The position numbers were made by a program, and so were the translations under genes. From an uncultured Acidobacteriota bacterium (GTDB lineage Bacteria > Acidobacteriota > Vicinamibacteria > Vicinamibacterales > CAVVIG01), in assembly GCA_963837345.1 (NCBI GenBank), contig CAWIMX010000001.1, positions 3,086,959-3,150,958 on the forward strand: a DNA stretch of 64,000 nucleotides, written 5' to 3'. The first letter of the stretch is position 1, and each line of letters starts with the position of its first letter. The notes beneath the pieces were generated by a model. The model saw nothing but the letters and a program-made list of their open reading frames with translations, had not been told where the DNA came from and did no database searches. Positions 1 through 64,000 of the stretch are shown piece after piece.

Positions 1-152
1 AGCAGGTTCAGCGTCAGCGCCACGCGAATCTCCCGCGGGCCGGTGACGGTCAATGCCGACTCGCTTCGGCCGAGATCGTGGGCACCGACCGGGGCCGCCA
101 AGCAGCCGATCGCGCCCAGCGCGAGCGCACTCCTCGACATGCGGCCGGGCAT
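1..152 (-). CDS. exported hypothetical protein, N-terminal fragment (gene runs off the left edge)
   Basis: Reverse-strand reading from ATG at 152 (or 140) gives M(PGRM)SRSALALGAIGCLAAPVGAHDLGRSESALTVTGPREIRVALTLNLL, a signal-peptide-like start that stays open to position 1. It is absent from the ORF track because it has no stop in the window. Confidence 0.35.
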   Translation of the reverse strand, partial: MPGRMSRSALALGAIGCLAAPVGAHDLGRSESALTVTGPREIRVALTLNL

Positions 153-235
153 CGCGGCCACGGTACCAGACTCCGGCGGGGGTGCGGCTGAGAAATCGTC
201 TGGCCACCTCGACGAAACGGCGCTAGCATGCGCCG

Positions 236-1309
236 ATGACCGTTCCGAACGCCGCTTCCGATCCGCCGCCGTCGCGCCGCGAGTGCCTCACGGCGCTTCT
301 CGCGCTCACGGCCGTGCCCCGGCTCGCCGCCGCGGCCGACCCGGGCGTTGTCGCCACCACGCTCGGCGGCAAGCCGATGCGCGGCGCCTTCATGATTCTC
401 CATACGCCGTTTACCGAAGCCGGCGCCGTGGATTGGGACGATCTGGCTCGCGAAGCGCAGTTCGTCGATCGCGCTGGCGCGCACGGCGTCGTCTGGCCGC
501 AGGGTTCGAGCGGTCTGGCGACCCTGACGCGCGCCGAGCGACTCAAGGGCATGGAGGTCCTGGCCGAGGCGATGCGTGGGCGACGCGCCGTGCTCGCGCT
601 CGGGGTGCAGGGGGCGACGACCGAGGAGATGCGCGGGTACGCCGAGCGGGCCGAGGCGCTCGAGACCGACGCGATGATCGCGATGCCGCCGCGCGGGGGG
701 GCCGGAGTGGCCGACTACCGGGAGTACTTCCGCGCGCTCGGCCGGGCGACCGGGCGCCCGGTGATCGTCCAGACGTCGGGTGGCGCGCCCGATCTCGCGC
801 CGCCCGTCGATCTGATCATCGAGCTCGCGCGAGAGTTTCCCCATCTCGGGCACGTGAAAGAGGAGTCGGAGCCGCTCGCCGGGCGGATGCGCGCCGAAGT
901 GGCCGCGCGCCCTCCGCTTCGCGCCGTGTTCGGCGCCAACCTGGGCGAGTGGTGGCTGTATCAGATGCGGCTGGGGGCCGACGGCGTGATCACGGGCAAC
1001 GCGATGTACGCCGATCTGATGGCGCGCCTCTGGGCCTTCCACGAAAGCGGGGATGCCCGGCAGCTGCGCGACGCGTACGCGGCGTTCCTCCTGATGCGGA
1101 ACATCAGCCGCGAGGTCGCCGGCGCGGAGCTCTACGTGATGAAGAAGCGCGGGATTTTCAAGACGACCGCGGTCCGCGCGGCTCGACCGGAGGGCGACGG
1201 CCTGGCGAAGGCGGCCCGGGTGCGGGCGCAGGCCCTTTCGGCCGAAGAGATCCAGGAGGTCGAATATCGTCTGGAGGCCTTGGCGCCGTATCTGACGGCC
1301 GGACGCTGA
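236..1309 (+). CDS. dihydrodipicolinate synthase (DapA) family class I aldolase-like protein with Tat-type signal
   Basis: 357-aa ORF. N-terminus is SRRECLTALLALTAVPRLAAAA (twin-Arg, hydrophobic core, AxA). The body resembles DapA-family TIM barrels (GSSGLATLTRAER region). TAGCAT lies 6 nt upstream of the ATG. Confidence 0.7.
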   Translation: MTVPNAASDPPPSRRECLTALLALTAVPRLAAAADPGVVATTLGGKPMRGAFMILHTPFTEAGAVDWDDLAREAQFVDRAGAHGVVWPQGSSGLATLTRAERLKGMEVLAEAMRGRRAVLALGVQGATTEEMRGYAERAEALETDAMIAMPPRGGAGVADYREYFRALGRATGRPVIVQTSGGAPDLAPPVDLIIELAREFPHLGHVKEESEPLAGRMRAEVAARPPLRAVFGANLGEWWLYQMRLGADGVITGNAMYADLMARLWAFHESGDARQLRDAYAAFLLMRNISREVAGAELYVMKKRGIFKTTAVRAARPEGDGLAKAARVRAQALSAEEIQEVEYRLEALAPYLTAGR

Positions 1310-1528
1310 GCGGAGGTTTCGACGTTCTTTCGTGAGTGTCCAGGAGCCGCCCCGCTGTCTCCGACTGTGTACGCGTTCGTACCCGAAAGTTCTCTGGACA
1401 GTATGAATTAGGCCGTGTTAGGGTTTCGGCAGGCTAACGGGGTCTTCTGTGGCCGAGCGGCGGTCGAGTGCCTTCGGTGCAGCGTTCCTCGGGGGCAGGG
1501 AACAACCTTTCTTCGAAGGAGTGCCGAG

Positions 1529-2887
1529 ATGAGCACGACGTGGAGACATTTCGGTGTGCTGGGCCTCGTTCTCGCCGTAGGCGCCGCCGCACCGAGCGTT
1601 GCGTCGGCGGCCGACGCAACGAGCACACCAACGTTCACCAAAGACATCGCACCGATCCTCCAGCAGAAGTGCGAAGCCTGCCATCGGCCGGACTCGATTG
1701 CCCCGATGTCGCTTCGGACCTATGAGGAAGCGCGTCCGTGGATCCGCTCGATTCGCGCGCGCGTCGCCGATCGCAACATGCCACCCTGGAGCATCAGCAA
1801 GGCCGTGGGCATCCAGGAATTCAAGAACGACCGGTCGCTGAGCGACGATCAGATCGCGACGATCCTTGCGTGGATCGACGGCGGCGCGCCGAAGGGCGAC
1901 GCGAAGGACATGCCGGCGCCTGTGCAGTGGCCGACGGGCCAGGGCTGGTACTACGCGTCGATGTTCGGCCAGAGCGAGCCCGACCTGATCATCCAGTCCA
2001 CGCCGTGGACGCAGAAGGCCGGCGCGAACGACACCTGGTGGCGGCCGGTCGTCGAGACCGGGATCACCGAACCGCGGTGGGTGCGCGCCATCGAGATCCG
2101 GCCCCACACCGTGAAGGGTCGCAAGATCACCCACCACGCCATCGCGCGTCTGGAACAGGACGAGGACAACCCGCTGTTCGCGGTGAGCGACGATCCGGAT
2201 CTGGCCGCCCAGGGCGGCACGTTCATGGAATGGGCGGTGGGCAAGCAGGGCGAGTTGATGCGTCCTGACAGCGGCAAGCTGATGATGCCCGGCTCGCGCA
2301 TCCATTGGGACATCCACTACCACGGCGTCGAGGAAGACATCACCGACTACGTCGAGCTCGGCATCTACTTCTACCCGAAGGGCCAGGAGCCGAAGTACCG
2401 CCAGGTGCTGCACCTGATGGGCGCGACCAATGCGGGCGGCGTGGACATTCCGCCGAACACGGTCAAGGCCACCCAGGGCTTCTTCGTGCTGAAGGAGAAC
2501 GCGCGCGTGGAGAGCTTCCAGCCGCACATGCACCTTCGCGGCAAGGCGATGGAGATGGACGCGATTCTGCCGAGCGGCCAGATCCAGGTGCTGAGCTACG
2601 TCGGCCAGTTCGACTTCAACTGGATGACGAGCTACTTCTACGCAGACGATGCGGCTCCGCTCTTCCCGAAGGGCACGATCCTCCGGATCACGGGCTGGCA
2701 CGACAACACCGCCGCGAACAAGAACAACCCGGATCCGAACGTCTGGGTTGGCTACGGCGACCGCACCGTCGACGAGATGGCGCACGCGTGGGTGAACGTC
2801 ACCTACATGAGCGACGACGACTACAAGGCCGAGGTCGAGGCGCGCAAGACGCGTCTGGCCGAGAAGAGCCAGCAGCAACAGCAGTAA
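1529..2887 (+). CDS. secreted haem-c (CxxCH) domain fused to a PHM/DBH-like two-copper monooxygenase fold
   Basis: ATG 1529 is preceded by GGAG (the track ORF starts upstream at 1415). Signal peptide LGLVLAVGAAAPSVASA. DIAPILQQKCEACH haem-c motif. Ligand-like pattern KITHHA, WDIHYHG, QPHMHLRGK, VDEMAH is colinear with the CuH/CuM sites of peptidylglycine alpha-hydroxylating monooxygenase. Confidence 0.8.
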   Translation: MSTTWRHFGVLGLVLAVGAAAPSVASAADATSTPTFTKDIAPILQQKCEACHRPDSIAPMSLRTYEEARPWIRSIRARVADRNMPPWSISKAVGIQEFKNDRSLSDDQIATILAWIDGGAPKGDAKDMPAPVQWPTGQGWYYASMFGQSEPDLIIQSTPWTQKAGANDTWWRPVVETGITEPRWVRAIEIRPHTVKGRKITHHAIARLEQDEDNPLFAVSDDPDLAAQGGTFMEWAVGKQGELMRPDSGKLMMPGSRIHWDIHYHGVEEDITDYVELGIYFYPKGQEPKYRQVLHLMGATNAGGVDIPPNTVKATQGFFVLKENARVESFQPHMHLRGKAMEMDAILPSGQIQVLSYVGQFDFNWMTSYFYADDAAPLFPKGTILRITGWHDNTAANKNNPDPNVWVGYGDRTVDEMAHAWVNVTYMSDDDYKAEVEARKTRLAEKSQQQQQ

Positions 2888-2928
2888 CGTCTGGTCGGCC
2901 GACCTCGTACTTCGAAGCAAGGTTCCAA

Positions 2929-2955
2929 GGCGCCACCGGCACGGCCGGTGGCGCC
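2929..2955 (+). terminator. 12-bp perfect GC hairpin between the two co-oriented genes (attenuator, partial terminator or processing site)
   Basis: GGCGCCACCGGC-ACG-GCCGGTGGCGCC followed by TCCCTTTC. An AGGAG RBS for the next gene follows. Confidence 0.4.
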
Positions 2956-2984
2956 TCCCTTTCGATCAGGAGCGAATTCTCATC

Positions 2985-3950
2985 ATGCATGTCAATCGGT
3001 CCGCGGTTGCGGCGCTCGCCGCAATCGTCGTAGCCGGCTGGATTGCCGTGGGTGCGGGCCAGCAGACGCCGCCGACCGGCATCCTGCCGGGGCCCTACCT
3101 CGCCAGTGGCGAGGCGATCTATCCGGCCTTCGAAGGCTGGGGTCCGTTGAAGAACGGGGCCAACGTCGCACTCATCGGCTATTACAACCGCAACAAGGAT
3201 CAAGAGCTCGATATCCCGATCGGCCCGAACAACCATTTCGAACCGACCGCCGACATGGGGCAGCCCACGCACTTTCTCACGGGCCGGCAGTGGGGCGTCT
3301 TCGCCCTTCCGCTGCCGAAGGATTCCACCAACGATCGCCTGACCTGGACGCTGGTCGCCAACGGCCAGACCGCCAAGGTGACCTTCTGGGCCAATCCGCC
3401 CTACTGGGTCGACTTCTTCAAGTTCGCCGCGACCGGAAACACGCCGCCGACGATCCGCTTCGAAGCAACCGCGGAGGGCCAGGCCGGCCCGTGGCCGGAG
3501 CCCGTCGCCAAGACGTTCAACGTCGCGGTGAACCAGCCGCTCGATCTCGAAGTGTTCGTGAGCGACCTGGGGGCCACCTACGATCCGTATGAGGGACTCG
3601 GCGGAGCCGCGGTGGCCAACGCCGACCGCGGGCGGGCCGGGCGCGGCGCCGCCGCCGCTGGTCGCGGTCGGGGCCGTGGCGGGCCCCCCGCAGACGTGAC
3701 GTTCGAATGGTCGAAATACCGCGGCCCCGGTTGGGTCTCGATCGACGACCCCACGCTCGAGCTCCGCAAGAAGCGCGAGGCGGGCAAGGTCGTCGACGAG
3801 AACGAGGTCATGCAGGCCAAGACCGAGGCGTGGTTCGACACGGCCGGCGAGTACTGGCTCATGGGCCAGGCCAAGGACGATTCGAGCACGCGCGGCGGCG
3901 GCGACCAGTGCTGCTGGTCGACCACGCACGTCAAGGTGAATGTGAAGTGA
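2985..3950 (+). CDS. secreted hypothetical protein with internal Arg/Gly-rich linker
   Basis: 321-aa ORF with AGGAG RBS. Signal peptide AALAAIVVAGWIAVGAGQQ. Low-complexity DRGRAGRGAAAAGRGRGRGG segment. C-terminal GGGDQCCWSTTH. Directly downstream of the haem/Cu protein. Confidence 0.75.
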   Translation: MHVNRSAVAALAAIVVAGWIAVGAGQQTPPTGILPGPYLASGEAIYPAFEGWGPLKNGANVALIGYYNRNKDQELDIPIGPNNHFEPTADMGQPTHFLTGRQWGVFALPLPKDSTNDRLTWTLVANGQTAKVTFWANPPYWVDFFKFAATGNTPPTIRFEATAEGQAGPWPEPVAKTFNVAVNQPLDLEVFVSDLGATYDPYEGLGGAAVANADRGRAGRGAAAAGRGRGRGGPPADVTFEWSKYRGPGWVSIDDPTLELRKKREAGKVVDENEVMQAKTEAWFDTAGEYWLMGQAKDDSSTRGGGDQCCWSTTHVKVNVK

Positions 3951-3992
3951 CGTCCTCAGGAAACTGAGGCACTCGGAGACTGACGAAACGGG

Positions 3993-4018
3993 GCGGGCCT
4001 TCGGGCCCGCTTTTTTTT
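3993..4018 (+). terminator. intrinsic terminator
   Basis: GCGGGCC-TTCG-GGCCCGC stem with a UUCG-type tetraloop followed by T8. It lies 43 nt after the stop of the 2985-3950 gene, and the T-run touches the stop codon of the convergent DAHP synthase gene. Confidence 0.85.
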
Positions 4019-5073
4019 CAGGCGCGCCGCTGCTGGGCGCCGGCGAGCAGCTCGAGGATCGGTTCGGTCTGCTCGAGCGACAGGCACGCGTCTGTGATGC
4101 TCTGGCCGTAGACCGCCGGTTGCCCGGGCACGTAGTCCTGCCGGCCTTCGACCAGGTGGCTTTCGAGCATGACGCCGAAGATCCGGGGCGAGCCCCCCGC
4201 GATCTGTCCCGCGAGATCGGCGGCCACTTCGATCTGGCGGAGGTGATCCTTCCGGCTGTTGCCATGTGAACAGTCCACCATCACCGCTTCGCGGAGCCCG
4301 CGGTGCGCGAGCCGCTCGCACACCTTGGCGACGTGCCCGGCGTCGTAGTTGGGCCCGGTCCGCGAGCCGCCCCTCAGAATCACGTGGCAGCTGTCGTTGC
4401 CCGACGTCTGGAAGATGGCCGAGACGCCCTGCTTGGTCACCGACGGAAACCAGTGGTGCGATCGGGCCGTGAGCACCGCGTCGATGGCCGCCTCGACTCC
4501 GCCGTCGGTCGTGTTCTTGAATCCCACCGGCATCGACAGGCCCGAGGCCAGCTCGCGGTGCACCTGGCTTTCGGTCGTTCGGGCGCCGATGGCGACCCAC
4601 GACGTCAGGTCGGCGATGTGCTGCGGCACCTGCGTGTCCAGGAACTCCGACGCGGTCGGCAGGCCCATCTCGTTCACGTCGACCAGCAGGCGCCGGGCGA
4701 GGCGCAGTCCCTTGTTGATGTGAAAGCTCTCGTCGAGGTCGGGATCGTTGATGAGGCCTTTCCAGCCGACCGAGGTCCGGGGCTTTTCGAAGTACGCGCG
4801 CATGACGACCACCAGGGCATTCGCGTAGCGGCGGGCGAGCGCGTTCAAACGGTTCGCGTATTCGAGCGCGGCCGTCGTGTCGTGGATCGAGCACGGTCCG
4901 GCCACGATCACGAGGCGGGGATCGCGTCCCGCCAGGATCTCCGTGATCGCCTGGCGCGCGTCGGCCACCACGTTCGAGGCCGATTCCGAGATCGGAATCT
5001 CCTCGAGCAGGATCGCCGGCGGGATCAGCGGTCGGACGTCCCGGATGCGAAGGTCGTCGGTCGGGCGGCGCAT
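4018..5073 (-). CDS. aroG: 3-deoxy-7-phosphoheptulonate (DAHP) synthase, class I (AroF/G/H type)
   Basis: 351-aa ORF. DLRIRDVRPLIPPAILLEE...RLVIVAGPCSIHD...KPRTSVGWKGLINDP are typical of class I DAHP synthases. TATACT -10-like box and GAGG RBS lie upstream on the minus strand (5091-5096). Confidence 0.92.
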   Translation of the reverse strand: MRRPTDDLRIRDVRPLIPPAILLEEIPISESASNVVADARQAITEILAGRDPRLVIVAGPCSIHDTTAALEYANRLNALARRYANALVVVMRAYFEKPRTSVGWKGLINDPDLDESFHINKGLRLARRLLVDVNEMGLPTASEFLDTQVPQHIADLTSWVAIGARTTESQVHRELASGLSMPVGFKNTTDGGVEAAIDAVLTARSHHWFPSVTKQGVSAIFQTSGNDSCHVILRGGSRTGPNYDAGHVAKVCERLAHRGLREAVMVDCSHGNSRKDHLRQIEVAADLAGQIAGGSPRIFGVMLESHLVEGRQDYVPGQPAVYGQSITDACLSLEQTEPILELLAGAQQRRA

Positions 5074-5128
5074 GCTGTCTCGAAACCTCTAGTATAGCGG
5101 GGTTCGAGACGACGGCGGCCCGACGCGC

Positions 5129-6760
5129 CTAGGGGATCGCGAACGCCGTCAGGTTCGTGCCGGCCGGCACGAGCACGATCTGCTTTCCGTCCAGCATATA
5201 GGTGACGGGCGACGTTCCGTGCAGGTTCGACCCGAGCTGATAGTGGTACAACATCCGCCCGGTCCGCGAGTCGAGGGCGTAGAAGTTCCCTTGGGCGTCG
5301 CCCGAGAAGACCAGGCCCGAGGCAGTGGTCAGGACGCCCGACCACGACGGCGACGGGTACGTGAATTCCCAGCGCCGCTCTCCCGTCCGGGGATCGATGG
5401 CGCGCAGCGCGCCCCAGGGCTCGTCGCTGCCCGGCGCCCGCGCCGTGGCGCCGCCCGTGAAGCTGTCGCCGGGATTGTAGTCGGGCGCCCACGCGAAGAA
5501 CGTGGCGCACGTTTCACGGGCCGTCACGAAGAACAACTGGAGGTCGGGGTCGTAGGACGGCGGCATGAAATTCGTCCCGCCGACGAGATCGGGGCAGGTG
5601 ATCGATCCCTTCTCGTCGGGCGTATGTCCCGGCAGGGTCACGGGCCGTCCGTCCGCGCCCACGTCCTTGGCCCATGTGGTCTCGACGAACGGCTTCGCCA
5701 CGATCGGACGGCCCGTCGTGCGATCGAGCGTGTAGAAGAAGCCGTTCCGGTTCGCCACCATCACGACCTTGCGCGGCTGGCCGTCGATGGTGAGGTCGGC
5801 CAGCACGGGCACGTGCGTCGAGTCCCAGTCGTGGACGTCGTGCGGCGTGAACTGATAGTGCCACTTGAGCGCGCCCGTGTCGGCGTCGAGCGCCACGAGC
5901 GAGGTGGCATAGAGGTTGTCGCCCTCGCGGCTGGCCGAATGGTAGTCGGGGCTGGGGTTGCCGGTGCCGTAGAACACCAGGTTCTGGTCGGGATCGTAGG
6001 TGCCCGTCGTCCAGACGGAGGCACCGCCGCGCTGCCAGGAATCGCCGGTCCAGGTGTCGCTGCCCGGTTCCCCGGGACCGGGCACGGTATAGAAGCGCCA
6101 TGCGCGCGTGCCGGTTTCCGCCTCGTACGCGTCGATGAACCCGCGAATGCCGTATTCGCCGCCGGCCACGCCGACGATCACTTTGTCTTTCACGACCAGG
6201 GGTGCGATGGTGGACGCGTAGCCCTTCTGGTAGTCCTCGAGGACCGTATCCCAGACGACATCACCGGTGCGCATGTCGAGCGCGAGCAGGTGCGCGTCGA
6301 GCGTCGTCATGAAGAGCTTGTCGCCGAGGGCGCCGAAACCCCTGTTGACGAGCCCGCAGCAGGCCGTGAGGCCGCGGGCCGGCAGCTCGCGCCGGTAGCG
6401 CCAGATCGGGCGCCCGGTGCGCGCGTCGAGCGCGAACGCGACGTTCTGCGGGCCGGTGACGTACAGCACGTTGTCGAGCACGAGTGTCGTGGTCTCGAAC
6501 CGTCCGAGCGTGTCGGTCTGGAAGGTCCACAGAGGCGTCAGCCGCCCGACGTTGTCCGGGGTGATCTGCGTGAGCGGGCTGTGGCGGTGGCCATCGTAGC
6601 TGCCGGCGAACATCAGCCACTTGCCGGGGTCCGCCAGCCCATTCATCAGGTCCTGGCTGTTCACGGTCGGCGCGCGCTGGGCGAGCAGCGGCGCGGCGGC
6701 GAGCGCCGCGAGGGCCGCGCCAAGCAGAAGTCTTCGCCGGGACGGTGCCTGCATCGTCAT
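5129..6760 (-). CDS. PQQ-dependent dehydrogenase (quinoprotein alcohol dehydrogenase family)
   Basis: 543-aa ORF. Tat/Sec-like signal RRRLLLGAALAALAAAPLLAQ. Vicinal Cys pair LTACCGLVNRG is characteristic of PQQ alcohol/methanol dehydrogenases. Repeated W-containing beta-propeller blades. Confidence 0.88.
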   Translation of the reverse strand: MTMQAPSRRRLLLGAALAALAAAPLLAQRAPTVNSQDLMNGLADPGKWLMFAGSYDGHRHSPLTQITPDNVGRLTPLWTFQTDTLGRFETTTLVLDNVLYVTGPQNVAFALDARTGRPIWRYRRELPARGLTACCGLVNRGFGALGDKLFMTTLDAHLLALDMRTGDVVWDTVLEDYQKGYASTIAPLVVKDKVIVGVAGGEYGIRGFIDAYEAETGTRAWRFYTVPGPGEPGSDTWTGDSWQRGGASVWTTGTYDPDQNLVFYGTGNPSPDYHSASREGDNLYATSLVALDADTGALKWHYQFTPHDVHDWDSTHVPVLADLTIDGQPRKVVMVANRNGFFYTLDRTTGRPIVAKPFVETTWAKDVGADGRPVTLPGHTPDEKGSITCPDLVGGTNFMPPSYDPDLQLFFVTARETCATFFAWAPDYNPGDSFTGGATARAPGSDEPWGALRAIDPRTGERRWEFTYPSPSWSGVLTTASGLVFSGDAQGNFYALDSRTGRMLYHYQLGSNLHGTSPVTYMLDGKQIVLVPAGTNLTAFAIP

Positions 6761-6790
6761 CTCCTGTGGCGACTGCCGCGCGTCGCCGGT

Positions 6791-7603
6791 TTACTGCGCG
6801 CCCCGGAGCGTGCCCAGGTACTGCAACAGGTCGTTGAGGTCGGCTTCGCTGAGGCGGTCGGGTCCGTACGCCGGCATGGCCGATCGCGCGCCGTCGGTGA
6901 CTGCGCGCAGGTCGTCTTTGAGGTAGCCCTGAATACGCTCGCCCGTATCCATGATCTGCACCGAGAACAGATCCTCGTTCTTCTTCACGCCGCGTACGGC
7001 TCGGCCATCGGGCAGGGTGAGCGTGACGGGCTCGTAGCCCGCTCGCGGCTCTTCGTTGGCGCCGCGGATCTGGCGGACGAGCGCCGCACGCGCCCTCGCG
7101 GCGCCGATCCGCGACAAATCGGGTCCCAGGCGGCCTCCACGGCCGTTCACGCGATGGCAGCTGGCACATTGCGTGCGGAAGAGGCGCTCGCCGTTGGCCG
7201 CGTCGCCCGTCGGCGCGGCGGCGGGGGCCACGTTGAGCGTTCTCAGATACGCGAGGATCCGCCACACGTCGTCGTCGTGAACGCGCACGCCGGCGGCCGG
7301 CATCTCCGTGCCGGGAATGCCCGATCGAATCGTCTGGAACAATCCAGCATCGGTGCGGCCGCTCGCCCACACCGCCGTGAGATCCGGGCCGCGGACGCCT
7401 GTGGCGTCCATGCCATGGCAGTTGGCGCAGCGCGCCCGGAACAGACCCTGGCCGTTGCGAATGGCGTCGGGATTGCCGGCCAGCGGATTCTGCGGAGCGC
7501 CGGTCTGCGGTGCGGCGGCCAGGGAGACGCCGACGAGGACGCCGAGCGCCGCGGCGAGGGCGGGTCTCTTGACAGGCATGGCCGCCTCCTGGTGGAGCGC
7601 CAA
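6791..7603 (-). CDS. dihaem c-type cytochrome (likely electron acceptor of the PQQ dehydrogenase)
   Basis: 270-aa ORF with a signal peptide. Two CxxCH motifs (CANCHG, CASCHR). Lies immediately upstream of, and co-oriented with, the PQQ enzyme. Confidence 0.88.
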   Translation of the reverse strand: MALHQEAAMPVKRPALAAALGVLVGVSLAAAPQTGAPQNPLAGNPDAIRNGQGLFRARCANCHGMDATGVRGPDLTAVWASGRTDAGLFQTIRSGIPGTEMPAAGVRVHDDDVWRILAYLRTLNVAPAAAPTGDAANGERLFRTQCASCHRVNGRGGRLGPDLSRIGAARARAALVRQIRGANEEPRAGYEPVTLTLPDGRAVRGVKKNEDLFSVQIMDTGERIQGYLKDDLRAVTDGARSAMPAYGPDRLSEADLNDLLQYLGTLRGAQ

Positions 7604-7652
7604 TTATAGGCGCAGCCGTGCGCGCGAAGGCAATTTGTTAGACTGCAGGGCC

Positions 7653-8786
7653 ATGGCGCCCCTCGACGGCATGAAGGTCATCGATCTCACGCGAGTGCTC
7701 GCCGGTCCGTTCTGCACGATGATGCTCGGCGACATGGGTGCCGAGGTCGTGAAGATCGAGGAGCCGGTGCACGGCGACGATACGCGCGGCTGGGCGCCGT
7801 TCGTCGATGGATGGAGCAGTTACTTTCTGGGCGTGAACCGCAGCAAGAAAAGCGTGGCGCTCGATCTCAAGACGATCGCCGGGGCCGAGGCGCTGCGCGC
7901 ACTCCTCGATTCGGCCGACGTCCTGATCGAGAATTTCCGTCCGGGCAGTCTCAAGGCGCTCGGTTTCGGCCCCGCCGACGTGCTGGCCGAGTATCCGCGC
8001 CTGGTGTACTGCTCGATCAGCGGCTACGGCCAGAACGGGCCGCGCGCCCATCTGCCCGGCTACGACGTGGTCATCCAGGGCGAGGCCGGGCTGATGGACG
8101 TGACTGGCTTTCCCGACGGCGAGCCGACGCGCGTCGGCATCGCCATCACCGACTACCTCGCGGGGCACTACGCGATGCAGGGCATTCTGCTCGCGCTGCT
8201 CGAGCGCGAGCAGAGCGGGCTGGGACAACACGTGGATATCGCGCTCTTCGACTCGATGCTGTCGGTGATGCACCTGCCGGTGGGCATCCTGCTCGCGACG
8301 GGCACGTCGCCCGGGCGGCGCGGCAACGATCATCCGTCGATTGCGCCGTACGAGACGCTTCACGCGCGGGACGGCCGCATCATTGTCGCCGTGGCGAATC
8401 CACGGCTGTGGACCCAGTTTCTCGACGCGATCGGGCGTCCCGATCTCGCCGACGATGCGCGTTTCCGGACGAACAGCGATCGCCTGGCGCATCGCGCCGA
8501 GTTGAAGGCCGAGCTCGAACGGACCTTCGCGACGATGTGTGTGGACGAGCTCGTCGCGCGGCTCGAGGCTCGGCAGGTGCCATGCGGCCGCGTGCGGACG
8601 GTTGAAGACGCGCTCGCCGATCCGCAGGTGGCGGCGCGCGATATGATGCTCGTGCAGGCGCACGACACGCTCGGCGAGGTGCGCATGCTGGGAAATCCGG
8701 TGAAACTGTCGCGGACGCCGGCGACGCCGAAACGGCCGCCACCCGCGCTCGGCGAGCATACGCGCGAGATTCTGGACGCGCTCTGA
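7653..8786 (+). CDS. CaiB/BaiF family (class III) CoA-transferase
   Basis: Start taken at MAPLDGMKVIDLTRVLAGPFCTMMLGDMGAEVVKIEEP (the track ORF starts at 7308 inside the divergent cytochrome gene). TAGACT lies 8 nt upstream of the ATG. Confidence 0.9.
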   Translation: MAPLDGMKVIDLTRVLAGPFCTMMLGDMGAEVVKIEEPVHGDDTRGWAPFVDGWSSYFLGVNRSKKSVALDLKTIAGAEALRALLDSADVLIENFRPGSLKALGFGPADVLAEYPRLVYCSISGYGQNGPRAHLPGYDVVIQGEAGLMDVTGFPDGEPTRVGIAITDYLAGHYAMQGILLALLEREQSGLGQHVDIALFDSMLSVMHLPVGILLATGTSPGRRGNDHPSIAPYETLHARDGRIIVAVANPRLWTQFLDAIGRPDLADDARFRTNSDRLAHRAELKAELERTFATMCVDELVARLEARQVPCGRVRTVEDALADPQVAARDMMLVQAHDTLGEVRMLGNPVKLSRTPATPKRPPPALGEHTREILDAL

Positions 8787-8799
8787 CCCATAGGGGAAG

Positions 8800-9609
8800 A
8801 TGGCGACGCCCTTTCGACACGGACTGCTGGCGGGCCGCGCGGCCCTCGTCACCGGCGGCGGCACCGGCATCGGCCGCGGTCTGGCCCTGGCGCTGGCGGA
8901 CGCCGGCTGCGACGTCGCCATCACGAGCCGATCGATCGATCACCTCGCGCCCACGGCCGACGAGATCCGGGCGGCCGGCGTCCGGGCCCACGCGGTGGCC
9001 GGCGACGTGCGGCGGCCGGCCGACGTCGACCGCGTCGTGGGCGAAGCCGCCCAGGCCCTGGGGCGGCTCGACATCCTGATCAACGGCGCCGCCGGCAATT
9101 TCATCTGCCTGGCCGAGCATCTCTCGCCGAACGGCTTCGGCACGGTCGTGGACATCGATCTGAAGGGCACGTTCAACGTCTCGAGGGCGGCGCTCGCGCA
9201 TCTCAAGGCCCAGGGAGGCGTCGTCCTCAACATCAGCGCGACCCTGCATTACCTGGGCACGATGGCGCAGGCGCACGTTTCGGCCGCCAAGGCGGGCATC
9301 GACGCGCTGACGCGCGTGCTGGCCGTCGAATGGGGCGGATACGGCATTCGCGTGAACGGGATTGCGCCCGGCCCCACCGACGGCACCGAGGGCGTGCGCC
9401 GGCTCACGAGCGACGAGACCCGGAATGCCATCGTGCACCAGTGTCCGCTCGGCCGCCTGACCACGATCGAGGACCTCGCCAACGCCACGCTCTTCCTGTG
9501 CTCGGACGCGGGCTCGTTCATCACCGGCGTCACGCTGGTGGTGGACGGCGGCTTGTGGCTGCGTTCGGGGCGGATCCTGGAAGCCGCGAGCGAGCGGGCG
9601 TCGTCATGA
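8800..9609 (+). CDS. SDR family oxidoreductase
   Basis: 269 aa. VTGGGTGIGRGLALALADAG Rossmann motif and typical SDR layout. Confidence 0.9.
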   Translation: MATPFRHGLLAGRAALVTGGGTGIGRGLALALADAGCDVAITSRSIDHLAPTADEIRAAGVRAHAVAGDVRRPADVDRVVGEAAQALGRLDILINGAAGNFICLAEHLSPNGFGTVVDIDLKGTFNVSRAALAHLKAQGGVVLNISATLHYLGTMAQAHVSAAKAGIDALTRVLAVEWGGYGIRVNGIAPGPTDGTEGVRRLTSDETRNAIVHQCPLGRLTTIEDLANATLFLCSDAGSFITGVTLVVDGGLWLRSGRILEAASERASS

Positions 9610-10163
9610 CCGAGGTGGAAGTCGTTCGCAACGTCCGCGCCCGCCGGTACGTGATTCGCGTGCGGCCGGACGGCACCGTACGCGTGTCCGTGCCGCGGTG
9701 GGGATCGAGGCGGGAGGCGCTCGCGTTCGCGGAGCGCGAGCGCGCGTGGATCGAGAAGGAGCGCCGGCGTGTCGCCGAAGAGCAGGCGCGCGCGCGTCAA
9801 CTGGCGCCGCCGCCAGAGGTCGAGCGGGCGCTGCGGGCGAAAGCGGCGCGCGAACTGCCGCTTCGCGTCGGCGAGCTGGCGTCCGCTCACGGCCTCGCCG
9901 TCACGCGCGTGAGCGTGCGCAACCAGCGCTGGCGCTGGGGATCGTGCTCGCGCGCCGGCCACATCTGCCTGAACTGGCGGCTGGTGGCCATGCCGGCCTG
10001 GGTGCGCGACTACGTCATCGTGCACGAGCTCATGCATCTTCGGCGACTCGATCACTCGCCCCGCTTCTGGAAGCTCGTGGCCGCGGCGTGCCCCGACTAC
10101 CAGGAAGCGCGCGCGTGGCTGCGCCGCCACGCGGCCAGGCCCGAAAGCCTGCACTACAATTAG
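9606..10163 (+). CDS. YgjP/DUF45-type (M48-like) metal-dependent hydrolase
   Basis: Start MTEVEVVRNVRARRYVIRVRPDGTVRVSVPRW. Its ATG overlaps the SDR stop (ATGA). HELMHL zinc motif near the C-terminus. Confidence 0.85.
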   Translation: MTEVEVVRNVRARRYVIRVRPDGTVRVSVPRWGSRREALAFAERERAWIEKERRRVAEEQARARQLAPPPEVERALRAKAARELPLRVGELASAHGLAVTRVSVRNQRWRWGSCSRAGHICLNWRLVAMPAWVRDYVIVHELMHLRRLDHSPRFWKLVAAACPDYQEARAWLRRHAARPESLHYN

Positions 10164-10165
10164 CC

Positions 10166-10516
10166 ATGCGCGTCGTGAATCGCACCGCCGTCACCGTGAC
10201 CGGTGCCAGGCCGTATCTCGACTGGATGCGAACCTGCGACGCCGACGCGCACAAGGGCGCGATCACGGTGTCGCCCGCCAGGGTCTACGGCACGGCCTTT
10301 CTGCTCCCGGAATTCGAGCTCGAGGAGGATCTACAGGAGTGGATCGAAGAGAACGCCGCGTGGATTTTCGAGTTCCAGCTGGCCGCCTGGACCGAGGACG
10401 AGGCCGCCTGGCCGACCGTTCGCGACTTGAAGACGTTTCGTGAGTGGTTTCGCGTCGACGTGCATTCCGCCGTTGTGGACATCGCCGACGACGACATCGA
10501 AGGAGAAGAGCTCTAG
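10166..10516 (+). CDS. hypothetical acidic protein
   Basis: 116-aa segment (MRVVNRTAVTVTGARPYLDW...) of a longer track ORF. It starts 2 nt after the previous stop and is followed directly by the next ATG. Coding-like composition. Confidence 0.6.
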   Translation: MRVVNRTAVTVTGARPYLDWMRTCDADAHKGAITVSPARVYGTAFLLPEFELEEDLQEWIEENAAWIFEFQLAAWTEDEAAWPTVRDLKTFREWFRVDVHSAVVDIADDDIEGEEL

Positions 10517-10807
10517 ATGGCGCTCGTACACATGGTGTGTTTCAAGTACAGGGCAGGCGTCGACGAGGCCGCCCGCGCGGACCACCGCGCGAGGCTGCAG
10601 GCGCTGCGGCGCCTTGCGGGGATTCTGGACCTCAAGGTGGGCGCCGACGTCGTGGGGTCCGCGCGATCGTTCGATACCGGGCTCCTCATCACCTTTCCCG
10701 ACCGCGCCGCGCTCGACGCCTACCAGAAGGACCCCGCGCACGTGCCGGTGGCGCAGCTCGGGGCCGGCCTCGCCGAGCAGATCGTCGCGGTGGACTTCGA
10801 AAGCTAG
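10517..10807 (+). CDS. Dabb (stress-responsive alpha/beta barrel) family protein
   Basis: 96 aa. MALVHMVCFKYRAGV...DRAALDAYQKDPAHV is typical of Dabb domains. Confidence 0.85.
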   Translation: MALVHMVCFKYRAGVDEAARADHRARLQALRRLAGILDLKVGADVVGSARSFDTGLLITFPDRAALDAYQKDPAHVPVAQLGAGLAEQIVAVDFES

Positions 10808-11991
10808 CGTCCGCCGCCGGCGCTGCCCGGCGTGGCGGCTGGAGGCACCAGATCCGGATAGGGCAGAAACGTGAACAGGTGCCGCGCGACGAACTCCTGA
10901 ATCACGACGTCGGGGTGCTCGCGCGTCACGACGTCGGCATCGAAGTCGTTCTCCCACAGATACACCGCCCGGCTGAAGTGCTCCGACAGGTACGGCATCA
11001 GCCGACCCGCAAACGAGTCGCGGAACACGACCGCCCGCGGCCGCCGCGATCCGGGAATCTCGGTGACCAGACGTCCCTCCTCCCCATACGGGTCGGGGGT
11101 GGCCGGCTCGACCACGCGAGCCGCCCAGCCCCGGCGTGGCACGAGGCCGGGCATGGCCTCCTTGCCGCGATCGACGAGCCCGAGCATCGTGGTCTTGTCG
11201 CCCGAGGGCGCTGAGGCCGATGCGACGAAATCGGCGCGCGTCAACGGCTGCATCGAGGGAAACCAGCGCTGCAGCCGCCGCACGATCGCCTGATAGCCGA
11301 CCAGCCCGCCGCGATCGTTCCAGTGCGTGTCGTACCGGTCGTAGAGCAGCTCGGACGACTTGGCGGCCAGGAGCGGCGGACGCAGATCGAGCGGATCGAG
11401 CGTCGAATGCCTCCGGAGGTAGTCGAGCAGGCGATCCACCCGGTAGTCCGGGCTCATGCGGCCGAGCGTGGTCGGCATGAACTCGGGATAGATCATCTGC
11501 TTGTCGGGCGCGAACACGACCAGATAGTGGATGCCGCGTTCGGCCAGCCAGTCGCGCGTGCGTTCGAGCGTGTCCTTCCACGCGCGCAGGCTCTCGGCGT
11601 CGAACGGCTCCGTCTGGACGTAGTCCTGCAGTCCGCCGTCGTCGGCATAGAAGAGCCAGCCGTCCTTGCCCGCGATCACCGTGTCGGACGGAGAGGTTCG
11701 CAGCCCCTCCCACAGCGCGACGGCCTGCAGATGGATCAGACGCGACCGGAAGGCGAAGTGATCCACGAAGTACTGCTTGAACGCGGCCGGCCAGGCTGCG
11801 ATCGCGTGCGCCTGCCACGACCACGCAGGCGCCGGGGCGAGCTCGCGCATCTCGGCTTCCGAAATCGTCGATCGATCGACCCCGGCCACCATCCCGAGGC
11901 CGGGTGCGGCAAGAACGACGAGAAAGATGCCCACGACGGCCAGCGTTGATGCGCGCGACGCGGACGTGCGGCTCGAGGGCACCACCGTCAT
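10804..11991 (-). CDS. AlgJ/AlgX-like SGNH-type O-acyltransferase partner protein
   Basis: C-terminal 395 codons of the 898-aa track ORF. Starts MTVVPSSRTSASRASTLAVVGIFLVVLAAP (membrane anchor). Has FAPDK and DTHW motifs as in alginate O-acetylation AlgJ/AlgX. Its ATG overlaps the MBOAT stop (ATGA at 11991). Confidence 0.8.
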   Translation of the reverse strand: MTVVPSSRTSASRASTLAVVGIFLVVLAAPGLGMVAGVDRSTISEAEMRELAPAPAWSWQAHAIAAWPAAFKQYFVDHFAFRSRLIHLQAVALWEGLRTSPSDTVIAGKDGWLFYADDGGLQDYVQTEPFDAESLRAWKDTLERTRDWLAERGIHYLVVFAPDKQMIYPEFMPTTLGRMSPDYRVDRLLDYLRRHSTLDPLDLRPPLLAAKSSELLYDRYDTHWNDRGGLVGYQAIVRRLQRWFPSMQPLTRADFVASASAPSGDKTTMLGLVDRGKEAMPGLVPRRGWAARVVEPATPDPYGEEGRLVTEIPGSRRPRAVVFRDSFAGRLMPYLSEHFSRAVYLWENDFDADVVTREHPDVVIQEFVARHLFTFLPYPDLVPPAATPGSAGGGR

Positions 11992-13454
11992 CAGAACCTG
12001 AAATAGATGAACGGGTCGTAGGTGCCGGCGGCGACCTGGACGATCGACGCGGCGAGCAGCAGCGCGAAGCCCACGGAGGCGCCCGCGGCCACGGTCCAAC
12101 CGGCGGCCGGGCGTGCGCGATCGTCGACGACGCGGTCGCGCCACGCGGCGAGCCATGGCCCGAGCGGCGCCGACAACGCCATGCCCGCCGCGATCGTGAT
12201 CGCGACGTGTGGAGTCAGGAACCAGGCCGCGCCGTACGGCGTGGGCGCGGCGAGGCCCCCGCCGCCGAGCGCTCTCAGGAACGCGAGGGCTCCCGTGAGC
12301 GTGTCGGCGCGGAAGAACACCCACCCGACCATCACGACGGCCATGGCGTAGCCGTGGCGGAACGGCCCGGGCAGCCGGCCGATCCGCGCGGCGAGCCCGA
12401 GGCGTTCGCCGACCAGAAAGAGCCCGTGGAACAGCCCCCACACGACGAAGTTCCAGCTCGCGCCATGCCACAGGCCGCACAACGCGAACACCGTGACGAG
12501 GTTGACGTACAGGCGCCGCGGACTGACGCGGTTCCCTCCGAGCGGCACGTACAGATAGTCGCGGAACCAGGTCGACAAGGAAATGTGCCAGCGGCGCCAG
12601 AACTCCTGGACGGTTTGTGCCACGTACGGCCAGCGGAAGTTCTCGGGAAAATGAAAACCGAACATGCGGCCGAGGCCGATCGCCATGTCGGAGTATCCGG
12701 AGAAGTCGAAGTAGATCTGGAGCGTGTAGCAGGTGAGGCCCAGCCAGGCATGGGCGGCCGACCACTGCGCCGGCGGCATCGCGAAGATGCGATCGGCGGG
12801 TCCGGCCACGACATTGGCCACGAGGACCTTCTTGGCGAGACCCGTGACGAAGCGGCGCGCGCCGTAGGCGAAGTCGTCGATCGAGACCCGCCTCTGGGCC
12901 AGCTCGCCGGCGATGTCGCGGTAGCGGATGATCGGTCCGGCGATCAGCTGGGGGAAGAGCAGGAGATAGAGCGCCGCGTGCACCGGATTCTTCTGGGCGG
13001 CGGCGTCGCGGCGATAGACGTCGACGACGTACGAGATGGCGTGGAACGTGAAGAACGAAATTCCAATCGGAAGCAATACCCGCGGCAGCGGAATCGCCCG
13101 CCCGCCGGCCGACTGCAGGATCGTATTCAGGTTGTCGCCGAAGAAGTTGGCGTACTTGAAGATGCCGAGGACGGCGAGGTCGACGCCGATGGCGATCGCG
13201 AGGAGGGCCCGCGCGCGGCCCGTCGCGCGGCCGCGGTCGACGGCGATGGCCATCCGGTAGTTGAAGGCGATCGACGCGAGCATCAGCGCGGTGAACCAGC
13301 CTCCGCCCGTGACATAGAAGACGACGCTCGCGACGAGCAGCAGCAGGTTGGCGTAACGGCCGTGCCCCCCGGCGCGGAATGCCCGTGGCGCGAAGTACAA
13401 AGCCAGCAGGACGGGGAGGAACAGAAAGAGAAAGATCGGTTCGCTGAAGAGCAC
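11991..13454 (-). CDS. MBOAT family O-acyltransferase (AlgI/DltB-like)
   Basis: 487 aa, polytopic. MLFSEPIFLFLFLPVLLALYF start and the conserved WRRWHISLSTWFRDYLYVPLGG region with the catalytic His. Confidence 0.9.
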   Translation of the reverse strand: MLFSEPIFLFLFLPVLLALYFAPRAFRAGGHGRYANLLLLVASVVFYVTGGGWFTALMLASIAFNYRMAIAVDRGRATGRARALLAIAIGVDLAVLGIFKYANFFGDNLNTILQSAGGRAIPLPRVLLPIGISFFTFHAISYVVDVYRRDAAAQKNPVHAALYLLLFPQLIAGPIIRYRDIAGELAQRRVSIDDFAYGARRFVTGLAKKVLVANVVAGPADRIFAMPPAQWSAAHAWLGLTCYTLQIYFDFSGYSDMAIGLGRMFGFHFPENFRWPYVAQTVQEFWRRWHISLSTWFRDYLYVPLGGNRVSPRRLYVNLVTVFALCGLWHGASWNFVVWGLFHGLFLVGERLGLAARIGRLPGPFRHGYAMAVVMVGWVFFRADTLTGALAFLRALGGGGLAAPTPYGAAWFLTPHVAITIAAGMALSAPLGPWLAAWRDRVVDDRARPAAGWTVAAGASVGFALLLAASIVQVAAGTYDPFIYFRF

Positions 13455-13489
13455 CTTGGCAGGAACCCGGCCCGACTAGAATAGCAGCA

Positions 13490-13975
13490 ATGGACGACAC
13501 GATGCTGACGCCGTCACGCCTGTGGAAGCAGATGAGCTCCGCTCAGCGGCTGCAGGCGGCGCTCGCATTCTGGCAGGACGACCAGGCGATCGACGATCAC
13601 GTCCAGGCCGCCCTGGTGATTGCGCAGCAGAAGAAATTCCGCCCGAAGACGGTCATCGGCCTGGATCTCGACCGGAAGGCCAAGCACCTGGCCAGTCTGC
13701 CGACGCTGCCCGATTCACTCGCGGCGCGCACGCTGGTCGTCTACCACCTCACGGCCAAGCGCCCGATGATGGGAGCCTTCCTCGACCTTCTGGGCATGGC
13801 CCACGAGAACGGCGTCATCGAGGACGACGAGGCGAGGCCGGATCCCGCTCGGATCGCCGACGCGGTCGCTTCCCTCGACCGCCAGTTTCCTGCCGAGGAT
13901 GTCTCGCTGTACCTGCGCACGCTCGTGAGTCAGGATCCCGAGACGTGGGGCGCGCTCCGCGGGGTGCTCGTCTAG
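13490..13975 (+). CDS. hypothetical protein
   Basis: 161-aa ORF with coding-like composition. TAGAAT lies 7 nt upstream of the ATG and there is no SD. Confidence 0.6.
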   Translation: MDDTMLTPSRLWKQMSSAQRLQAALAFWQDDQAIDDHVQAALVIAQQKKFRPKTVIGLDLDRKAKHLASLPTLPDSLAARTLVVYHLTAKRPMMGAFLDLLGMAHENGVIEDDEARPDPARIADAVASLDRQFPAEDVSLYLRTLVSQDPETWGALRGVLV

Positions 13976-15849
13976 GGCCGCGTGGCGGGCGGCTCGCTCA
14001 GGGGTAGCAGCACGTCGAACGTCGTGCCCTGATCCGGCGCCGACGACACCGCCACCGAGCCGCCGGCCTCCTTGGCGATGCTGTAGACGATCGAGAGTCC
14101 GAGGCCGCTGCCCGTGGCGGGATTCTTCGTCGTGAAGAACGGCTCGAACAGGTGCGGCTGGAGCTCGGGAGCGATGCCCGGGCCGGTGTCGCGGACCGAG
14201 AGGCGCGCGTAGCGGCCAGGCTCGAGATTGGGGTACCGGCGCAGGGCGGTGGCGTCCAGGTGCACGCTCTCCACCGTGACGTCGATCGTTCCGCCCGCCG
14301 GCATGGCTTCGGCGGCGTTCACCACGAGGTTGAGGACCACTTGTTCGAGCTCGCCCGACTCGGCGAGGACGAACGGCGTTGGCCCGGGCGTGTGCAGCCG
14401 CAGCTCGATCCCGTCGCTCGTGAGCCGTTCGAGCATGAGCGTCATACCCGTGACGATCTCGTGGGCATCGAGCACTTGCGGCGCCTGCGTCGGGCGCCCG
14501 CTGAATGCCAGGAGTTTGCGGGTGAAGGTGGCGCCGCGCCCGGCGGCTTTGATGATCTCTTCCGCTTCGTCCCGGGCCGGGTGGTCGGGCGGCAGTCGCA
14601 CCGACAGCAGATCGGCCGAGGCGAGGATGGCCGCCAGCACGTTGTTGAAGTCGTGGGCGACGCCGCGCGCCAGCAGGCCGATTGCCTCCATTTTCTGGGC
14701 CCGTCGCAGCTGCTGCTCGAGCGCCCGTCGGGCGGTCACGTCTTCGGCAATCACCTCGTAGCACACCTCCGGCTCGTCCTCGAACGCGACGCGTCGGGCC
14801 GTGAGGTGAACGATGAGCGAACTGCCGTCCTTGCGCCGCCATCGCGCCTGGACCGAGATGGCGGAGCGCTGCGCGACCTGATCGACATAGCGGGCGCGAT
14901 CCTCGGGATGCTCGTAGAAGTCCACCATGTTGCGCGACGTCAAATCGCCTGGCGAATCGTAGCCGAGCATCTGGGCGAACGCAGGGTTGGCGTCGAGAAT
15001 GGTGCCGTCGGGCGTGGATCGAAAGATGCCGTAGGCGGCGCCGGCGATCAGCGAGCGGTATCGGGCCTCGGATTGTCGCAGCCGTTCTTCGGCGTTCTTC
15101 CGCGACGTGATATCGCGCGCGATCGCCTGGACGCCGACGACGTCGTCACCGTCGGTCACGAGCTGCACGTGCTGACCGAGCCAGACGACGTCGCCGCGGC
15201 GGGTCACGCAGGGAAATTCGAAATAGGTATTCGGCGTCCGATCCTCGATCTGCGCGCGATAGAGCGTGACGGCGCGGTCGTGGTAGTCGGCGCGGATGAG
15301 CGTGAGGAAGTGGCGGCCGATCAGCTCGCCGGGTGGGTACTCTGTGACGCGGCTGGCGGTCGGATTCGTGTAGATGAAGACGCCCGACCGGTCGCAACGG
15401 TAGATGATGTCCTCGGCTCGTTCCACGAACTGTCGCAGGCGTTCCTGGCTCGCCTGGAGCGCGCGTTCTGATCGCGTGCGTTCCGTCACATCGCGGAAAT
15501 TGACCACGATCGCCGCCACCGGCGCGTCGGCGAGCCGGTTGGCGGCAATCGCCTCGATGTCGTGCCATGAGCCGTCGTGGTGGCGCACGCGGAACCCGGC
15601 GGAGACCGGCGCGCCCGGGCGCTCGAGGCAGGTGGCGAGCGCGGCACGGACGCGCGGCAGATCGTCGGGATGCACGAGGTCGAAGAGGGGCTGCCCCAGA
15701 CGCTCGGCCAGGGGATGCCCCAGCATGCGCTCCGACGACGGGCTGGCGAAGCGCAGTCGGCCCTCGCCGTCGACCAGGGCGATGCCGTCGGCGCTGTGCT
15801 CGACCAGCACGCGGAAGAGGTCTGCGGAGTCGGCGTCTTCGGGGCCCAT
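13972..15849 (-). CDS. cytoplasmic multi-PAS sensor histidine kinase
   Basis: 625-aa C-terminal part of the 979-aa track ORF, starting MGPEDADSADLFRVLVEHSADGIALVD. Three PAS-like modules. H-box GVAHDFNNVL and HATPase motifs (DTGPGI, GSGLGLS). Confidence 0.88.
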   Translation of the reverse strand: MGPEDADSADLFRVLVEHSADGIALVDGEGRLRFASPSSERMLGHPLAERLGQPLFDLVHPDDLPRVRAALATCLERPGAPVSAGFRVRHHDGSWHDIEAIAANRLADAPVAAIVVNFRDVTERTRSERALQASQERLRQFVERAEDIIYRCDRSGVFIYTNPTASRVTEYPPGELIGRHFLTLIRADYHDRAVTLYRAQIEDRTPNTYFEFPCVTRRGDVVWLGQHVQLVTDGDDVVGVQAIARDITSRKNAEERLRQSEARYRSLIAGAAYGIFRSTPDGTILDANPAFAQMLGYDSPGDLTSRNMVDFYEHPEDRARYVDQVAQRSAISVQARWRRKDGSSLIVHLTARRVAFEDEPEVCYEVIAEDVTARRALEQQLRRAQKMEAIGLLARGVAHDFNNVLAAILASADLLSVRLPPDHPARDEAEEIIKAAGRGATFTRKLLAFSGRPTQAPQVLDAHEIVTGMTLMLERLTSDGIELRLHTPGPTPFVLAESGELEQVVLNLVVNAAEAMPAGGTIDVTVESVHLDATALRRYPNLEPGRYARLSVRDTGPGIAPELQPHLFEPFFTTKNPATGSGLGLSIVYSIAKEAGGSVAVSSAPDQGTTFDVLLPLSEPPATRP

Positions 15850-15891
15850 CCGACAGGAGAATACGACAATTGTGGCATCATCCCAGATCGC

Positions 15892-16905
15892 ATGCGCAAA
15901 CCGGTGACGCTGGTGACGGGGGCGGGCGGCGAGATCGGACACGGGCTCGTCGCCCGGCTGGCCGACTCGGGCACCATCATCGTGACCCTCGACGTCAGTC
16001 CGCTCGACGCGACCCTCGCGCCGCTGGTATCGCGCGAATTCACCGGTTCGATCACCGACGCCGTGCTCCTCGAGCGCATCCTGGCCGAGTTCGAGGTCGA
16101 CCTCGTCTTCCATCTCGCGGCGCTGCTCTCGACGCGCTCGGAGTTCGCGCCTCTCACGGCGCATCGCGTGAACGTGGAAGGCACCCTGCAGCTGCTCGAG
16201 TTCGCGCAGAAGGAAGGGGAGTCGCACGGACGCCCTGTCGTGTTCGTGTATCCGTCCTCCATCGCGGCGTTCGGCCTTCCGGATGCGGCGACCAAAGCCC
16301 GCGTGCCGCCCGTGACCGAGGACGACTGGCTGCGACCGATGACGATGTACGGCTGCAACAAGCTGGCATGCGAACAGATGGGACGCTACTACGCACGGCA
16401 CTACAAGCAGCTGTCGGCCGACGCCGCCGCTCCGCGCGTGGATTTCCGGGCCGTGCGCTTTCCAGGGCTCATGTCGGCGACGACGCTGCCGGCCGGCGGC
16501 ACGTCCGACTATGCGCCCGAGATGATGCACGCCGCGGCCCGCGGCGAGGCCTACGCCTGTTTCGTGCGGCCCGATACGCGCATTCCCTTCCTGGCCATGC
16601 CGGATGCGGTGGCCGCCCTCGTCACGCTGGCGGCCGCGCCCCGCGACCGCCTCACCCGGACCACCTACAACGCGGGGGGGTTCAGTCCGACGGCGGAGGC
16701 GATCCGCCGCCTGACGATCGAGGCGTTTCCCGGTGCGGCGATCACCTTCGCGGTCGACGAGAAGCGGCAGCGCATCGTCGACTCGTGGCCGGCCGAAGTC
16801 GACGACCGTTCGGCGCGCGCCGACTGGGGCTTCAGTCCGCGCTACGACTTCGAGCACGCCTTCAGCGAGTACCTCGTTCCGACGATCCGCCGCCGCTACC
16901 GGTGA
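15892..16905 (+). CDS. NAD-dependent epimerase/dehydratase family protein, SDR-type L-threonine 3-dehydrogenase-like
   Basis: 337 aa from MRKPVTLVTGAGGEIGHGL. FRAVRFPGLMSATTLPAGGTSDYAPEMMHAAARG and QRIVDSWPAEVDDRSARADWGF closely resemble eukaryote/bacterial SDR-type TDH. Confidence 0.85.
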   Translation: MRKPVTLVTGAGGEIGHGLVARLADSGTIIVTLDVSPLDATLAPLVSREFTGSITDAVLLERILAEFEVDLVFHLAALLSTRSEFAPLTAHRVNVEGTLQLLEFAQKEGESHGRPVVFVYPSSIAAFGLPDAATKARVPPVTEDDWLRPMTMYGCNKLACEQMGRYYARHYKQLSADAAAPRVDFRAVRFPGLMSATTLPAGGTSDYAPEMMHAAARGEAYACFVRPDTRIPFLAMPDAVAALVTLAAAPRDRLTRTTYNAGGFSPTAEAIRRLTIEAFPGAAITFAVDEKRQRIVDSWPAEVDDRSARADWGFSPRYDFEHAFSEYLVPTIRRRYR

Positions 16906-16946
16906 CGCCAAGCCGTCGTGTATCGATCAGGTAAGATGATCCTCCG

Positions 16947-17888
16947 ATGAACGAGGTGACGGCGTTCGCGCCGGCGACGGTCTCGAACGTCGGCTGCGGT
17001 TTCGACGTGCTGGGCTTCGCGCTCGAGCAGCCCGGCGACGAAGTGACCGCCCGGGACGGACCGGCTGGCGTGACGATCGAGGCCATCGAGGGCGACGAGG
17101 GACGCTTGCCGCGCGACGCCGCGCGGAACACGGCCGGCGTCGCCGCGGCGGCCCTCCTCCGCGCGCTGGGAGAACGGCGCGGCGTCCGGCTGCGGATCCG
17201 CAAGGGGCTGCCGCTCGCCAGCGGACTCGGCGGGAGCGCGGCGAGCGCGGCGGCGGCCGTCGTCGCCGTGAGCGGGCTGTTCGAGGCTCGCGTGTCGCTC
17301 GAGACGCTCTTCGCCTGTGCGCTCGAGGGCGAGTCGCTCGGCGCGGGATCGGCGCATGCCGACAACATCGCTCCGGCGATCTACGGCGGGTTCGTGCTCG
17401 TCCGTTGCCCCAGCCCGCCGGACGTGGTGCGGCTGCCGGTGCCGGCCGGACTCACGGCGGTCGTGGTGCACCCGGATCTGGAAATCGAGACGGCGCGCGC
17501 GCGGGCGCTTCTCGGCGACACGGTTCCGCTGAGAGACGCCGTGCGCCAGTGGGCGAACCTGGGTGCACTCGTCGACGGCCTGCATCGCGGCGACTTTGCG
17601 CTCATCGGTCGGGCCATCGAAGATGCCATCGCCGAGCCGCGGCGCGCGGCGCTCGTCCCGGGCCTCGAAGTGGTCAAGCAGGCGGCCCGGGACGCCGGCG
17701 CCCTCGGTGCCGGGCTGTCGGGTTCCGGTCCGTCGCTCTTCGCGCTGTGCGCCGATCGCCTCACGGCCGACCGCGCGGCGGGGGCCATGGCGGCGGCAGT
17801 GACCTCCGAGATGCAGGTGGGCCTGCAGACCTACGTCTCCCCGATTGCCGCCAGGGGCGCGCACGTCGTGGCGACATGCGCTTCATAA
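16947..17888 (+). CDS. thrB: homoserine kinase
   Basis: 313 aa. FAPATVSNVGCGFDVLG and GLPLASGLGGSAASAAAAV GHMP-kinase motifs. Confidence 0.92.
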   Translation: MNEVTAFAPATVSNVGCGFDVLGFALEQPGDEVTARDGPAGVTIEAIEGDEGRLPRDAARNTAGVAAAALLRALGERRGVRLRIRKGLPLASGLGGSAASAAAAVVAVSGLFEARVSLETLFACALEGESLGAGSAHADNIAPAIYGGFVLVRCPSPPDVVRLPVPAGLTAVVVHPDLEIETARARALLGDTVPLRDAVRQWANLGALVDGLHRGDFALIGRAIEDAIAEPRRAALVPGLEVVKQAARDAGALGAGLSGSGPSLFALCADRLTADRAAGAMAAAVTSEMQVGLQTYVSPIAARGAHVVATCAS

Positions 17889-19192
17889 CGACCCGCGGCC
17901 GCGCGCCGGCCGCCAGTCTCGAGTTCGCGCTGTTCGACGGCCTTGCTCCCGACGGCGGTCTGTACGTGCCCGAGGCGCTCGATCCCTGGCCCGCCGAGGA
18001 GATCGGCCGGCTCCCGCGCCGCACGCTCACCGAGATCGCCTTTCGCGTGCTGCGTCCGTTCACGCGCGACCTCGATGCCGCGACGTTCGAAGCCGTGGTC
18101 GTCGAGGCCCTGAATTTTCCGATTCCCCTCGTCGAGGTCGAGCCGGAGCGCTATGCGCTGGAGCTGTTTCATGGCCCGACGCTGGCGTTCAAGGACGTCG
18201 GCGCACGGGTCATGGCGCGCCTGATGGCGGCATTGCACGATGGCGGCGACCCGACGACGGTGCTGGTCGCGACGTCCGGCGACACCGGCGGCGCGGTTGC
18301 GCATGCCTTCTATCAGGTGCCGCACATGCGCGTCGTGGTGCTCTACCCGGCCGGTCGCGTGAGCCCCACACAGGAAGCCCAGCTGACCATGTTCAACGGC
18401 GTCGAGGGCTCGAACGTCCGCGCGTTCGCCGTCGACGGCAGCTTCGACGACTGCCAGGGCCTGGTCAAGGCGGCGTTCGCCGACGAGGAGTACCTCCGTC
18501 GCGTCCGGTTGACGTCGGCCAACTCCATCAACATCGGGCGGCTGTTGCCACAGATGGTCTATTACTTCCAGGCGGTCGCGGATCTCTGGCGACAGCGTCC
18601 CGATGCCGGTGCGCCGGTCTTCTCGACGCCGAGCGGCAATTTCGGCAATCTGACGGCCGGACTCATGGCCAGGCGTCTGGGCCTGCCGGTCGTCCGGTTC
18701 GTGGCCGCCACGAACGTCAACGATGTCGTGCCGGAATATCTGGCAACCGGACTGTTCGAGGCCCGGCCGTCGATTCCCACGATCGCGAATGCCATGGACG
18801 TCGGGAACCCGAGCAACTTCGAGCGAATGCTGTGGCTCTACGGCCGCAGCGTCGCTGCCATGCGCCAGGACATCACCGGCAGCCGCCACACCGACAGCGA
18901 AGTGAAGGCCACGATCAGACGCGTCTGGGAAGAACGCGGCTACCTGCTCGATCCGCACGCGGCGATCGGATACCTGGGTGTGACCAAGTACCTGGGCCAG
19001 GCAGGTCAGTCGGGTCAGGCCGGAATTTTTCTGGCGACGGCGCATCCGGCGAAGTTCGGTGAGGTCGTGGAGGCCATCATCGGGGAGCCGGTCGACAAGC
19101 CCGGGCCTCTCGCCGACGCGCTGGCCGCGGCGCGGCCGATCATGTCGCTCCCGGCTTCGCTCGACGACGTCAAGAGCGTCGTGAGTGGCTGA
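17876..19192 (+). CDS. thrC: threonine synthase
   Basis: 438 aa from MRFITTRGRAPAASLEFALFDGLAPDGGLYVPE. FKDVG PLP-lysine region. Overlaps the thrB end by 13 nt. Confidence 0.92.
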   Translation: MRFITTRGRAPAASLEFALFDGLAPDGGLYVPEALDPWPAEEIGRLPRRTLTEIAFRVLRPFTRDLDAATFEAVVVEALNFPIPLVEVEPERYALELFHGPTLAFKDVGARVMARLMAALHDGGDPTTVLVATSGDTGGAVAHAFYQVPHMRVVVLYPAGRVSPTQEAQLTMFNGVEGSNVRAFAVDGSFDDCQGLVKAAFADEEYLRRVRLTSANSINIGRLLPQMVYYFQAVADLWRQRPDAGAPVFSTPSGNFGNLTAGLMARRLGLPVVRFVAATNVNDVVPEYLATGLFEARPSIPTIANAMDVGNPSNFERMLWLYGRSVAAMRQDITGSRHTDSEVKATIRRVWEERGYLLDPHAAIGYLGVTKYLGQAGQSGQAGIFLATAHPAKFGEVVEAIIGEPVDKPGPLADALAAARPIMSLPASLDDVKSVVSG

Positions 19193-19445
19193 TTCCCGCC
19201 GGGAGTACCGCTATCGCCAGGACGTGCTGGACGAACTGCTGCGCCTGGGCATCATTCCTGCGCCCCACACCCGGCCGGAGCTCGTGCACGAATTCGTCCG
19301 CGATCTGTATCGCGTGGAGATTCGTCGCCTGCGGGAACGGCTGCTGCAGCACGAATTCCCCCGGCGCGAGTACGCCGACCGCGTGGTGGCGCTGCGCCGG
19401 AAGTACCCGCTCACCGCGATGCGCCCGCGCGACTGGCTGGAATAG
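19185..19445 (+). CDS. small basic hypothetical protein
   Basis: 86-aa ORF with a GTG start overlapping the thrC stop by 8 nt. Coding-like composition. Confidence 0.5.
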   Translation: MADSRREYRYRQDVLDELLRLGIIPAPHTRPELVHEFVRDLYRVEIRRLRERLLQHEFPRREYADRVVALRRKYPLTAMRPRDWLE

Positions 19446-20070
19446 CGGCCGGAGTCCATCCTCGCCGTCCGCCGAAGCCGAACGACACGCCGGCCGACAC
19501 ACGCACGCCCAGCGGCAGCCACAGGACGCTCAGCGATTGCGCGTCGATTCGGACGGACGCGCGGGAGCCGACGGGCTGATCGAACCCTGCGCCGAACGCC
19601 GTGAACAACGGGCTCTCGATGATCGTATGGCGATAGGCCGGAATGATCACGGGCGATCCGTCAGGGCCCGGTACGCGATGCTCGGGAAAGCGCTCTCGCG
19701 CGTAGTAGCCAGCCGCGCCGTACGTCAGAAACAGCCCGCGCCCGGGGGGCAGACGCTGACGGATCTGCACGGTATAGAAGCCCTCGAACTGCCGGCTGCA
19801 GCAGGTCCGGCCGCCCGGCGCGACGCTCACGCCGGCGTCGATCGCGAATCGTGGCGTCAGCCGAATCGTTCCCCGCATCTCGGCCGTGCCGCTCGTCACG
19901 CCGGCGCCCTCGAAGTCGGGGGTCCGCACGATGAGGCCCCCGGCGCCGACGCCGATTTCGACGGCCGGGGTGCCGGAGCGGCGGCCTGGTGCCGGCCCTT
20001 GCGCCCACGCGGTCGCCACTCCGATCGTCGCTGCCAGAGGGAGCGAAATCAGTCGAAATCCCGTGAACAT
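19411..20070 (-). CDS. outer-membrane beta-barrel protein (small porin-like)
   Basis: 219 aa. GAGGAGG RBS. Signal peptide MFTGFRLISLPLAATIGVATAWAQG. Alternating beta-strand pattern. Confidence 0.7.
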   Translation of the reverse strand: MFTGFRLISLPLAATIGVATAWAQGPAPGRRSGTPAVEIGVGAGGLIVRTPDFEGAGVTSGTAEMRGTIRLTPRFAIDAGVSVAPGGRTCCSRQFEGFYTVQIRQRLPPGRGLFLTYGAAGYYARERFPEHRVPGPDGSPVIIPAYRHTIIESPLFTAFGAGFDQPVGSRASVRIDAQSLSVLWLPLGVRVSAGVSFGFGGRRGWTPAAIPASRAGASR

Positions 20071-20096
20071 TGCGCTCGGTGCCTCCTCAATCGATA

Positions 20097-20657
20097 ATGC
20101 GCAGGCTCACGGCCGTACAGCTCATGAATGAGTCCGAACCACCCATCGGCGATGCGAACGACCTGGCGCCGCTCGTGTACAACGAGCTGCGGCGAGTGGC
20201 TGCCGCATACATGCGGCGCGAACGGCCGGGGCAGACGCTGCAACCGACCGCGCTCGTGAACGAGGCCTACCTGCGCCTCGCCGGAGCAGGGACGCCCTGG
20301 ACCGACCGGCGTCATTTCGTCGGCATCGCCGCGCGTTCGATGCGCCAGATCCTCATCGAGCGCGCCCGGGCGCGCGGCGCGCAGAAGCGGTGGGCGGGTC
20401 TCGACCGCGTGTCGCTCCACGAGTCCCTGGCGGCCGGCCGGCGCGAAGACGTGTGGCTGCCGGTTCTGGACGAAGCGCTGACCCGGCTCGAAGCGATCGA
20501 CGCCCAGCAGGCGAAGATCGTCGAGCTCCGCTACTTTGCCGGGCTGAGCATCGAGGAAACCGCCGAAGCGATGGACCTCTCGCCAGCCACGGTGAAGCGG
20601 CGGTGGGCCCTCGCCCGCGCGTGGCTGTTTCGCGAGCTCAGTGCCACGGTGGCATGA
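20097..20657 (+). CDS. ECF sigma factor, TIGR02999/ECF43-like (kinase-associated type)
   Basis: [39 protein letters not shown] is the hallmark of this subfamily. The start is uncertain (20070, 20097 or 20124). Its stop overlaps the kinase ATG (ATGA). Confidence 0.85.
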
Positions 20658-22130
20658 CGCCCGACCAGCGCCGTCGCGTGCGCGATCTGTTCGAGGAGGC
20701 CGTCGATCGCGACGAGGCCGAGGCGACGCGGTGGGTCGCCCGCGCGGCCGCCGACGACGAGGCGGTACAGCGCGAGCTTCGTTCGCTCTGGGACCACCAT
20801 CGACAGGCCCGGGCGTTCCTCTCGCGGCCCGTCGCCGAGTCGATGCCCGATCTGCTCGTCGAGGACCACGCGCTCCAACCCGGTACCATCCTCGGCCCCT
20901 ACGAAATTCGCGACGAGATCGGTCGTGGCGGAATGGGGCGCGTCTATCTGGCGTTTGACACGCGTCTCGGCCGGCCGGTCGCCCTCAAGGCCCTGGCGCC
21001 CGAGCTCACCGCTGATCCGGCACACCGCGAACGGCTGAAACGCGAGGCGCGCGCGGCGGCGGGTCTGACCCACCCGGGCATCTGCACGGTCTATGCGCTC
21101 GAGGAGCTGGACGGGGCCGTCTACATCGCCGCCGAATACGTGGATGGACGGACGCTGCGCGACGAGATTGCGGGCGCGGAGCGTCCATCGCCCGACGCGG
21201 TCCTCTCGACGGCGCGTTCGCTGGCCGACGCGCTCGCGGCGGCGCACCTGGCGGGCATCGTGCATCGCGACCTCAAACCGGAAAACGTGATGCGGACCCG
21301 CGACGGCCGGCTGAAGATCCTGGACTTCGGACTGGCCCGCGTCGCCAGCCGTGAGGATCGCCGGGCCGCCACCGTGGGGACCCTGGCGATCGGGCTCGCC
21401 GGGACGCTCGCCTACATGGCGCCCGAGCAATTGAACGGTGAGCCGGTCGATGCCAGGTCGGATGTGTTTGCGCTCGGCATCCTCTTGTACGAGTATGCGA
21501 CCGGCCGCCATCCCTTCGAGGCCGCGACGCCGTTTGCGACGGCAGGCCGAATTCTCGAGAGCCGCGTCGAACGGCTCGACCATCGTCGTCCCGACGTGCC
21601 CGCGGCGGTGGCCGATGTGGTGGAACGGGCATTGGAGAAGTCGCCGTCGGCGCGATTCGCCTCGGCGGCCGCGTTCCTGGACGCGCTCGGCCGCCGAGCC
21701 TCCAGGCCGCCAGGCGGATCGCAGAATCGGGTGGTGGCGCGCCCACCAGCTCGTGGTCATCGGCTTGTATGTCGCGGCGTCGGTGACGGCGTGGCAGGTC
21801 AAGCAGCTGGCGCCGACGGCCGTGCCGCTGTCGCTTTTTCTCGCCATCGGCTCGGCGAGCACGATCGGCGGCGTTCTCCGCGGACATCTCGCGTTCACGG
21901 CCACGGTGCACCCGCATCGCCTCACGACCGAAAGGCGGCGAACGGGCCGGGCGACGCTCGTGGTCGATCTGCTGATCAGCATCGCGTTGCTCGTGGACGG
22001 GCTCGTGCTGGCCTCCAGGAACTTCGTGCTGTACGGGCTGCTGACCATGGCGCTCGGCATCGGCATCGGACTGGCGGCGGCGTGGCTCGAACCGGCGACG
22101 ACGGACGCGGCCTTTGGGAGCGAACCATGA
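20654..22130 (+). pseudogene. Ser/Thr protein kinase with C-terminal membrane domain, reading frame broken by +1 nt near 21690-21731
   Basis: The kinase domain ([28 protein letters not shown]) is in one frame. The expected C-terminal part [20 protein letters not shown]...AFGSEP is in the next frame and ends at 22130, overlapping the next ATG. The span is 1477 nt (3n+1). Confidence 0.8.
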
Positions 22131-23111
22131 TGATGATCGGGATCGAAATCAAGGAATCCGGAGGCCCGGAGGTGCTGGTCGCCTCGAAGCGGCCCGTGCC
22201 AGTCCCCGGCGACGGCGAGGTGCTGATTCGCGTGGCGGCCGCCGGCGTGAACCGCCCCGACGTCATGCAGCGGCAGGGCCGGTATCCGCCTCCGCCAGGG
22301 GCCTCCGATCTGCCGGGTCTCGAAGTGGCGGGCACGGTGGAAGGCGTGGGCAACGGGGTGTCGGAATGGGCGCCGGGCCAGGCGGTGTGCGCGCTGGTCT
22401 CGGGTGGGGGATACGCGGAGTTCGCCGTGGCGCCCTCGCCGCAGTGCCTGCCGGTGCCGACCGGGCTCAGCATGGTCGCGGCGGCGGCGGTGCCCGAGAC
22501 GTTCTTCACCGTCTGGACCAACGTGTTCGAACGCGGACGCCTGGTGGCGGGCGAGTCGCTGCTGGTTCACGGCGGATCGAGCGGAATCGGCACGACGGCC
22601 ATTCAACTGGCCCGCGCCCGCGGTTCGCGCGTGTTCGCGACGGCCGGAATCCGACGAGAAGTGCGCGGCCTGCGAGCGGCTCGGCGCCGAGCGCGGGATC
22701 AACTATCGCGCCGTCGATTTCGTGGCCGCGGTGCAGCAGGCGACCGCGGACCGCGGCGTCGACGTCGTCCTCGATATCGTCGGCGGCGACTACGTAGCCC
22801 GCAATCTCGACGTGCTCGCGCGCGAAGGCCGGCTGGTGCAGATTGGCACGCAGGGCGGCGCCCGCGCCGACATCAACCTGCGCCCGATTCTGATGCGGCG
22901 CCTGACGCTGACCGGTTCGACGCTGCGTCCGCGAAGCGTCCAGGAGAAAGGCGAGCTCGCAGCGGCGGTACGACGGCACGTCTGGCCGCTTCTCGAGTCG
23001 GGCGCGGTGGCGCCCGTCGTGTACGCCACGTTTCCGCTGCGCGAGGCGGCCGCGGCGCACCGGCTCATGGAGTCGGGCGTCCACATCGGCAAGATCGTCC
23101 TGACGGTCTAG
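22127..23111 (+). pseudogene. NAD(P)H:quinone oxidoreductase (PIG3/zeta-crystallin family), frame broken by an extra A at 22648/22649
   Basis: [18 protein letters not shown]...[26 protein letters not shown] continues as [19 protein letters not shown]...HIGKIVLTV only after skipping one base (GGA-A-TCC). The span is 985 nt (3n+1). Confidence 0.85.
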
Positions 23112-23117
23112 GGTCGC

Positions 23118-24377
23118 GTGCGCGCTTCGCTCGTCGCCCTGCAGTCGCGCAACTTCCGGCTGATCTGGATTGGCCTGCTGCTGTCGTTCACCGGCTCGTT
23201 CATGCAGAACGCAGCCATCCTCTGGCACGTCTCGCTGCTCGTGGCTCCCGACGATCGCGCGATCGCGCTGGGGCTGGTCGGCCTGTCGAAGGTCGTGCCG
23301 ATCGTCCTGTTCTCGCTGGTGAGCGGCGTCGCCGCCGACGCGTTGAACCGCCAGCGGCTGCTCGTGGCGACCCAGACGGCGGGCGCGGCGGTGGCGTTGG
23401 GCCTGGCGGCCCTCACGTTCCGCGGCCTCACGGCCGTCTGGCCGATCTACCTCCTGGCGGCCATCGGCGCGTCCGTGAGCGCGTTCGATCTTCCCGCCCG
23501 CCAGGCGCTGCTCCCCCTGCTGGTGCCGCGCGAACACCTGCCGAATGCGATCAGCCTGAACGCCATCATGGTGCAGGTGGCCTCGGTGGCGGGTCCGGCC
23601 GTCGGCGGCGTCCTGATCGGCGCGTTCGGCGTGGGCTGGGCCTATATCGCCAATGCGGTCTCGTTCGGCTTCGTCGTCGTCGCCCTGCTGATGATGCGGA
23701 ACGTGCGCGAGAGCGAAGGGGTGACCGGCACCGCCCGCGAACGGGTATCGCTCGGCGCCGCGTTCGAAGGGGTGCGGTTCGTGTTCCGGTCCTCCCTCAT
23801 CCGATCGACGATGCTGCTCGACTTCGTGGCGACGTTCTTCGCCTCGGCGACGGCCCTCCTGCCGATCTTCGCGCAGGACTTCCTGCACGTGGGCCCCCTG
23901 GGCTTCGGCTGGCTCTTCGCAGCGCCGGCGGCGGGATCGGTGCTGGCCAGCCTCGCCATGGTGCCGCTCACCGAGCGGATCGAGCGCCGCGGGCGGACAC
24001 TCATCTGGGCGGTGGTCGGCCACGGAGCGGCGACCATCGTGTTCGGATTGTCGCGGGCGTACTGGCTCACCTTTCTGTGCCTGGCGCTGACCGGCGCCAC
24101 TGATACCGTGAGCACGGTGATTCGCAGCATCGTGCGACAGCTGGAGACGCCGGAGCGTCTGCTGGGACGCATGTCCGGCGTGAACATGGTGTTCTTCATG
24201 GGCGGCCCGCAACTCGGCGAGCTCGAGGCGGGCGTGGTGGCGCACGGCTTCGGCGCACCGTTCTCGGTCGTGAGCGGTGGGCTGGCCTGCATGGCGGCGA
24301 CCGCGTGGATTGCGTCGAAGACCCCCGCGCTCCGCGGCTACACGCGCGAGGGTCGGCACCACGGCCAGCCCTCGTGA
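23118..24377 (+). CDS. MFS transporter (EntS/DUF894-like)
   Basis: 419 aa, GTG start. [29 protein letters not shown] start and about 12 hydrophobic spans. Confidence 0.88.
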
Positions 24378-25169
24378 CTAGGGCGTGAACTCGATCGTGA
24401 TCTCCGGTGCGTCGATGATCTTGACGCCCGGGACATCCTTGAGGAGCGCTTGCGTGGCCGCACGGTCGGGCGCCGCCTGAAGCTTCGCGAGCAGCGTGTC
24501 GTCGGCCAGGAGCGCGTCGAGATTCAGATCGACGAGCGTGACGCGATTCCCGTCGACGTACGGGCTGCTGGTCCGGACCAGCCGACCCGCCGGTTCGATG
24601 GCAATGGTGACGCGGGCGCCGGCCAGCAGGGGTTTCAACATGGCCAGCTGCGGCCCGGGTGGCAGGGTGGGCAGGCCGCTTCCGCCGAGGGAGGCGCCGC
24701 CCGCGCCGGCCGCGTCCGGCATGGCGATGCGCAGGACGACGTTGCCGTTGGCCTGTCGATCGAGGCTGAACCCGAGTGCCCCCGCGCCCGATGGTGCCGC
24801 ATCGGGAGTCGCCGGCTGCTGCGACATGCGCACGGTCCGGATGTCGTCGAACGCGAACACCATCTCGCGGCCTTCCCCGGCATCGGTCGTGATCGGTGTG
24901 GAGGACACATAGCTGACGCCCGGACCGAGCGCGGCGGCCATCTCGCGCGCGGTGTCTTCCGACAGCGGGTTGAACCCTCCCGGATCCTGGTTCGCGCCCG
25001 AGGCACCGGCCAGCTGTTTCATCTGTTCGAGCGCGGCGGCCGTGAACACCAGACGTTGCACGATCGTGCCGCTGCCGTCGGCCTTGATCTGGAGCAGCGT
25101 GCTCGACTGGAAGCAGGCGGTCGAGCCGAGAGCGAGAAGCGCGGCGAGCGCCAGACGCAGGCCCTTCAT
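24378..25169 (-). CDS. lipoprotein, function unknown
   Basis: 263 aa from MKGLRLALAALLALGSTAC (lipobox-like). Last gene of the padR-led minus-strand operon. Confidence 0.7.
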   Translation of the reverse strand: MKGLRLALAALLALGSTACFQSSTLLQIKADGSGTIVQRLVFTAAALEQMKQLAGASGANQDPGGFNPLSEDTAREMAAALGPGVSYVSSTPITTDAGEGREMVFAFDDIRTVRMSQQPATPDAAPSGAGALGFSLDRQANGNVVLRIAMPDAAGAGGASLGGSGLPTLPPGPQLAMLKPLLAGARVTIAIEPAGRLVRTSSPYVDGNRVTLVDLNLDALLADDTLLAKLQAAPDRAATQALLKDVPGVKIIDAPEITIEFTP

Positions 25170-25171
25170 GA

Positions 25172-25471
25172 TCAGCCTTCGAGGCTGTAGATTTCGCGCC
25201 GGCCGTGCTCGATGAGCTCGTGGTAGTCCTTCATGATGTCCTGGAACTCCTTCTGTTCCATGCCCGTCTTCATCATGGTTTCGTACTCCTGCAGGGTGGG
25301 CACCTCGAGTTCGGCGACGACGGTCCAGTAGCGCTCGGCGCTGAGGTCGGTCATGACGCGCATGGCCCGGAAGCCGAGCGTGGTGCCGGCTTTCGACAAC
25401 GCGAGGAACTTCTGGACCATCGGGCGGGCCTTCCCGGGCTTGCAGTACATGATGTCGCGAATCACCAGCAT
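25172..25471 (-). CDS. small hypothetical protein (possibly ferredoxin-like alpha/beta barrel)
   Basis: 99-aa ORF. Its stop lies 2 nt before the lipoprotein start. Composition is clearly coding (Lys/Glu/Met-rich, unlike the antisense artefacts). Confidence 0.65.
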   Translation of the reverse strand: MLVIRDIMYCKPGKARPMVQKFLALSKAGTTLGFRAMRVMTDLSAERYWTVVAELEVPTLQEYETMMKTGMEQKEFQDIMKDYHELIEHGRREIYSLEG

Positions 25472-25519
25472 CGGCAGCCTCCACTCGTCACTCTAGCGAC
25501 GGGAGGGGCAGGAATCAAC

Positions 25520-25846
25520 TCACGCTTCGAGTGCCCGCGCGATCGCGCCGGCGACCCGGTTCCACTGGCTCTTCTCCTGCTTGAGCTGACGGCGGCCGGC
25601 GGCGGTCAACCGGTAGTACTTCGCCCTGCGGTTGTTCTCCGACGCGCGCCAGGCGGATGCGAGCCAGCCGGCCTCCTCCAGACGATGCAGCGCGGGGAAG
25701 AGCGACCCGGGCTGGACCTGGAACGTCCCGCGCGTGATCTGATCGATGCGGCGCGAGACGCCGAGGCCGTGCAGCTCGTCCAGGCTGAGTGCCTTGAGGA
25801 TGAGCAGGTCGAGCGTGCCCTGCAGCAGGGCGGCCGGTGCGGTCAT
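25520..25846 (-). CDS. PadR family transcriptional regulator
   Basis: 108 aa. LLQGTLDLLILKALSLDELHGLGVSRRI...GSLFPALHRLEEAGWL winged-helix signature. AGGAG RBS. Confidence 0.92.
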   Translation of the reverse strand: MTAPAALLQGTLDLLILKALSLDELHGLGVSRRIDQITRGTFQVQPGSLFPALHRLEEAGWLASAWRASENNRRAKYYRLTAAGRRQLKQEKSQWNRVAGAIARALEA

Positions 25847-25855
25847 CAGTCGTCT

Positions 25856-25874
25856 CCTATCGTCATTCGATAGG
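25856..25874. promoter_or_regulatory. operator candidate CTATCG-N5-CGATAG over the predicted padR transcription start
   Basis: CCTATCG-TCATT-CGATAGG is a perfect 7-bp inverted repeat. It sits just downstream of the minus-strand TTGACA(25907-25902)-N17-TACCGT(25884-25879) promoter. Confidence 0.5.
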
Positions 25875-25900
25875 TCAGACGGTACTCGCGGCGAGCGCGG

Positions 25901-25919
25901 GTGTCAATCGCCTTGACAC
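25901..25919. promoter_or_regulatory. back-to-back divergent -35 hexamers forming a palindrome
   Basis: GTGTCAA-TCGCC-TTGACAC. The right arm is TTGACA for the plus-strand promoter (N18, then TAAGGT at 25937-25942). The left arm is TTGACA on the minus strand. Confidence 0.5.
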
Positions 25920-25945
25920 GCGGAGGCGTTCGATCCTAAGGTGAC

Positions 25946-25962
25946 GTATCGAACGTCGATAC
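25946..25962. promoter_or_regulatory. operator candidate TATCG-N5-CGATA over the predicted permease transcription start
   Basis: GTATCGA-ACG-TCGATAC is a perfect inverted repeat with the same TATCG/CGATA half-sites as 25856-25874. It begins 4 nt after the TAAGGT -10 box. Confidence 0.5.
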
Positions 25963-25992
25963 GAGACGACGTCAGATCGGGATCATCACCGT

Positions 25993-28683
25993 ATGCGGCT
26001 GTTGTCGCGGCTGTCGGCCTGCTGGCGCAACCTCGTCGCGCCCGATCGGGTCGACCGGGAGCTCGATGCGGAAGTCCGCGCCACGTTCGATCTCCTCGTG
26101 CAGGAGCGGACCCGCTCGGGCGCCCTGCCCGCCGTCGCGCGCCGGGCGGCGGCTCTCGAGCTGGGCGGCGTCGAACAGGTCAAGGAAGGCGTGCGCGACG
26201 TGCGAGGAGGGGCTGTGGTGAGCCGAGTCGTGACGGATTTCAGGCGCGACATCGTCTTCGCCGTCCGCGGCCTCTGGCGGCGTCCGCTGTTCACCGTCGT
26301 CGCCCTGGTCACTCTGGCGCTCGGGATCGGCGCCAATGCGGCGATCTTCAGCGTGATCCGCGCGGTGCTCTTGCGGCCGTTGCCGTACGACGCGCCGGAG
26401 GCGCTCGTGCGGATCACCAGCCTGAACACCGTGACCGGCGAGGTCGGTAACCTCTCGCCCGCCGACTTCTTCGATTTCGAGCGCGACACGCGCACGATCG
26501 ACCGGATGGGCCTGAACGGCTTCATCGACCGGTTTACGGTGAGCGGCGGCGTCGGGGATGCCGAACGGGTGGGCGCAGTGCGGGTCACCGAAGGCTTCTT
26601 TCCGACCCTTGGCGTCACGCCGGCGCTCGGGCGGCTGTTCGATGCCGCGGAGGACCGGCCCGGCGGGCCGGCCGTCACCCTCATCTCCGACGGCTTCTGG
26701 CGCCGCCGATTCGCCGCCGACCCCGCGATCGTCGGCCGGACGATCACGGTGAACGCCGTCCCCACCACCGTGATCGGCGTGCTGCCGGCGACGTACCGTC
26801 ACCTCGAAGAGAACGCCGACCGTCCGGTGGACCTCTTCATGCTGTACCAGTTCGATCGCGTACAGCCCAACCGCGGCGGTCACTTCGTGCGCGCAGTCGC
26901 GCGGCTCGGGCCGGGACGCACCGTCGACGAAGCCCGGGCCGAGCTCGCCGGCATCGCCGCGAGGCTGGAGCAGGAGTATCCGGTCGACAACACGCATCGC
27001 GGCGTCGTGGTGCGCCCGCTCCGCGACGCGATCGTCGAGGGTGCGCGGCCCGTGCTGCTGCTGCTCGCCGGGGCCGTGGGGTTCGTGCTGCTGGTCGTCT
27101 GCGCGAACATGGCCAACCTGCTGCTTGCCGCCGGGTCCGGGCGGCAGCGCGAGCTCGCGGTGCGGGCGGCGCTCGGCGCGGGGCGTGGGCGGCTCGTCCG
27201 GCAGATGCTCACCGAGAGCCTGGCGCTCGGGCTGGCCGGCGCGGTCGGGGGCGTCGGGATTGCGGCCCTCGGAGTGCCGCTGCTCACGGCGCTCTCCGCC
27301 GCCGGCATCCCGCGCGCCGGCGACATCCGCGTCGACTCGATGGTGCTGGCCTTTGCCGCGGCGATCGCCGTGGCAGCCAGCCTCGTCTTCGGACTGGTCC
27401 CGGCGCTCACGTTCCTGCACGACGACGTCAACGAGGCGCTGAAGCAGGGCGGGCGGCAGCCGGGGGCCCTCGTCCACCGCCGGTCGCGGGAAGCGTTGAT
27501 TCTCGGCGAGGTGGCCGTCTCGGTCGTGCTCCTCGTCGGCGCCGGGCTGCTCGTCGAGAGCCTCTGGCGCCTGCAGGCGGTGAGTCCGGGTTTCGAAGCC
27601 GAACGGGCGGTCACGATGAGCGTCGCGCTTCCGACCGCGCGGTACCCCGAGGGCACCGAGATGCCGTTCTACGAACAGCTCGAGGCGCGCATCCGTGAGC
27701 TGCCCGGCGTCGGGCACGTGGGTGCCGTGAACATTCTGCCCCTGAGCGACAACTACGACGGCCGGAGCGTCCAGATCGAAGCCCATCCCCAGCCGGTCGG
27801 CCAGACGCCAAGTCCGCAGGCGCGATCGGTCACGCCTGGCTACTTCGCGGCGATGGGGATTCCGCTCATTCGCGGCCGTCTCTTCGACGGGCGCGACACG
27901 ACGGACAGTCCACTCGTCGTGATCGTCTCCGAGTCGATGGCTCGCCGGTACTGGCCCGGCGAAGACGCGTTGGGCCGCCGCATCACGTTCAATGCGGGAG
28001 TGCCCGCGGAAGGCCGCAGGGATGTCGGCGGCGCCGGATCGCGCGAGGTGGTGGGCATCGTGGGTGACGTGAAGCACCTGGGACTGGCCGAAGAGGAACC
28101 GGTGCCGATGTTCTACACGCCGCATGCGCAGCAGCCCTCCTATCACGCGATGACCCTGGTGGTGCGGACGACGAGCGCTCCGGCCGGGCTGGTGGGCTCG
28201 ATCCGGGCCGAGCTCGCCCGGATGGATCCCGAAGTCCCGCTCTCCGACGTGCGATCGCTCGACCAGGTGTTGTCGGGTGCGGTCGTGGAGCCGGAAGTGC
28301 GCGCGGCGCTCTTCGCCCTCTTCGCCGGGCTCGCGATGCTGCTGGCCGCGGTCGGCGTCTACGGGGTCGTCGGATACCTGGTGGCCCAGCGAACGCACGA
28401 GATTGGAGTCCGCGTGGCGCTCGGGGCTTCGTCGTCCACGGTGCTCGCCATGGTCGTCCGCGACGGCATGCGGCCGGTCGTGCTTGGCATCGTGGTGGGC
28501 CTGGTGAGCGCGCTCGGCCTGAGCCGCCTGCTCCAGGCGCTGCTGTTCGGCGTCACCACGACCGACGCGACCGCCTACGTGGTGGCCTGCGGCGCGCTGG
28601 CGCTCGTCAGCCTGCTCGCCACGCTCGTACCCGCCCGACGCGCGCTCACCGTGAACCCGGTGACGGCACTCCGCGGCGACTGA
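25993..28683 (+). CDS. ABC transporter permease, duplicated FtsX/MacB-type (ADOP family)
   Basis: 896 aa. N-terminal cytoplasmic helix LDAEVRATFDLLVQE, two MacB-like periplasmic domains and two FtsX 4-TM modules. This family is usually partnered with PadR. Confidence 0.9.
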   Translation: MRLLSRLSACWRNLVAPDRVDRELDAEVRATFDLLVQERTRSGALPAVARRAAALELGGVEQVKEGVRDVRGGAVVSRVVTDFRRDIVFAVRGLWRRPLFTVVALVTLALGIGANAAIFSVIRAVLLRPLPYDAPEALVRITSLNTVTGEVGNLSPADFFDFERDTRTIDRMGLNGFIDRFTVSGGVGDAERVGAVRVTEGFFPTLGVTPALGRLFDAAEDRPGGPAVTLISDGFWRRRFAADPAIVGRTITVNAVPTTVIGVLPATYRHLEENADRPVDLFMLYQFDRVQPNRGGHFVRAVARLGPGRTVDEARAELAGIAARLEQEYPVDNTHRGVVVRPLRDAIVEGARPVLLLLAGAVGFVLLVVCANMANLLLAAGSGRQRELAVRAALGAGRGRLVRQMLTESLALGLAGAVGGVGIAALGVPLLTALSAAGIPRAGDIRVDSMVLAFAAAIAVAASLVFGLVPALTFLHDDVNEALKQGGRQPGALVHRRSREALILGEVAVSVVLLVGAGLLVESLWRLQAVSPGFEAERAVTMSVALPTARYPEGTEMPFYEQLEARIRELPGVGHVGAVNILPLSDNYDGRSVQIEAHPQPVGQTPSPQARSVTPGYFAAMGIPLIRGRLFDGRDTTDSPLVVIVSESMARRYWPGEDALGRRITFNAGVPAEGRRDVGGAGSREVVGIVGDVKHLGLAEEEPVPMFYTPHAQQPSYHAMTLVVRTTSAPAGLVGSIRAELARMDPEVPLSDVRSLDQVLSGAVVEPEVRAALFALFAGLAMLLAAVGVYGVVGYLVAQRTHEIGVRVALGASSSTVLAMVVRDGMRPVVLGIVVGLVSALGLSRLLQALLFGVTTTDATAYVVACGALALVSLLATLVPARRALTVNPVTALRGD

Positions 28684-28739
28684 GGCCGGGCGCGGGCTTT
28701 CGCGCGCGCCTGCGGCGTGCCCGGGTAGAATCGAGGCCC

Positions 28740-30140
28740 ATGAAACGACTCGCCGGCGCCCTCGCCTCCGCGATCCTCGCCCTGGCTGGGATGCCGCTGG
28801 ACCAAACGTCGTCTGCGCAGCCAACGGCCGACCTCTTGAGCGAGCTCATCAGAGTCGACACGAGCAATCCCCCCGGTCACGAGCAGCAGATCGACGAGCT
28901 GCTGGCGGCGAAGCTCCGTCCGCTCGGCTTCGAGATCGAGATCGTGCCCACGCCGGAAGCCGGCAAGGCGCACCTGTTCGCCCGGCTCCGCGGCGACGGC
29001 AGCCAGCGGCCCGTGCTCCTGGCGGCCCACGCCGACGTGGTGGGCGTGGAGCGCGAGAAATGGACGGTCGATCCCTTCGCCGGTCTCGAGCGCGACGGGT
29101 ACGTCTTCGGCCGCGGTGCGATGGACTTCAAGGGGGGCATGGCCGTGTTCGCCCGCGCCGTCATGCGGCTGGCCGAGAACCACGTGCCGCTCGCGCGCGA
29201 CGTCGTCTTGCTGGTGGAAGCGGATGAAGAAAGCGCCTCCTACAACACGTCGTGGCTGGCCGAGACGCACTGGCCGGAGATGGATTGCGAGTTCGCCCTG
29301 AACGAAGGGGGCTGGATTATCCAGACCGACGACGGGCGGGTGAAGTACGTGAGCATCTCGACGGCGGACAAGTCGTCGGTGCGCGTCCTGATCACGGCGC
29401 ATGGCACGTCGACACATTCGTCGATGCCGCGAGCCGACAGCGCCATTTTCACGCTGTCGAAGGCGATGGCGAAGCTCGCGGACTACGAGACGCCCCTCGA
29501 TCTGGTCCCCGAGACGCGCCAGTTCCTGGCCACCCTGGCGCGGACGACCGAGGGCCCCCTCGCCGCCGACTTCAGAACCCTCGCCACCTCCAGCGATCCG
29601 GCGGCGCTCGCGGCGGCCGATCGCGCGGTCAGCGTCGATCCGTTGATGCATGCGCTCATTCGCAACACGCTCGCGCCGGTACTGATGGACGCGGGCTTCC
29701 GCAGCAACGTCATTCCGGGCTCCGCCGACGCGACGGTGAATGCGCGGCTCGTGCCGGGCGCCGATCCCAACGAGATTGTCGCGGCGATCCGGCGCGTCGT
29801 CGACGATCCGCGAGTGGACGTTCGGCTGGCGACGCCCTCGAACGGGCCGTCGCCGATCCAGCCCTCGCCTGTCGGCACCGACCTGTACCGCGCGCTCGAG
29901 CGGCACGCGCACGACGTCTTCCCCGGCGTCGAGGTGACGCCCTACGTGTTTCAGGCGGGAACCGACGCGGGCGCGTGGCGCTCACGCGGCGTGCCGGTGT
30001 ACGGCATCTACCCGTACCCGATCACCGCAGACGATCTCACCCGGATGCATGGCAACGACGAGCGGGTGGCCATTCAGTCGCTCGAGCAGGGAACGGAGTG
30101 GGTCTACCGGACGCTCGTCGACGTCGCCGGGAGGAAATAG
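28740..30140 (+). CDS. M20/M25/M40 family metallopeptidase, secreted
   Basis: 466 aa with a signal peptide. LIRVDTSNPPGHE, LLAAHADVV and EADEE metal-site motifs. TAGAAT lies 8 nt upstream of the ATG. Confidence 0.88.
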   Translation: MKRLAGALASAILALAGMPLDQTSSAQPTADLLSELIRVDTSNPPGHEQQIDELLAAKLRPLGFEIEIVPTPEAGKAHLFARLRGDGSQRPVLLAAHADVVGVEREKWTVDPFAGLERDGYVFGRGAMDFKGGMAVFARAVMRLAENHVPLARDVVLLVEADEESASYNTSWLAETHWPEMDCEFALNEGGWIIQTDDGRVKYVSISTADKSSVRVLITAHGTSTHSSMPRADSAIFTLSKAMAKLADYETPLDLVPETRQFLATLARTTEGPLAADFRTLATSSDPAALAAADRAVSVDPLMHALIRNTLAPVLMDAGFRSNVIPGSADATVNARLVPGADPNEIVAAIRRVVDDPRVDVRLATPSNGPSPIQPSPVGTDLYRALERHAHDVFPGVEVTPYVFQAGTDAGAWRSRGVPVYGIYPYPITADDLTRMHGNDERVAIQSLEQGTEWVYRTLVDVAGRK

Positions 30141-30167
30141 AAGGATGGAACAATGGCGCGATGGAAA

Positions 30168-30190
30168 GATGGGACGAAGGACGTCCCATC
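30168..30190. terminator. hairpin between convergent genes, embedded in an 8-nt periodic ATGG/CCAT repeat
   Basis: GATGGGACG-AAGGA-CGTCCCATC (9-bp stem). ATGG occurs at 30145, 30153, 30161 and 30169; CCAT at 30186 and 30194. Confidence 0.5.
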
Positions 30191-30203
30191 GTCCCATTCA
30201 CGA

Positions 30204-30743
30204 TTACAGGATCTGAAACACCCGGTACGACACTCGCTGCGGAATGGTGAAGCTCACCCCAACGGCGGCGATGTGGTTCAGCCAGTCGTACTTGGGCGAC
30301 GCGGTCTCGAAGACCGGCTGCACGCGCCAGTAGGTGTCGCCGCCGGCGGGCCGGTGCACGACCCCTCGATACCAGCAGTAGATCGGCTGGTCGTCGTCTG
30401 TCACGAGCAGCGTGCGAACGTCGAGCACCGTCAACGCGTCTGACACGCGCGTCGTCCAGTCGGCGCCGGGCCCGAGCACCGTGCCCTTGAGCTTCGGCCC
30501 TTCGAACGACCCGCCGGTGACGCTGACGATGCGGCGGCTGCCGAGTGTGGCGGCCGTGCTCGTCTCGAGAATCAGATCCATCAGGAACTCGGACTTGAGC
30601 GCGTCGGGCCGGCTGCCCGGCGCCTGCTGTGCGTCGAGGCCGAGCGTGGACAGGCCGGCGACGCTCGACAGGCCCACTGCCGCTCCGAGCGACGCGCCGG
30701 CCTTCGCGAAGTCGCGTCGGGAGACGGGATGTTCGATCGACAT
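30204..30743 (-). CDS. DUF3237 family protein with Tat signal
   Basis: 179 aa. SRRDFAKAGASLGAAVGL twin-Arg signal. GGSFEGPKLKGTVLGPGADW is typical of DUF3237. AGGAGG RBS. Confidence 0.85.
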   Translation of the reverse strand: MSIEHPVSRRDFAKAGASLGAAVGLSSVAGLSTLGLDAQQAPGSRPDALKSEFLMDLILETSTAATLGSRRIVSVTGGSFEGPKLKGTVLGPGADWTTRVSDALTVLDVRTLLVTDDDQPIYCWYRGVVHRPAGGDTYWRVQPVFETASPKYDWLNHIAAVGVSFTIPQRVSYRVFQIL

Positions 30744-30964
30744 GTGACCTCCTGTCGCAGCGTAGAATAGCGCGAAACGCTCATGCTGGTCGGCGAGCCC
30801 GGTCGCTCCGGTTTCCGTGGTGGCACCGTCGTGGATCTCGGCTGCGGCAATCTCGCAGGCCGGGCGATCTGTCGCCGGATCGGCGCGGTGCGTTGGCGCG
30901 ACGACGCGCCCCAGTCGTGTCAGCCGCCCGAGCCCTCCACCCTCGCGTCAGGCGCCGAAGACCG

Positions 30965-31663
30965 ATGAAGGCGGCCAGGCACCGCGAACGGCATCGGACC
31001 GACCGGATCGGATGGCTGCGCGCCGCGGTGCTGGGGGCCAACGACGGTCTGATCTCCACAAGCAGCCTGGTCGTGGGCGTAGCCGCTGCCGAACCGTCGA
31101 GCGCGGCGATTCTGCTCACGGCGATCGCGGGGCTCGTGGCTGGCGCGCTGTCGATGGCCGCTGGGGAATACGTGTCGGTCAGCTCGCAGGCCGATACCGA
31201 GGAGGCGGATCTGGCGCGCGAGCGCGACGAGCTCGCGACGTCGCCAGATGCCGAACGCGCGGAGCTGGCCGGCATTTACGTGACGCGTGGACTGACCCGC
31301 CACCTCGCTCGCCAGGTGGCCGACCAGATGATGGCGCACGACGCGCTCGGGGCGCATGCCAGGGACGAGCTGGGGATTCACGAGGCGACGCTGGCGCGCC
31401 CGATTCAGGCGGCCGTGGCCTCGGCGGCGTCCTTTGCGATCGGTGCAGGCCCGGTGGCGCTGCTGGCGGCCGTGCTGCCCGCGGCGTCGCTGACGCTGGG
31501 CATTGTCGGGGTGACGCTGGCGCTGCTCCTCGTCCTCGGCGGCGTCGCGGCGCGCCTGGGCGGCGCGCCGACCGCGCGCGGCGCCCTGCGCGTGGCGTTC
31601 TGGGGCGCAGTCGCCATGGCGTGCACGGCCCTCGTCGGCCGTCTGTTCGGGGCGGCGTCATAG
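30965..31663 (+). CDS. VIT1/CCC1 family Fe/Mn transporter
   Basis: 232 aa from MKAARHRERHRTDRIGWLRAAVLGANDGLISTSSLVVGVAAA. Has the SMAAGEYVSVSSQ motif. Confidence 0.9.
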   Translation: MKAARHRERHRTDRIGWLRAAVLGANDGLISTSSLVVGVAAAEPSSAAILLTAIAGLVAGALSMAAGEYVSVSSQADTEEADLARERDELATSPDAERAELAGIYVTRGLTRHLARQVADQMMAHDALGAHARDELGIHEATLARPIQAAVASAASFAIGAGPVALLAAVLPAASLTLGIVGVTLALLLVLGGVAARLGGAPTARGALRVAFWGAVAMACTALVGRLFGAAS

Positions 31664-31709
31664 GCGTCCGACGCCGTGGGCGTTCGGCGTCGGGTTGAAA
31701 GGAGACAGG

Positions 31710-32165
31710 ATGGACACGCTCCAGCTCACGCAGGTGCCGATCACCCGCGCTGGAATGCTGATTCGGCGGCCGGCCGCCGAGGTGTTCGAAGCGTTCGTGA
31801 ATCCGGAGATCACCACCAGATTCTGGTTCACCAGGGCCAGCGGACGGCTTGAAGTGGCCAAGCCGGTCCAATGGGAGTGGGAGATGTACGGCATCTCGAT
31901 TCCCGTGACCGCGACGACCATCGAGCCGGGCAGGCGCCTCGTCGTCACCTGGCCGGGATACGGCGGATCCACCACCGTGGAATGGACGTTCGAGCCGGTG
32001 ACCGATACCACGACCTTCGTCAGGATCACCGAGTCGGGTTTTGCGGGCGACGGGGACGCGCTCGTCAAACAGGTGACCGGCTCGACCCAGGGATTCACGC
32101 TGGTCCTCGCGGGTCTCAAGGCCCTTCTCGAACACAACATCCGGTTGAACCTGGTCGCGGATTGA
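31710..32165 (+). CDS. SRPBCC (AHSA1/START-like) domain protein
   Basis: 151 aa. AAGGAG RBS before ATG 31710 (the track starts at TTG 31695). [20 protein letters not shown] is typical of the family. Confidence 0.85.
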
Positions 32166-32205
32166 TTTCCCGAGGGCGTCGACGAACATTGAAGCGGAGG
32201 TGAGC

Positions 32206-32740
32206 ATGGCCAAGGTGATGCCCGTCCGGATGACCGTGGACGTCGAGGGCGATTTCGTGGTGTTCCTCATCGGCATGCGCATCAACAGGTGGTGGAAAGT
32301 CCACAAGTGGCTGCCCGTGTTCCTGGCGATGCCCGGAATGCTGCGGGAGCTCGAGGGACATCCGGAGAGCGGCTTCCTTGGGTACATCGCGGGCTTCAAG
32401 ACGACTGTGCAGTACCTGGCGTTCGTTCGATCAGCTAGAGGCGTATGCCCGCAGTCAGGACGCCCGGCACTGGCCCGCGTGGGTCGCGTTCAACAAGCGC
32501 TCGGGACAGAGCCGCGGCGACGTCGGGATCTGGCACGAGACGTATCGGGTTCGCGCCGGCGAATACGAAGCCGTGTACAGCGGGATGCCGCCACACGGCC
32601 TCGGCACCGTCGGTGTTCTCGCTCCGGCGAGCGGCGCGCGCGACTCGGCGCGAGGCCGGCTGACGGGTCGCGCCCAAGCGGGCGAGCCCGTCGCGGCGGG
32701 AAGCCGCCAGAAGACGCCCGACGCGTCTGGCGCGCGATGA
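32206..32740 (+). pseudogene. DUF4188 domain protein, frame broken by an extra C at 32415/32416
   Basis: [38 protein letters not shown]...TTVQY continues as [28 protein letters not shown]...GIWHETYRV only in the +1 frame (TAC-C-TGG). The span is 535 nt (3n+1). Its stop overlaps the next ATG (ATGA). Confidence 0.85.
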
Positions 32741-33420
32741 TCGAAGCCGTTCTGTTCGATCTCTTCGAAACGCTGATCACCGAGCGGCACGTCGGGCCGA
32801 CGCGCGCGTCGTCGCTCGGTCCGGTGCTCGGCCTCGAAGACGCGCGCTATCGTGCGGAATGGAGAGCGCTGCGCCCGCGCATCGTGGTTGGCGAGCGGAC
32901 CTTCGTCGACGTGTTGACCAGCATCTCGCGCCAGCTGGCGGGGCGCGCCGACGTGGCCGCCGTGCAGCAGATTGGCCGGCAGCGCCAACGCGAGAAGGCG
33001 CGCGCGTATGCCGCCATCGACCCGGACGTCTCGACGCTCGTTGACACCCTCGTCGCCAGAGGGCTGCGGCTCGGCGTCGTGAGCAATGGATTCGCCGACG
33101 ATGTGCGCCCGTGGCGGGGATGCTCGCTCGCGCCGTCTTTCTGCTGCACGGCCTTCTCGTGCGAGGAAGGCGTGGCCAAACCGGATCCCGAGATCTATCG
33201 GCGCGCCGTCCGCCGGCTGCGCGTCCGCCCGGAAGCCGCCATTTACATCGGCGACGGCGGCGACGACGAGCTCGCGGGCGCCGAGCGAGCCGGGCTCCGA
33301 GCCTACCGAGCGGCATGGTTCGCACCGGCATCGCGCCGGGCGGAGCGCCGGCCGCGGTTGACAGGCTGTCGGGACGTGCTGACACTCGTGGAGGAGCGCG
33401 ACGGGATTGCTGACCGCTGA
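32737..33420 (+). CDS. HAD superfamily hydrolase (haloacid dehalogenase-like subfamily)
   Basis: 227 aa from [28 protein letters not shown] and IGDGGDDEL motifs. Confidence 0.85.
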
Positions 33421-33421
33421 C

Positions 33422-33901
33422 ATGAAGCGCGTGGTCGAGGAGCAGCGCCTGGGCTTCGTCGCCACGGTGTGCCCCGACGGCACCCCGAATCTGTCCCCCA
33501 AGGGCACGACGGCCGTGTGGGATGACACCCACCTGGTGTTCGCCAATATCCGATCGCCAGGCACGATCGCGAATCTCCTTCGGAATCCCGCCATCGAGGT
33601 GAACGTCGTCGACCCGTTCGCGAGGCGGGGATACCGGTTCAAGGGCGTGGCCTCGGTTCTCGAGTCCGGGCCGCTGTACGACAAGGCCCTGGCGTTCTAC
33701 GAGGCCCGGGGATCGCGGGTGAGCGCCATCCGCGAAATCGTGCTGGTGCGCGTCGCGCGTGCGCAGCCGCTCGATTCGCCGGCCTACGACGTCGGCCTGA
33801 CCGAAGCCGAGGTCCGCGCGCGCTGGGAGCGCCATTTCGACGCGCTGCGCGCCGGTCGTCCGCTCGCTCGCGTGCTACGCTCCCCCGACCTGGAGGAGTA
33901 G
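33422..33901 (+). CDS. pyridoxamine 5'-phosphate oxidase-like FMN-binding split-barrel protein
   Basis: MKRVVEEQRLGFVATVCPDGTPNLSPKG. An alternative TTG start lies at 33407. Confidence 0.82.
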   Translation: MKRVVEEQRLGFVATVCPDGTPNLSPKGTTAVWDDTHLVFANIRSPGTIANLLRNPAIEVNVVDPFARRGYRFKGVASVLESGPLYDKALAFYEARGSRVSAIREIVLVRVARAQPLDSPAYDVGLTEAEVRARWERHFDALRAGRPLARVLRSPDLEE

Positions 33902-35325
33902 TGCCCGCCACGCCCGAGCGTCCCGGCATCGTCGCCCGAGCGGCCATCGCGCTGACCGCGTGGACGGAGCGGTGGGTGCCCGACGCGTTCATCTTTGCGC
34001 TGATGGCCACGGTGATCGTGGTTGTGGCGGGCGTGGCCGTGACGCCGTCGAGCATCGGGCAGGTGATCGACGCCTGGGGCGGCGGCTTCTGGGAGCTGAT
34101 TCCCTTCACGCTCCAGATGTCACTGGTGATCATCACGGGCCACGTGCTGGCCACGTCTCCGCCGATGGGGCGACTGATCCGCACCGTGGCGGGCTGGCCG
34201 CGGTCGCCCCGGGCCGCCGTGGCCCTCGTCACGGTCTTCGCGCTCGCCAGTTCGTGGATCAACTGGGGGTTCAGCCTGATCTTCAGCGCCGTGCTGGCGC
34301 GCGAAATGGCACGGCGCGTCGCGCGCGTGGATTATCGCGCGCTGGCAGCCGCCAGCTTTCTCGGGCTCGGCAGCATCTGGGCGCAGGGATTGAGCGGATC
34401 GGCGGCGCTGCAGATGGCGACGGCCGGTGCGCTCCCGCCGCAGATTCGCGACATCGTCGCGGGCGGAGGCGCGGTGCCGGGCGGCATCATCTCGTTCGGC
34501 CACACGATTTTCCTCTGGCAGAGTCTGGCGTCGGTCGCCATCGAGGTGGTCCTCGTCACGCTCGTGATGTGGCTGGCGACGCCGCCCGCCGATCGCGCGC
34601 GGACCGCCGCGGACCTGGGCATCGCCCTCGGCGCCGACGAGGGGGCGCCGCCCCCGATGCCCGGACGGGTTGCGCCGGGCGCGCGGCTCGAGCACTCGCC
34701 GCTCCTCACGTGGCTGATCGTGGCGCTCGGCGGCGCGTATCTCGTGCGGTATTTCATGGCGGCCGGCGAGCCCTTGAACGCGCTCAATCTCAACATCGTC
34801 AACCTCGGATTCCTGTTGATCGGCTTCGGGCTCCATCGCACGCCCGCGCGCCTCATGCACGCCGTCCAGGCGGCGACGCCGGCAGTCTGGGGGGTCATCC
34901 TGCAGTTTCCGTTCTACGCCGGCATCGCCGGGATCATCACCGCCACGCATCTCAACGATCGCCTGGCGGACGTGTTTGTCCATGTGTCCACGCACGCGAC
35001 GTTTCCGCCGCTCGTCGCCCTCTATTCCGCCATGCTCGGCGTGTTCGTGCCCTCTGGCGGATCCAAGTGGGTGATCGAGGCGCCCTACGTGATGGCGGCG
35101 GCCCACGGCTTGCGCGTCCATCTGGGATGGGTCGTGGCGGCCTACGATCTCGGCGAGGCGCTCGCCAACCTTCTGCAGCCCTTCTGGATGCTCCCCATGC
35201 TCGGGATCTTCGGGCTGCGGGCGCGCGACGTGATGGGCTATACGTTCGTCGTGTTCCTCGCGCTGATGCCGGCGGTGCTGCTCCTCGTATTCCTGTTCGG
35301 CCTCACGCTGCCCTACCCGTTGTAA
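33901..35325 (+). CDS. atoE: short-chain fatty acid transporter (AtoE family)
   Basis: 474 aa, GTG start overlapping the previous stop. WVPDAFIFALMATVIVV, LQMSLVIITGHVLA, QFPFYAGI and PSGGSKWVIEAP are colinear with E. coli AtoE. Confidence 0.9.
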   Translation: MPATPERPGIVARAAIALTAWTERWVPDAFIFALMATVIVVVAGVAVTPSSIGQVIDAWGGGFWELIPFTLQMSLVIITGHVLATSPPMGRLIRTVAGWPRSPRAAVALVTVFALASSWINWGFSLIFSAVLAREMARRVARVDYRALAAASFLGLGSIWAQGLSGSAALQMATAGALPPQIRDIVAGGGAVPGGIISFGHTIFLWQSLASVAIEVVLVTLVMWLATPPADRARTAADLGIALGADEGAPPPMPGRVAPGARLEHSPLLTWLIVALGGAYLVRYFMAAGEPLNALNLNIVNLGFLLIGFGLHRTPARLMHAVQAATPAVWGVILQFPFYAGIAGIITATHLNDRLADVFVHVSTHATFPPLVALYSAMLGVFVPSGGSKWVIEAPYVMAAAHGLRVHLGWVVAAYDLGEALANLLQPFWMLPMLGIFGLRARDVMGYTFVVFLALMPAVLLLVFLFGLTLPYPL

Positions 35326-35397
35326 GGGACAGGAGGCTCCCGGAATCGCCGGTCGTGAGGGACGGCTTGCGGAGGACGAGCGGGTAAGATAGGGCCG

Positions 35398-37698
35398 ATG
35401 CATTTGCCGAGAAGATCTCGATTATTGTCTTCGTTTGTCTTCCTTTTTTCTGTTCTCGCCCTCGTCCTTGTCGCTCCCGCATCGTCGGTCGCTCAAGGGC
35501 GTCCCGCAAACCGTGCGAGCGTGAACCCGCCGCCGCCGATGCCACCCGCCACGATCGCGCGCGACGATCAGGGCCATGCCACGGTGCGCGCGATCCATCT
35601 CGACCAGCCCTTGCGTGTGGATGGCCGGCTGGACGAGGCGGTGTATCAGACGGTGCCGCCGGTCAGCGATTTCATCCAGACCGTGCCGCGCGAAGGCCAG
35701 CCGGCGTCCGAAAAGACCGACGCCTGGGTGATGTTCGACGCCGACAATCTCTATCTGTCGTGCCGCTGCTGGGATTCGGCGCCGCCCGATCAGTGGACCG
35801 CCAATGAGATGCGGCGCGACACGAACCAGCTCAGAAACAACGACATCTTCGGCGCGCTCTTCGACACGTTCCACGACAAGCGAAACGGCTTCAACTTCTA
35901 CACGAATCCGCTGGGTGGCCGCGCCGATCAGATTGTGACCGACGAGGGGAACCCGAACACCGACTGGAATCCGGTGTGGTTCGTGCGGACCGGGCGGTTC
36001 GAGGGCGGCTGGACCGTCGAGATGGCCATTCCATTCAAGTCGCTCCGCTATCAATCGGGCACGAACCAGACCTGGGGCATCCAGATCCGCCGCGCGATTC
36101 GCCGGAAGAACGAATGGACGCATCTCACCTTCGTGCCCGCCTCGACGGGCGGCTCCACCAGCATCTTCCGGGTGTCGGCGGCCGCCGATCTCGTCGGCCT
36201 CGACCTGCCGCCGGCCAGCAAGAACATCGAGCTCAAGCCGTACGCCATTTCGAGCGTCACGACCGACCGGACGCGCGCGCTGTCGAACGATCCCGACGGG
36301 TCGGCCGGGCTCGACTTCAAGTACGGCGTCACGGCCAATCTCACGGCCGACGTCACGCTCAACACCGACTTCGCCCAGGTCGAGGTGGACGAGCAGCAGG
36401 TGAACCTGACCCGCTTCAGCCTGTCGTATCCCGAGAAGCGCGACTTCTTTCTCGAAGGCCGGGGGCTGTTCGATTTCGGGCGGGCCAGCGGCGCCGGCGG
36501 CGGCGGGAGCAGCGCCGCCACGCCGACGTTGTTCTACAGCCGCCGGATCGGGTTGAACGCCGGTCGCATCGTCCCCATCGACGTCGGGACCCGCCTCACC
36601 GGCAAGAGCGGGCGGTTCGGGATCGGTATGATGAACATCGAAACCGGCGACGATGCGATCTCGGGCACGCCGTCCACCAATTTCACGGTGGTCCGTCTGA
36701 AGCGCGACATCCTGCGCCGCAGCAACATCGGCCTGCTGTTCACGAACCGCTCGCAGTCGGTGGCCGCCCCCGGCTCGAATCAGGTCTACGGCTTCGATTC
36801 GAATTTCAACTTCTACCAGAACGTCAGCGCCGGCGCCTTCTACGCCAAGACCGACACGCCGGGTCTCGCGGGCGACGATGCGAGCTATCAGGGACGATTC
36901 GACTACGGCGCCGACCGCTATGGCGCGCGGGCCGAGTACCTGGTCGTCGGAGACCATTTCAATCCGGAAGTCGGACTGGTACGCCGCGACAATTTCAAAC
37001 GCAGCTTCGGCGAGCTGCGATTCAGTCCGCGCCCGCGCTCGATCCGCGCCGTCCGTCAGTTCACCTGGACCGCCAATTTCGAATACATCGAGAACGGCGC
37101 GGGTCAGCTGGAAACGCGCACCGCGCAGGGGCATTTCGGCACCGAGTTCGAGAACAGCGACGTGTTGGCCGTGGACGTCACCCGCGACTACGAATTTCTG
37201 CCCTCGCCCTTCAGGATTGCGTCGGACGTCACGATTCCCGTCGGCGGGTATCAGTTCAGCGACGTGCAGCTGTCCTACTCGATGGGGCAGCAGCGGCGGC
37301 TGTCGGGCAAGGTCTTCGTGCAGCGCGGGAACTTCTACGATGGCACCATCACCGCCTACGGATTCACCGGCGCGCGGCTGGCCGTGCTCGACCAGTGGTC
37401 CGTGGAGCCCAGCATCTCGATCAACGACGTGAGCCTCGAAGAGGGCGACTTCACGACCCAGCTCTACCGGGTTCGCTCCGACTACGCCTTTTCGCCCTTG
37501 ATGTTTGCGAGTGCGCTCCTGCAGTACAGCGCGACCGACCACACGTTCGGCAGCAACCTGCGGTTCCGATGGGAGTATCGGCCTGGCAGCGAGCTGTTCG
37601 TCGTCTACACCGACGAGCACGACACGGCAGCCCGTGGGGCGCCCGGACTGCGCAACCGCGCGGTCGTGTTCAAGATCAACCGGCTGCTGCGCTTCTGA
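35398..37698 (+). CDS. DUF5916 / carbohydrate-binding-family-9-like outer-membrane protein
   Basis: 766 aa with a signal peptide. RVDGRLDEAVYQ, NEMRRDT, FDTFHDKRNGFNFYTNP, FAQVEVDEQQVNLTRF and a C-terminal ...FKINRLLRF beta-barrel terminus. TAAGAT lies 7 nt upstream of the ATG. Confidence 0.88.
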   Translation: MHLPRRSRLLSSFVFLFSVLALVLVAPASSVAQGRPANRASVNPPPPMPPATIARDDQGHATVRAIHLDQPLRVDGRLDEAVYQTVPPVSDFIQTVPREGQPASEKTDAWVMFDADNLYLSCRCWDSAPPDQWTANEMRRDTNQLRNNDIFGALFDTFHDKRNGFNFYTNPLGGRADQIVTDEGNPNTDWNPVWFVRTGRFEGGWTVEMAIPFKSLRYQSGTNQTWGIQIRRAIRRKNEWTHLTFVPASTGGSTSIFRVSAAADLVGLDLPPASKNIELKPYAISSVTTDRTRALSNDPDGSAGLDFKYGVTANLTADVTLNTDFAQVEVDEQQVNLTRFSLSYPEKRDFFLEGRGLFDFGRASGAGGGGSSAATPTLFYSRRIGLNAGRIVPIDVGTRLTGKSGRFGIGMMNIETGDDAISGTPSTNFTVVRLKRDILRRSNIGLLFTNRSQSVAAPGSNQVYGFDSNFNFYQNVSAGAFYAKTDTPGLAGDDASYQGRFDYGADRYGARAEYLVVGDHFNPEVGLVRRDNFKRSFGELRFSPRPRSIRAVRQFTWTANFEYIENGAGQLETRTAQGHFGTEFENSDVLAVDVTRDYEFLPSPFRIASDVTIPVGGYQFSDVQLSYSMGQQRRLSGKVFVQRGNFYDGTITAYGFTGARLAVLDQWSVEPSISINDVSLEEGDFTTQLYRVRSDYAFSPLMFASALLQYSATDHTFGSNLRFRWEYRPGSELFVVYTDEHDTAARGAPGLRNRAVVFKINRLLRF

Positions 37699-37744
37699 GG
37701 CCTGTCAGATGCCACCCCGACGACACGACGGCCCGACGCCCGTC

Positions 37745-39971
37745 ATGTACGCGCGACGGGTGCCGTCGTCGCTTCGTGGGTGCCTGGGCTTCGTCCTGGC
37801 CACGGGCTGCCTGCTGCCGTCGGTGGGCGCGGCCCAGGAAGCGACGCGGCGAACGGTACAGGCGATTCGGCTGGCCGAGCCCCTCCGCGTGGACGGACGC
37901 CTCGACGAGGCGGTGTACCAAACGCCGCCCATCGAGGGAATGATCCAGACGGTACCCGAACGAAGGCGCGCCGTCCACGGAGCGAACCGACGTCTGGGTG
38001 ATGTTCGACGCCTCGACGCTGTACGTGACCTGCCGCTGCTGGGACGATGCCCCGCCGGAGCGGTGGGTGGCGAACGAGATGCGGCGCGACACGGCGCAGC
38101 TCCGCCAGAACGATCACTTCGGGATCATTCTGGATACCTTTCACGACCGCCGGAACGGCTTCTTCTTCTATGCCAACCCGCTCGGTGCCCGCGCCGATTC
38201 CGCCGTGACCGACGAGGGCAGCAACAACGCCGACTGGAATCCGGTGTGGGAGGCCCGCAGCGGGCGGTTCGACGGAGGCTGGACCCTCGAAATGGCCATC
38301 CCGTTCAAGTCGCTGCGGTACACGTCGGGCGACAACCAGACCTGGGGCATCAACTTCCGCCGCTCGATCCGGCGCAAGAACGAGTGGGCCCATCTGACAG
38401 CGCTGCCGGCCTCCGACGGGGGATCGGCGGCCGTCATGCGCGTGTCGGCCGCCGCCGATCTCATCGGGCTCGATCTGCCATCGGCGGGCAAGAACCTGGA
38501 GCTCAAGCCGTACGCGATCTCCAGCCTGACGACGGATCGCCTGCGCACGCCCGCGATCGCGAACGACCCGAGCGCCGACGCAGGGGGCGATCTCAAGTAC
38601 GGCATCACCGCCAACCTGACCGCCGACCTCACCTACAACACGGATTTCGCGCAGGTGGAGGTGGACGAGCAGCAGGTGAACCTCACCCGGTTCAGCCTGT
38701 CCTATCCGGAGAAGCGCGACTTCTTCCTGGAGGGCCGCGGGATCTTCGATTTCGGCAGGGGCACCGCGGGCACAGGGAGCGGTGGCGCGGCGACGCCGAC
38801 GATCTTCTACAGCCGTCGGATCGGCCTGAACGGCAGCCGCGTCGTGCCGATCGACGTCGGCGGCCGGCTCACCGGCAAGGCAGGGGGCTTCGCGCTCGGC
38901 GTCCTGAACATCGAGGCCGGCGAGGAGCCGGGCTCCGCCACGCCGGCCACCAACTTCACGGTGGTGCGCGTCAAGCGCGACATCCTGCGGCGCAGCACCA
39001 TTGGCGCCATCTTCACCGACCGGTCGCGTTCCGTGGCCGGCGACGGCGGGAACCAGACCTACGGCCTGGATACGGCGTTCAATCTCTACCAGAACGTGAC
39101 GCTCGGCGCCTACTACGCCAGGACCGCCACACCCGGAATGCGCGGCGACGACGGGAGCTATCAGGCGCGGTTCGAATACGGAGGCGACCGCTACGGCGCC
39201 AGGGCCGAATACCTCGCCGTCGGCGACCACTTCAACCCCGAAGTCGGTCTCGTCCGACGCGACGACTTCAAGCGCTCGTTCGCTTCGCTGCGTTTCAGCC
39301 CGCGGCCGCGCTCGATCGCGGCGGTCCGGAAGTTCACGGGGGAAGGCTCGGTGGAGTACTTCGAGAATGGCGCGGGCGCGGTCGAGACGCGCATGGACAC
39401 CGGCCATTTCGGGATCGAGCTCGAGAACAGCGACCAGGTGAATCTGACCGCCACGCGGGAATACGAGCTGCTGGTCGTGCCGTTCGCGATTGCGAAGGGC
39501 GTGACGATTCCGGCTGGCGGGTACGGCTTCACCAGCGGCGGGGCGTCGTACTCGCTGGGCCAGCAGCGGCGTGTCTCGGGCACCGTGTCGCTCGAGGCCG
39601 GCGAGTTCTACGACGGCACGATCACCGCGCTGACCCTGTCCGGTGCGCGCGTGTCGGTCACCCATCAGCTGTCGGTCGAGCCGAGCCTGACCATCGATCG
39701 CGTGCGGCTGCCGGCGGGCAACTTCACGACGACGCTCGCACGGGCGCGCAGCGACTACGCGTTCACGCCGCGGATGTTCGCCAGCGCCCTGCTGCAGTAC
39801 AGCGCCAGCGACCGCGTCTTCAGCAGCAACCTGCGGTTCCGCTGGGAGTATCGTCCCGGCAGCGAGCTCTTCGCGGTGTACACCGACGAGCGCGACACGG
39901 AACCGCGCGGGCTCCCGGGCCTGCGCAACCGCGCAGTCGTGCTGAAGGTGAACCGGCTGTTCCGCTTCTGA
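37745..39971 (+). pseudogene. DUF5916 paralog, frame broken by one extra base at 37958-37961
   Basis: N-terminus MYARRVPSSLRGCLGFVLATGCLLPSVGAAQ...IQTVPE is in one frame. EGAPSTERTDVWVMFDASTLYVTCRCWD... is in the next frame and is colinear with the upstream paralog (IQTVPREGQPASEKTDAWVMFDADNLY). The span is 2227 nt (3n+1). An alternative start lies at 37709. Confidence 0.85.
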
Positions 39972-40003
39972 CGCGCGCTCTGTGCAAGCCGGAGCCGCCC
40001 GTC

Positions 40004-41858
40004 ATGTATGATCGGGGGATGGAAGGGCACGCGCCGGCCGAAGCGTCGGCCGATACGCAACTGCGTGAACGCGATCGGATTCCCGATCGCTTCAAGTGGA
40101 ATCTCTCGCACATCTTTCCGAGCTGGGACGCGTGGCAATCCGCGTACGCCGAGCTCGATACGCGCATCGGCGCGTACCTGACATTCCAGGGGACGCTCGC
40201 ATCAAGCCCCGACGCGCTGGTCGCGGCGCTCGTGGCGGCCGACGCGATCGGCCAGCTCGAATACAAGGTCTGGTACTACGCCTCGTTGTGGTACGACCAG
40301 GACCAGCGCGACAACACCGTGAACGCGAAGCGGCAGGAGGTGCAGATCCTGTTCGCGAAGTGGAGCCAGGCGAGCGCCTGGTTCAACCCCGAGCTGCTCC
40401 AGATTCCGCTCGCCACCGTGCAGGCGTGGATGGACGCGCGGCCGGACCTCGCCGTGTACCGCTTCGCGCTGGAAGACCTCTACCGCCAGCAGGAGCACGT
40501 GCTCGACGACAAGGGGGAGCACCTGCTGTCGCTCTCGAGCCGGTTCGCGACGACGCCCAACGACGCCTATTCCGCGTTGTCGACGGCCGACATGCGGTTC
40601 CCGACCGTCGAGCTGGGGACGGGGCCGGTGACGCTCACCTACGGCCAGTACCGCGCGGTGCTCGCGACGAACCGGAACCAGGCCGATCGAGCGCACGCCT
40701 TCGCGGAGTTCCACAAGCTGTACGACATCTCGATCAATACCTACGCCTCGCTCTACAACGGCGTGCTCCAGCGCGACTGGTTCCTCGCGCAGGCGCGCGG
40801 GTACCGTTCGTCGCTCGACGCCGCGCTTCACGGCAACGACATTCCTCCGGCCGTCGTCGAGAACCTGATCGAGACGACGAAGGCGTCGACGGCGCCGCTC
40901 CAGCGCTACCACCGGCTGCGCAAGCGGGTGCTCGGACTGGCGCGGGTACTCGTCGTACGACACGGCCATCCCGCTCGTCGAGTTCGATCGGAAATATCGG
41001 TACGAAGAGGTGGCCGCCTGGCTGCCCGAGTCGGTCAAGCCGCTCGGCGGCGACTATCAGCGGGGCCTGACCGACGTGCTGAACGGCGAGTCGATCGACG
41101 TGTACGAGAACCCCGGCAAGCGCAGCGGCGCGTATTCGGCGCCCGTGTACGGCGTGCATCCGTACATGCTCCTGAACCACAACGACACGCTCGACGCCGC
41201 GTTCACGCTGGCGCACGAGATGGGGCATTCGATGCACACCCTGCTCTCGCATGCGCACCAGCCGTTCGTGTACGCCGGGTACACCATCTTCGTCGCGGAA
41301 GTGCCGTCGACCCTGAGCGAGGCGCTGTTTCTCGACTTCATGCTCGAGCGCACGACGGAACCGAAGGAACGCGTGGTGCTGCTGCAGCACGCGATCGACA
41401 ATATCGCCGGAACGTTCTACACGCAGGTGCTGTTCGCCGACTTCGAGCTGCAGGCGCATCGCCTGGTCGAATCGGGACGGCCCGTCACGGCCGAGGCGCT
41501 GAGCGAGATCTATTTCGGCCTGCTGCGGGCGTACTACGGCGACGCGCTCGACTACGACGACCGCGTGCGGCACACCTGGGCGCGGATCCCGCACTTCTTC
41601 AGCACGCCGTTCTACGTCTATCAGTACGCGACGTGCTTCGCATCGAGCGCCGAGATGATGCGGCACCTGACGAGCGGCGCCGCGAGCGATCGCGCGGCCG
41701 CCGTGGCCCGCTACCTGGACCTGCTCAAGGCCGGAGGCAGCGACCATCCCATGGTGCTGCTCCAGCGCGCCGGCATCGATCTCAGCCGCCCCGAGACGAT
41801 CGGCGCCGTGGTCGATCAGTTGGACGGCCTGGTCGGCCGGCTCGAAGGGGAGCTCTAG
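40004..41858 (+). pseudogene. pepF: oligoendopeptidase F (M3B), frame broken by an extra G in the run 40944-40946
   Basis: The N-terminal part up to RYHRLRKRVLGLAR continues as YSSYDTAIPLVEFDRKYRYEEVAAWL...LAHEMGHSMH (HEXXH) only in the next frame. The span is 1855 nt (3n+1). An alternative start lies at 40019. Confidence 0.85.
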
Positions 41859-41877
41859 AGGGTTCCGAACCCTTCAC

Positions 41878-42303
41878 CTACCGGTCTTTGACTCGAAGAA
41901 TCGCGTGCATCGTCCCGATGCACGCGTCCATCACGACCGTGAGGCCGCCCGCCGTCGCGCGGGCCGCGGCCTCGTCGTTCGCGATCCCGGTCTGCAGCCA
42001 CAGCGCCTTCGCTCCAATCGCGACCGCGTCGTCGGCAATGGCGGGCGTATGCGCTGGGCGGCGGAACACGTCGACGATGTCGACGGCGTCCGGCACGTCG
42101 CGAAGCGTCGCGTACGCACGTTCACCGAGAACCTCCGTTTCGCGGGGATTGACCGGAATGACGCGATAACCGACCTGCTGGAGCCGGCGCATGATGCCGT
42201 ACGAAGGGCGTTCCGGATTGGAAGAGGCGCCGACGACGGCGATCGTCGACGCGTTGGCGAGCAACGTCGCGATCTCGGTGTCGGACGGATTCGAATGAGC
42301 CAT
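41878..42303 (-). CDS. CoA-binding domain protein (YccU/YneT-like)
   Basis: 141 aa. IAVVGASSNPERPSYGIMRRL...VDVFRR is typical. Confidence 0.88.
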   Translation of the reverse strand: MAHSNPSDTEIATLLANASTIAVVGASSNPERPSYGIMRRLQQVGYRVIPVNPRETEVLGERAYATLRDVPDAVDIVDVFRRPAHTPAIADDAVAIGAKALWLQTGIANDEAAARATAGGLTVVMDACIGTMHAILRVKDR

Positions 42304-42346
42304 GCAGCGAGCCTACACCGGAGGCCCGTGCAGGCCCAGCCGGTCT

Positions 42347-43687
42347 TCAGTGTGCAACGTTCTGCCGCCCGAGGCGGGTGAGCGCCAAGACCTCGGCGGC
42401 CGAGCGGCGGCCGCTTTCAACGGCGCCGTTCATGTAGCCCTGCCAGCGAATGCTCGTGTGCTCGCCGGCGAACAGCACCCGACCGAACGGACGGGCGAGC
42501 CAGTCGCGCAGTGCAGGGTCGAAGCGCGTGTCGAACAGCGCGTAGCCCCCGCGCGCCCACGGGTCGCGCTCCCACACCGTGGCGTGTGCGTGGAGCAGCG
42601 TGGCGCGGCGCGCGCCCAGGAATGCCAGAGCTTCTGCGAGACCGGCGGGCCCGTGGCGCGCGAGAATCGCCTGCGTGTCGGCGCTGGCGCCGCCGCCGGC
42701 GAGCAGCGTCAAAATGCCGGCACGGCCGCGCTGTTCGTCGCTGCCGTCCCAGGCCGCGCCGATCGCGGTGGGTGAGCCGAACGCCGCGGGACGCCAGGGC
42801 GCCCGCCAGAAGGGCCGCGAGAACTGCAGCAGCGTCTTGGTGGCCCGGCCGTATGCGAGGCCGACCACGGCGCGGCGTTGCGGGTCGGGGAGCGGTGGCG
42901 TGAAGGCCACGCGTCGGAGCAGGGTCGCCGGCAGCGTCGTCACGAGATAGTCGCAGCTGAGCGTGGCCGTCCGCCCGAGGTGCCGCACGCGCGCGTCGAT
43001 GCCGCGTCGTGTCTGGCGCACCGCGATCAGCTCGCTCGACAGCTGGATGCGCTCGCCCAGCCGAGCGGCCAGCGCGCCGGCGAGGCGATCGTTGCCGCCG
43101 TCGACCCGGTACATGTGTCCGGGCGTGGCGCCGTCGTTCTCGGCGAACTGGTCCACGAGCGCCAGCAGCGACAGGTCCTCGGGATCGGCCAGAAAGAATC
43201 CGCGGAGTCCGCGGGCCGTGTCGCGCAGCTCGCGATCGGCGCGCTGCGCGGCCAGCCAGTCGGCGACGGATCGGCGGCCGAGGTCGGCAGCGACGGCCGA
43301 ATCCCAGCGGCGCTCCGCCAGGCGATAGCGCGCGACGAGCGGGTCGATCTCGCGCGCCACATGCGCCCAGGCGCTCGCGAGGCTTCTCGCCCGGATGCGC
43401 AGGCGTCCCGCGCGATCGGCGCGGGCGTAGCCCCATCCGCGACGAAGGATGCGACGCAGCTTCAGTCCCAGGTCTTCGGCCAGGGCTTTGATGGCCGACT
43501 GGCCATCGTCGATGAGATCGCCGCCGGCTTCGCCATGCTGGCCCGAGGCGAAGCCGTCGCGGATCGTCTGGACGCGGCCGCCCACGCGATCGCGAGCTTC
43601 CATCACGATCACGGCCGCGCCCTGGTCGACGAGATCGCGCGCCGCGCTCAGGCCTGCCAGTCCGGCGCCGGCGACCAGGACGGACAC
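42347..43687 (-). CDS. flavin-dependent amine oxidase family protein
   Basis: (M)SVLVAGAGLAGLSAARDL...VMEARDRVGGR dinucleotide-binding motif. Start taken at GTG 43687; a TTG alternative lies at 43711. The upstream part of the track ORF overlaps the TraB gene. Confidence 0.82.
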   Translation of the reverse strand: MSVLVAGAGLAGLSAARDLVDQGAAVIVMEARDRVGGRVQTIRDGFASGQHGEAGGDLIDDGQSAIKALAEDLGLKLRRILRRGWGYARADRAGRLRIRARSLASAWAHVAREIDPLVARYRLAERRWDSAVAADLGRRSVADWLAAQRADRELRDTARGLRGFFLADPEDLSLLALVDQFAENDGATPGHMYRVDGGNDRLAGALAARLGERIQLSSELIAVRQTRRGIDARVRHLGRTATLSCDYLVTTLPATLLRRVAFTPPLPDPQRRAVVGLAYGRATKTLLQFSRPFWRAPWRPAAFGSPTAIGAAWDGSDEQRGRAGILTLLAGGGASADTQAILARHGPAGLAEALAFLGARRATLLHAHATVWERDPWARGGYALFDTRFDPALRDWLARPFGRVLFAGEHTSIRWQGYMNGAVESGRRSAAEVLALTRLGRQNVAH

Positions 43688-43697
43688 GCCGCGGAGT

Positions 43698-44582
43698 TCA
43701 GCGCTGCTCAATCCGATACCCTTTGGCCTCCAGCATCTTGAGGAGGCCATCGGGGCCGACGAGGTGGGCGGCTCCGACCACGATGAAGGCGCGTCCCGGG
43801 CGGGCGAGCAGCGCCTCGATGGCGGGCAGCCACCGGCGGTTGCGGGCGACGAGCAGACGGTCGTACAGCGTCGCATCCGACTGGATGTCGGCCAGCGCCA
43901 GTCGCTCGACTTCCGCGACATTGCCGGTCTTCCAGGCCGTCGTGAGAGCGTTGATGTTGGCCACGTCCGAGTCGAGCTCCTCGAGCGAAGAGGCGAGCAG
44001 CTGCTCCTGCGCGTCGGCCGACATCCCGTCGAAGGCGGCGATCTGATCGTCGGTCGTCTCGAGACCCTGCACCGGCTTGGCGTCCTGCTGCGCCAGATCG
44101 TAGAAGTGTTTGTCGAGCCCCAGATTCTCGTCGAACCCGGCCTTCTGCCACTCGAGCGCCGTGAGCATGAGGGACAGGAACCACGGCTTCATCTGCGAGA
44201 GTGGCGCAAACGGCAGCCCGACCGCCGCCGCCCGCGTCTGGACCAGCGCCAGCGTCTTGTCCGAAATGACGCCGCCCAGGGTCTGCCCGGCGGGCAGCAT
44301 CCCGCGGGAGAGCAGCGCCAGCTGCGACGTCGACGACAACATCTCGCCCAGGTCCACTTCCTCGACGAGACGGTCGGAGTCTTCGTAGGCCGACTGCAGC
44401 GCGGGCGCGAGCGGATAGAAATCCGCCGTGAGCAGGTGAACGGAGCCGACGAGGTAGACGGCCCCTGTCGACCCCGACACTTTCCAGATGAAACTCTGGC
44501 CGACGGCGGTCGTGGAGGCGGCCGTGACCAGCGAAAGCGCGAAAGCCGCGAGCGCGATGGTCCGGCGGCGCACCTGAGGCAT
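43698..44582 (-). CDS. TraB/GumN family protein, secreted
   Basis: 294 aa with a signal peptide. FIWKVSGSTGAVYLVGSVHLL and FIVVGAAHLVGPDGLL are hallmarks of the family. Confidence 0.88.
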   Translation of the reverse strand: MPQVRRRTIALAAFALSLVTAASTTAVGQSFIWKVSGSTGAVYLVGSVHLLTADFYPLAPALQSAYEDSDRLVEEVDLGEMLSSTSQLALLSRGMLPAGQTLGGVISDKTLALVQTRAAAVGLPFAPLSQMKPWFLSLMLTALEWQKAGFDENLGLDKHFYDLAQQDAKPVQGLETTDDQIAAFDGMSADAQEQLLASSLEELDSDVANINALTTAWKTGNVAEVERLALADIQSDATLYDRLLVARNRRWLPAIEALLARPGRAFIVVGAAHLVGPDGLLKMLEAKGYRIEQR

Positions 44583-44684
44583 CCTTCAATTATACGGGCT
44601 GGGATCGAGCCTCCCGGCGACGGGGCGGGCTGTTCTGCACGCAGCGGCACGGGTTTCGGAGCCGTTTCGGTCCACCCCCGGGAG

Positions 44685-44702
44685 CTACCCAGACTTGGGT
44701 AG
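44685..44702. promoter_or_regulatory. CTACC-N8-GGTA box 1 (NarL-like 7-2-7' geometry) upstream of the DUF1592 operon
   Basis: CTACCCAGACTTGGGTAG is a perfect palindrome. It directly abuts TTGACC(44703-44708)-N18-GACAAT. Confidence 0.5.
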
Positions 44703-44788
44703 TTGACCCTCTTCGTTAGCGCCACTGACAATGTTTCCGAACTCCTCGGTCGGGATCTTACTGGCAGTGTCCACGGGGGTTAGCGCCT

Positions 44789-47260
44789 GTGATGAGAGTC
44801 CTGATACCTGTTGTGATCTTCTGCAGCATCGTCACGATGGAAGCTCGTTCACGCTTCCAGCTCGCAACGGACGGCCGCCGTCTGGCACCCGCGAGCGCAC
44901 AGACGGGGTTCGAGGCGCAGGGCGCTTCCGCAGCGTCATCTTCCGATGGTCGGATGTTGTTGGACACCTATTGTGTCACCTGCCACAATGCCCGCCTGCA
45001 CACCGCAAACCTCGCACTCGATAGTGCCAACCTCGACGATGTGGCGGGAAGCCCCGAGATCTGGGAGAACGTGGTTCGCAAGCTTCGAACCGGTGCGATG
45101 CCGCCCGCTGGACGCCCGCGTCCGGACGAGACGGCGGTGGCCGCGTTTGCCACCAGTCTGGAGACGGCGCTCGATCGGGCGGCGGCCGCGCATCCGAATC
45201 CCGGACGGCCGGCAATCCACCGTCTGAACCGGACCGAGTACGTGAACGCCATCCGTGACTTGTTCGATCTCGACGTGGATGGACGCGCACTGCTCCCGGG
45301 CGACAACTCGGATGCGCACGGGTTTGACAACGACGCCGATACGCTCTCGGTGTCGCCGCTCCTCATGGAGCGGTACCTTTCGGCCGCGCGAAAGATCAGC
45401 CGGCTGGTCGTTGGACGTCCGGCGGCGCCGGATCTGCAGCAATTCCGCGTCGATAAGCTGCTGGATCAGGATGATCGCCTCACGGAAAATCAGCCGTTCG
45501 GGTCCCGCGGAGGCGCGACGGCGCGCTACTACTTCCCGGCCGACGGCGAGTATGTCATCAAGGTCGATCTCGAGAAGACGGCGAACGACTATATCAAAGG
45601 GCTGGGCGCGGAACATCCATTGGACGTCCGGGTGGACGGCTCGCTGGTCAAGCGGTTCACGGTTGGGGGCGAGGAGTGGGTGAAGATGGCCCCGCCCGAG
45701 AACTACAGTGCGAACCTTCGGGCGGCCGACGATCGGTGGGAAGACTACGCCCACAACATGGATCGCGCGCTGCAACTCAGGATTCCCGTGAAGGCCGGCG
45801 AGCGGACCGTGAACGTGTCGTTCGTGCAGCAGCGCTGGTGGCCGGAGGGCGTCATTCAGCCGCAGGTGGGCGTGTCGCGGGATCGCAATGAGCTGCCGGA
45901 CGGAAATCCAAGCGTCGCCAGCATCACGATCAGCGGTCCATTCTCGACGTCAGGTCCGGGGAATTCGACGACGCGCCAGCGAGTGTTCGTGTGCTCGCCC
46001 TCGACGACGGCCGATGAAGAGCCGTGCGCCAAGGAAATCCTGTCCACGGTCGCGCGACGCGCATATCGGCGTCCCGTCACCGACGCCGACCTGGAGCCGC
46101 TGCTCAGCTTCTTTCAAGCCGGGCGCGGGGACGGGGATTTCGACGGCGGCATCCAGTTCGCGTTGGAGCGGCTGCTCGTGAGTCCGGCGTTTCTGTTCCG
46201 GATGGAGCAGGATCCGGCCGGAGCGGCGGCGGTCCATCGCATCTCTGATCTGGAACTCGCGTCTCGACTGTCCTTCTTTCTGTGGAGCAGCATTCCCGAC
46301 GACAGGTTGCTCGACGTGGCTGCCCGCGGGCAGCTCACGGACCCGGCCGTGCTCGCGCAGGAGGTGCGCCGGATGCTCGACGATCCGCGCGCCCAGGCCC
46401 TGGTCGACAACTTTGCGGGGCAGTGGCTGGTCGTCCGCAACATCCGCGATGTGATTCCCGACTCGGACTTGTTCCCGAATTTCGACGACAACCTGCGCGA
46501 AGCCTTCGAGCGGGAGACCAACCTGTTCATGGAGAGCCAGATCCGCGAGGATCACAGCATTGTGGATCTGCTCAATGCGAACTACACGTTCGTGAACGAG
46601 CGTCTGGCCCGGCACTACGGCATTCCAGGCATCTACGGAAATCAGTTCCGTCGCGTCACGTTTCCCAACGATGAGCGAGGCGGGCTGCTCGGGCAGGGTA
46701 GCATCCTCACCGTCACGGCCTACGCCAATCGTACGTCGCCGGTGCTGCGCGGCAAGTGGCTTCTCGAGAACATGCTCGGGACTCCGCCTCCGGCGCCGCC
46801 TCCTGGCGTGCCTCCGCTGAAGGAGAACACGGGCGAGGACGCACCGACTTCCGTTCGGGCACGGCTCGAAGAACACCGCCGCAATCCGATGTGCGCGAGT
46901 TGCCACGCGAGGATGGACCCATTGGGCTTCGCGCTGGAGAACTACGACGCCGTTGGCACCTGGCGGACCACCGACGAGACCGGCACGCCGATCGATTCGT
47001 CGGGGACGCTGCCCGATGGCAGCGCGTTCAAGGGACCGCAGGGCCTGCGGACGTTCCTGCTGAGCCGGCGCGACCAATTTGTGCAGACGGTCACCGAGAA
47101 ACTCCTGGCGTACGCGCTCGGTCGTGAGCTCGACTATTACGATGAACCGACGGTGCGACGGATCATGCGCGTCGCTGGCGATGACGACGACCGATGGTCG
47201 TCAGTGATTCTTGAGATTGTGAAGAGCACCCCGTTTCAGATGAGGAGGTCGGAGTCATGA
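44789..47260 (+). CDS. DUF1592/DUF1587/DUF1595-type multidomain protein with N-terminal haem-c motif
   Basis: 823 aa. Hydrophobic N-terminus. LLDTYCVTCHNARL CxxCH with RTGAMPP. A second CASCH motif near the C-terminus. Domain order is typical of planctomycete-type PSD/PSCyt proteins. Confidence 0.88.
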   Translation: MMRVLIPVVIFCSIVTMEARSRFQLATDGRRLAPASAQTGFEAQGASAASSSDGRMLLDTYCVTCHNARLHTANLALDSANLDDVAGSPEIWENVVRKLRTGAMPPAGRPRPDETAVAAFATSLETALDRAAAAHPNPGRPAIHRLNRTEYVNAIRDLFDLDVDGRALLPGDNSDAHGFDNDADTLSVSPLLMERYLSAARKISRLVVGRPAAPDLQQFRVDKLLDQDDRLTENQPFGSRGGATARYYFPADGEYVIKVDLEKTANDYIKGLGAEHPLDVRVDGSLVKRFTVGGEEWVKMAPPENYSANLRAADDRWEDYAHNMDRALQLRIPVKAGERTVNVSFVQQRWWPEGVIQPQVGVSRDRNELPDGNPSVASITISGPFSTSGPGNSTTRQRVFVCSPSTTADEEPCAKEILSTVARRAYRRPVTDADLEPLLSFFQAGRGDGDFDGGIQFALERLLVSPAFLFRMEQDPAGAAAVHRISDLELASRLSFFLWSSIPDDRLLDVAARGQLTDPAVLAQEVRRMLDDPRAQALVDNFAGQWLVVRNIRDVIPDSDLFPNFDDNLREAFERETNLFMESQIREDHSIVDLLNANYTFVNERLARHYGIPGIYGNQFRRVTFPNDERGGLLGQGSILTVTAYANRTSPVLRGKWLLENMLGTPPPAPPPGVPPLKENTGEDAPTSVRARLEEHRRNPMCASCHARMDPLGFALENYDAVGTWRTTDETGTPIDSSGTLPDGSAFKGPQGLRTFLLSRRDQFVQTVTEKLLAYALGRELDYYDEPTVRRIMRVAGDDDDRWSSVILEIVKSTPFQMRRSES

Positions 47261-48591
47261 TCATCACGAAGAAGACCATCTCGCGCCGTACTGTGTTACG
47301 CGGTCTCGGCGTGAGCCTGGCTCTGCCGTTTCTCGATGCAATGACTCCGGCGTTCGCCGCAATTGGGAAGCCGACGCGCCGCTTTGGAGCCGTCTATGTG
47401 CCGAACGGCATCCTGATGAGCGAGTGGACCCCCGCGACCGAGGGAGCGGGTTTTGCGTTCACGCCGACGCTCAGCGCGTTGGAGCCGTTTCGAGACTCCC
47501 TGCTGGTGCTTTCAGGGCTGAATGTGTCCAAGAACGCGGGCGCCAGTTTGCACTCGCGGGCCAGCACGCGGTGGTTGACGGGCGTCCCGCCGCGCGGCGT
47601 GCAGGCGCAGGCAGAGGTGTCGGCCGGCATTTCGATGGACCAGATCGCCGCGAAAACGCTCGGGCAGCAGACCCAGCTGGCCTCTCTCGAGGTGTCGCTG
47701 GAACCGAACGACTTCGCCGGTTCCTGCGATCCGGGTTTCAGCTGCGCGTACATCAATACGATTTCGTGGCGAGGCCCCACGACACCGCTGCCGATGGAAC
47801 ACAACCCCCGCGTGGTCTTCGAGCGGTTGTTCGGAGACACCGGCAGCACCGATCCAGCGGTGCGTCTCGCCCAGATCAGCAGAGGCCAGAGCATTCTCGA
47901 TTCCGTGATCGACGAAGCCGGGCACCTGACGACCCGACTCGGTGCGAGCGACCGGCTGAAACTGAACGAGTACCTGGACGCGCTTCGCGACATCGAGCGT
48001 CGTCTGCAGAAGGCGGAGGAGCAGAACGACAAAGAGCTGCCGATCGTCAGCCAGCCGGGCGCGATTCCGGCCAGCTACGAGGAGTACGCGAAACTGATGT
48101 TCGACCTGCAGGTGCTGGCGCATCAGACCGACCTCACGCGCATCACGACGTTCATGCTGGGGCGGGAGCTGAGCGGGCGACAGTACCCCGAGGTGGGCGC
48201 CCCGGACGGACACCACCCGACGTCGCACCATCAGAACGATCCGGCGAAGAAAGCAAACTACGCGAGAATCAACGCGTTTCACACCCAGCTGTTCGCCTAC
48301 TACCTGGAGAGACTGCAGGCGACGCCTGACGGCGACGGATCCTTGCTGGATCACATGATGCTGCTGTACGGCGCCGGCATGTCGGATGGCAATCGACACG
48401 CGACCGACGATCTTCCCCTGATTCTGGCGGGCGGCGGAGCCGGAGTGAAGGGAGGGCGTCACATCCAGTACCCGAGCGAGACGCCGCTACCCAACGTGCA
48501 TCTGACGTTGCTCGACGAGCTGGGAACGCCGGTGGATCATCTCGGGGACAGCACAGGGGAATTGCAACTGACGCCGCTCTCCCTCGCGTAG
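47257..48591 (+). CDS. DUF1552 domain protein with Tat signal
   Basis: 444 aa. ISRRTVLRGLGVSLALPFLDAM. ATGA overlap with the DUF1592 stop. Confidence 0.88.
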   Translation: MIITKKTISRRTVLRGLGVSLALPFLDAMTPAFAAIGKPTRRFGAVYVPNGILMSEWTPATEGAGFAFTPTLSALEPFRDSLLVLSGLNVSKNAGASLHSRASTRWLTGVPPRGVQAQAEVSAGISMDQIAAKTLGQQTQLASLEVSLEPNDFAGSCDPGFSCAYINTISWRGPTTPLPMEHNPRVVFERLFGDTGSTDPAVRLAQISRGQSILDSVIDEAGHLTTRLGASDRLKLNEYLDALRDIERRLQKAEEQNDKELPIVSQPGAIPASYEEYAKLMFDLQVLAHQTDLTRITTFMLGRELSGRQYPEVGAPDGHHPTSHHQNDPAKKANYARINAFHTQLFAYYLERLQATPDGDGSLLDHMMLLYGAGMSDGNRHATDDLPLILAGGGAGVKGGRHIQYPSETPLPNVHLTLLDELGTPVDHLGDSTGELQLTPLSLA

Positions 48592-48627
48592 CGCGGAGGC
48601 GGTGCCGATAGCGCGGTCGGAGAGGCC

Positions 48628-48873
48628 ATGCCGCTGTACGAATTCGTCTGTGGGTCGTGTGGCCAGCAGTTCGAAGCGCTCGTGCGACGCTCCGGGGCAC
48701 CCGTGTGTCCCCGGTGCTCGAGCAGTGATCTTCAGCGGGTGCCGTCGCTCTTCGCCGTGGACTCGCCGACCACGCGCAGAGCGGCGTTGGAATCGGGCCG
48801 TCGGCGCAATACGAAGACCGCGCGCGACAAGCAGGTCGCTGAACACGAGGAACGACACCACCATCACGATTGA
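48628..48873 (+). CDS. FmdB-family zinc-ribbon protein with His-rich tail
   Basis: 81 aa. MPLYEFVCGSCGQQFE...CPRCSSSD (CxxC...CxxC). C-terminal EHEERHHHHD. Confidence 0.85.
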   Translation: MPLYEFVCGSCGQQFEALVRRSGAPVCPRCSSSDLQRVPSLFAVDSPTTRRAALESGRRRNTKTARDKQVAEHEERHHHHD

Positions 48874-48902
48874 CGTTCGGGCATCGGTTGCCTGGAGGGC
48901 AC

Positions 48903-50525
48903 ATGCACGCCACATTCACTCGCGCCGGCTGCGGAGGCTGGAAGACGGCCCTGCTGGTGATCGGCTTAAGCCAGGCGACGCTTGTCGGCGCCGCCGGCGA
49001 CAACCTGCCCGAGGCGGCCCGCAATCGGGACGCGAGCACCATCGCGCGCCTGTTGAGCCAGGGCGCTGGTGTCGACGAACGTGAGCCGGACGGAGCCACC
49101 GCCCTCCATTGGGCGGTGTACTGGCATGACGTCGATACCGCCGATCGTCTGATTCGGGCCGGCGCCAAGGTGAATCTGGCCAACGATCTGGGCATTACGC
49201 CCCTGTTTCTGGCCAGCAGCCAGGAGGACGCGACGCTGGCCACCCGGCTGTTGGACGCGGGAGCGGACGCGAACAAGGCGACGCTGTCGGGGGAGACGCC
49301 TCTGATGGAAGCGGCGCGCACGGGACGTGTGGACGTGACACGGGCCCTGCTCGCGCACGGGGCTCAGGTGAATGCCAGCGAAACGACCCACGATCAGACG
49401 GCTCTGATGTGGGCGGCCGTGTCGGGCCATCCAGACGTCGTGCGCGCGCTGATCGAGGCGGGCGCCGACGTCCACGCTCGCTCGCAGACGCGCATCCGCA
49501 AAGTGATTCTGTCGTCGAATCGCCAGGCGAGCTACGACCTCGGTACGTATGAACGGCTCCTCAAGACCGGCGGCATGGTCGAGGTCCAGGAAGGCGGATA
49601 CACCGCGCTGCTGTTCACGGCGCAACAGGGCAATGTGGAGTCTGCGAAGATCTTGCTGGGTGCCGGCGCCGACGTCAACGACACCGCGCCGATTGGCATG
49701 AGCGCCCTGGTTGTGGCGGCGTACAGCGATCATGCGGGCATGGGCCAATTGCTGCTGGAGGAAGGCGCGGACCCCGATGCAGCCGGCGCCGGGTACACGG
49801 CCCTGCACGCGGCGATTCTCCGGGGCAACCTGGAGTTTGTCGAGGCTCTCCTGGCACACGGCGCGAATCCCAACCTGCCCCTCACGAAGGCGAATGGCGC
49901 GAGGCGTCAGAGCGCGGACTATGCGTTTGGCGACACGCTGGTTGGCGCGACGCCGATCTATCTCGCCGCAAAATTTGCCGAGATTCCGATCATGCGCGCC
50001 CTCGCCGCCGCCGGCGCAGACTTGCGGTTCACAATGCCAGACGGCACGACGCCAATGATGGCGGCGCTGGACCTGCCCAAGACCGACTCGGGAAACGTCG
50101 AAGGCCTGGGGAGAGATCGGCGCGATCGATACGTCTTCTTTCGTCGCATCAAGACAGAATCGCCGGACGATTTCACGCCCAAGTCGCCCGAGGAGGCAGA
50201 ACGTGACGCTCTGGCGATGGTCACGATGGAAGTCAATGCCGGGGTCGATGTCAACGCGGCCAACTCGGACGGAGACACCGCGCTGCATTTCGCAGCGTTC
50301 GAAGGGCTGAACAGCGTGATTCAGTTCCTCGTGGATCATGGCGCGAACGTCAACGCCCGGAACGGGCGAAATCAGACGCCGGTCGACATGGCCGAAGCCC
50401 CGCGCAGCAACCGTGGCGGCGATCCCTTGCCGATCAAGGCGGATTCGGCCGCGCTGTTGCGGACCCTCGGTGGCGAAGAGGGCGGAGTCAAACTGGACGA
50501 GAGGATCTATCGACGCCAGCGCTGA
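48903..50525 (+). CDS. secreted ankyrin-repeat protein
   Basis: 540 aa from MHATFTRAGCGGWKTALLVIGLSQATLVGAAG (GGAGGG RBS). A TTG alternative at 48870 overlaps the previous stop. Many ANK units (DGATALHWAV..., GITPLFLAS..., GETPLMEAAR..., GDTALHFAAFEG...). Confidence 0.85.
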   Translation: MHATFTRAGCGGWKTALLVIGLSQATLVGAAGDNLPEAARNRDASTIARLLSQGAGVDEREPDGATALHWAVYWHDVDTADRLIRAGAKVNLANDLGITPLFLASSQEDATLATRLLDAGADANKATLSGETPLMEAARTGRVDVTRALLAHGAQVNASETTHDQTALMWAAVSGHPDVVRALIEAGADVHARSQTRIRKVILSSNRQASYDLGTYERLLKTGGMVEVQEGGYTALLFTAQQGNVESAKILLGAGADVNDTAPIGMSALVVAAYSDHAGMGQLLLEEGADPDAAGAGYTALHAAILRGNLEFVEALLAHGANPNLPLTKANGARRQSADYAFGDTLVGATPIYLAAKFAEIPIMRALAAAGADLRFTMPDGTTPMMAALDLPKTDSGNVEGLGRDRRDRYVFFRRIKTESPDDFTPKSPEEAERDALAMVTMEVNAGVDVNAANSDGDTALHFAAFEGLNSVIQFLVDHGANVNARNGRNQTPVDMAEAPRSNRGGDPLPIKADSAALLRTLGGEEGGVKLDERIYRRQR

Positions 50526-50656
50526 CGGATGATCGCCTTGCGGCAGTCTCGGCGTGGTCGATTCAAGCGCGTCAATCGGCGTGCCTGACGGCCACGCGCG
50601 TCCGGAATTCAGAAAGCCGAACACCCTCCCGGCCCCATCCCAGAATTCTGCCGTAG

Positions 50657-50674
50657 CTACCTGATCCAGGGTAT
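50657..50674. promoter_or_regulatory. CTACC-N8-GGTA box 2 upstream of TonB receptor copy 1
   Basis: CTACCTGATCCAGGGTAT overlaps by 1 nt TTGCGC(50674-50679)-N16-CAGAAT. Confidence 0.45.
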
Positions 50675-50684
50675 TGCGCAAGAT

Positions 50685-50706
50685 CTGTGATTCACCAGAA
50701 TCACAG
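50685..50706. promoter_or_regulatory. copy-1-specific palindrome over the predicted spacer and -10 region
   Basis: CTGTGATTC-ACCA-GAATCACAG is a perfect 9-bp inverted repeat in a locally AT-rich stretch. Confidence 0.4.
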
Positions 50707-50890
50707 TCTATGGATACGTCTTCTTTATGAGATGCACATTACATCGTGATGTACGGCAAGTATTTCGATCTTGAGTGTAAGCAGAACTCGTGTCTCTCGG
50801 GTTGAAGCGGCGGTCGTGTCCGCAGAGCCCCATGGCAGGGCCGACGGATTTCGTCGGCACATGACGCACTGTGCGCTGCAAGGAGAGAGT

Positions 50891-53785
50891 ATGAAGCTCG
50901 AAGGCCTCGTGAGGAAGAGTTCGCGGCGTCAGCTGGCGTTGTGCCTGGTCGTGGGCCTCATCGGCATCGCTCCGGCCGCGTCGGCGCAGCAGCAGGCCAG
51001 CATCATCGGACGCGTGGTCGACGACAGCGGGGGCGTCCTGCCCGGGGTCACGGTGACCGTGGCGAGTCCGGCGCTGCAGCTGCAGAGCGTCACGGCGGTG
51101 ACCGACGGCCAGGGCGAGTACCGGGTCACGACATTGCCGATCGGCGTCTACGCGGTGACCTACACCCTGAGCGGCTTCCAGACGGTGGCCCGGGAAGACG
51201 TCCGGCTGACCGCCGGGTTCACGGCGCGGCTGGACGTGTCGCTGAAGGTGGGGGCGGTGGAGGAGGCGATTACGGTGTCGGGGGTGTCGCCGGTCATCGA
51301 CGCCACGTCGACGACGACCCGGACGCAGCTGACGCGGGAGACGCTCGAGCTGACGCCGACGAACCGGAACAGCATTTCGGGGCTGATGGCGCAGACGCCG
51401 GGCGCGCGGCCGGCGCTCGACGTGGGCGGGGAAACGATGCAGAGTCCGCCGGCGTTTCATGCGTTCGGCCAGGACGGGGAGTCGTCGCAGTCGATCGAAG
51501 GCGTGGTGACCAACAACCCGAAGTCCACCAACCAGGGCGGGAACTACTGGGACTACTCGTCGTTCGACGAGGCGGTGGTGGGCACGATGGCGCACGACGC
51601 GGAGGTGCCGACGCGAGGCGTCTACGTGAACGCGATCATCAAGTCGGGCGGGAACGATTTTCACGGAAGCCTCTTCAGCTCCGGCACGGGACGAAAGTTC
51701 GTGAACGAGAACGTCGACGAGAAGCTGGCGGCGGCCGGGATCAGCGGCGGCAACCGGACGAACGCGCGCTGGGACGTCAGCGGGGACGTGGGCGGCCGCC
51801 TGATTCGCGACAAGCTGTGGTTCTATGTTTCCGCCCGGACGCGCGGCGACCATACCGAATCGATCGGCGGCTTCCAGCCCGACGGCTCACCCGCGGTTCA
51901 GACCGGAGGCAACAAGTTTCACACCGAGAAGCTGACGTACCAGATCAGCCAGGCGAACCGTCTGACGTTCTTCGACACGTGGGCCGAGAAGCTGCGGACC
52001 GACTCGGGCGTATCGTCACTCGTGGCCTGGGAATCGCGGATCGACCAGACGCTGGCCCATCACACCGGGAAGGTGGAGTGGCAGGTGGTCAAAGGCGGCT
52101 CGTTCGTGAGCAGCGCGCAATTCGGCTACTGGACCGGCGGCAGCCAGCAGCCTTGGAGCGGCCATACGACCGATCCCGCGACGCGTGACTTGGTGACGTT
52201 GCAGGTGACGGGCGCCAGCACGAGTGCGGGGCAGCAGACGACCGATCATCAGATCGGGCCCAAGTGGACGATGAGCTATTACCGGTCGAACTGGCTGGGG
52301 AACCACGATTTCAAGGCCGGCCTGGAGTATCTGGACCGGGCGTCGGACCGGCCGTGGGTGATCGGGGAGGGCGGCAACTACCAGCGGATCCTGCAGGCGG
52401 GCGTGCCGTTCGAGATCATCACCTGGAACTATCCGATCACGCCGGAGAACCCGATTCACTATTTTGCGACCTACATCCAGGACAGCTGGACGCTCGGGCG
52501 CCGACTGACGCTGAATCTGGGCGTGCGCTACGCCCACGACAACGGCTTCGTGCCCGAACAATGCCGCGACGAGGCGGCGCCGGCGCCGGCCAACGTCGTC
52601 GCGCCCGCGTCGTGTTTCCCGGCGCGGCAATTCAACATCTGGACGCCGGTCGTCCCGCGGCTGCACGCGGCCTATGACGTGGCGGGGGACGGCACGACGG
52701 TCATCAAGGGGGGCTGGGGCGTCTACGCGCACCTGCGGTCGGTCGACGAGCTCACCCTGGCCAATCCGAACGTGGCGACGTCGACGACCTACCTCTGGCA
52801 CGACCTGAACGGCAACGGGGACTACGACGGGGGCGAGATCAATCTGGACGTGAACGGCCCCGATTTCATCAAGACGAGTGCCCAGGGAAACGCGACGCTG
52901 GCCAACGGGATTCCCAATCCCAACGAGAAGGAGCCGACGACCGACGAGTTCACGGTGTCTGTCGAGCGGCAACTGGTGCCGGGATGGGCGCTGCGGGCGA
53001 GCGGCATCTACTCGCGGACGCACGACACGTATCGGCTCCAGAACAGCCTGCGGCCGCCCGACACCTACAGCGTCGCGGTGACCAATCCGGACCCGGGGCC
53101 CGACGGGAAGGTCGGGACGACGGACGATCCGGGCACCACGCTGACCTACTACGAATATCCCGCGGCGCTGGCCGGCGCCGACTTCCAGTTGCCCTGGCTC
53201 GTCAACGATGCGAAAGCGAATCAGACCTATGGCAGCTTCGAGCTGGCCATCAGCAAGCGCCTGGCCAACCGGTGGCAGTTCATGGCGTCGCATTCGGCGA
53301 CGAAGAAACACATCCCGATCCGGCCGGTGGGCAGTCCGAACGGGCTGGCGATCTCGGTCGCGACGGATGACCCGAATGCGGAAATCCACAACAGCGACGA
53401 CACCTGGGAGTGGCTGACCCGCGCGGAAGGGGCGTATCTGTTCCCGTTCGACGCGCTCGTGTCGTTCCACTACGAGCTGCGCAGCGGAGATCCGCAGGCG
53501 CGGACCGTGCTCCTGCGAGGCGGCAAGACCATTCCGTCGATCACCCTGAACACCGAGCCTCTCGGCGCGCTTCGGTTGCCGAACATCAGCCTGCTGGATC
53601 TGCGGTTCGAGAAGACGCTGCGCATCACGCCGACGCAGAAGGTGGCGGCGCGCGTGAACATCTACAACGCCATGAACATCAACACGGTGACGAGCCGGAC
53701 CGTCCAATCCGGCGCCAACTATCTGCGGCCGACCGGGATCGTGACCGGCCGCACGTTCGAATTCGGCGCCACCTACAGCTTCTGA
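50891..53785 (+). CDS. TonB-dependent receptor with N-terminal carboxypeptidase-regulatory-like domain (Oar-like), copy 1
   Basis: 964 aa from MKLEGLVRKSSRRQLALCLVVGLIGIAPAASAQQ (AGGAGAG RBS). IIGRVVDDSGGVLPGVTVTV CarboxypepD_reg motif, plug region, C-terminal ...FEFGATYSF. Confidence 0.9.
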   Translation: MKLEGLVRKSSRRQLALCLVVGLIGIAPAASAQQQASIIGRVVDDSGGVLPGVTVTVASPALQLQSVTAVTDGQGEYRVTTLPIGVYAVTYTLSGFQTVAREDVRLTAGFTARLDVSLKVGAVEEAITVSGVSPVIDATSTTTRTQLTRETLELTPTNRNSISGLMAQTPGARPALDVGGETMQSPPAFHAFGQDGESSQSIEGVVTNNPKSTNQGGNYWDYSSFDEAVVGTMAHDAEVPTRGVYVNAIIKSGGNDFHGSLFSSGTGRKFVNENVDEKLAAAGISGGNRTNARWDVSGDVGGRLIRDKLWFYVSARTRGDHTESIGGFQPDGSPAVQTGGNKFHTEKLTYQISQANRLTFFDTWAEKLRTDSGVSSLVAWESRIDQTLAHHTGKVEWQVVKGGSFVSSAQFGYWTGGSQQPWSGHTTDPATRDLVTLQVTGASTSAGQQTTDHQIGPKWTMSYYRSNWLGNHDFKAGLEYLDRASDRPWVIGEGGNYQRILQAGVPFEIITWNYPITPENPIHYFATYIQDSWTLGRRLTLNLGVRYAHDNGFVPEQCRDEAAPAPANVVAPASCFPARQFNIWTPVVPRLHAAYDVAGDGTTVIKGGWGVYAHLRSVDELTLANPNVATSTTYLWHDLNGNGDYDGGEINLDVNGPDFIKTSAQGNATLANGIPNPNEKEPTTDEFTVSVERQLVPGWALRASGIYSRTHDTYRLQNSLRPPDTYSVAVTNPDPGPDGKVGTTDDPGTTLTYYEYPAALAGADFQLPWLVNDAKANQTYGSFELAISKRLANRWQFMASHSATKKHIPIRPVGSPNGLAISVATDDPNAEIHNSDDTWEWLTRAEGAYLFPFDALVSFHYELRSGDPQARTVLLRGGKTIPSITLNTEPLGALRLPNISLLDLRFEKTLRITPTQKVAARVNIYNAMNINTVTSRTVQSGANYLRPTGIVTGRTFEFGATYSF
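50978..53785 (+). repeat. tandem duplicate unit, copy 1 (mature-protein coding part only)
   Basis: Colinear with 54341-57148 at a constant offset of 3363 nt with no indels. Similarity starts at the signal-peptide cleavage region and ends at the stop codon. Confidence 0.9.
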
Positions 53786-53796
53786 GATCGCCACGC

Positions 53797-53814
53797 GACA
53801 GGGAACGCCCTGTC
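53797..53814 (+). terminator. short hairpin after receptor copy 1 (no U-tract)
   Basis: GACAGGG-AACG-CCCTGTC, 12 nt after the stop. Confidence 0.35.
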
Positions 53815-54072
53815 CCAGCCCCTCGACGGCGCGCGTCCCCGGCCGAAGCCCGGGGGCGCGCGCCAGGCCTTCCCCTGCCGAATTCGGCGATTCCCAACAG
53901 ACCGACCTGATCCCCTCGGGGCCGATCGAGTTCCCGCATCATAAGTAAACAGGAAGGATTCGCATTCGCGCGTAAGGCAATACTCGCTCCGAGACCAGAA
54001 GTGTGAATGCGCATTTCCATTCCGACGACATTTTGTATCGATCAGTTGCGCGGACCCTCGATTTCCAACCTC

Positions 54073-54090
54073 CTACCTGCTCGAGGGTAT
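54073..54090. promoter_or_regulatory. CTACC-N8-GGTA box 3 upstream of TonB receptor copy 2
   Basis: CTACCTGCTCGAGGGTAT overlaps by 1 nt TTGATG(54090-54095)-N17-TAGAAA(54113-54118). Confidence 0.45.
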
Positions 54091-54253
54091 TGATGATTCA
54101 TTCGCTGACATCTAGAAACGCAGCGTGAATCCGACGCGCAGCGCACCGATCGTCCGCCGTTCCCGACCACGGGTATCAGGCAAGGCGTGTCCGGACAGGG
54201 CCTTCGGCCCTCATGGGTGGACGGCAGACGGTCGACTGCCAGGAGGAGAATGT

Positions 54254-57148
54254 ATGAGGCACGAATCCCGCGGGATGAAGAGACAGTGGCACCGGCTGGC
54301 GCTATTCGTGGCGGTGGTTCTCCTCGGCGTCCCTCCGGTCGCGTCGGCGCAGCAGCAGGCCAGCATCATCGGACGCGTGGTCGACGACAGCGGGGGCGTC
54401 CTGCCCGGGGTCACGGTGACCGTGGCGAGTCCGGCGCTGCAGCTGCAGAGCGTCACGGCAGTGACCGACGGCCAGGGCGAGTACCGGGTCACGACATTGC
54501 CGATCGGCGTCTACGCGGTGACCTACACCCTGAGCGGCTTCCAGACGGTGGCCCGGGAAGACGTCCGGCTGACCGCCGGGTTCACGGCGCGGCTGGACGT
54601 GTCGCTGAAGGTGGGGGCGGTGGAGGAGGCGATTACGGTGTCGGGGGTGTCGCCGGTCATCGACGCCACGTCGACGACGACCCGGACGCAGCTGACGCGG
54701 GAGACGCTCGAGCTGACGCCGACGAACCGGAACAGCATTTCGGGGCTGATGGCGCAGACGCCGGGCGCGCGGCCGGCGCTCGACGTGGGCGGGGAAACGA
54801 TGCAGAGTCCGCCGGCGTTTCATGCGTTCGGCCAGGACGGGGAGTCGTCGCAGTCGATCGAAGGCGTGGTGACCAACAACCCGAAGTCCACCAACCAGGG
54901 CGGGAACTACTGGGACTACTCGTCGTTCGACGAGGCGGTGGTGGGCACGATGGCGCACGACGCGGAGGTGCCGACGCGAGGCGTCTACGTGAACGCGATC
55001 ATCAAGTCGGGCGGGAACGATTTTCACGGAAGCCTCTTCAGCTCCGGCACGGGACGAAAGTTCGTGAACGAGAACGTCGACGAGAAGCTGACGGCGGCCG
55101 GGATCAGCGGCGGCAACCGGACGAACGCGCGCTGGGACGTCAGCGGGGACGTGGGCGGCCGCCTGATTCGCGACAAGCTGTGGTTCTATGCCTCGGCCCG
55201 GACGCGCGGCGACCATACCGAATCGATCGGCGGCTTCCAGCCCGACGGCTCACCCGCGGTTGAGACCGGAGGCAACAAGTTTCACACCGAGAAGCTGACG
55301 TACCAGATCAGCCAGGCGAACCGTCTGACGTTCTTCGATACGTGGGCCGAGAAGCTGCGGACCGACTCGGGGACGTCGTCGCTCGTGGCCTGGGAATCGC
55401 GGATCGACCAGACGCTGGCCCATCACACCGGAAAAGCCGAGTGGCAGTTCGTCAAAGGCGGCTCGTTCGTGAGCAGCGCGCAATTCGGCTACTGGACCGG
55501 CGGCAGCCAGCAGCCCTGGAGCGGCCATACGACCGATCCCGCGACCACGGACCTGGTGACGTTACAGGTGACGGGCGCCAGCACGAGTGCGGGGCAGCAG
55601 ACGACCGATCATCAGATCGGGCCCAAGTGGACGATGAGCTATTACCGGTCGAACTGGCTGGGGAACCACGATTTCAAGGCCGGCCTGGAGTATCTGGATC
55701 GGGCGTCGGACCGGCCGTGGGTGATCGGGGAGGGCGGCAACTACCAGCGGATCCTGCAGGCGGGCGTGCCGTTCGAGATCATCACCTGGAACTATCCGAT
55801 CACGCCGGAGAACCCGATTCACTATTTTGCGACCTACATCCAGGACAGCTGGACGCTCGGGCGCCGACTGACGCTGAATCTGGGCGTGCGCTACGCCCAC
55901 GACAACGGCTTCGTGCCCGAACAATGCCGCGACGAGGCGGCGCCGGCGCCGGCCAACGTCGTCGCGCCCGCGTCGTGTTTCCCGGCGCGGCAATTCAACA
56001 TCTGGACGCCGGTCGTCCCGCGGCTGCACGCGGCCTATGACGTGGCGGGGGACGGCACGACGGTCATCAAGGGGGGCTGGGGCGTCTACGGGCATCTGCG
56101 GTCGGTCGACGAGCTCACCCTGGCCAATCCGAACGTGGCGACGTCGACGACCTACCTCTGGCACGACCTGAACGGCAACGGGGACTACGACGGGGGCGAG
56201 ATCAATCTGGACGTGAACGGCCCCGATTTCATCAAGACGAGTGCCCAGGGAAACGCGACGCTGGCCAACGGGATTCCCAATCCCAACGAGAAGGAGCCGA
56301 CGACCGACGAGTTCACGGTGTCTGTCGAGCGGCAACTGGTGCCGGGATGGGCGCTGCGGACGAGCGGGATCTACTCGCGGACGCACAACACGTATCGGCT
56401 CCAGAACAGCCTGCGGCCGCCCGACACCTACAGCGTCGCGGTGACCAATCCGGACCCGGGGCCCGACGGGAAGGTCGGGACGACGGACGATCCGGGCACC
56501 ACGCTGACCTACTACGAATATCCCGCGGCGCTGGCCGGCGCCGACTTCCAGCTGCCCTGGCTCGTCAACGATGCGAAAGCGAATCAGAGCTATGCCAGTT
56601 TCGAGCTGGCCATCAGCAAGCGCCTGGCCAACCGGTGGCAGTTCATGGCGTCGCATTCGGCGACGAAGAAACACATCCCCATTCTGCCGGTCGGCAGCGC
56701 GAACGGGCTGGCGATCTCGGTCGCGACGGATGACCCGAATGCGGAAATCCACAACAGCGACGACACCTGGGAGTGGCTGACCCGCGCGGAAGGGGCGTAT
56801 CTGTTCCCGTTCGACGCGCTCGTGTCGTTCCACTACGAGCTGCGCAGCGGAGATCCGCAGGCGCGGACCGTGCTCCTGCGAGGCGGCAAGACCATTCCGT
56901 CGATTACGTTGAAAGCAGAACCCATGGGGTCACTGCAATTGCCGAACATCAGCCTGCTGGATCTGCGGTTCGAGAAGACGCTGCGCCTCACACCGACGCA
57001 GAAGGTGGCGGCGCGCGTGAACATCTACAACGCCATGAACATCAACACGGTCACGAGCCGGACCGTCCAATCCGGCGCCAACTATCTGCGGCCGACCGGG
57101 ATCGTCACCGGCCGCACCTTCGAATTCGGCGCCACCTACAGCTTCTGA
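54254..57148 (+). CDS. TonB-dependent receptor with carboxypeptidase-regulatory-like domain (Oar-like), copy 2
   Basis: 964 aa from MRHESRGMKRQWHRLALFVAVVLLGVPPVASAQQ (AGGAGGAG RBS). The mature part is about 98% identical to copy 1. Confidence 0.9.
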   Translation: MRHESRGMKRQWHRLALFVAVVLLGVPPVASAQQQASIIGRVVDDSGGVLPGVTVTVASPALQLQSVTAVTDGQGEYRVTTLPIGVYAVTYTLSGFQTVAREDVRLTAGFTARLDVSLKVGAVEEAITVSGVSPVIDATSTTTRTQLTRETLELTPTNRNSISGLMAQTPGARPALDVGGETMQSPPAFHAFGQDGESSQSIEGVVTNNPKSTNQGGNYWDYSSFDEAVVGTMAHDAEVPTRGVYVNAIIKSGGNDFHGSLFSSGTGRKFVNENVDEKLTAAGISGGNRTNARWDVSGDVGGRLIRDKLWFYASARTRGDHTESIGGFQPDGSPAVETGGNKFHTEKLTYQISQANRLTFFDTWAEKLRTDSGTSSLVAWESRIDQTLAHHTGKAEWQFVKGGSFVSSAQFGYWTGGSQQPWSGHTTDPATTDLVTLQVTGASTSAGQQTTDHQIGPKWTMSYYRSNWLGNHDFKAGLEYLDRASDRPWVIGEGGNYQRILQAGVPFEIITWNYPITPENPIHYFATYIQDSWTLGRRLTLNLGVRYAHDNGFVPEQCRDEAAPAPANVVAPASCFPARQFNIWTPVVPRLHAAYDVAGDGTTVIKGGWGVYGHLRSVDELTLANPNVATSTTYLWHDLNGNGDYDGGEINLDVNGPDFIKTSAQGNATLANGIPNPNEKEPTTDEFTVSVERQLVPGWALRTSGIYSRTHNTYRLQNSLRPPDTYSVAVTNPDPGPDGKVGTTDDPGTTLTYYEYPAALAGADFQLPWLVNDAKANQSYASFELAISKRLANRWQFMASHSATKKHIPILPVGSANGLAISVATDDPNAEIHNSDDTWEWLTRAEGAYLFPFDALVSFHYELRSGDPQARTVLLRGGKTIPSITLKAEPMGSLQLPNISLLDLRFEKTLRLTPTQKVAARVNIYNAMNINTVTSRTVQSGANYLRPTGIVTGRTFEFGATYSF
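54341..57148 (+). repeat. tandem duplicate unit, copy 2
   Basis: See 50978-53785. Confidence 0.9.
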
Positions 57149-57155
57149 GCGGCGT

Positions 57156-57192
57156 ACGCATGATCGCCTCCTCGTGCGAGGCGATCATGCGT
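57156..57192 (+). terminator. 15-bp perfect hairpin after receptor copy 2 (no U-tract)
   Basis: ACGCATGATCGCCTC-CTCGTGC-GAGGCGATCATGCGT, beginning 8 nt after the stop. Confidence 0.5.
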
Positions 57193-57314
57193 GCTTCCCC
57201 GGCGTGAAGGCACGCCCGACCGCCGAGCCTCCCCCCGTCCGGTCCGCTCACCGCGATAGAATACCCGCACCGTCGAACATCTCAATCCGCGAAAGGGAGG
57301 CCAGAATAGGCGGC

Positions 57315-60300
57315 GTGACCGGCCGGTGGAAATTTCTCGCGGCGTACGGCTGTTCGGGCCTCGCCGCCCTCGCCTACGAAGTCGTCTGGACGCGATGGCT
57401 GACGCTGTACATGGGCCACTCCACGGCAGCGGCGAGCACCGTGTTTGCTGCCTTCATGGGCGGCATGGGTGCGGGCTCGGCGGCGATCGCGCACTTCGCT
57501 CCGCGGCTTTCTCGGCGCCAGGCGCTCTACGCGTACGCGATGCTCGAGGCGTTTGTCGCCCTGGCGGCCCTGGCCGTGCCACTGGCACTGACCGCGTCCA
57601 GCCCGGTCCTCGTGTGGGCCTATCGGGACGGCGCCGTGGGACCGCTCTTCCCCCTCGTCAGACTGGCCTGCTGTTTTGTGATTCTCGTCGTGCCGGCCGC
57701 CGCGCTCGGCAGCACATTTCCCTTGGCCGTCCGTTGGTTTGTTCCGACGGGCCCTCGACCCGGGCAGCTCGCTGGACAGTTGTACGCCGTCAACACGTTC
57801 GGAGCGGCAATCGGGACAATCGCCGCGGGCTATTTCCTGATTCCGGCGATCGGCCTGAACGGCACGACGCTGGTAGGCGTAGCGGCAGGGGCGATCAGCA
57901 TCGCCCTGACGCTCTCGACGGCCAAGGATGCGGGCGACGAGGCGTCCGAGCTGACGTCCCAGCCACCGACTTCCGCATCCGGGCCTCGAGCGCGCGTCGA
58001 CCGATCCGGGCACGGGCGGGGGGGCCGCTCGGCTTCGCCCGCCTTGCCGGAGACCTTCTGGCTCGCCGCGACGGTGCTGGCGCTGACGGGCTTCGCGACG
58101 TTCATGTATGAAATCGCCTGGACGCGAGTCTTTGCCATGATCATCGGGCCGTCGACGTACGCCATTGCGGCGACGTTGACCGCGTTCATTACGGGCCTGG
58201 CGATGGGCTCGTTGGTGGGATCACGACTGGCCGGACGCTGGCTTCGGCCAACCCTGGCGCTCTCGCTGGCGCTGATTGGAGGCGCGGTGGCCGCCAGCCT
58301 GGCGGCGTTTGAGGCCGGAGGGCCGCTTCTGCGATTTCTTGTCGCGCATGCCGGCACCGCCGACACCTTCACTGCCGCCCTCTGGCGCCATTCCCTGATC
58401 GTCGCCGCGCTGGTCGCCCCGACCGCCGTGGCCTTGGGTCTCGCGTTTCCACTGTCCCTGCAGCTTGCCGGCGGGGGCCACGAACCGGAGTCGCGGCGCT
58501 TGGGAACCGCGTATGCCATCAACACGCTGGCCGCCGTCGCCGGAGCGCTGGCGGCGGGATTTGTGGCCATCCCGCTGGTCGGCCTTCAGCAGACCCTTCG
58601 TGTCGCCAGTGCGCTGCTGCTGGTCGGTGCGGCCGGTGTGAGCGTGCGATCCCGGTTCGCTACACGCGTGCGCTGGAAGCTGCTGGGGCTGGAGACGGCA
58701 GTCGTCATCCTCGTGTTCGTCGGGCCGCGGTGGGATCGCGACTTGATTTCCAGTGGGATGTACATGTACGCGAGGCAGATTCCGCAGAGTCTCGACGTCG
58801 AGACGGCTCTGAGAGCCGGCACCTTGTTGTACTACCGGGAGGGGGCGACGGCGACGGTGTCGGTCAGGCGCCTGGCCGGAGACATCTCGCTGGCGATTGA
58901 CGGCAAAGTCGACGCGTCGACATCGGGCGACATGCTCACCCAGAAGCTTCTGGCGCATGTTCCGCTGCTGCTGCATCCCGATCCGCGGGCCGTGGCCATT
59001 ATCGGCCTGGGAAGCGGCGTCACGCTCGCCTCGGCGCTCGTGCATCCAGTGGCGTCCGTCGACGTCGTCGAAATTTCCCCGGAAGTCGTGCAGGCGTCAC
59101 GCTATTTTTCTGGGGCCAACCATCACGCTCTGGACGACGCGCGGACGCGATTGATTGTCGGCGATGGTCGCTCGCACCTGTCGCTGGCATCGCGTCGCTA
59201 CGACGTCATCATTTCCGAGCCGTCGAACCCCTGGATGGCGGGCGTCGCGGCGCTGTTCACGCGCGAGTTCTTCGAGGCCGCCAGGCGCCGGCTGGCGCCC
59301 GGCGGCATCATCTGCCAGTGGGCCCACACGTACGACATCAGCGATGCCGATCTGCGATCGATCGTCGCGACGTTCAACTCGGTCTTCCAGAACGGCGCGA
59401 TGTGGCTGGTCGGCGACGGCGATCTGTTGCTCGTCGGATCGACGGAGCCGACGGGCGTGAACCTCGACAACATCGCGGCGGCGTGGAACCGGCAGGGCGT
59501 CGCCGCCGATCTGGCCGAGGTCTCCGTGGACGATGCGTTTTCGATCCTGTCGATGTTCATCGGCGGCCCGCAGGAACTGCGTCGGTACGCCGACGGGGCC
59601 GCCCTGCAAACCGACGATCGCATGGCCCTCGAGTTTTCCGGGCCCTCTGCGCTGTACGCCCCCGCCATCCGGCGCGAGAACGTCTCCATACTCCGCGGTC
59701 TTGCCCGAGAAGGATCGGTGCCTGACGCGGTGGCGCGGGCGATGGCGGCTGCGGGAGCCGCCGAATGGCGTCATCGTGGCGCGATGATGTTCCGCGCCGC
59801 CGCCTACGACGCCGCCTACGATGCCTACCTGACGGCATTGCGATCGGATCCAGGAGACGGGGAGGCGCTCGACGGTCTCGTGCGAAGCGCGGTCGCCGTT
59901 CACCGACAAGCCGATGCCATGATGACGTTGCGGTCCTTCATCGAGGCACATCCGCGGACCATCGCAATCCGCGTCGCGGCGTCGAAGTTGGCTGCGGCAG
60001 GAGGGAGCCTCACGGAGGCGACAAACCTCGCACTCGACGCCTGTCAGATCGAGCCGGTCGACCCGGCCGCCCTGGAGCAGCTCGCCTCCGTGTACTCCGA
60101 TGCCGGCGACGTCGAGAGGCTGGAGCTGGCGGTCGACGAGCTCCAACGGCGATTCCCGGAGAGAGCGGGCTCCTGGTACTACGCCGGAGCCGCGACGTTC
60201 ATGCGCGGGCAACTTCCCCTCGCGCTGGCACAGGTGACGCGCGCGGTGGCGCTCGATCCCATGCGAGCGGCCGCGCGCAATTTGGAGGGCGCGATTCAAG

Positions 60301-60533
60301 CGACGCGTGGCGACGTCGTGGCCGCCAGGAAGGCATTTGAGGCGGCCCTGGTCCTCGACGCCCGGGACAGCGCCACATATGTGAATCTCGGCCTGCTCGA
60401 TCTGGCGGCGGGCAACCCGTCTGCGGCGGTCAGTCGCTTCAGCGAAGCGCTGGTGCTCGATCCGGGATCGACGGCCGCTCAACAGGGCCTGGCAGAATCG
60501 AGAAGCGCACCCGGCGGACGCGCCGCGAAATGA
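57315..60533 (+). CDS. polytopic membrane domain fused to a spermidine-synthase-like methyltransferase fold and C-terminal TPR repeats
   Basis: 1072 aa from GTG 57315 (TAGAAT at 57257-57262, GGGAGG upstream). Two blocks of TM helices. VAIIGLGSGVTL...VDVVEISPEVV...DVIISEPSNPW aminopropyltransferase-like motifs. TPR-like C-terminus. Confidence 0.85.
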   Translation: MTGRWKFLAAYGCSGLAALAYEVVWTRWLTLYMGHSTAAASTVFAAFMGGMGAGSAAIAHFAPRLSRRQALYAYAMLEAFVALAALAVPLALTASSPVLVWAYRDGAVGPLFPLVRLACCFVILVVPAAALGSTFPLAVRWFVPTGPRPGQLAGQLYAVNTFGAAIGTIAAGYFLIPAIGLNGTTLVGVAAGAISIALTLSTAKDAGDEASELTSQPPTSASGPRARVDRSGHGRGGRSASPALPETFWLAATVLALTGFATFMYEIAWTRVFAMIIGPSTYAIAATLTAFITGLAMGSLVGSRLAGRWLRPTLALSLALIGGAVAASLAAFEAGGPLLRFLVAHAGTADTFTAALWRHSLIVAALVAPTAVALGLAFPLSLQLAGGGHEPESRRLGTAYAINTLAAVAGALAAGFVAIPLVGLQQTLRVASALLLVGAAGVSVRSRFATRVRWKLLGLETAVVILVFVGPRWDRDLISSGMYMYARQIPQSLDVETALRAGTLLYYREGATATVSVRRLAGDISLAIDGKVDASTSGDMLTQKLLAHVPLLLHPDPRAVAIIGLGSGVTLASALVHPVASVDVVEISPEVVQASRYFSGANHHALDDARTRLIVGDGRSHLSLASRRYDVIISEPSNPWMAGVAALFTREFFEAARRRLAPGGIICQWAHTYDISDADLRSIVATFNSVFQNGAMWLVGDGDLLLVGSTEPTGVNLDNIAAAWNRQGVAADLAEVSVDDAFSILSMFIGGPQELRRYADGAALQTDDRMALEFSGPSALYAPAIRRENVSILRGLAREGSVPDAVARAMAAAGAAEWRHRGAMMFRAAAYDAAYDAYLTALRSDPGDGEALDGLVRSAVAVHRQADAMMTLRSFIEAHPRTIAIRVAASKLAAAGGSLTEATNLALDACQIEPVDPAALEQLASVYSDAGDVERLELAVDELQRRFPERAGSWYYAGAATFMRGQLPLALAQVTRAVALDPMRAAARNLEGAIQATRGDVVAARKAFEAALVLDARDSATYVNLGLLDLAAGNPSAAVSRFSEALVLDPGSTAAQQGLAESRSAPGGRAAK

Positions 60534-60570
60534 CGATGAGCCGACTCGCGCCTGGGCGCGGGCTTGACGG

Positions 60571-60588
60571 CTACCCGGAATCAGGTAT
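60571..60588. promoter_or_regulatory. CTACC-N8-GGTA box 4 upstream of the sensor kinase
   Basis: CTACCCGGAATCAGGTAT. It is flanked by TTGACG (60564-60569) and lies upstream of TGGACA(60599-60604)-N18-CATACT(60623-60628). Confidence 0.45.
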
Positions 60589-60672
60589 GCCGCAGGAGTG
60601 GACAGTTCTTCCTGGCAAATTGCATACTCTTCGCTGAAATCACGATCGGGGCTCCGAGCCTGCCGGTGGCGG

Positions 60673-63618
60673 ATGAAACGAATTTTCCTCACGGCGTTCT
60701 TCGTGGCGCTGCTCCTGGTCCCGGCCGGGCGTGTGTTTCCAGGACCGGCAGACTTCGGGAACGTGCTCTCCGGCTACAGCGTGACGTCCTGGGGGCAGAA
60801 GGACGGTCTTCCGCCTGGAGTGATCTGGGCCATCGCCCAGGATCCTGCAGGATACCTGTGGCTCGGGACCGACGCCGGAGCGTTCGTCTTCGACGGCGTG
60901 CGGTTTGTCCACTGGCAGAGTCCAGCGGGAGGGGCCGCGCTGCCGGACCATGCCGTCAGGGCGGTGAGCATCTCGAAAGACGGCAGCATCTGGTTCGGCT
61001 TCGACGAGCCCGGCGGCATCAGTCGGATACGTGACGGCCAGGTCAGAAACTTCGGGGCCACAGATGGCCTCGGTCCCGGCGCCGTCACGGCGCTCTTCGA
61101 AGATCCGCAGGGCCACATGTGGGCCGGAACCCGGGATGAGCTGTATCAATTCTCCAACGGGACCTGGAACGCATCGGGCAGCGGCCTCCCATCCGCTGTC
61201 ATGTACGAGATTCGCGTCGATGGAGAGGGGCGCTTCCTGGTTGGGACGGCCGTGGGCCTCTTCGTCCGAGCAGCGGGCGAGAGCACCTTCCACCCTCTGG
61301 GGACCTCCCCCAATCCGGTTCGCGGCATCGCAGAAGGGCCGACCGGCGACGTGTGGGTCGCCGACTCGGTGACGGCGGTTCGCAAACTGCATGGGGCACC
61401 CGTGCCCATCGGCGAAAAAGGCAACGGTTCCCGTTTGCTGTACGACTCGAACGGCAATCTCTGGGTGGGCACCTTCGGACAGGGCCTCTGGCGCGTGCAA
61501 TGGCCGCCGTCGACGGCTCCCGTCCTCGAGAAGACGACAACCTTGACGGGCCTGTCCGACGACGGCGTCAGCGGACTCCTCGAAGACCGCGATGGCAATA
61601 TCTGGGTCGCTACGTACGACGGGCTGAACCGGCTCACGCCGCACCACGTCACCCCGGTATTGAATCTCGGCGTGATTCGCGGCGTCGAGGCGACACCGGA
61701 TGGGGCGGTCTGGATCGGGAGCGTCGATGGTCTTCTCGAGTTCCAGGAGGGCACGGTCCAGCCGCGTCGACAACCCCGGGACTTCGGCGGCGCGCCACCG
61801 TCGGCGATGCATGTCGACGAGCGCGGGGTGCTCTGGGTGGCCACCAGCAGGGATCTGCTGCGGTTCGACAACGGCCGGTGGTCGGTCGTGCCGCTGCCCG
61901 GGCTCCAGCCGCTGCAGTTGTCATCGATCATGTCTGACGGCATCGGGGGCGTATGGCTGTACGACCGCGCGCGTGGCCTCTGGCACTGGAGCGACGGCCT
62001 CCTGGAACCGGCCGACCTGCTGAGCGACCTGCGCCAGATCCAGATCATGTGTGTCTTTCGCGATCGAGCCGGCCTGGTCTGGCTGTCGTTTGCGGATGGC
62101 CGCCTGGCCAAGCTGGATCCTCGAGGCCAGGTCCGCGTGTACTCGCGATCGGACGGTCTCGGCGACGACGTGTACCGGGTGATTTACGAGGATCGCGCCG
62201 GTGTGCTGTGGCTGGGCGGGAACAACGGCCTCAGTCGATTGGTCGGCGGGCGGTTCCAGACGTTGAGCCCGACGAACGGCGCGCCGATCGGCGCGGTGAT
62301 CTCGATCGTCGAGGCCGACGATGACGGTCTGTGGGTCGGACTGGAAGGCGCCGGCATTGTTCGGATTGACCGAGACGAACTGCGGCAGGCCTTCGCGGAT
62401 GGCTCGTATCAGATGCGATCGGTGTTCTTTGACAAGTTCGATGGATTTGCGGGAGCGCCGCGTTGGTTTGGCAGCAGCAGCGTCGCGAAGGGGAGAGACG
62501 GGCGGCTGTGGTTCTTGAGCGCGCGGGGCGTCACCATCATCGATCCGCGCACGCTCAGGGAATGGCCGGGTCGCGTCGGTGACGTTCGTATCGACAGAGT
62601 GCTCGCCGATGGCCGCCCGATGCCACCCGGTTCGGGATCGCTTTCGCTCTCGCAGACGGCCCGGCTCGAAATCGAATATTCCGTTCCCAGCCTCACGTAT
62701 CCGTTGCGCACGCACTTCCGTTATCGCCTCGAGGGACTCGGCCCGGATTGGGTGGATGCGGGCACGCAGCGCCAGGCCGTATACACGAACCTGCCGCCGC
62801 GTCGCTATCGGTTTCGCGTCGTCGCGAGCAACACCGATGGCACATGGCCGGAAGGCGGTGCAGTCTGGGACTTCCTGGTCCCTCCGCGGTTCTACCAGAC
62901 CGCCTGGTTCTGGGGCGTGTGCGTGCTGGGCGTCGCGGCATCCATCGGGCTGGCCTGGCGCCTGCGTCTGCGTGGCCTGCGAAAGCAGTTCCTGATCTTG
63001 CTGGGAGAGCGCGCCCGGCTGAGTCGAGAAATTCACGACACGCTGCTTCAGGGATTGTGCGGGATCGGGTTGCAGTGTGACGTCATCGCCAATGATCACA
63101 CGCTGAGCGCCGCGGCCATCCGGACACGGCTGCTGCGCGTGCGCCACGAGGCCGAGGAGTACGCCCGCGAGGCGCGACGGTCGATTCTCGACCTGCGCTC
63201 GCCAAGGCTGCAGAGCCGTCAATTGGCGGAGGCGCTCCGACAGGCCGGTGAGCGCGCGATCGCCGGAAGTGAGGTGCGGCTCAACCTGGCCGTGAGCGGA
63301 GTGCCGTTTCAGAATTCAGCGCTTGCCGACGAGCAGCTGTTTCGCATCGGCCAGGAAGCGCTCATCAACGCCATCCATCATGGCGAAGCCAGCACCGTGG
63401 ACGTGGACCTGAGGTACGAGGACACGGCCGTCGTCCTCACGGTGTCCGACAACGGACACGGGTTCGATCCCGCCGATGTACGAGCGTCGCAGGGCCACTA
63501 CGGCCTGCTGAGCATGAAGGAACGCGCCGAAGCGGCGGGCGGCGCCCTCACGATCAGCAGCGGCGTCGGGCATGGCACGCAGATCGAAGCCACGGTCCCT
63601 CGACACCCATCGTCCTGA
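60673..63618 (+). CDS. sensor histidine kinase with periplasmic two-component-regulator beta-propeller/Y_Y_Y domain and HisKA_3 + HATPase core
   Basis: 981 aa from MKRIFLTAFFVALLLVPAG. Repeated GLPxxxVxxIxQDxxGxLWxGT propeller units, a TM segment WFWGVCVLGVAASIGLAW, a LSREIHDTLLQGL H-box and DNGHGF...GLLSMKERAE. Confidence 0.9.
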   Translation: MKRIFLTAFFVALLLVPAGRVFPGPADFGNVLSGYSVTSWGQKDGLPPGVIWAIAQDPAGYLWLGTDAGAFVFDGVRFVHWQSPAGGAALPDHAVRAVSISKDGSIWFGFDEPGGISRIRDGQVRNFGATDGLGPGAVTALFEDPQGHMWAGTRDELYQFSNGTWNASGSGLPSAVMYEIRVDGEGRFLVGTAVGLFVRAAGESTFHPLGTSPNPVRGIAEGPTGDVWVADSVTAVRKLHGAPVPIGEKGNGSRLLYDSNGNLWVGTFGQGLWRVQWPPSTAPVLEKTTTLTGLSDDGVSGLLEDRDGNIWVATYDGLNRLTPHHVTPVLNLGVIRGVEATPDGAVWIGSVDGLLEFQEGTVQPRRQPRDFGGAPPSAMHVDERGVLWVATSRDLLRFDNGRWSVVPLPGLQPLQLSSIMSDGIGGVWLYDRARGLWHWSDGLLEPADLLSDLRQIQIMCVFRDRAGLVWLSFADGRLAKLDPRGQVRVYSRSDGLGDDVYRVIYEDRAGVLWLGGNNGLSRLVGGRFQTLSPTNGAPIGAVISIVEADDDGLWVGLEGAGIVRIDRDELRQAFADGSYQMRSVFFDKFDGFAGAPRWFGSSSVAKGRDGRLWFLSARGVTIIDPRTLREWPGRVGDVRIDRVLADGRPMPPGSGSLSLSQTARLEIEYSVPSLTYPLRTHFRYRLEGLGPDWVDAGTQRQAVYTNLPPRRYRFRVVASNTDGTWPEGGAVWDFLVPPRFYQTAWFWGVCVLGVAASIGLAWRLRLRGLRKQFLILLGERARLSREIHDTLLQGLCGIGLQCDVIANDHTLSAAAIRTRLLRVRHEAEEYAREARRSILDLRSPRLQSRQLAEALRQAGERAIAGSEVRLNLAVSGVPFQNSALADEQLFRIGQEALINAIHHGEASTVDVDLRYEDTAVVLTVSDNGHGFDPADVRASQGHYGLLSMKERAEAAGGALTISSGVGHGTQIEATVPRHPSS

Positions 63619-63646
63619 CGTCTGATTTGGTAAAGGGGAACCCACC

Positions 63647-64000
63647 GTGCGCGATCGGATCCGCGTCTTGTGCGTCGAAGATCATCAGCTCGTCCGAGAA
63701 GGCATCACCTTGATTATCGACCGTGAGCCCGACATGAAGGTGGTCGCCGCCGCGGCCACTGGCGAGGACGCGGTGCAGTTGCACCGCCAGTGCCGGCCCG
63801 ACGTCACCTTGATGGATCTGCAGCTGGGCTCCATGACGGGAGTGGACGCCATCCGGGAGATTCGAGGGGGCACTCCCGACGCGCGCATCATCGTCTTGAC
63901 GATGTCCCAGGGCGACGAAGACATCTACCGGGCCTTGCAGGCCGGCGCCGCCACCTACCTGCTCAAGGACACGATGTCGAGCGACTTGATTCGCGTGATT
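63647..64000 (+). CDS. response regulator receiver domain (NarL/LuxR-type expected), 3' end beyond the window
   Basis: GTG 63647 after AAAGGGGA. VRDRIRVLCVEDHQLVREGITLII...DVTLMDLQLGSMTGVDAI...IIVLT. Open to the window end, so absent from the ORF track. Confidence 0.85.
   Translation, partial: MRDRIRVLCVEDHQLVREGITLIIDREPDMKVVAAAATGEDAVQLHRQCRPDVTLMDLQLGSMTGVDAIREIRGGTPDARIIVLTMSQGDEDIYRALQAGAATYLLKDTMSSDLIRVI

Follow-up and report, generated by a model that had tools for sequence, protein, structure and literature searches.

A predicted secreted haem c protein with a PHM/DBH-like two-copper core and its linked Ig-like neighbour in Acidobacteriota

Results

The analysed window, a 64-kb stretch of DNA from an uncultured soil Acidobacteriota bacterium, contains two adjacent genes, here named A and B, the first of which encodes a predicted secreted protein that unites a haem-c domain and a two-copper core of the PHM/DBH type in one chain. 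This assignment is supported by the sequence and by the structural model, metal binding being inferred. We propose, with an estimated probability of about 0.6, that A and B constitute a periplasmic copper monooxygenase system in which the fused haem c replaces ascorbate and B acts as a partner; the activity, the metals and the role of B are inferred. The PHM/DBH-type core itself is known, but the variant architecture is new, and neither A nor B has previously been annotated or studied. The features of the locus are listed in Table 1.

Table 1. Predicted features of the gene A-gene B locus (positions in the window).
Feature	Position	Strand	Basis
Gene A, coding sequence including stop; predicted secreted haem-c / PHM-DBH-like two-copper protein (452 aa)	1529..2887	+	ORF, translation, RBS, AlphaFold model
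Gene A, putative signal peptide, aa 1-27, predicted cleavage between VASA and AD	1529..1609	+	Sequence features, pLDDT <50 for residues 1-30
Gene A, predicted haem-c domain, aa about 33-125, C48-E-A-C51-H52 and M84 (MPPW)	1625..1903	+	Conservation, weak Pfam matches, model
Gene A, N-terminal beta-sandwich of the putative catalytic core, CuH-type site H202/H203/H263	1976..2383	+	PHM/DBH profile alignment, Foldseek
Gene A, C-terminal beta-sandwich of the putative catalytic core, CuM-type site H333/H335/M417	2390..2809	+	PHM alignment, conservation, Cu2_monoox_C in relatives
Gene A, predicted C-terminal long helix and poly-Gln tail (QQQQQ)	2813..2884	+	AlphaFold model, helix 429-451
Intercistronic 13-bp GC-rich hairpin without U-tract	2928..2956	+	Sequence pairing, RNA fold
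Gene B, predicted secreted protein (321 aa) with two Ig-like beta-sandwich domains	2985..3950	+	ORF, AlphaFold model
Gene B, predicted disordered RG/A-rich linker, aa about 195-237	3567..3695	+	pLDDT 39-64
Gene B, D307-Q-C309-C310-W311 motif in a Gly-rich loop (GGGDQCCW, aa 304-311)	3903..3917	+	Homologue alignment, model
Putative intrinsic terminator 3' of gene B, closing the A-B operon	3990..4013	+	10-bp stem, 7 GC pairs, then T-run

Domain Layout and Distribution of Gene A

Gene A lies in the frame of an ORF that extends from 1415 to 2887, and its product of 452 residues starts at the ATG at 1529, which is preceded at a distance of 8 nt by an AAGGAG ribosome-binding site. The motifs named in the preliminary description all occur in the claimed places and order, namely DIAPILQQKCEACH (aa 39-52), NMPPW (83-87), KITHHA (199-204), WDIHYHG (260-266), FQPHMHLRGKAM (330-341), and TVDEMAH (413-419). 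Judged by sequence features only, the N-terminus, with R6, a hydrophobic core, and the VASA/AD site, resembles a Sec signal peptide; residues 1-30 are also the sole long stretch of low confidence in the AlphaFold model, and the position of the signal peptide differs among homologues. Since the putative signal peptide is combined with a c-type haem motif, a periplasmic location of the protein is implied. Cys48 and Cys51 are its only two cysteines, and its poly-Q end is kept in the Vicinamibacterales orthologues.

At least 8000 homologues of gene A were found, every one of them unannotated or named 'cytochrome c', and the database labels for the gene A protein are likewise "hypothetical" or "cytochrome c". 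At E<=1e-10, thousands of 50%-identity clusters match, and species-representative genomes contain 585 loci or more; this type of system is very abundant in soil Acidobacteriota. Identity among the best 120 matches is 72-91%. No paralogues of gene A or gene B were found elsewhere in the 64-kb window.

Relationship of the Copper Core to PHM and DBH

In a Foldseek search with the AlphaFold model of the gene A protein (pLDDT 82.8, pTM 0.81), the best 31 PDB matches were without exception to human DBH or rat PHM (E 1.5e-10 to 9e-8, probability 1.00), with target-normalised TM values of 0.54-0.62 over about 300 columns that span both domains; the next matches were generic jelly rolls with TM <0.2. 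The PHM/DBH fold anticipated in the preliminary description is thus recovered by the model, at a sequence identity of only 13-15% in the structural alignments. Searches of the PDB with the single sequence and with a close-homologue profile gave nothing meaningful, and PHM and DBH were reached only by a profile of the divergent family, which matched DBH with E 6.9e-8 and PHM with E 3e-7 across both domains. In the register of the latter alignment, HH corresponds to H107/H108 of PHM, the His of VHY to H172, HxH to H242/H244, and the Met of DEM to M314, and all six copper ligands, i.e., H202/H203/H263 for CuH and H333/H335/M417 for CuM, align residue for residue. Matches to the Pfam families Cu2_monooxygen (PF01082) and Cu2_monoox_C (PF03712), which had been put forward as a check, are absent from the window protein at E<=1 by hmmscan; among 33 relatives, however, 15 reach Cu2_monoox_C (best E 6e-7) and five reach Cu2_monooxygen, and one of them, P0245, exceeds the Cu2_monoox_C cut-off (23.9 bits vs 23). 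Neither the gene A nor the gene B protein has a significant family in Pfam or NCBIfam by hmmscan. The homology to PHM and DBH rests instead on the profile search against PDB sequences, and we consider both the fold and the homology, which concern the C-terminal two-thirds of the protein, to be established computationally.

The same holds for the conservation of the ligands. C48, C51, H52, M84, H202, H203, H263, H333, H335, and M417 are invariant in an alignment of 33 sequences at 30-50% identity (alignment A2). Among 150 representatives of 50%-identity clusters these ten putative metal ligands are 97-100% conserved when only non-gap residues are counted, and the flanking positions are free to vary. 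The individual values are 122/125, 122/124, and 118/121 for the CuH-type ligands H202, H203, and H263, and 110/110, 111/113, and 96/97 for the CuM-type ligands H333, H335, and M417. Loss of the His and Met residues in homologues would have refuted the preliminary description, which had postulated a secreted haem-c domain joined to a PHM/DBH-like core; instead, three independent lines of computation, namely their conservation, the fold match and the profile E-values, bear this architecture out. The residues that anchor the peptide carboxylate in PHM, R240/N316/Y318, are replaced by Q331/H419/W421 in gene A when read in the register of the profile alignment, and their equivalents vary across the family; therefore the substrate, and even the type of reaction, is left undetermined. 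The conserved disulfides of PHM are not present in the gene A protein.

Putative Haem-c Domain

The N-terminal domain of the gene A protein carries the features of a class I-like c-type cytochrome, including CxxCH, a distal Met, an export signal, and an all-helical modelled fold (helices 36-47, 49-52, 65-80, and 106-117). M84 of the MPPW motif is the probable sixth haem ligand, the attachment of haem itself being inferred. None of the curated Pfam cytochrome-c thresholds is exceeded: Cytochrome_CBB3 is matched with E 0.008 and 17 bits (cut-off 27), Haem_bd with 15.3 bits (27), and PccH with 14.6 bits (24.4). Cytochrome_CBB3 is matched by 31 of the 33 relatives, and the family profile matches the haem domain of hydrazine synthase alpha and PccH with E 0.003-0.005. 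The domain had been called planctomycete-type, a label that we do not retain, as PSCyt1 (PF07635) is absent both from the matches of the gene A protein at E<=1 and from the families matched by the 33 relatives at E<=0.1.

Gene B and Its Linkage to Gene A

The separate ribosome-binding site, the RG-rich linker, and the DQCCW motif that were described previously for gene B are all present; its product has a hydrophobic N-terminal signal, and the AGGAG site lies 12 nt upstream of the ATG. The AlphaFold model (pLDDT 81.1) predicts a tandem Ig-like protein whose PDB matches are generic Ig-like domains only (TM <=0.25), and a single-sequence search of the PDB gave nothing meaningful; accordingly, PAL, DOMON, and other known partners were rejected as identities of B. 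None of its 2394 homologues is annotated. The part of B conserved family-wide is the folded N-terminal domain. The linker is hypervariable in length, from almost nil to about 90 residues, and C309, C310, and W311, which sit in a loop modelled with less confidence, do not vary among 69 homologues. Both the linker and the DQCCW loop are confined to the subfamily of the window and are missing from the B-like proteins beside A homologues of 45% identity. DQCCW was therefore rejected as a family-defining catalytic element, and the subfamily-specific Cys pair is not essential to the core mechanism of the family.

Of 86 orthologous loci, 85 have a homologue of B beside A and in the same orientation, 73 times downstream and 12 times upstream, the exception being the locus L062, which has no adjacent B. 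The adjacency persists across otherwise unrelated neighbourhoods and in both gene orders, and a B-like gene is still present beside A homologues of only 45% identity. This computationally established linkage strongly supports the earlier suggestion that B may be a partner of A. No universally conserved third gene could be recognised, since all-against-all clustering of the ORFs of the 86 loci revealed no further family in more than 16 loci, and the same clustering found no conserved cop, cus, or pco genes near A. A thioredoxin-like gene is located within the same operon in 11 of the 86 loci, and PQQ dehydrogenases occur within 6 kb in 14, including the window.

The hairpin reported between the two genes exists, with a stem of 13 bp rather than the 12 bp given before: positions 2928-2940 pair with 2944-2956 with 100% complementarity around a 3-nt loop, and the intergenic RNA fold has z = -3.2 against shuffles. 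Hairpins of 13-14 bp and differing sequence occupy the equivalent place in three other loci (L001, L002, and L003), and 23 of the 73 loci with A upstream of B have a stem of 10 bp or more without mismatch, where shuffles yield a mean of about 5. The hairpin was rejected as an operon terminator because it lacks a U-tract and a canonical terminator follows B. With a ribosome-binding site before each gene and a terminator only after B, A and B are predicted to form a two-gene operon. The hairpin, which is terminator-like in many loci, suggests that A and B may not be produced in a 1:1 ratio.

Comparison with Known Systems

The gene A protein shares with PHM, the catalytic core of PAM (PDB 1PHM, 1OPM, 1SDW), the two-domain beta-sandwich (Foldseek E about 6e-10, target-normalised TM about 0.6), the aligned HH..H (CuH) and HxH..M (CuM) ligands, and an extracytoplasmic location. 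It differs from PHM in its bacterial origin and low identity, the absence of disulfides, the replaced carboxylate anchor, and an N-terminal haem-c domain that is inferred to replace the dependence on soluble ascorbate. PAL is a Zn-dependent six-bladed beta-propeller lyase; unlike bifunctional PAM, the A system has the tandem Ig-like B as its second protein. The group of DBH, tyramine beta-monooxygenase, and MOXD (PDB 4ZEL) provides the best match in both structure and sequence (Foldseek E 1.5e-10, profile E 6.9e-8) and a further parallel, since DBH has an extra N-terminal domain, DOMON, fused to its PHM-like core (PMC12164859). In gene A, however, the fused domain is a predicted covalent haem-c cytochrome and not a DOMON beta-sandwich, the dimerisation domain is lacking, and the protein ends in the C-terminal helix and poly-Q tail.

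A precedent for the transfer of electrons from haem to a copper monooxygenase is given by bacterial LPMOs, which are reduced and activated by a c-type cytochrome domain, CjX183 of Cellvibrio japonicus Cbp2D (PMC8981238), and by the fungal CDH-to-LPMO system: an extracytoplasmic haem protein, rather than ascorbate, feeds the enzyme, as we propose for A. LPMOs are, however, single-copper histidine-brace enzymes of unrelated fold, and their cytochrome resides on a separate protein, whereas in A the haem would be carried by the same chain as the PHM-type core with its two coppers. Bacterial proteins, themselves uncharacterised, that combine AhpC/TSA (Redoxin), cytochrome c, and Cu2_monoox_C domains belong to the same superfamily (phmmer E 1e-55 to 1e-93 against the window protein) and share the cytochrome-plus-PHM-like module with A. 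They carry additional thioredoxin-like, TPR, or EF-hand domains and are just within the reach of Pfam, whereas gene A encodes a minimal, Pfam-invisible module with a separate B and, in some loci, a separate thioredoxin-like gene. A characterised bacterial haem-c/PHM fusion enzyme was not found in the literature, in agreement with the preliminary description; this is weak evidence, as the search was in part poorly targeted and subscription journals were outside its scope.

Discussion

In the proposed mechanism, the A protein would be exported by Sec and would receive one haem c, covalently attached through C48/C51 and axially ligated by His52 and Met84. A periplasmic donor may reduce this haem, which would then hand two electrons, singly, to the coppers and so substitute for the ascorbate of the animal enzymes; that ascorbate is not the reductant here is an inference from the bacterial origin of the protein, its periplasmic location, and its fused haem-c domain. 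The CuH-type site would serve electron transfer and the CuM-type site O2 activation, and O2 at the reduced CuM would hydroxylate a C-H bond of a substrate other than a glycine-extended peptide. B would be a dedicated partner, most likely a non-catalytic docking subunit that, e.g., binds or presents the substrate, and the Cys-Cys loop of its subfamily may take part in Cu(I) handling or in redox reactions. Occupancy by copper and haem, the direction of electron flow, and the monooxygenase chemistry remain inferences.

Sequence does not fix the direction in which the electrons flow, which leaves room for an unlikely alternative, i.e., that the same fold and metal sites belong to an oxidoreductase whose haem c links the coppers to the respiratory chain, either as an electron sink that reduces O2, H2O2, or nitrite or by oxidation of a substrate at copper with electrons passing outward via the haem. 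The AhpC/TSA or Redoxin fusions of distant A relatives and the thioredoxin-like genes in the operon hint at a redox chemistry of peroxides or thiols. PQQ dehydrogenases, whose electrons go to c-type cytochromes, are found near some of the loci, and the coppers of PHM bind nitrite, azide, and CO according to the titles of PDB entries. However, the complete CuM set of two His and one Met, which defines O2 activation for C-H hydroxylation in PHM and DBH, is kept in at least 96 of 97 sequences, and an equally possible task of the thioredoxin-like genes is to help mature the haem or copper sites. No member of the PHM/DBH fold is known to act as a respiratory oxidase or reductase. Somewhat less probable still is the notion that B is the substrate and A a protein-modifying hydroxylase acting on the GGGGDQCCW loop or the RG-rich linker. 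PHM acts on peptidyl-glycine, the two genes are tightly linked, B offers both a disordered linker and an invariant GGGG-DQCC-W loop that is modelled with less confidence, and the intercistronic hairpin could set unequal levels of enzyme and substrate; but the B-like proteins beside 45%-identical A homologues that retain all ligands have neither loop nor linker, the peptide-carboxylate anchors of PHM are not conserved, and the family-wide conservation of the folded N-terminal domain would be more usual for a docking subunit.

There is little to commend a non-enzymatic function in copper storage, chaperoning, or detoxification, in which the His/Met sites of A and the Cys pair of B would bind periplasmic copper. 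Such sites and vicinal cysteines are typical copper-binding elements and both proteins are predicted to be periplasmic, but it is hard to see what a fused redox haem would do in a protein that merely binds copper, the two sites of A retain the exact catalytic ligand sets of PHM/DBH in the two-domain arrangement, copper-handling genes are not conserved nearby, and A is unusually strongly conserved. The idea that the likeness to PHM is merely a chance His/Met pattern on an unrelated beta-sandwich could draw on the missing Pfam/NCBIfam match of the window protein and on the low identity, but it is effectively refuted by profile matches that cover both domains (E 7e-8 and 3e-7) and put every ligand in register, by best fold matches that are exclusively PHM or DBH, and by the relatives that match both Pfam copper-monooxygenase domains.

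For a broader version of the monooxygenase interpretation, we rate the chances slightly below even. It holds that the A-B pair represents a large unannotated bacterial PHM/DBH clade of self-contained "wired" copper monooxygenases, in which haem c would feed CuH and CuM directly, the dedicated Ig-like subunit B would be required for substrate delivery, a TonB-dependent outer-membrane receptor and a thioredoxin-like protein would be coupled to the system in some lineages, and an unknown periplasmic C-H hydroxylation would be important enough in soil Vicinamibacterales to hold A at its high level of identity.

The two-copper core is otherwise known from two textbook enzymes of animals, DBH, which produces noradrenaline, and PHM, which serves the formation of amidated peptide hormones. 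They are disulfide-rich, glycosylated proteins that are hard to express and depend on a diffusible reductant, and the crossing of the roughly 11 Å solvent gap between the coppers by electrons and the coupling of reduction to substrate binding are still debated. If the copper monooxygenase interpretation is true, a disulfide-free bacterial homologue with a spectroscopically visible haem donor would offer a tractable model of intramolecular electron delivery to CuH and CuM, and evidence that the PHM/DBH family is not essentially eukaryotic. The A-B pair may exemplify a new architecture with two components, an enzyme and an Ig-like partner, and a function would be assigned to two large "hypothetical" sets, comprising 8000 or more homologues for A and about 2400 for B. 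Soil Acidobacteriota, a dominant and poorly understood group of soil bacteria, would thereby possess a new and very abundant periplasmic oxygenase activity.

Organization of the A-B gene pair

Gene A, encoding the secreted haem-c and PHM/DBH-like two-copper protein, and its partner gene B lie on the same strand and together span positions 1529-3950 of the window, which has a GC content of 66-71%. The N-terminus of each product resembles a signal peptide, and no other long N-terminal stretch has low confidence in the AlphaFold models. Every motif that the preliminary description had listed for A was found in the translation and in the order claimed, and the only two cysteines of the protein belong to its CxxCH motif. 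The intercistronic hairpin proposed there was also recovered, with a perfect 13-bp stem in place of the 12 bp originally counted. Given that this hairpin lacks a U-tract and that an intrinsic terminator follows B, the two genes look like one operon at the sequence level.

Features of the A-B region and correspondence between the A family consensus and the PHM copper ligands
Feature	Position	Strand	Remarks
Gene A	1529-2887	+	452 aa; ATG 8 nt downstream of AAGGAG
A motif DIAPILQQKCEACH	aa 39-52		
A motif NMPPW	aa 83-87		
A motif KITHHA	aa 199-204		
A motif WDIHYHG	aa 260-266		
A motif FQPHMHLRGKAM	aa 330-341		
A motif TVDEMAH	aa 413-419		
Intercistronic hairpin	2928-2956		perfect 13-bp stem, no U-tract
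Gene B	2985-3950	+	321 aa; 97-nt spacer after A
Intrinsic terminator	3990-4013		downstream of B
DAHP synthase gene	4018-5073	-	between A-B and the PQQ dehydrogenase/dihaem cytochrome c pair
PQQ dehydrogenase gene	5129-6760	-	
Dihaem cytochrome c gene	6791-7603	-	adjoins PQQ dehydrogenase gene
Consensus vHH	PHM H107, H108		PHM VHHM
Consensus qvHY	PHM H172		PHM QVHY
Consensus HmH	PHM H242, H244		PHM HTH
Consensus deM	PHM M314		PHM DEM

Of the 73 A-to-B intergenic regions, 23 contain a perfect stem of 10 bp or more (shuffle mean about 5), often with a T-rich tail after the stem. The hairpin resembles a conserved element for partial termination or for mRNA stability, and unequal expression of A and B could be its effect. 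Among the compared loci with an A orthologue (designated by L numbers), GC-rich hairpins of 13-14 bp occur in L001 (9403-9435), L002 (9384-9419) and L003 (7439-7466); the pairing is kept while the sequence differs from locus to locus. At the C-terminus of A (window 2870-2884), a run of 5-8 Gln residues follows a long predicted helix in the alignment of A orthologues; this tail is found in nearly all Vicinamibacterales orthologues and is absent from distant family members, and it matches no sorting signal or function known to us.

Fold and putative copper ligands of A

Direct annotation provided little information on either protein. Pfam searches with A returned only cytochrome-c matches below threshold, namely Cytochrome_CBB3 (E 0.008), Haem_bd and PccH, and the "planctomycete-type" label initially attached to its cytochrome domain is not supported, as the Pfam PSCyt1 model gives no match. 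B has no meaningful match in Pfam, neither protein matches NCBIfam, and comparing PDB sequences with A or B alone, or with a profile of close A homologues, found nothing. Source databases list A as a "hypothetical protein" or as a "mono/diheme cytochrome c family protein"; B has no name in them.

The AlphaFold2 model of A, built from a 61-sequence alignment (pLDDT 82.8, pTM 0.81), consists of a helical domain (aa 36-117), two beta-sandwich domains (approximately aa 150-285 and 288-427) and a long C-terminal helix. In a Foldseek comparison with the PDB, ranks 1-31 are occupied exclusively by human DBH (4ZEL) and rat PHM (E 1.5e-10 to 9e-8, probability 1.00, target-normalised TM 0.54-0.62, about 300 aligned columns); from rank 32 onward the matches are generic sandwiches, viral jelly rolls among them, whose TM is below 0.2. 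An HMM of the divergent A-family alignment independently retrieved DBH (E 6.9e-8) and PHM (E 3e-7) from PDB sequences, covering both domains. The PHM/DBH-like core suggested in the preliminary description is supported by fold, by sequence and by the conservation of its ligands. A chance resemblance is effectively excluded, and we hold the homology of fold and metal sites with high confidence. The N-terminal domain is only marginally matched by the family HMM to PDB entries for the hydrazine synthase alpha haem domain (E 0.003) and PccH (E 0.005).

The register between the family HMM and the printed PHM chain (offset +44) pairs all PHM ligands of the electron-transfer site CuH and the O2-activating site CuM with H202/H203/H263 and H333/H335/M417 of A; therefore, every copper ligand of both sites has a conserved counterpart, in line with the match originally read from local motifs. 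PHM residues R240, N316 and Y318, which we take to be the anchors of the peptide carboxylate (1OPM substrate complex), align with Q331, H419 and W421, and these positions are not conserved across the A family, so that the substrate is inferred from the alignment to be other than a glycine-extended peptide.

Distribution and diversity of the A family

At least 8000 homologues of A were found in a 90%-clustered collection; the best 120, from Vicinamibacterales or Acidobacteria MAGs, share 72-91% identity with it. An exhaustive search of 50%-identity representatives matched 14,815 clusters at E<=1e-3; the number falls to 8,540 when E<=1e-10 is required and to 1,691 when E<=1e-30 is required. Species-representative genomes contain at least 585 loci. 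An alignment of 33 sequences with 30-50% identity contains 18 invariant columns, including C48, C51, H52, M84, H202, H203, H263, H333, H335 and M417; the same ten positions are 97-100% conserved in 150 representatives when non-gap residues only are counted. Non-ligand positions vary in this set: 45 of 112 retain Q331 and 23 of 97 retain H419.

The 33 aligned members match Pfam Cytochrome_CBB3 in 31 cases, Cu2_monoox_C in 15 (best E 6e-7) and Cu2_monooxygen in five. Longer relatives carry additional AhpC/TSA or Redoxin, thioredoxin-like, TPR or EF-hand domains and match the copper-monooxygenase domains weakly, most of them Cu2_monoox_C and two of them Cu2_monooxygen; one of them, P0245, passes the 23-bit cut-off of Cu2_monoox_C with 23.9 bits. 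Given these weak and partial matches, the window subfamily is one branch of a bacterial superfamily that the Pfam models can only just detect.

The architectures of this superfamily show a large, undescribed diversity. The relative P0152 (1064 aa) has EF-hand motifs, and in P0136 (1251 aa) a single chain holds two regions of AhpC/TSA or thioredoxin-like type, a further cytochrome-c match and a PHM-like region; some relatives, including these two, match A over two separate stretches. Multiple A-B pairs exist in some genomes: one MAG has three separate loci (CAVZXA010000005/10: L039, L046, L080), another has two on one contig (CAVTMO010000001: L052, L068), and three A-like ORFs lie within the 12.5-kb locus L016. 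Several MAG contigs (L006, L053, L066, L037, L075, L010) whose A orthologues are 59-74% identical have record titles naming Bifidobacterium, Bifidobacteriaceae, a cyanobacterium, Acidimicrobiia or Gemmatales. This gene is not plausibly from such organisms, which suggests that the public records contain errors of binning or labelling.

The putative partner protein B

The co-occurrence of A with its possible partner gene, which the initial reading proposed to analyse, holds in 85 of 86 loci with an A orthologue, where a B homologue adjoins A on the same strand, downstream in 73 and upstream in 12. Of the 86 loci, 80 come from species-representative genomes and five from metagenomes or MAGs, and the last is the window itself. 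The sole locus without an adjacent B (L062, 5977-7314) is on a Solibacteraceae-labelled contig of visibly lower GC; its translations indicate that A lies between a response regulator and, on the opposite side, a small ORF and a large ORF resembling an FtsX-type permease. Genes around A-B vary between loci, and by ORF clustering no other family occurs in more than 16 of the 86. Homologues of A with about 45% identity are still followed by a B-like gene; these 276-aa proteins share an N-terminal domain with B (35-38% identity, E about 1e-25) and are devoid of the RG-rich linker and the GGGGDQCCW loop.

None of the 2,394 detectable B homologues has a Pfam domain or a descriptive name, the named ones being "hypothetical protein". 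The B model (pLDDT 81.1, pTM 0.77) comprises two Ig-like beta-sandwiches and a disordered insertion at about 195-237. Its PDB matches are only generic Ig-like proteins with TM<=0.25; therefore, B is neither PAL (the lyase half of PAM) nor DOMON, nor an enzyme of any recognisable kind. Sequence divergence is faster in B than in A, as in L002, where the B homologue is 51% identical versus 74% for A. Its RG/A-rich linker ranges from almost nothing to about 90 residues (columns ~290-400 of the B alignment), and short conserved islands, such as NFDL(T/S)AA and PPAIIGGRV, occur in some lineages; these may be short linear motifs within a disordered region.

Genomic context

Neighbouring genes provide only weak clues to physiology. 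In a subset of orthologous loci, A and B form an extended operon in which they are followed by a TonB-dependent-receptor-like outer-membrane protein (~1000 aa; CarboxypepD_reg, Plug and OMP beta-barrel) and then a thioredoxin-like protein, and in other loci the latter follows B directly. Extended operons occur in L026, L032 (8512-12340), L039, L041, L047, L052 and L075, and also in L005, L033 and L048. Their thioredoxin-like gene is AhpC/TSA/Redoxin-like and echoes the AhpC/TSA fusions in cis of distant A relatives. This organization suggests that the substrate is imported, that there is thiol-dependent maturation or redox support, or both.

In 14 of the 86 loci, a PQQ-dependent dehydrogenase gene lies no more than 6 kb from A-B, in varying positions and orientations; in the window, this gene and that of the dihaem cytochrome c are convergent with A-B. 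The pair could be an electron source for A, and mere synteny is also possible: part of the proximity signal is shared synteny, and genomes with A-B probably hold many such dehydrogenase genes.

Proposed function

Computation shows that A is secreted and carries a c-type haem motif, that its core has the PHM/DBH fold with CuH- and CuM-type ligand sets that are fully conserved, and that its gene is tightly linked to B. In the inferred mechanism, the haem (ligands His52 and Met84) would take electrons from a periplasmic donor and reduce the coppers by single-electron steps, standing in for the ascorbate of PHM and DBH; the CuM-type site would then activate O2 to hydroxylate an unknown, non-peptidylglycine substrate, with B as a putative accessory subunit docking on A. 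By analogy, the electron-donor role is reasonable because bacterial LPMOs are reduced and activated by a c-type cytochrome domain, with less off-pathway H2O2 than with ascorbate (PMC8981238), and DBH has a DOMON domain fused to its PHM-like core (PMC12164859). The rival explanations are that A is a redox enzyme other than an oxygenase, that B is a protein substrate, or that the pair serves passive copper handling. We assign a probability of roughly 0.6 to the full statement of a monooxygenase with the haem as electron entry and B as partner.

A is homologous to PHM and DBH and is inferred to work alike; it falls below the Pfam curated thresholds, lacks the disulfides and substrate-anchoring residues of PHM, and differs further in its fused haem c and in having an Ig-like partner of its own. 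Automated superfamily-level annotations may already mark some A relatives as PHM-like. No experimental characterisation of an A-type protein was found in full-text literature searches, which is weak evidence of absence, as most subscription journals are outside their coverage. We class A with the PHM/DBH copper monooxygenase superfamily, as a bacterial branch wired to a cytochrome, with its activity inferred. The abundance of the family and its surprising taxonomy are reasons for interest, as are the wholly unknown substrate and partner, and A is a potential tractable model of inter-copper electron transfer.

Follow-up and report, generated by a model that had tools for sequence, protein, structure and literature searches.

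Genes and features of the locus

The features described here (Table 1) lie in a window of 64 kb, by which we mean the whole stretch of DNA analysed. Because the start of the DUF1552 gene overlaps the stop of the DUF1592 gene, the two are probably co-transcribed. The same gene pair was also present in the related loci L013, L020, L088 and L092; the ankyrin-repeat gene lies 3' of it in the window, in L013 and in L088, is divergent from the pair in L020, and follows a receptor gene in L092. The start of receptor copy 1, which resembles TonB-dependent receptors, was set at the signal peptide MKLEGLVRK..., and the resulting length matches that in database gene calls. The two receptor copies share 96.9 % DNA identity from positions 50876 and 54236 onward. 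The DNA 5' of them, which holds boxes 2 and 3, gave no alignment between the copies, and we therefore rejected the idea that these boxes are by-products of the receptor duplication. The hairpin behind receptor copy 1 is probably a terminator separating the two receptor units, and the SpeE/TPR gene is probably co-transcribed with receptor copy 2, an order of genes that recurs in L090. The genes examined at the locus include neither a SusD-like gene nor a glycoside hydrolase.

Table 1. Features of the locus, with positions counted from the first nucleotide of the window
Feature	Position	Strand	Basis or remark
TraB/GumN-family gene	43698..44582	-	Pfam PF01963, 8.5e-76; divergent from box 1
Box 1, CTACCCAGACTTGGGTAG	44685..44702	+	perfect 7-4-7 palindrome, core TACC-N8-GGTA
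Predicted promoter P1, TTGACC-N18-GACAAT	44703..44732	+	9 of 12 matches
PSCyt3/PSD protein, cytochrome c domain, DUF1587/1595/1592/1588/1585	44789..47260	+	Pfam
DUF1552 (HXXSHH) protein	47257..48591	+	Pfam PF07586, 4e-97
Ankyrin-repeat protein	48870..50525	+	Pfam, synteny; no box of its own
Box 2, CTACCTGATCCAGGGTAT	50657..50674	+	pattern searches
Predicted promoter P2, TTGCGC-N16-CAGAAT	50674..50701	+	abuts core
Receptor copy 1, CarboxypepD_reg-type outer-membrane beta-barrel	50891..53785	+	Pfam, 964 aa
GC-rich hairpin, 15-bp arms	53828..53864	+	43 nt past receptor copy 1 stop
Box 3, CTACCTGCTCGAGGGTAT	54073..54090	+	pattern searches
Predicted promoter P3, TTGATG-N17-TAGAAA	54090..54118	+	abuts core
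Receptor copy 2	54254..57148	+	Pfam, DNA alignment with copy 1
Spermine-synthase-like (SpeE) + TPR protein	57174..60533	+	Pfam; 25 nt past receptor copy 2
Box 4, CTACCCGGAATCAGGTAT	60571..60588	+	85 nt 5' of kinase start codon
Possible kinase promoter, TGGACA-N18-CATACT	60599..60628	+	9 of 12 matches
Sensor kinase	60673..63618	+	Pfam Reg_prop 2e-43, Y_Y_Y 3e-11, PF07730 HisKA_3, HATPase_c
Response regulator	63647..64000	+	cut by window end; full 209 aa from L004:4349-4978

The sensor kinase consists of a periplasmic part with Reg_prop beta-propellers and a Y_Y_Y domain, which matches the PDB entries 4A2L (9e-32) and 3V9F (8e-30), and a cytoplasmic part with HisKA_3 and HATPase_c domains, the core of which matches DesK (9e-15). 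The regulator gene starts 29 nt past the kinase stop, and its complete sequence was obtained from contig L004, which belongs to the same genome, agrees with window positions 59299-64000 at 4701 of 4702 nt (99.98 %) and extends the window. The protein carries a receiver domain (REC, PF00072) followed by a C-terminal GerE/LuxR HTH (PF00196) and adjoins a HisKA_3 kinase, which establishes its membership in the NarL/FixJ (LuxR-type) family as proposed in a first-pass annotation of this DNA. The best PDB matches of the full-length protein are VraR (4e-40) and NarL (2e-35), with DesR at 3e-29. The HTH aligns without gaps with NarL residues 156-207, and the positions corresponding to the DNA-contacting residues Lys188, Val189 and Lys192 of NarL (PMC10853779) are occupied by Gln, Val and Lys. 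The window genes that were scanned yielded no DNA-binding protein besides the regulator.

The boxes and their register to predicted promoters

The four 18-mers which the first-pass annotation had singled out were found at their positions, and boxes 1-4 are indeed all intergenic, each upstream of a plus-strand gene. The exact pattern TACCY-N6-RGGTA returned precisely these four sites in the 64-kb window, compared to 0.02 expected from shuffles, which confirms the claim that each of the eight half-sites is TACC(C/T). The pattern CTACC-N8-GGTA recovered the same four sites against 0.03 expected (100 dinucleotide-preserving shuffles), matching the fully palindromic box 1 on the opposite strand as well. 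A scan of the entire 64 kb, including the coding sequence that the annotation had not searched exhaustively, yielded no further exact copy. Allowing one mismatch added 3 matches in the window (0.74 expected), and allowing two gave 109, which is the background level (94.5 expected). Taken over the window plus some 1.2 Mb of related loci, these statistics establish that the motif exists and is not random. The motif can also arise within coding DNA, as illustrated by the Reg_prop peptide YLWLGT, which is encoded by TACCTCTGGCTGGGTACC.

On contig L004, a fifth box, TACCTGCTATCAGGTA, is followed by TTGTCT; it lies 215 bp past the regulator gene and precedes an Oxidored_molyb (molybdopterin oxidoreductase) gene just outside the window. 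All five boxes share the form TACC-N8-GGTA, a 16-bp palindrome. The heptamer consensus of NarL is TACYYMT, and the likeness to it that had been claimed holds for positions 1-5 (TACCY) but not for positions 6-7, which are mostly G, A or C instead of M-T: position 6 was C, G or A and position 7 A or G among 46 half-sites compared, and in the window half-sites position 6 is mostly G and T never occurs at position 7. The arrangement agrees with the proposed NarL 7-2-7' spacing, i.e. two inverted heptamers 2 bp apart that make up a 16-bp site (PMC10853779).

The three hexamer pairs quoted in the annotation are present as written, although only P1 reaches the criterion of the promoter scanner (at least 9 of 12 hexamer positions matching). 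P1 begins 1 nt past the 16-bp core, and the -10-like hexamers of P1, P2 and P3 begin 25, 22 and 23 nt past the respective box ends. A palindrome with 9-bp arms at 50685-50706 overlaps the -10 of P2. Of 26 sites, 18 have a TTG 0-1 nt beyond the box on one side and not on the other; similarity to TATAAT is maximal 23-24 nt beyond the box end, and a -10-like hexamer occurs at 22-25 nt. The distance from the box to the predicted -10 is fixed over at least 18 promoters, with box 4 as an exception. Towards the TraB/GumN-family gene, box 1 has neither TTG nor -10 geometry on its minus side. Since each of these boxes is followed by the -35 after 0-1 nt and by a weak -10 (GACAAT, CAGAAT, TAGAAA, AAGAAT) after 22-25 nt, their centres would fall at about -42.5 to -45.5, the predicted hexamers giving -45.5 for box 1, -42.5 for box 2, -43.5 for box 3 and -42.5 for box 5. 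NarL of E. coli activates from sites centred at -43.5 (yeaR) and -44.5 (ogt), just 5' of the -35 (PMC10853779). The position beside the -35, which had been suggested to be of activator type for three boxes of the window, recurs in many independent promoters.

Box 4 differs from this scheme, because neither strand has a -35 or -10 at the distance conserved elsewhere. Its first core base lies 101 nt from the kinase start codon, and the possible kinase promoter in between would set its centre near -55, which departs from the class-II geometry seen at the other boxes. In L082, the kinase homologue is preceded by an almost identical box, TACCCGAAATCAGGTA. Autoregulation is the least secure part of the proposal, because box 4 lacks the conserved geometry, and support from related loci is weak because the box upstream of the kinase faces a divergent target gene in L017, L019, L073, L077, L082 and L083. 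Differently placed as it is, box 4 would probably control the kinase-regulator operon itself.

Conservation of the boxes in related loci

Searching upstream of orthologous genes established that the box is conserved before receptors, DUF1592 genes and homologous two-component systems in other Acidobacteriota. Receptor orthologues of 70 %, 69 % and 64 % identity have an exact box in front of them, with G and then TTGAC(T/G) after it, and those of 58 %, 54 %, 53 % and 47 % identity lack the box. In the syntenic locus L088, which has the same gene families, the DUF1592-DUF1552-ankyrin and receptor operons are each preceded by an exact box, and a second DUF1592 operon by a box with one mismatch; PSCyt3/PSD (DUF1592) homologues are preceded by the box in L020, L077 and L088. 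The orthologous promoter in L085 retains the right half-site of box 1, the -35 and the -10. In a set of 71 metagenomic loci with homologous kinases, an exact box was located within 150 bp upstream of the kinase in 10 cases compared to 0.12 expected (P about 1e-16), and the box density upstream of the kinases was 50 times that in the remainder of the loci. Recurring targets in these related loci are CarboxypepD_reg receptors, DUF1592/DUF1587 genes, PSCyt2, PQQ dehydrogenase with cytochrome c, and glyoxalase genes. The box is thus conserved before homologues of the receptor and DUF1592 genes that the first-pass annotation had assigned to the regulon, and the predicted set of targets is larger, as indicated by the fifth box and these further families.

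The presence of the box co-varies with the recognition helix of the regulator. Exact non-coding boxes were found in 8 of 12 loci with Val at the position of NarL Val189, but only in 1 of 29 with other residues such as Ile, Gly, Ala, Ser or Asn (Fisher p = 4e-5, counting the loci as independent of shared ancestry). Among the loci with Val, L006, L009 and L011 lack the exact box and L020 contains only TACC-N8-AGTA variants. L090 and L092 carry target gene families without a two-component system within 10 kb, and L092 also lacks exact boxes.

Proposed regulation and its alternatives

We consider it likely that the boxes are operators of the adjacent two-component system and that its phosphorylated regulator activates the target promoters; binding, direction of regulation, transcription starts and ligand are what we infer from these patterns. 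In this scheme, the kinase with its double beta-propeller and Y_Y_Y sensor and its DesK-type HisKA_3 core would detect a periplasmic ligand and pass a phosphate to the NarL-family regulator of 209 aa. As a dimer, the regulator would bind the palindrome TACCYN-N4-NRGGTA via two inverted half-sites with NarL 7-2-7 spacing and activate transcription from about -42.5 to -45.5, in the manner of NarL at yeaR and ogt. The predicted regulon would include the DUF1592-DUF1552(-ankyrin) unit, receptor copy 1, receptor copy 2 with the SpeE/TPR gene, the molybdopterin oxidoreductase just past the window and, via box 4, probably the kinase-regulator operon.

The same regulator could instead act on the same boxes as a repressor, blocking RNA polymerase at the -35 until a signal frees the promoter. 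NarL-family proteins are capable of repression, the boxes reach or overlap the -35 hexamer at its first base, and a TTGACG directly 5' of box 4 means that this box could sit in a promoter spacer. We regard repression as unlikely, because the fixed centre near -43.5, 5' of the -35, is the documented position for activation by NarL (PMC10853779), the weak -10 hexamers fit activator-dependent promoters, and repressor sites usually span -35 to +1 in a looser register. Binding by the regulator is predicted, and L090 and L092 carry target families with no two-component system within 10 kb, which would also suit a different transcription factor encoded elsewhere, with the neighbouring two-component system being incidental. 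This appears very unlikely in view of the box density beside homologous kinases, the dependence of box presence on the recognition-helix residue, the lack of a second DNA-binding protein among the scanned window genes and the lack of exact boxes in L092.

Two further explanations do without a binding protein. The palindromes might form nucleic-acid hairpins such as terminators, attenuators or RNA elements, as suggested by the strong predicted RNA folding of box 1 (-13 kcal/mol, z = -3.6) and the moderate folding of box 4 (z = -2.5), but boxes 2 and 3 fold like shuffled sequence (z = -1.4 and -0.45), a T run is absent after every box, and the outer TACC/GGTA is conserved without complementarity of the inner positions. 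Moreover, boxes located 5' of the predicted -35 would remain untranscribed from those promoters, and an Rfam search of the window gave zero matches, which makes hairpins extremely improbable. That the boxes are functionless chance matches or remnants of repeats or duplications is effectively refuted: although recently duplicated genes follow boxes 2 and 3 and coding DNA can yield the motif (as in the YLWLGT codons), the shuffles predict next to no such sites, boxes 2 and 3 have unalignable flanks, and the box is kept at a fixed distance to the hexamers in unalignable upstream DNA of the 64-70 % orthologues.

The operator system proposed here, with activation by the phosphorylated regulator, has one of its nearest known counterparts in NarX/NarL (NarQ/NarP) of E. 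coli, with which it shares the HisKA_3 kinase core, the REC and GerE/LuxR HTH regulator, inverted half-sites starting with TACC/TACY in an overall TACC-N8-GGTA arrangement, and a single dimer site predicted near -43.5, just 5' of the -35, as at yeaR and ogt. The equivalents of Val189 and Lys192 are kept, whereas that of Lys188 is Gln, and by sequence the regulator resembles VraR slightly more than NarL. The sensors are unrelated: NarX senses nitrate by a four-helix domain instead of a large periplasmic beta-propeller/Y_Y_Y module, and NarL controls nitrate-respiration genes rather than outer-membrane receptor and PSCyt/DUF1552 genes. The sensor module is homologous to the Reg_prop double propeller and Y_Y_Y domains of Bacteroides hybrid two-component systems (HTCS; e.g. 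BT4663, PDB 4A2L/4A2M; 3V9F; 3OTT), which control SusC/SusD polysaccharide utilisation loci; here, too, CarboxypepD_reg-type receptors of the TonB-dependent kind are encoded beside the sensor and predicted to be among the regulated genes. However, HTCS combine HisKA, receiver and AraC-type HTH domains in one polypeptide, whereas the kinase described here ends past its HATPase_c domain, has a DesK-like HisKA_3 and would act through the separate NarL-type regulator. The best PDB matches for kinase core and regulator come from the DesK/DesR and VraS/VraR (LiaS/LiaR) systems of Firmicutes, whose kinases sense through the membrane without a large periplasmic domain. Autoregulated operons are typical of this group, and its operators differ in sequence from the boxes described here.

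The regulon appears to switch on outer-membrane receptor genes together with genes of unclear role in a soil acidobacterium. Tentatively, and with considerable doubt, it may represent an acidobacterial counterpart of a polysaccharide-utilisation locus, in which a substrate is first taken up and then oxidised in the periplasm. The imported substrate would be detected by an HTCS-like periplasmic sensor carried on a different protein from the DNA-binding output, and Oar/SusC-like receptors would be co-induced with the PSCyt3-PSD (DUF1592)/DUF1552 pair, the ankyrin protein and periplasmic redox enzymes (molybdopterin oxidoreductase, PQQ dehydrogenase with cytochrome c, glyoxalase-fold dioxygenases). 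If true, this would provide the first functional context and an inducer route for the 'Planctomycete-specific' cytochrome gene pairs, the function of which was described as wholly obscure in a genomic survey of 2017 (PMC5615132).

A literature search returned no report of this operator or regulon. As a mechanism, it would be a conventional two-component regulon, and we regard the prediction as sound but fairly ordinary. In this regulon, the sensor module known from Bacteroides HTCS would feed into a NarL-type output, with the NarL promoter geometry kept, and by tying the uncharacterised DUF1592/DUF1552 (PSCyt3/HXXSHH) pairs and the CarboxypepD_reg-type receptors to one sensor, the regulon offers an experimental handle on them. 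The candidate operator TACCYN-N4-NRGGTA is concrete and conserved and comes with predicted targets for a family very common in soil Acidobacteriota: a single metagenome scan returned more than 460 relatives of this two-component family.

Box occurrence and gene context in the window

The four 18-mers claimed as TACC-N8-GGTA boxes by the first-pass annotation were all present at exactly the positions listed in the table. The sequence CTACC-N8-GGTA occurs at only four places in the 64-kb window, compared to 0.03 expected from dinucleotide-preserving shuffles (the fully palindromic box 1 was counted on both strands), and TACCY-N6-RGGTA matches exactly boxes 1 to 4, with 0.02 expected. No extra exact copies were detected in the coding and non-coding sequence of the window, which has a G+C content of 68% and its closest public relatives among the Vicinamibacterales (Acidobacteriota). 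Chance as the origin of the boxes is excluded by the 0.02 expected sites and the kinase-anchored enrichment described below. Allowing one mismatch added three sites (0.74 expected), and allowing two gave 109 (94.5 expected). Degenerate matches are therefore of little or no informative value, and these sites, being at or near background, were rejected as regulon members.

Boxes, associated genes and further features (window numbering; box 5 and the 52-aa ORF numbered by extension from contig L004)
Feature	Position	Strand	Context
Box 1	44685		between a divergent TraB/GumN gene and the DUF1592 operon: PSCyt3/PSD cytochrome-domain protein (DUF1587/1595/1592/1588/1585), DUF1552 protein and, after a gap, ankyrin-repeat protein
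Box 2	50657		upstream of receptor copy 1
Box 3	54073		upstream of receptor copy 2
Box 4	60571		85 nt upstream of the kinase gene
Box 5	64493-64508		215 bp past the regulator gene
Receptor copy 1	50891-53785	+	CarboxypepD_reg-type outer-membrane beta-barrel, TonB-dependent-receptor-like
Receptor copy 2	54254-57148	+	same type; gene with spermine-synthase-like and TPR domains 25 nt after it
Tandem duplication	50876-53786 and 54236-57149		both receptor genes
Sensor kinase	60673-63618	+	Reg_prop, Y_Y_Y, HisKA_3 and HATPase_c domains
Regulator	from 63647		cut by window end
52-aa ORF	64330-64488 (L004:5032-5190)		between regulator gene and box 5
One-mismatch boxes	35314, 37235, 54160-54175
Coding one-mismatch copy	60853		kinase gene
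DUF5916 paralogues	35398-37698 and 37998-39971		side by side
Cytochrome c/PQQ dehydrogenase operon	5129-7603	-	no box upstream
9-bp-arm palindrome	50685-50706		12 bp past box 2
Leader palindrome	50737-50750		predicted 5' leader of receptor copy 1

The two receptor genes share 96.9% DNA identity, which begins only 15–18 nt before the start codons. The upstream DNA holding boxes 2 and 3 could not be aligned between the copies, their promoter regions being unrelated, and a strong GC hairpin follows receptor copy 1; for these reasons, we rejected the idea that both boxes are by-products of the duplication. Paired receptor genes in one cluster were also observed in the related loci L088 (adjacent) and L092 (with an ankyrin gene between them).

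If the promoter predictions are right, both receptor leaders are long (about 130–180 nt), and no known Rfam families were detected in them. The predicted leader of copy 1 contains the palindrome TACATCGTGATGTA, and that of copy 2 a one-mismatch box (TTCCCGACCACGGGTA) located 70 bp downstream of box 3. The perfect palindrome past box 2, CTGTGATTC-acca-GAATCACAG, overlaps the predicted -10 hexamer (CAGAAT) of the copy 1 promoter and could be a second operator, e.g., for a repressor; no counterpart was found at the copy 2 promoter or in orthologues. At 35314, a one-mismatch box extends across the stop codon of an SCFA-transporter gene; the first DUF5916 gene follows 70 bp downstream, and the match probably arose by chance. 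We also rejected the cytochrome c/PQQ dehydrogenase operon as a regulon member because it lacks an upstream box. It is separated from the regulon by about 37 kb, its two products are 36% and 48% identical to those of a cytochrome c-PQQ dehydrogenase pair behind a variant box in locus L020, and homologous genes are associated with boxes in L020 and L005.

The regulator, a fifth box and promoter geometry

The complete regulator gene was read on contig L004, which was found by an exact-protein look-up of the kinase and is identical to window positions 59299-64000 at 4701 of 4702 nt. The 209-aa product contains Response_reg and GerE domains, confirming the NarL/LuxR-type assignment that had been inferred earlier, and its top matches among solved structures are VraR (4e-40), NarL (2e-35) and DesR. 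Its helix-turn-helix aligns without gaps to NarL 156-207, and the NarL residues contacting bases, Lys188, Val189 and Lys192 (PMC10853779), are represented by Gln, Val and Lys. Behind the regulator gene, L004 carries a fifth box (TACCTGCTATCAGGTA), which is immediately followed by TTGTCT and precedes a gene whose product has a Tat-like signal and an Oxidored_molyb domain. The short ORF in between codes for a hydrophobic peptide, which may be a small membrane protein transcribed together with the kinase and regulator genes.

A TTG starting 0 or 1 nt after the box, exclusively on one side, was present at 18 of 26 credible sites. On this side, similarity to TATAAT is highest 23–24 nt past the box end, where nine hexamers contain A2 and T6; most offsets between 9 and 21 have no such hexamer. 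The predicted hexamers place the box centres at about -45.5, -42.5, -43.5 and -42.5 for boxes 1, 2, 3 and 5, respectively. For comparison, NarL is centred at -43.5 at yeaR and at -44.5 at ogt, immediately ahead of the -35 element (PMC10853779). The predicted -10 hexamers are weak (GACAAT, CAGAAT, TAGAAA, TGTAAA, AAGAAT), which fits a dependence on an activator; the predicted promoter after box 1 alone passed a generic promoter scanner. This fixed TTG/-10 distance fits the activator-type position proposed by the first-pass annotation for boxes 1, 2 and 3, and the predicted hexamers of box 5 fit it too. Box 4 differs in that neither strand has hexamers at the conserved distance; its most likely promoter, TGGACA-N18-CATACT, would put the box near -55.

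In six related loci, the box upstream of the kinase gene carries its TTG flank on the opposite strand, facing divergent genes for a receptor (L019, L077, L083), a DUF6152 protein (L082), a glyoxalase-fold protein (L073) or an uncharacterised protein (L017). Because of these divergent targets and the missing geometry at box 4, autoregulation of the kinase-regulator operon, which was part of the regulon originally proposed, appears only moderately supported. The association of the boxes with the two-component system is strong.

Conservation among receptor orthologues and kinase relatives

As the first-pass annotation had suggested checking, we searched upstream of orthologous genes. An exact box precedes receptor orthologues of 70% (L001 and L085-87, Vicinamibacterales MAGs), 69% (L090) and 64% identity (L088), in every case followed by G and TTGAC(T/G), the remaining upstream DNA being unalignable. 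None was found before receptor homologues of 58%, 54%, 53% and 47% identity (L089, L091, L092, L002). Locus L088 contains the same gene families as the window in the order kinase-regulator, box, DUF1592-DUF1552-ankyrin, box, receptor-receptor-phosphatase-cytochrome c-Mo oxidoreductase, one-mismatch box, DUF1592-DUF1552-ankyrin. The DUF1592 promoter of L085 has retained the right half-site, -35 and -10 of box 1 (TTGGGTAGTTGACC...GACAAT) with a decayed left half. Two IS transposase genes (DDE_Tnp_1_4, DDE_3) separate kinase and regulator in L085 (15017-17992), L086 and L087, and the receptor box is intact in all three despite this split.

A metagenome scan for kinase relatives yielded 80 loci of 25–44% identity (among more than 460 relatives), 71 of them with usable upstream sequence. 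In ten of these 71, an exact TACC-N8-GGTA lies no more than 150 bp ahead of the estimated start of the kinase (0.12 expected; P about 1e-16), a box density 50 times that in the other 849 kb. Additional boxes between genes were located ahead of a CarboxypepD_reg receptor gene, a member of the phosphotriesterase family and a gene of unknown type (L048), a PQQ dehydrogenase (L005), a PSCyt1/PSCyt2 gene (L012) and a DUF1587/cytochrome gene (L077). In L020, variant boxes (TACC-N8-AGTA) precede a DUF1592-DUF1552-kinase-regulator operon and the cytochrome c-PQQ dehydrogenase pair. The neighbours that recur therefore belong to gene families also present in the window. We excluded matches within the kinase genes of L026, L028, L039 and L045, which encode the Reg_prop peptide YLWLGT (codons TAC CTC TGG CTG GGT ACC), as well as further coding matches in L017, L020 and L064. 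Genome-wide scans must allow for this systematic false positive.

The regulators of these loci are 42–73% identical, but their recognition helices vary. Of the 12 loci that encode a regulator with Val at NarL-189, eight have an exact non-coding box, compared to one of the 29 in which this residue is Ile, Gly, Ala, Ser, Asn, Asp, Gln or His (Fisher p = 4e-5, uncorrected for shared ancestry). The pattern persists when only the close group is considered, with regulators at least 55% identical, and the lone distant Val-bearing locus, L043, conforms to it as well. Upstream of kinases whose regulator has the helix TVKNHVK, we found no alternative palindrome, only a conserved TATACT -10-like element.

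The closest kinase homologues (L007, L008, L010, L011 and others) look like a distinct subfamily and were not treated as members of the boxed group: they lack TACC boxes, and their operon also includes ABC-transporter and HTH_17-TOBE genes. Three of the four with readable regulators have Ile at NarL-189 (L007, L008, L010; helix TVQIHVK), and L011 has Val (TAHVHVR). A conserved gene lies upstream of the kinase in L007, L008, L010, L011, L018, L040, L061, L067 and L069; in L011, where it was examined, it codes for the HTH_17-TOBE (ModE-like) protein and is located behind the ATPase gene of an ABC transporter. The presence of a TOBE domain may point to a link with oxyanions.

Proposed mode of action and comparison with known systems

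Judging from sequence comparison, the box very probably represents the operator of the NarL-family regulator, conserved and with a well-supported predicted regulon. The phosphorylated regulator would bind the palindrome as a dimer and, sitting in a class-II-like position, switch on transcription from the target promoters; the direction of regulation is less certain than the identity of the operator. The same regulator might instead repress these promoters, which we consider improbable. Even less credit is due to a factor encoded elsewhere and binding the boxes, because they co-localise with the kinases and co-vary with the recognition helix. A function as hairpins is likewise unlikely, and we rejected an RNA element: folding is inconsistent between boxes (z from -0.45 to -3.6), a T-run after the boxes is absent, the outer sequence rather than the pairing is conserved, and Rfam gave no matches in the window.

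The proposed system of boxed promoters and a NarL-family activator shares its regulator family, the symmetry and spacing of the site and its predicted position with NarX/NarL at yeaR or ogt. The NarL-like 7-2-7' site proposed earlier was borne out in symmetry and spacing, whereas the canonical heptamer is matched only through TACCY. The sensor of the window's kinase is unrelated to NarX. Homologues of its periplasmic part occur in the sensors of Bacteroides hybrid two-component systems (4A2L, 9e-32; 3V9F, 8e-30), but the system is not a hybrid, because it combines a DesK-like HisKA_3 core with a separate GerE-type regulator. Literature searches returned no description of this regulon. Its main value would be to make the regulation of abundant acidobacterial receptors and of the uncharacterised DUF1592/DUF1552 pairs accessible to testing. 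As of 2017, the function of PSCyt3 genes and of a conserved neighbour of unknown family was unknown (PMC5615132); in the loci examined here, this neighbour is DUF1552.
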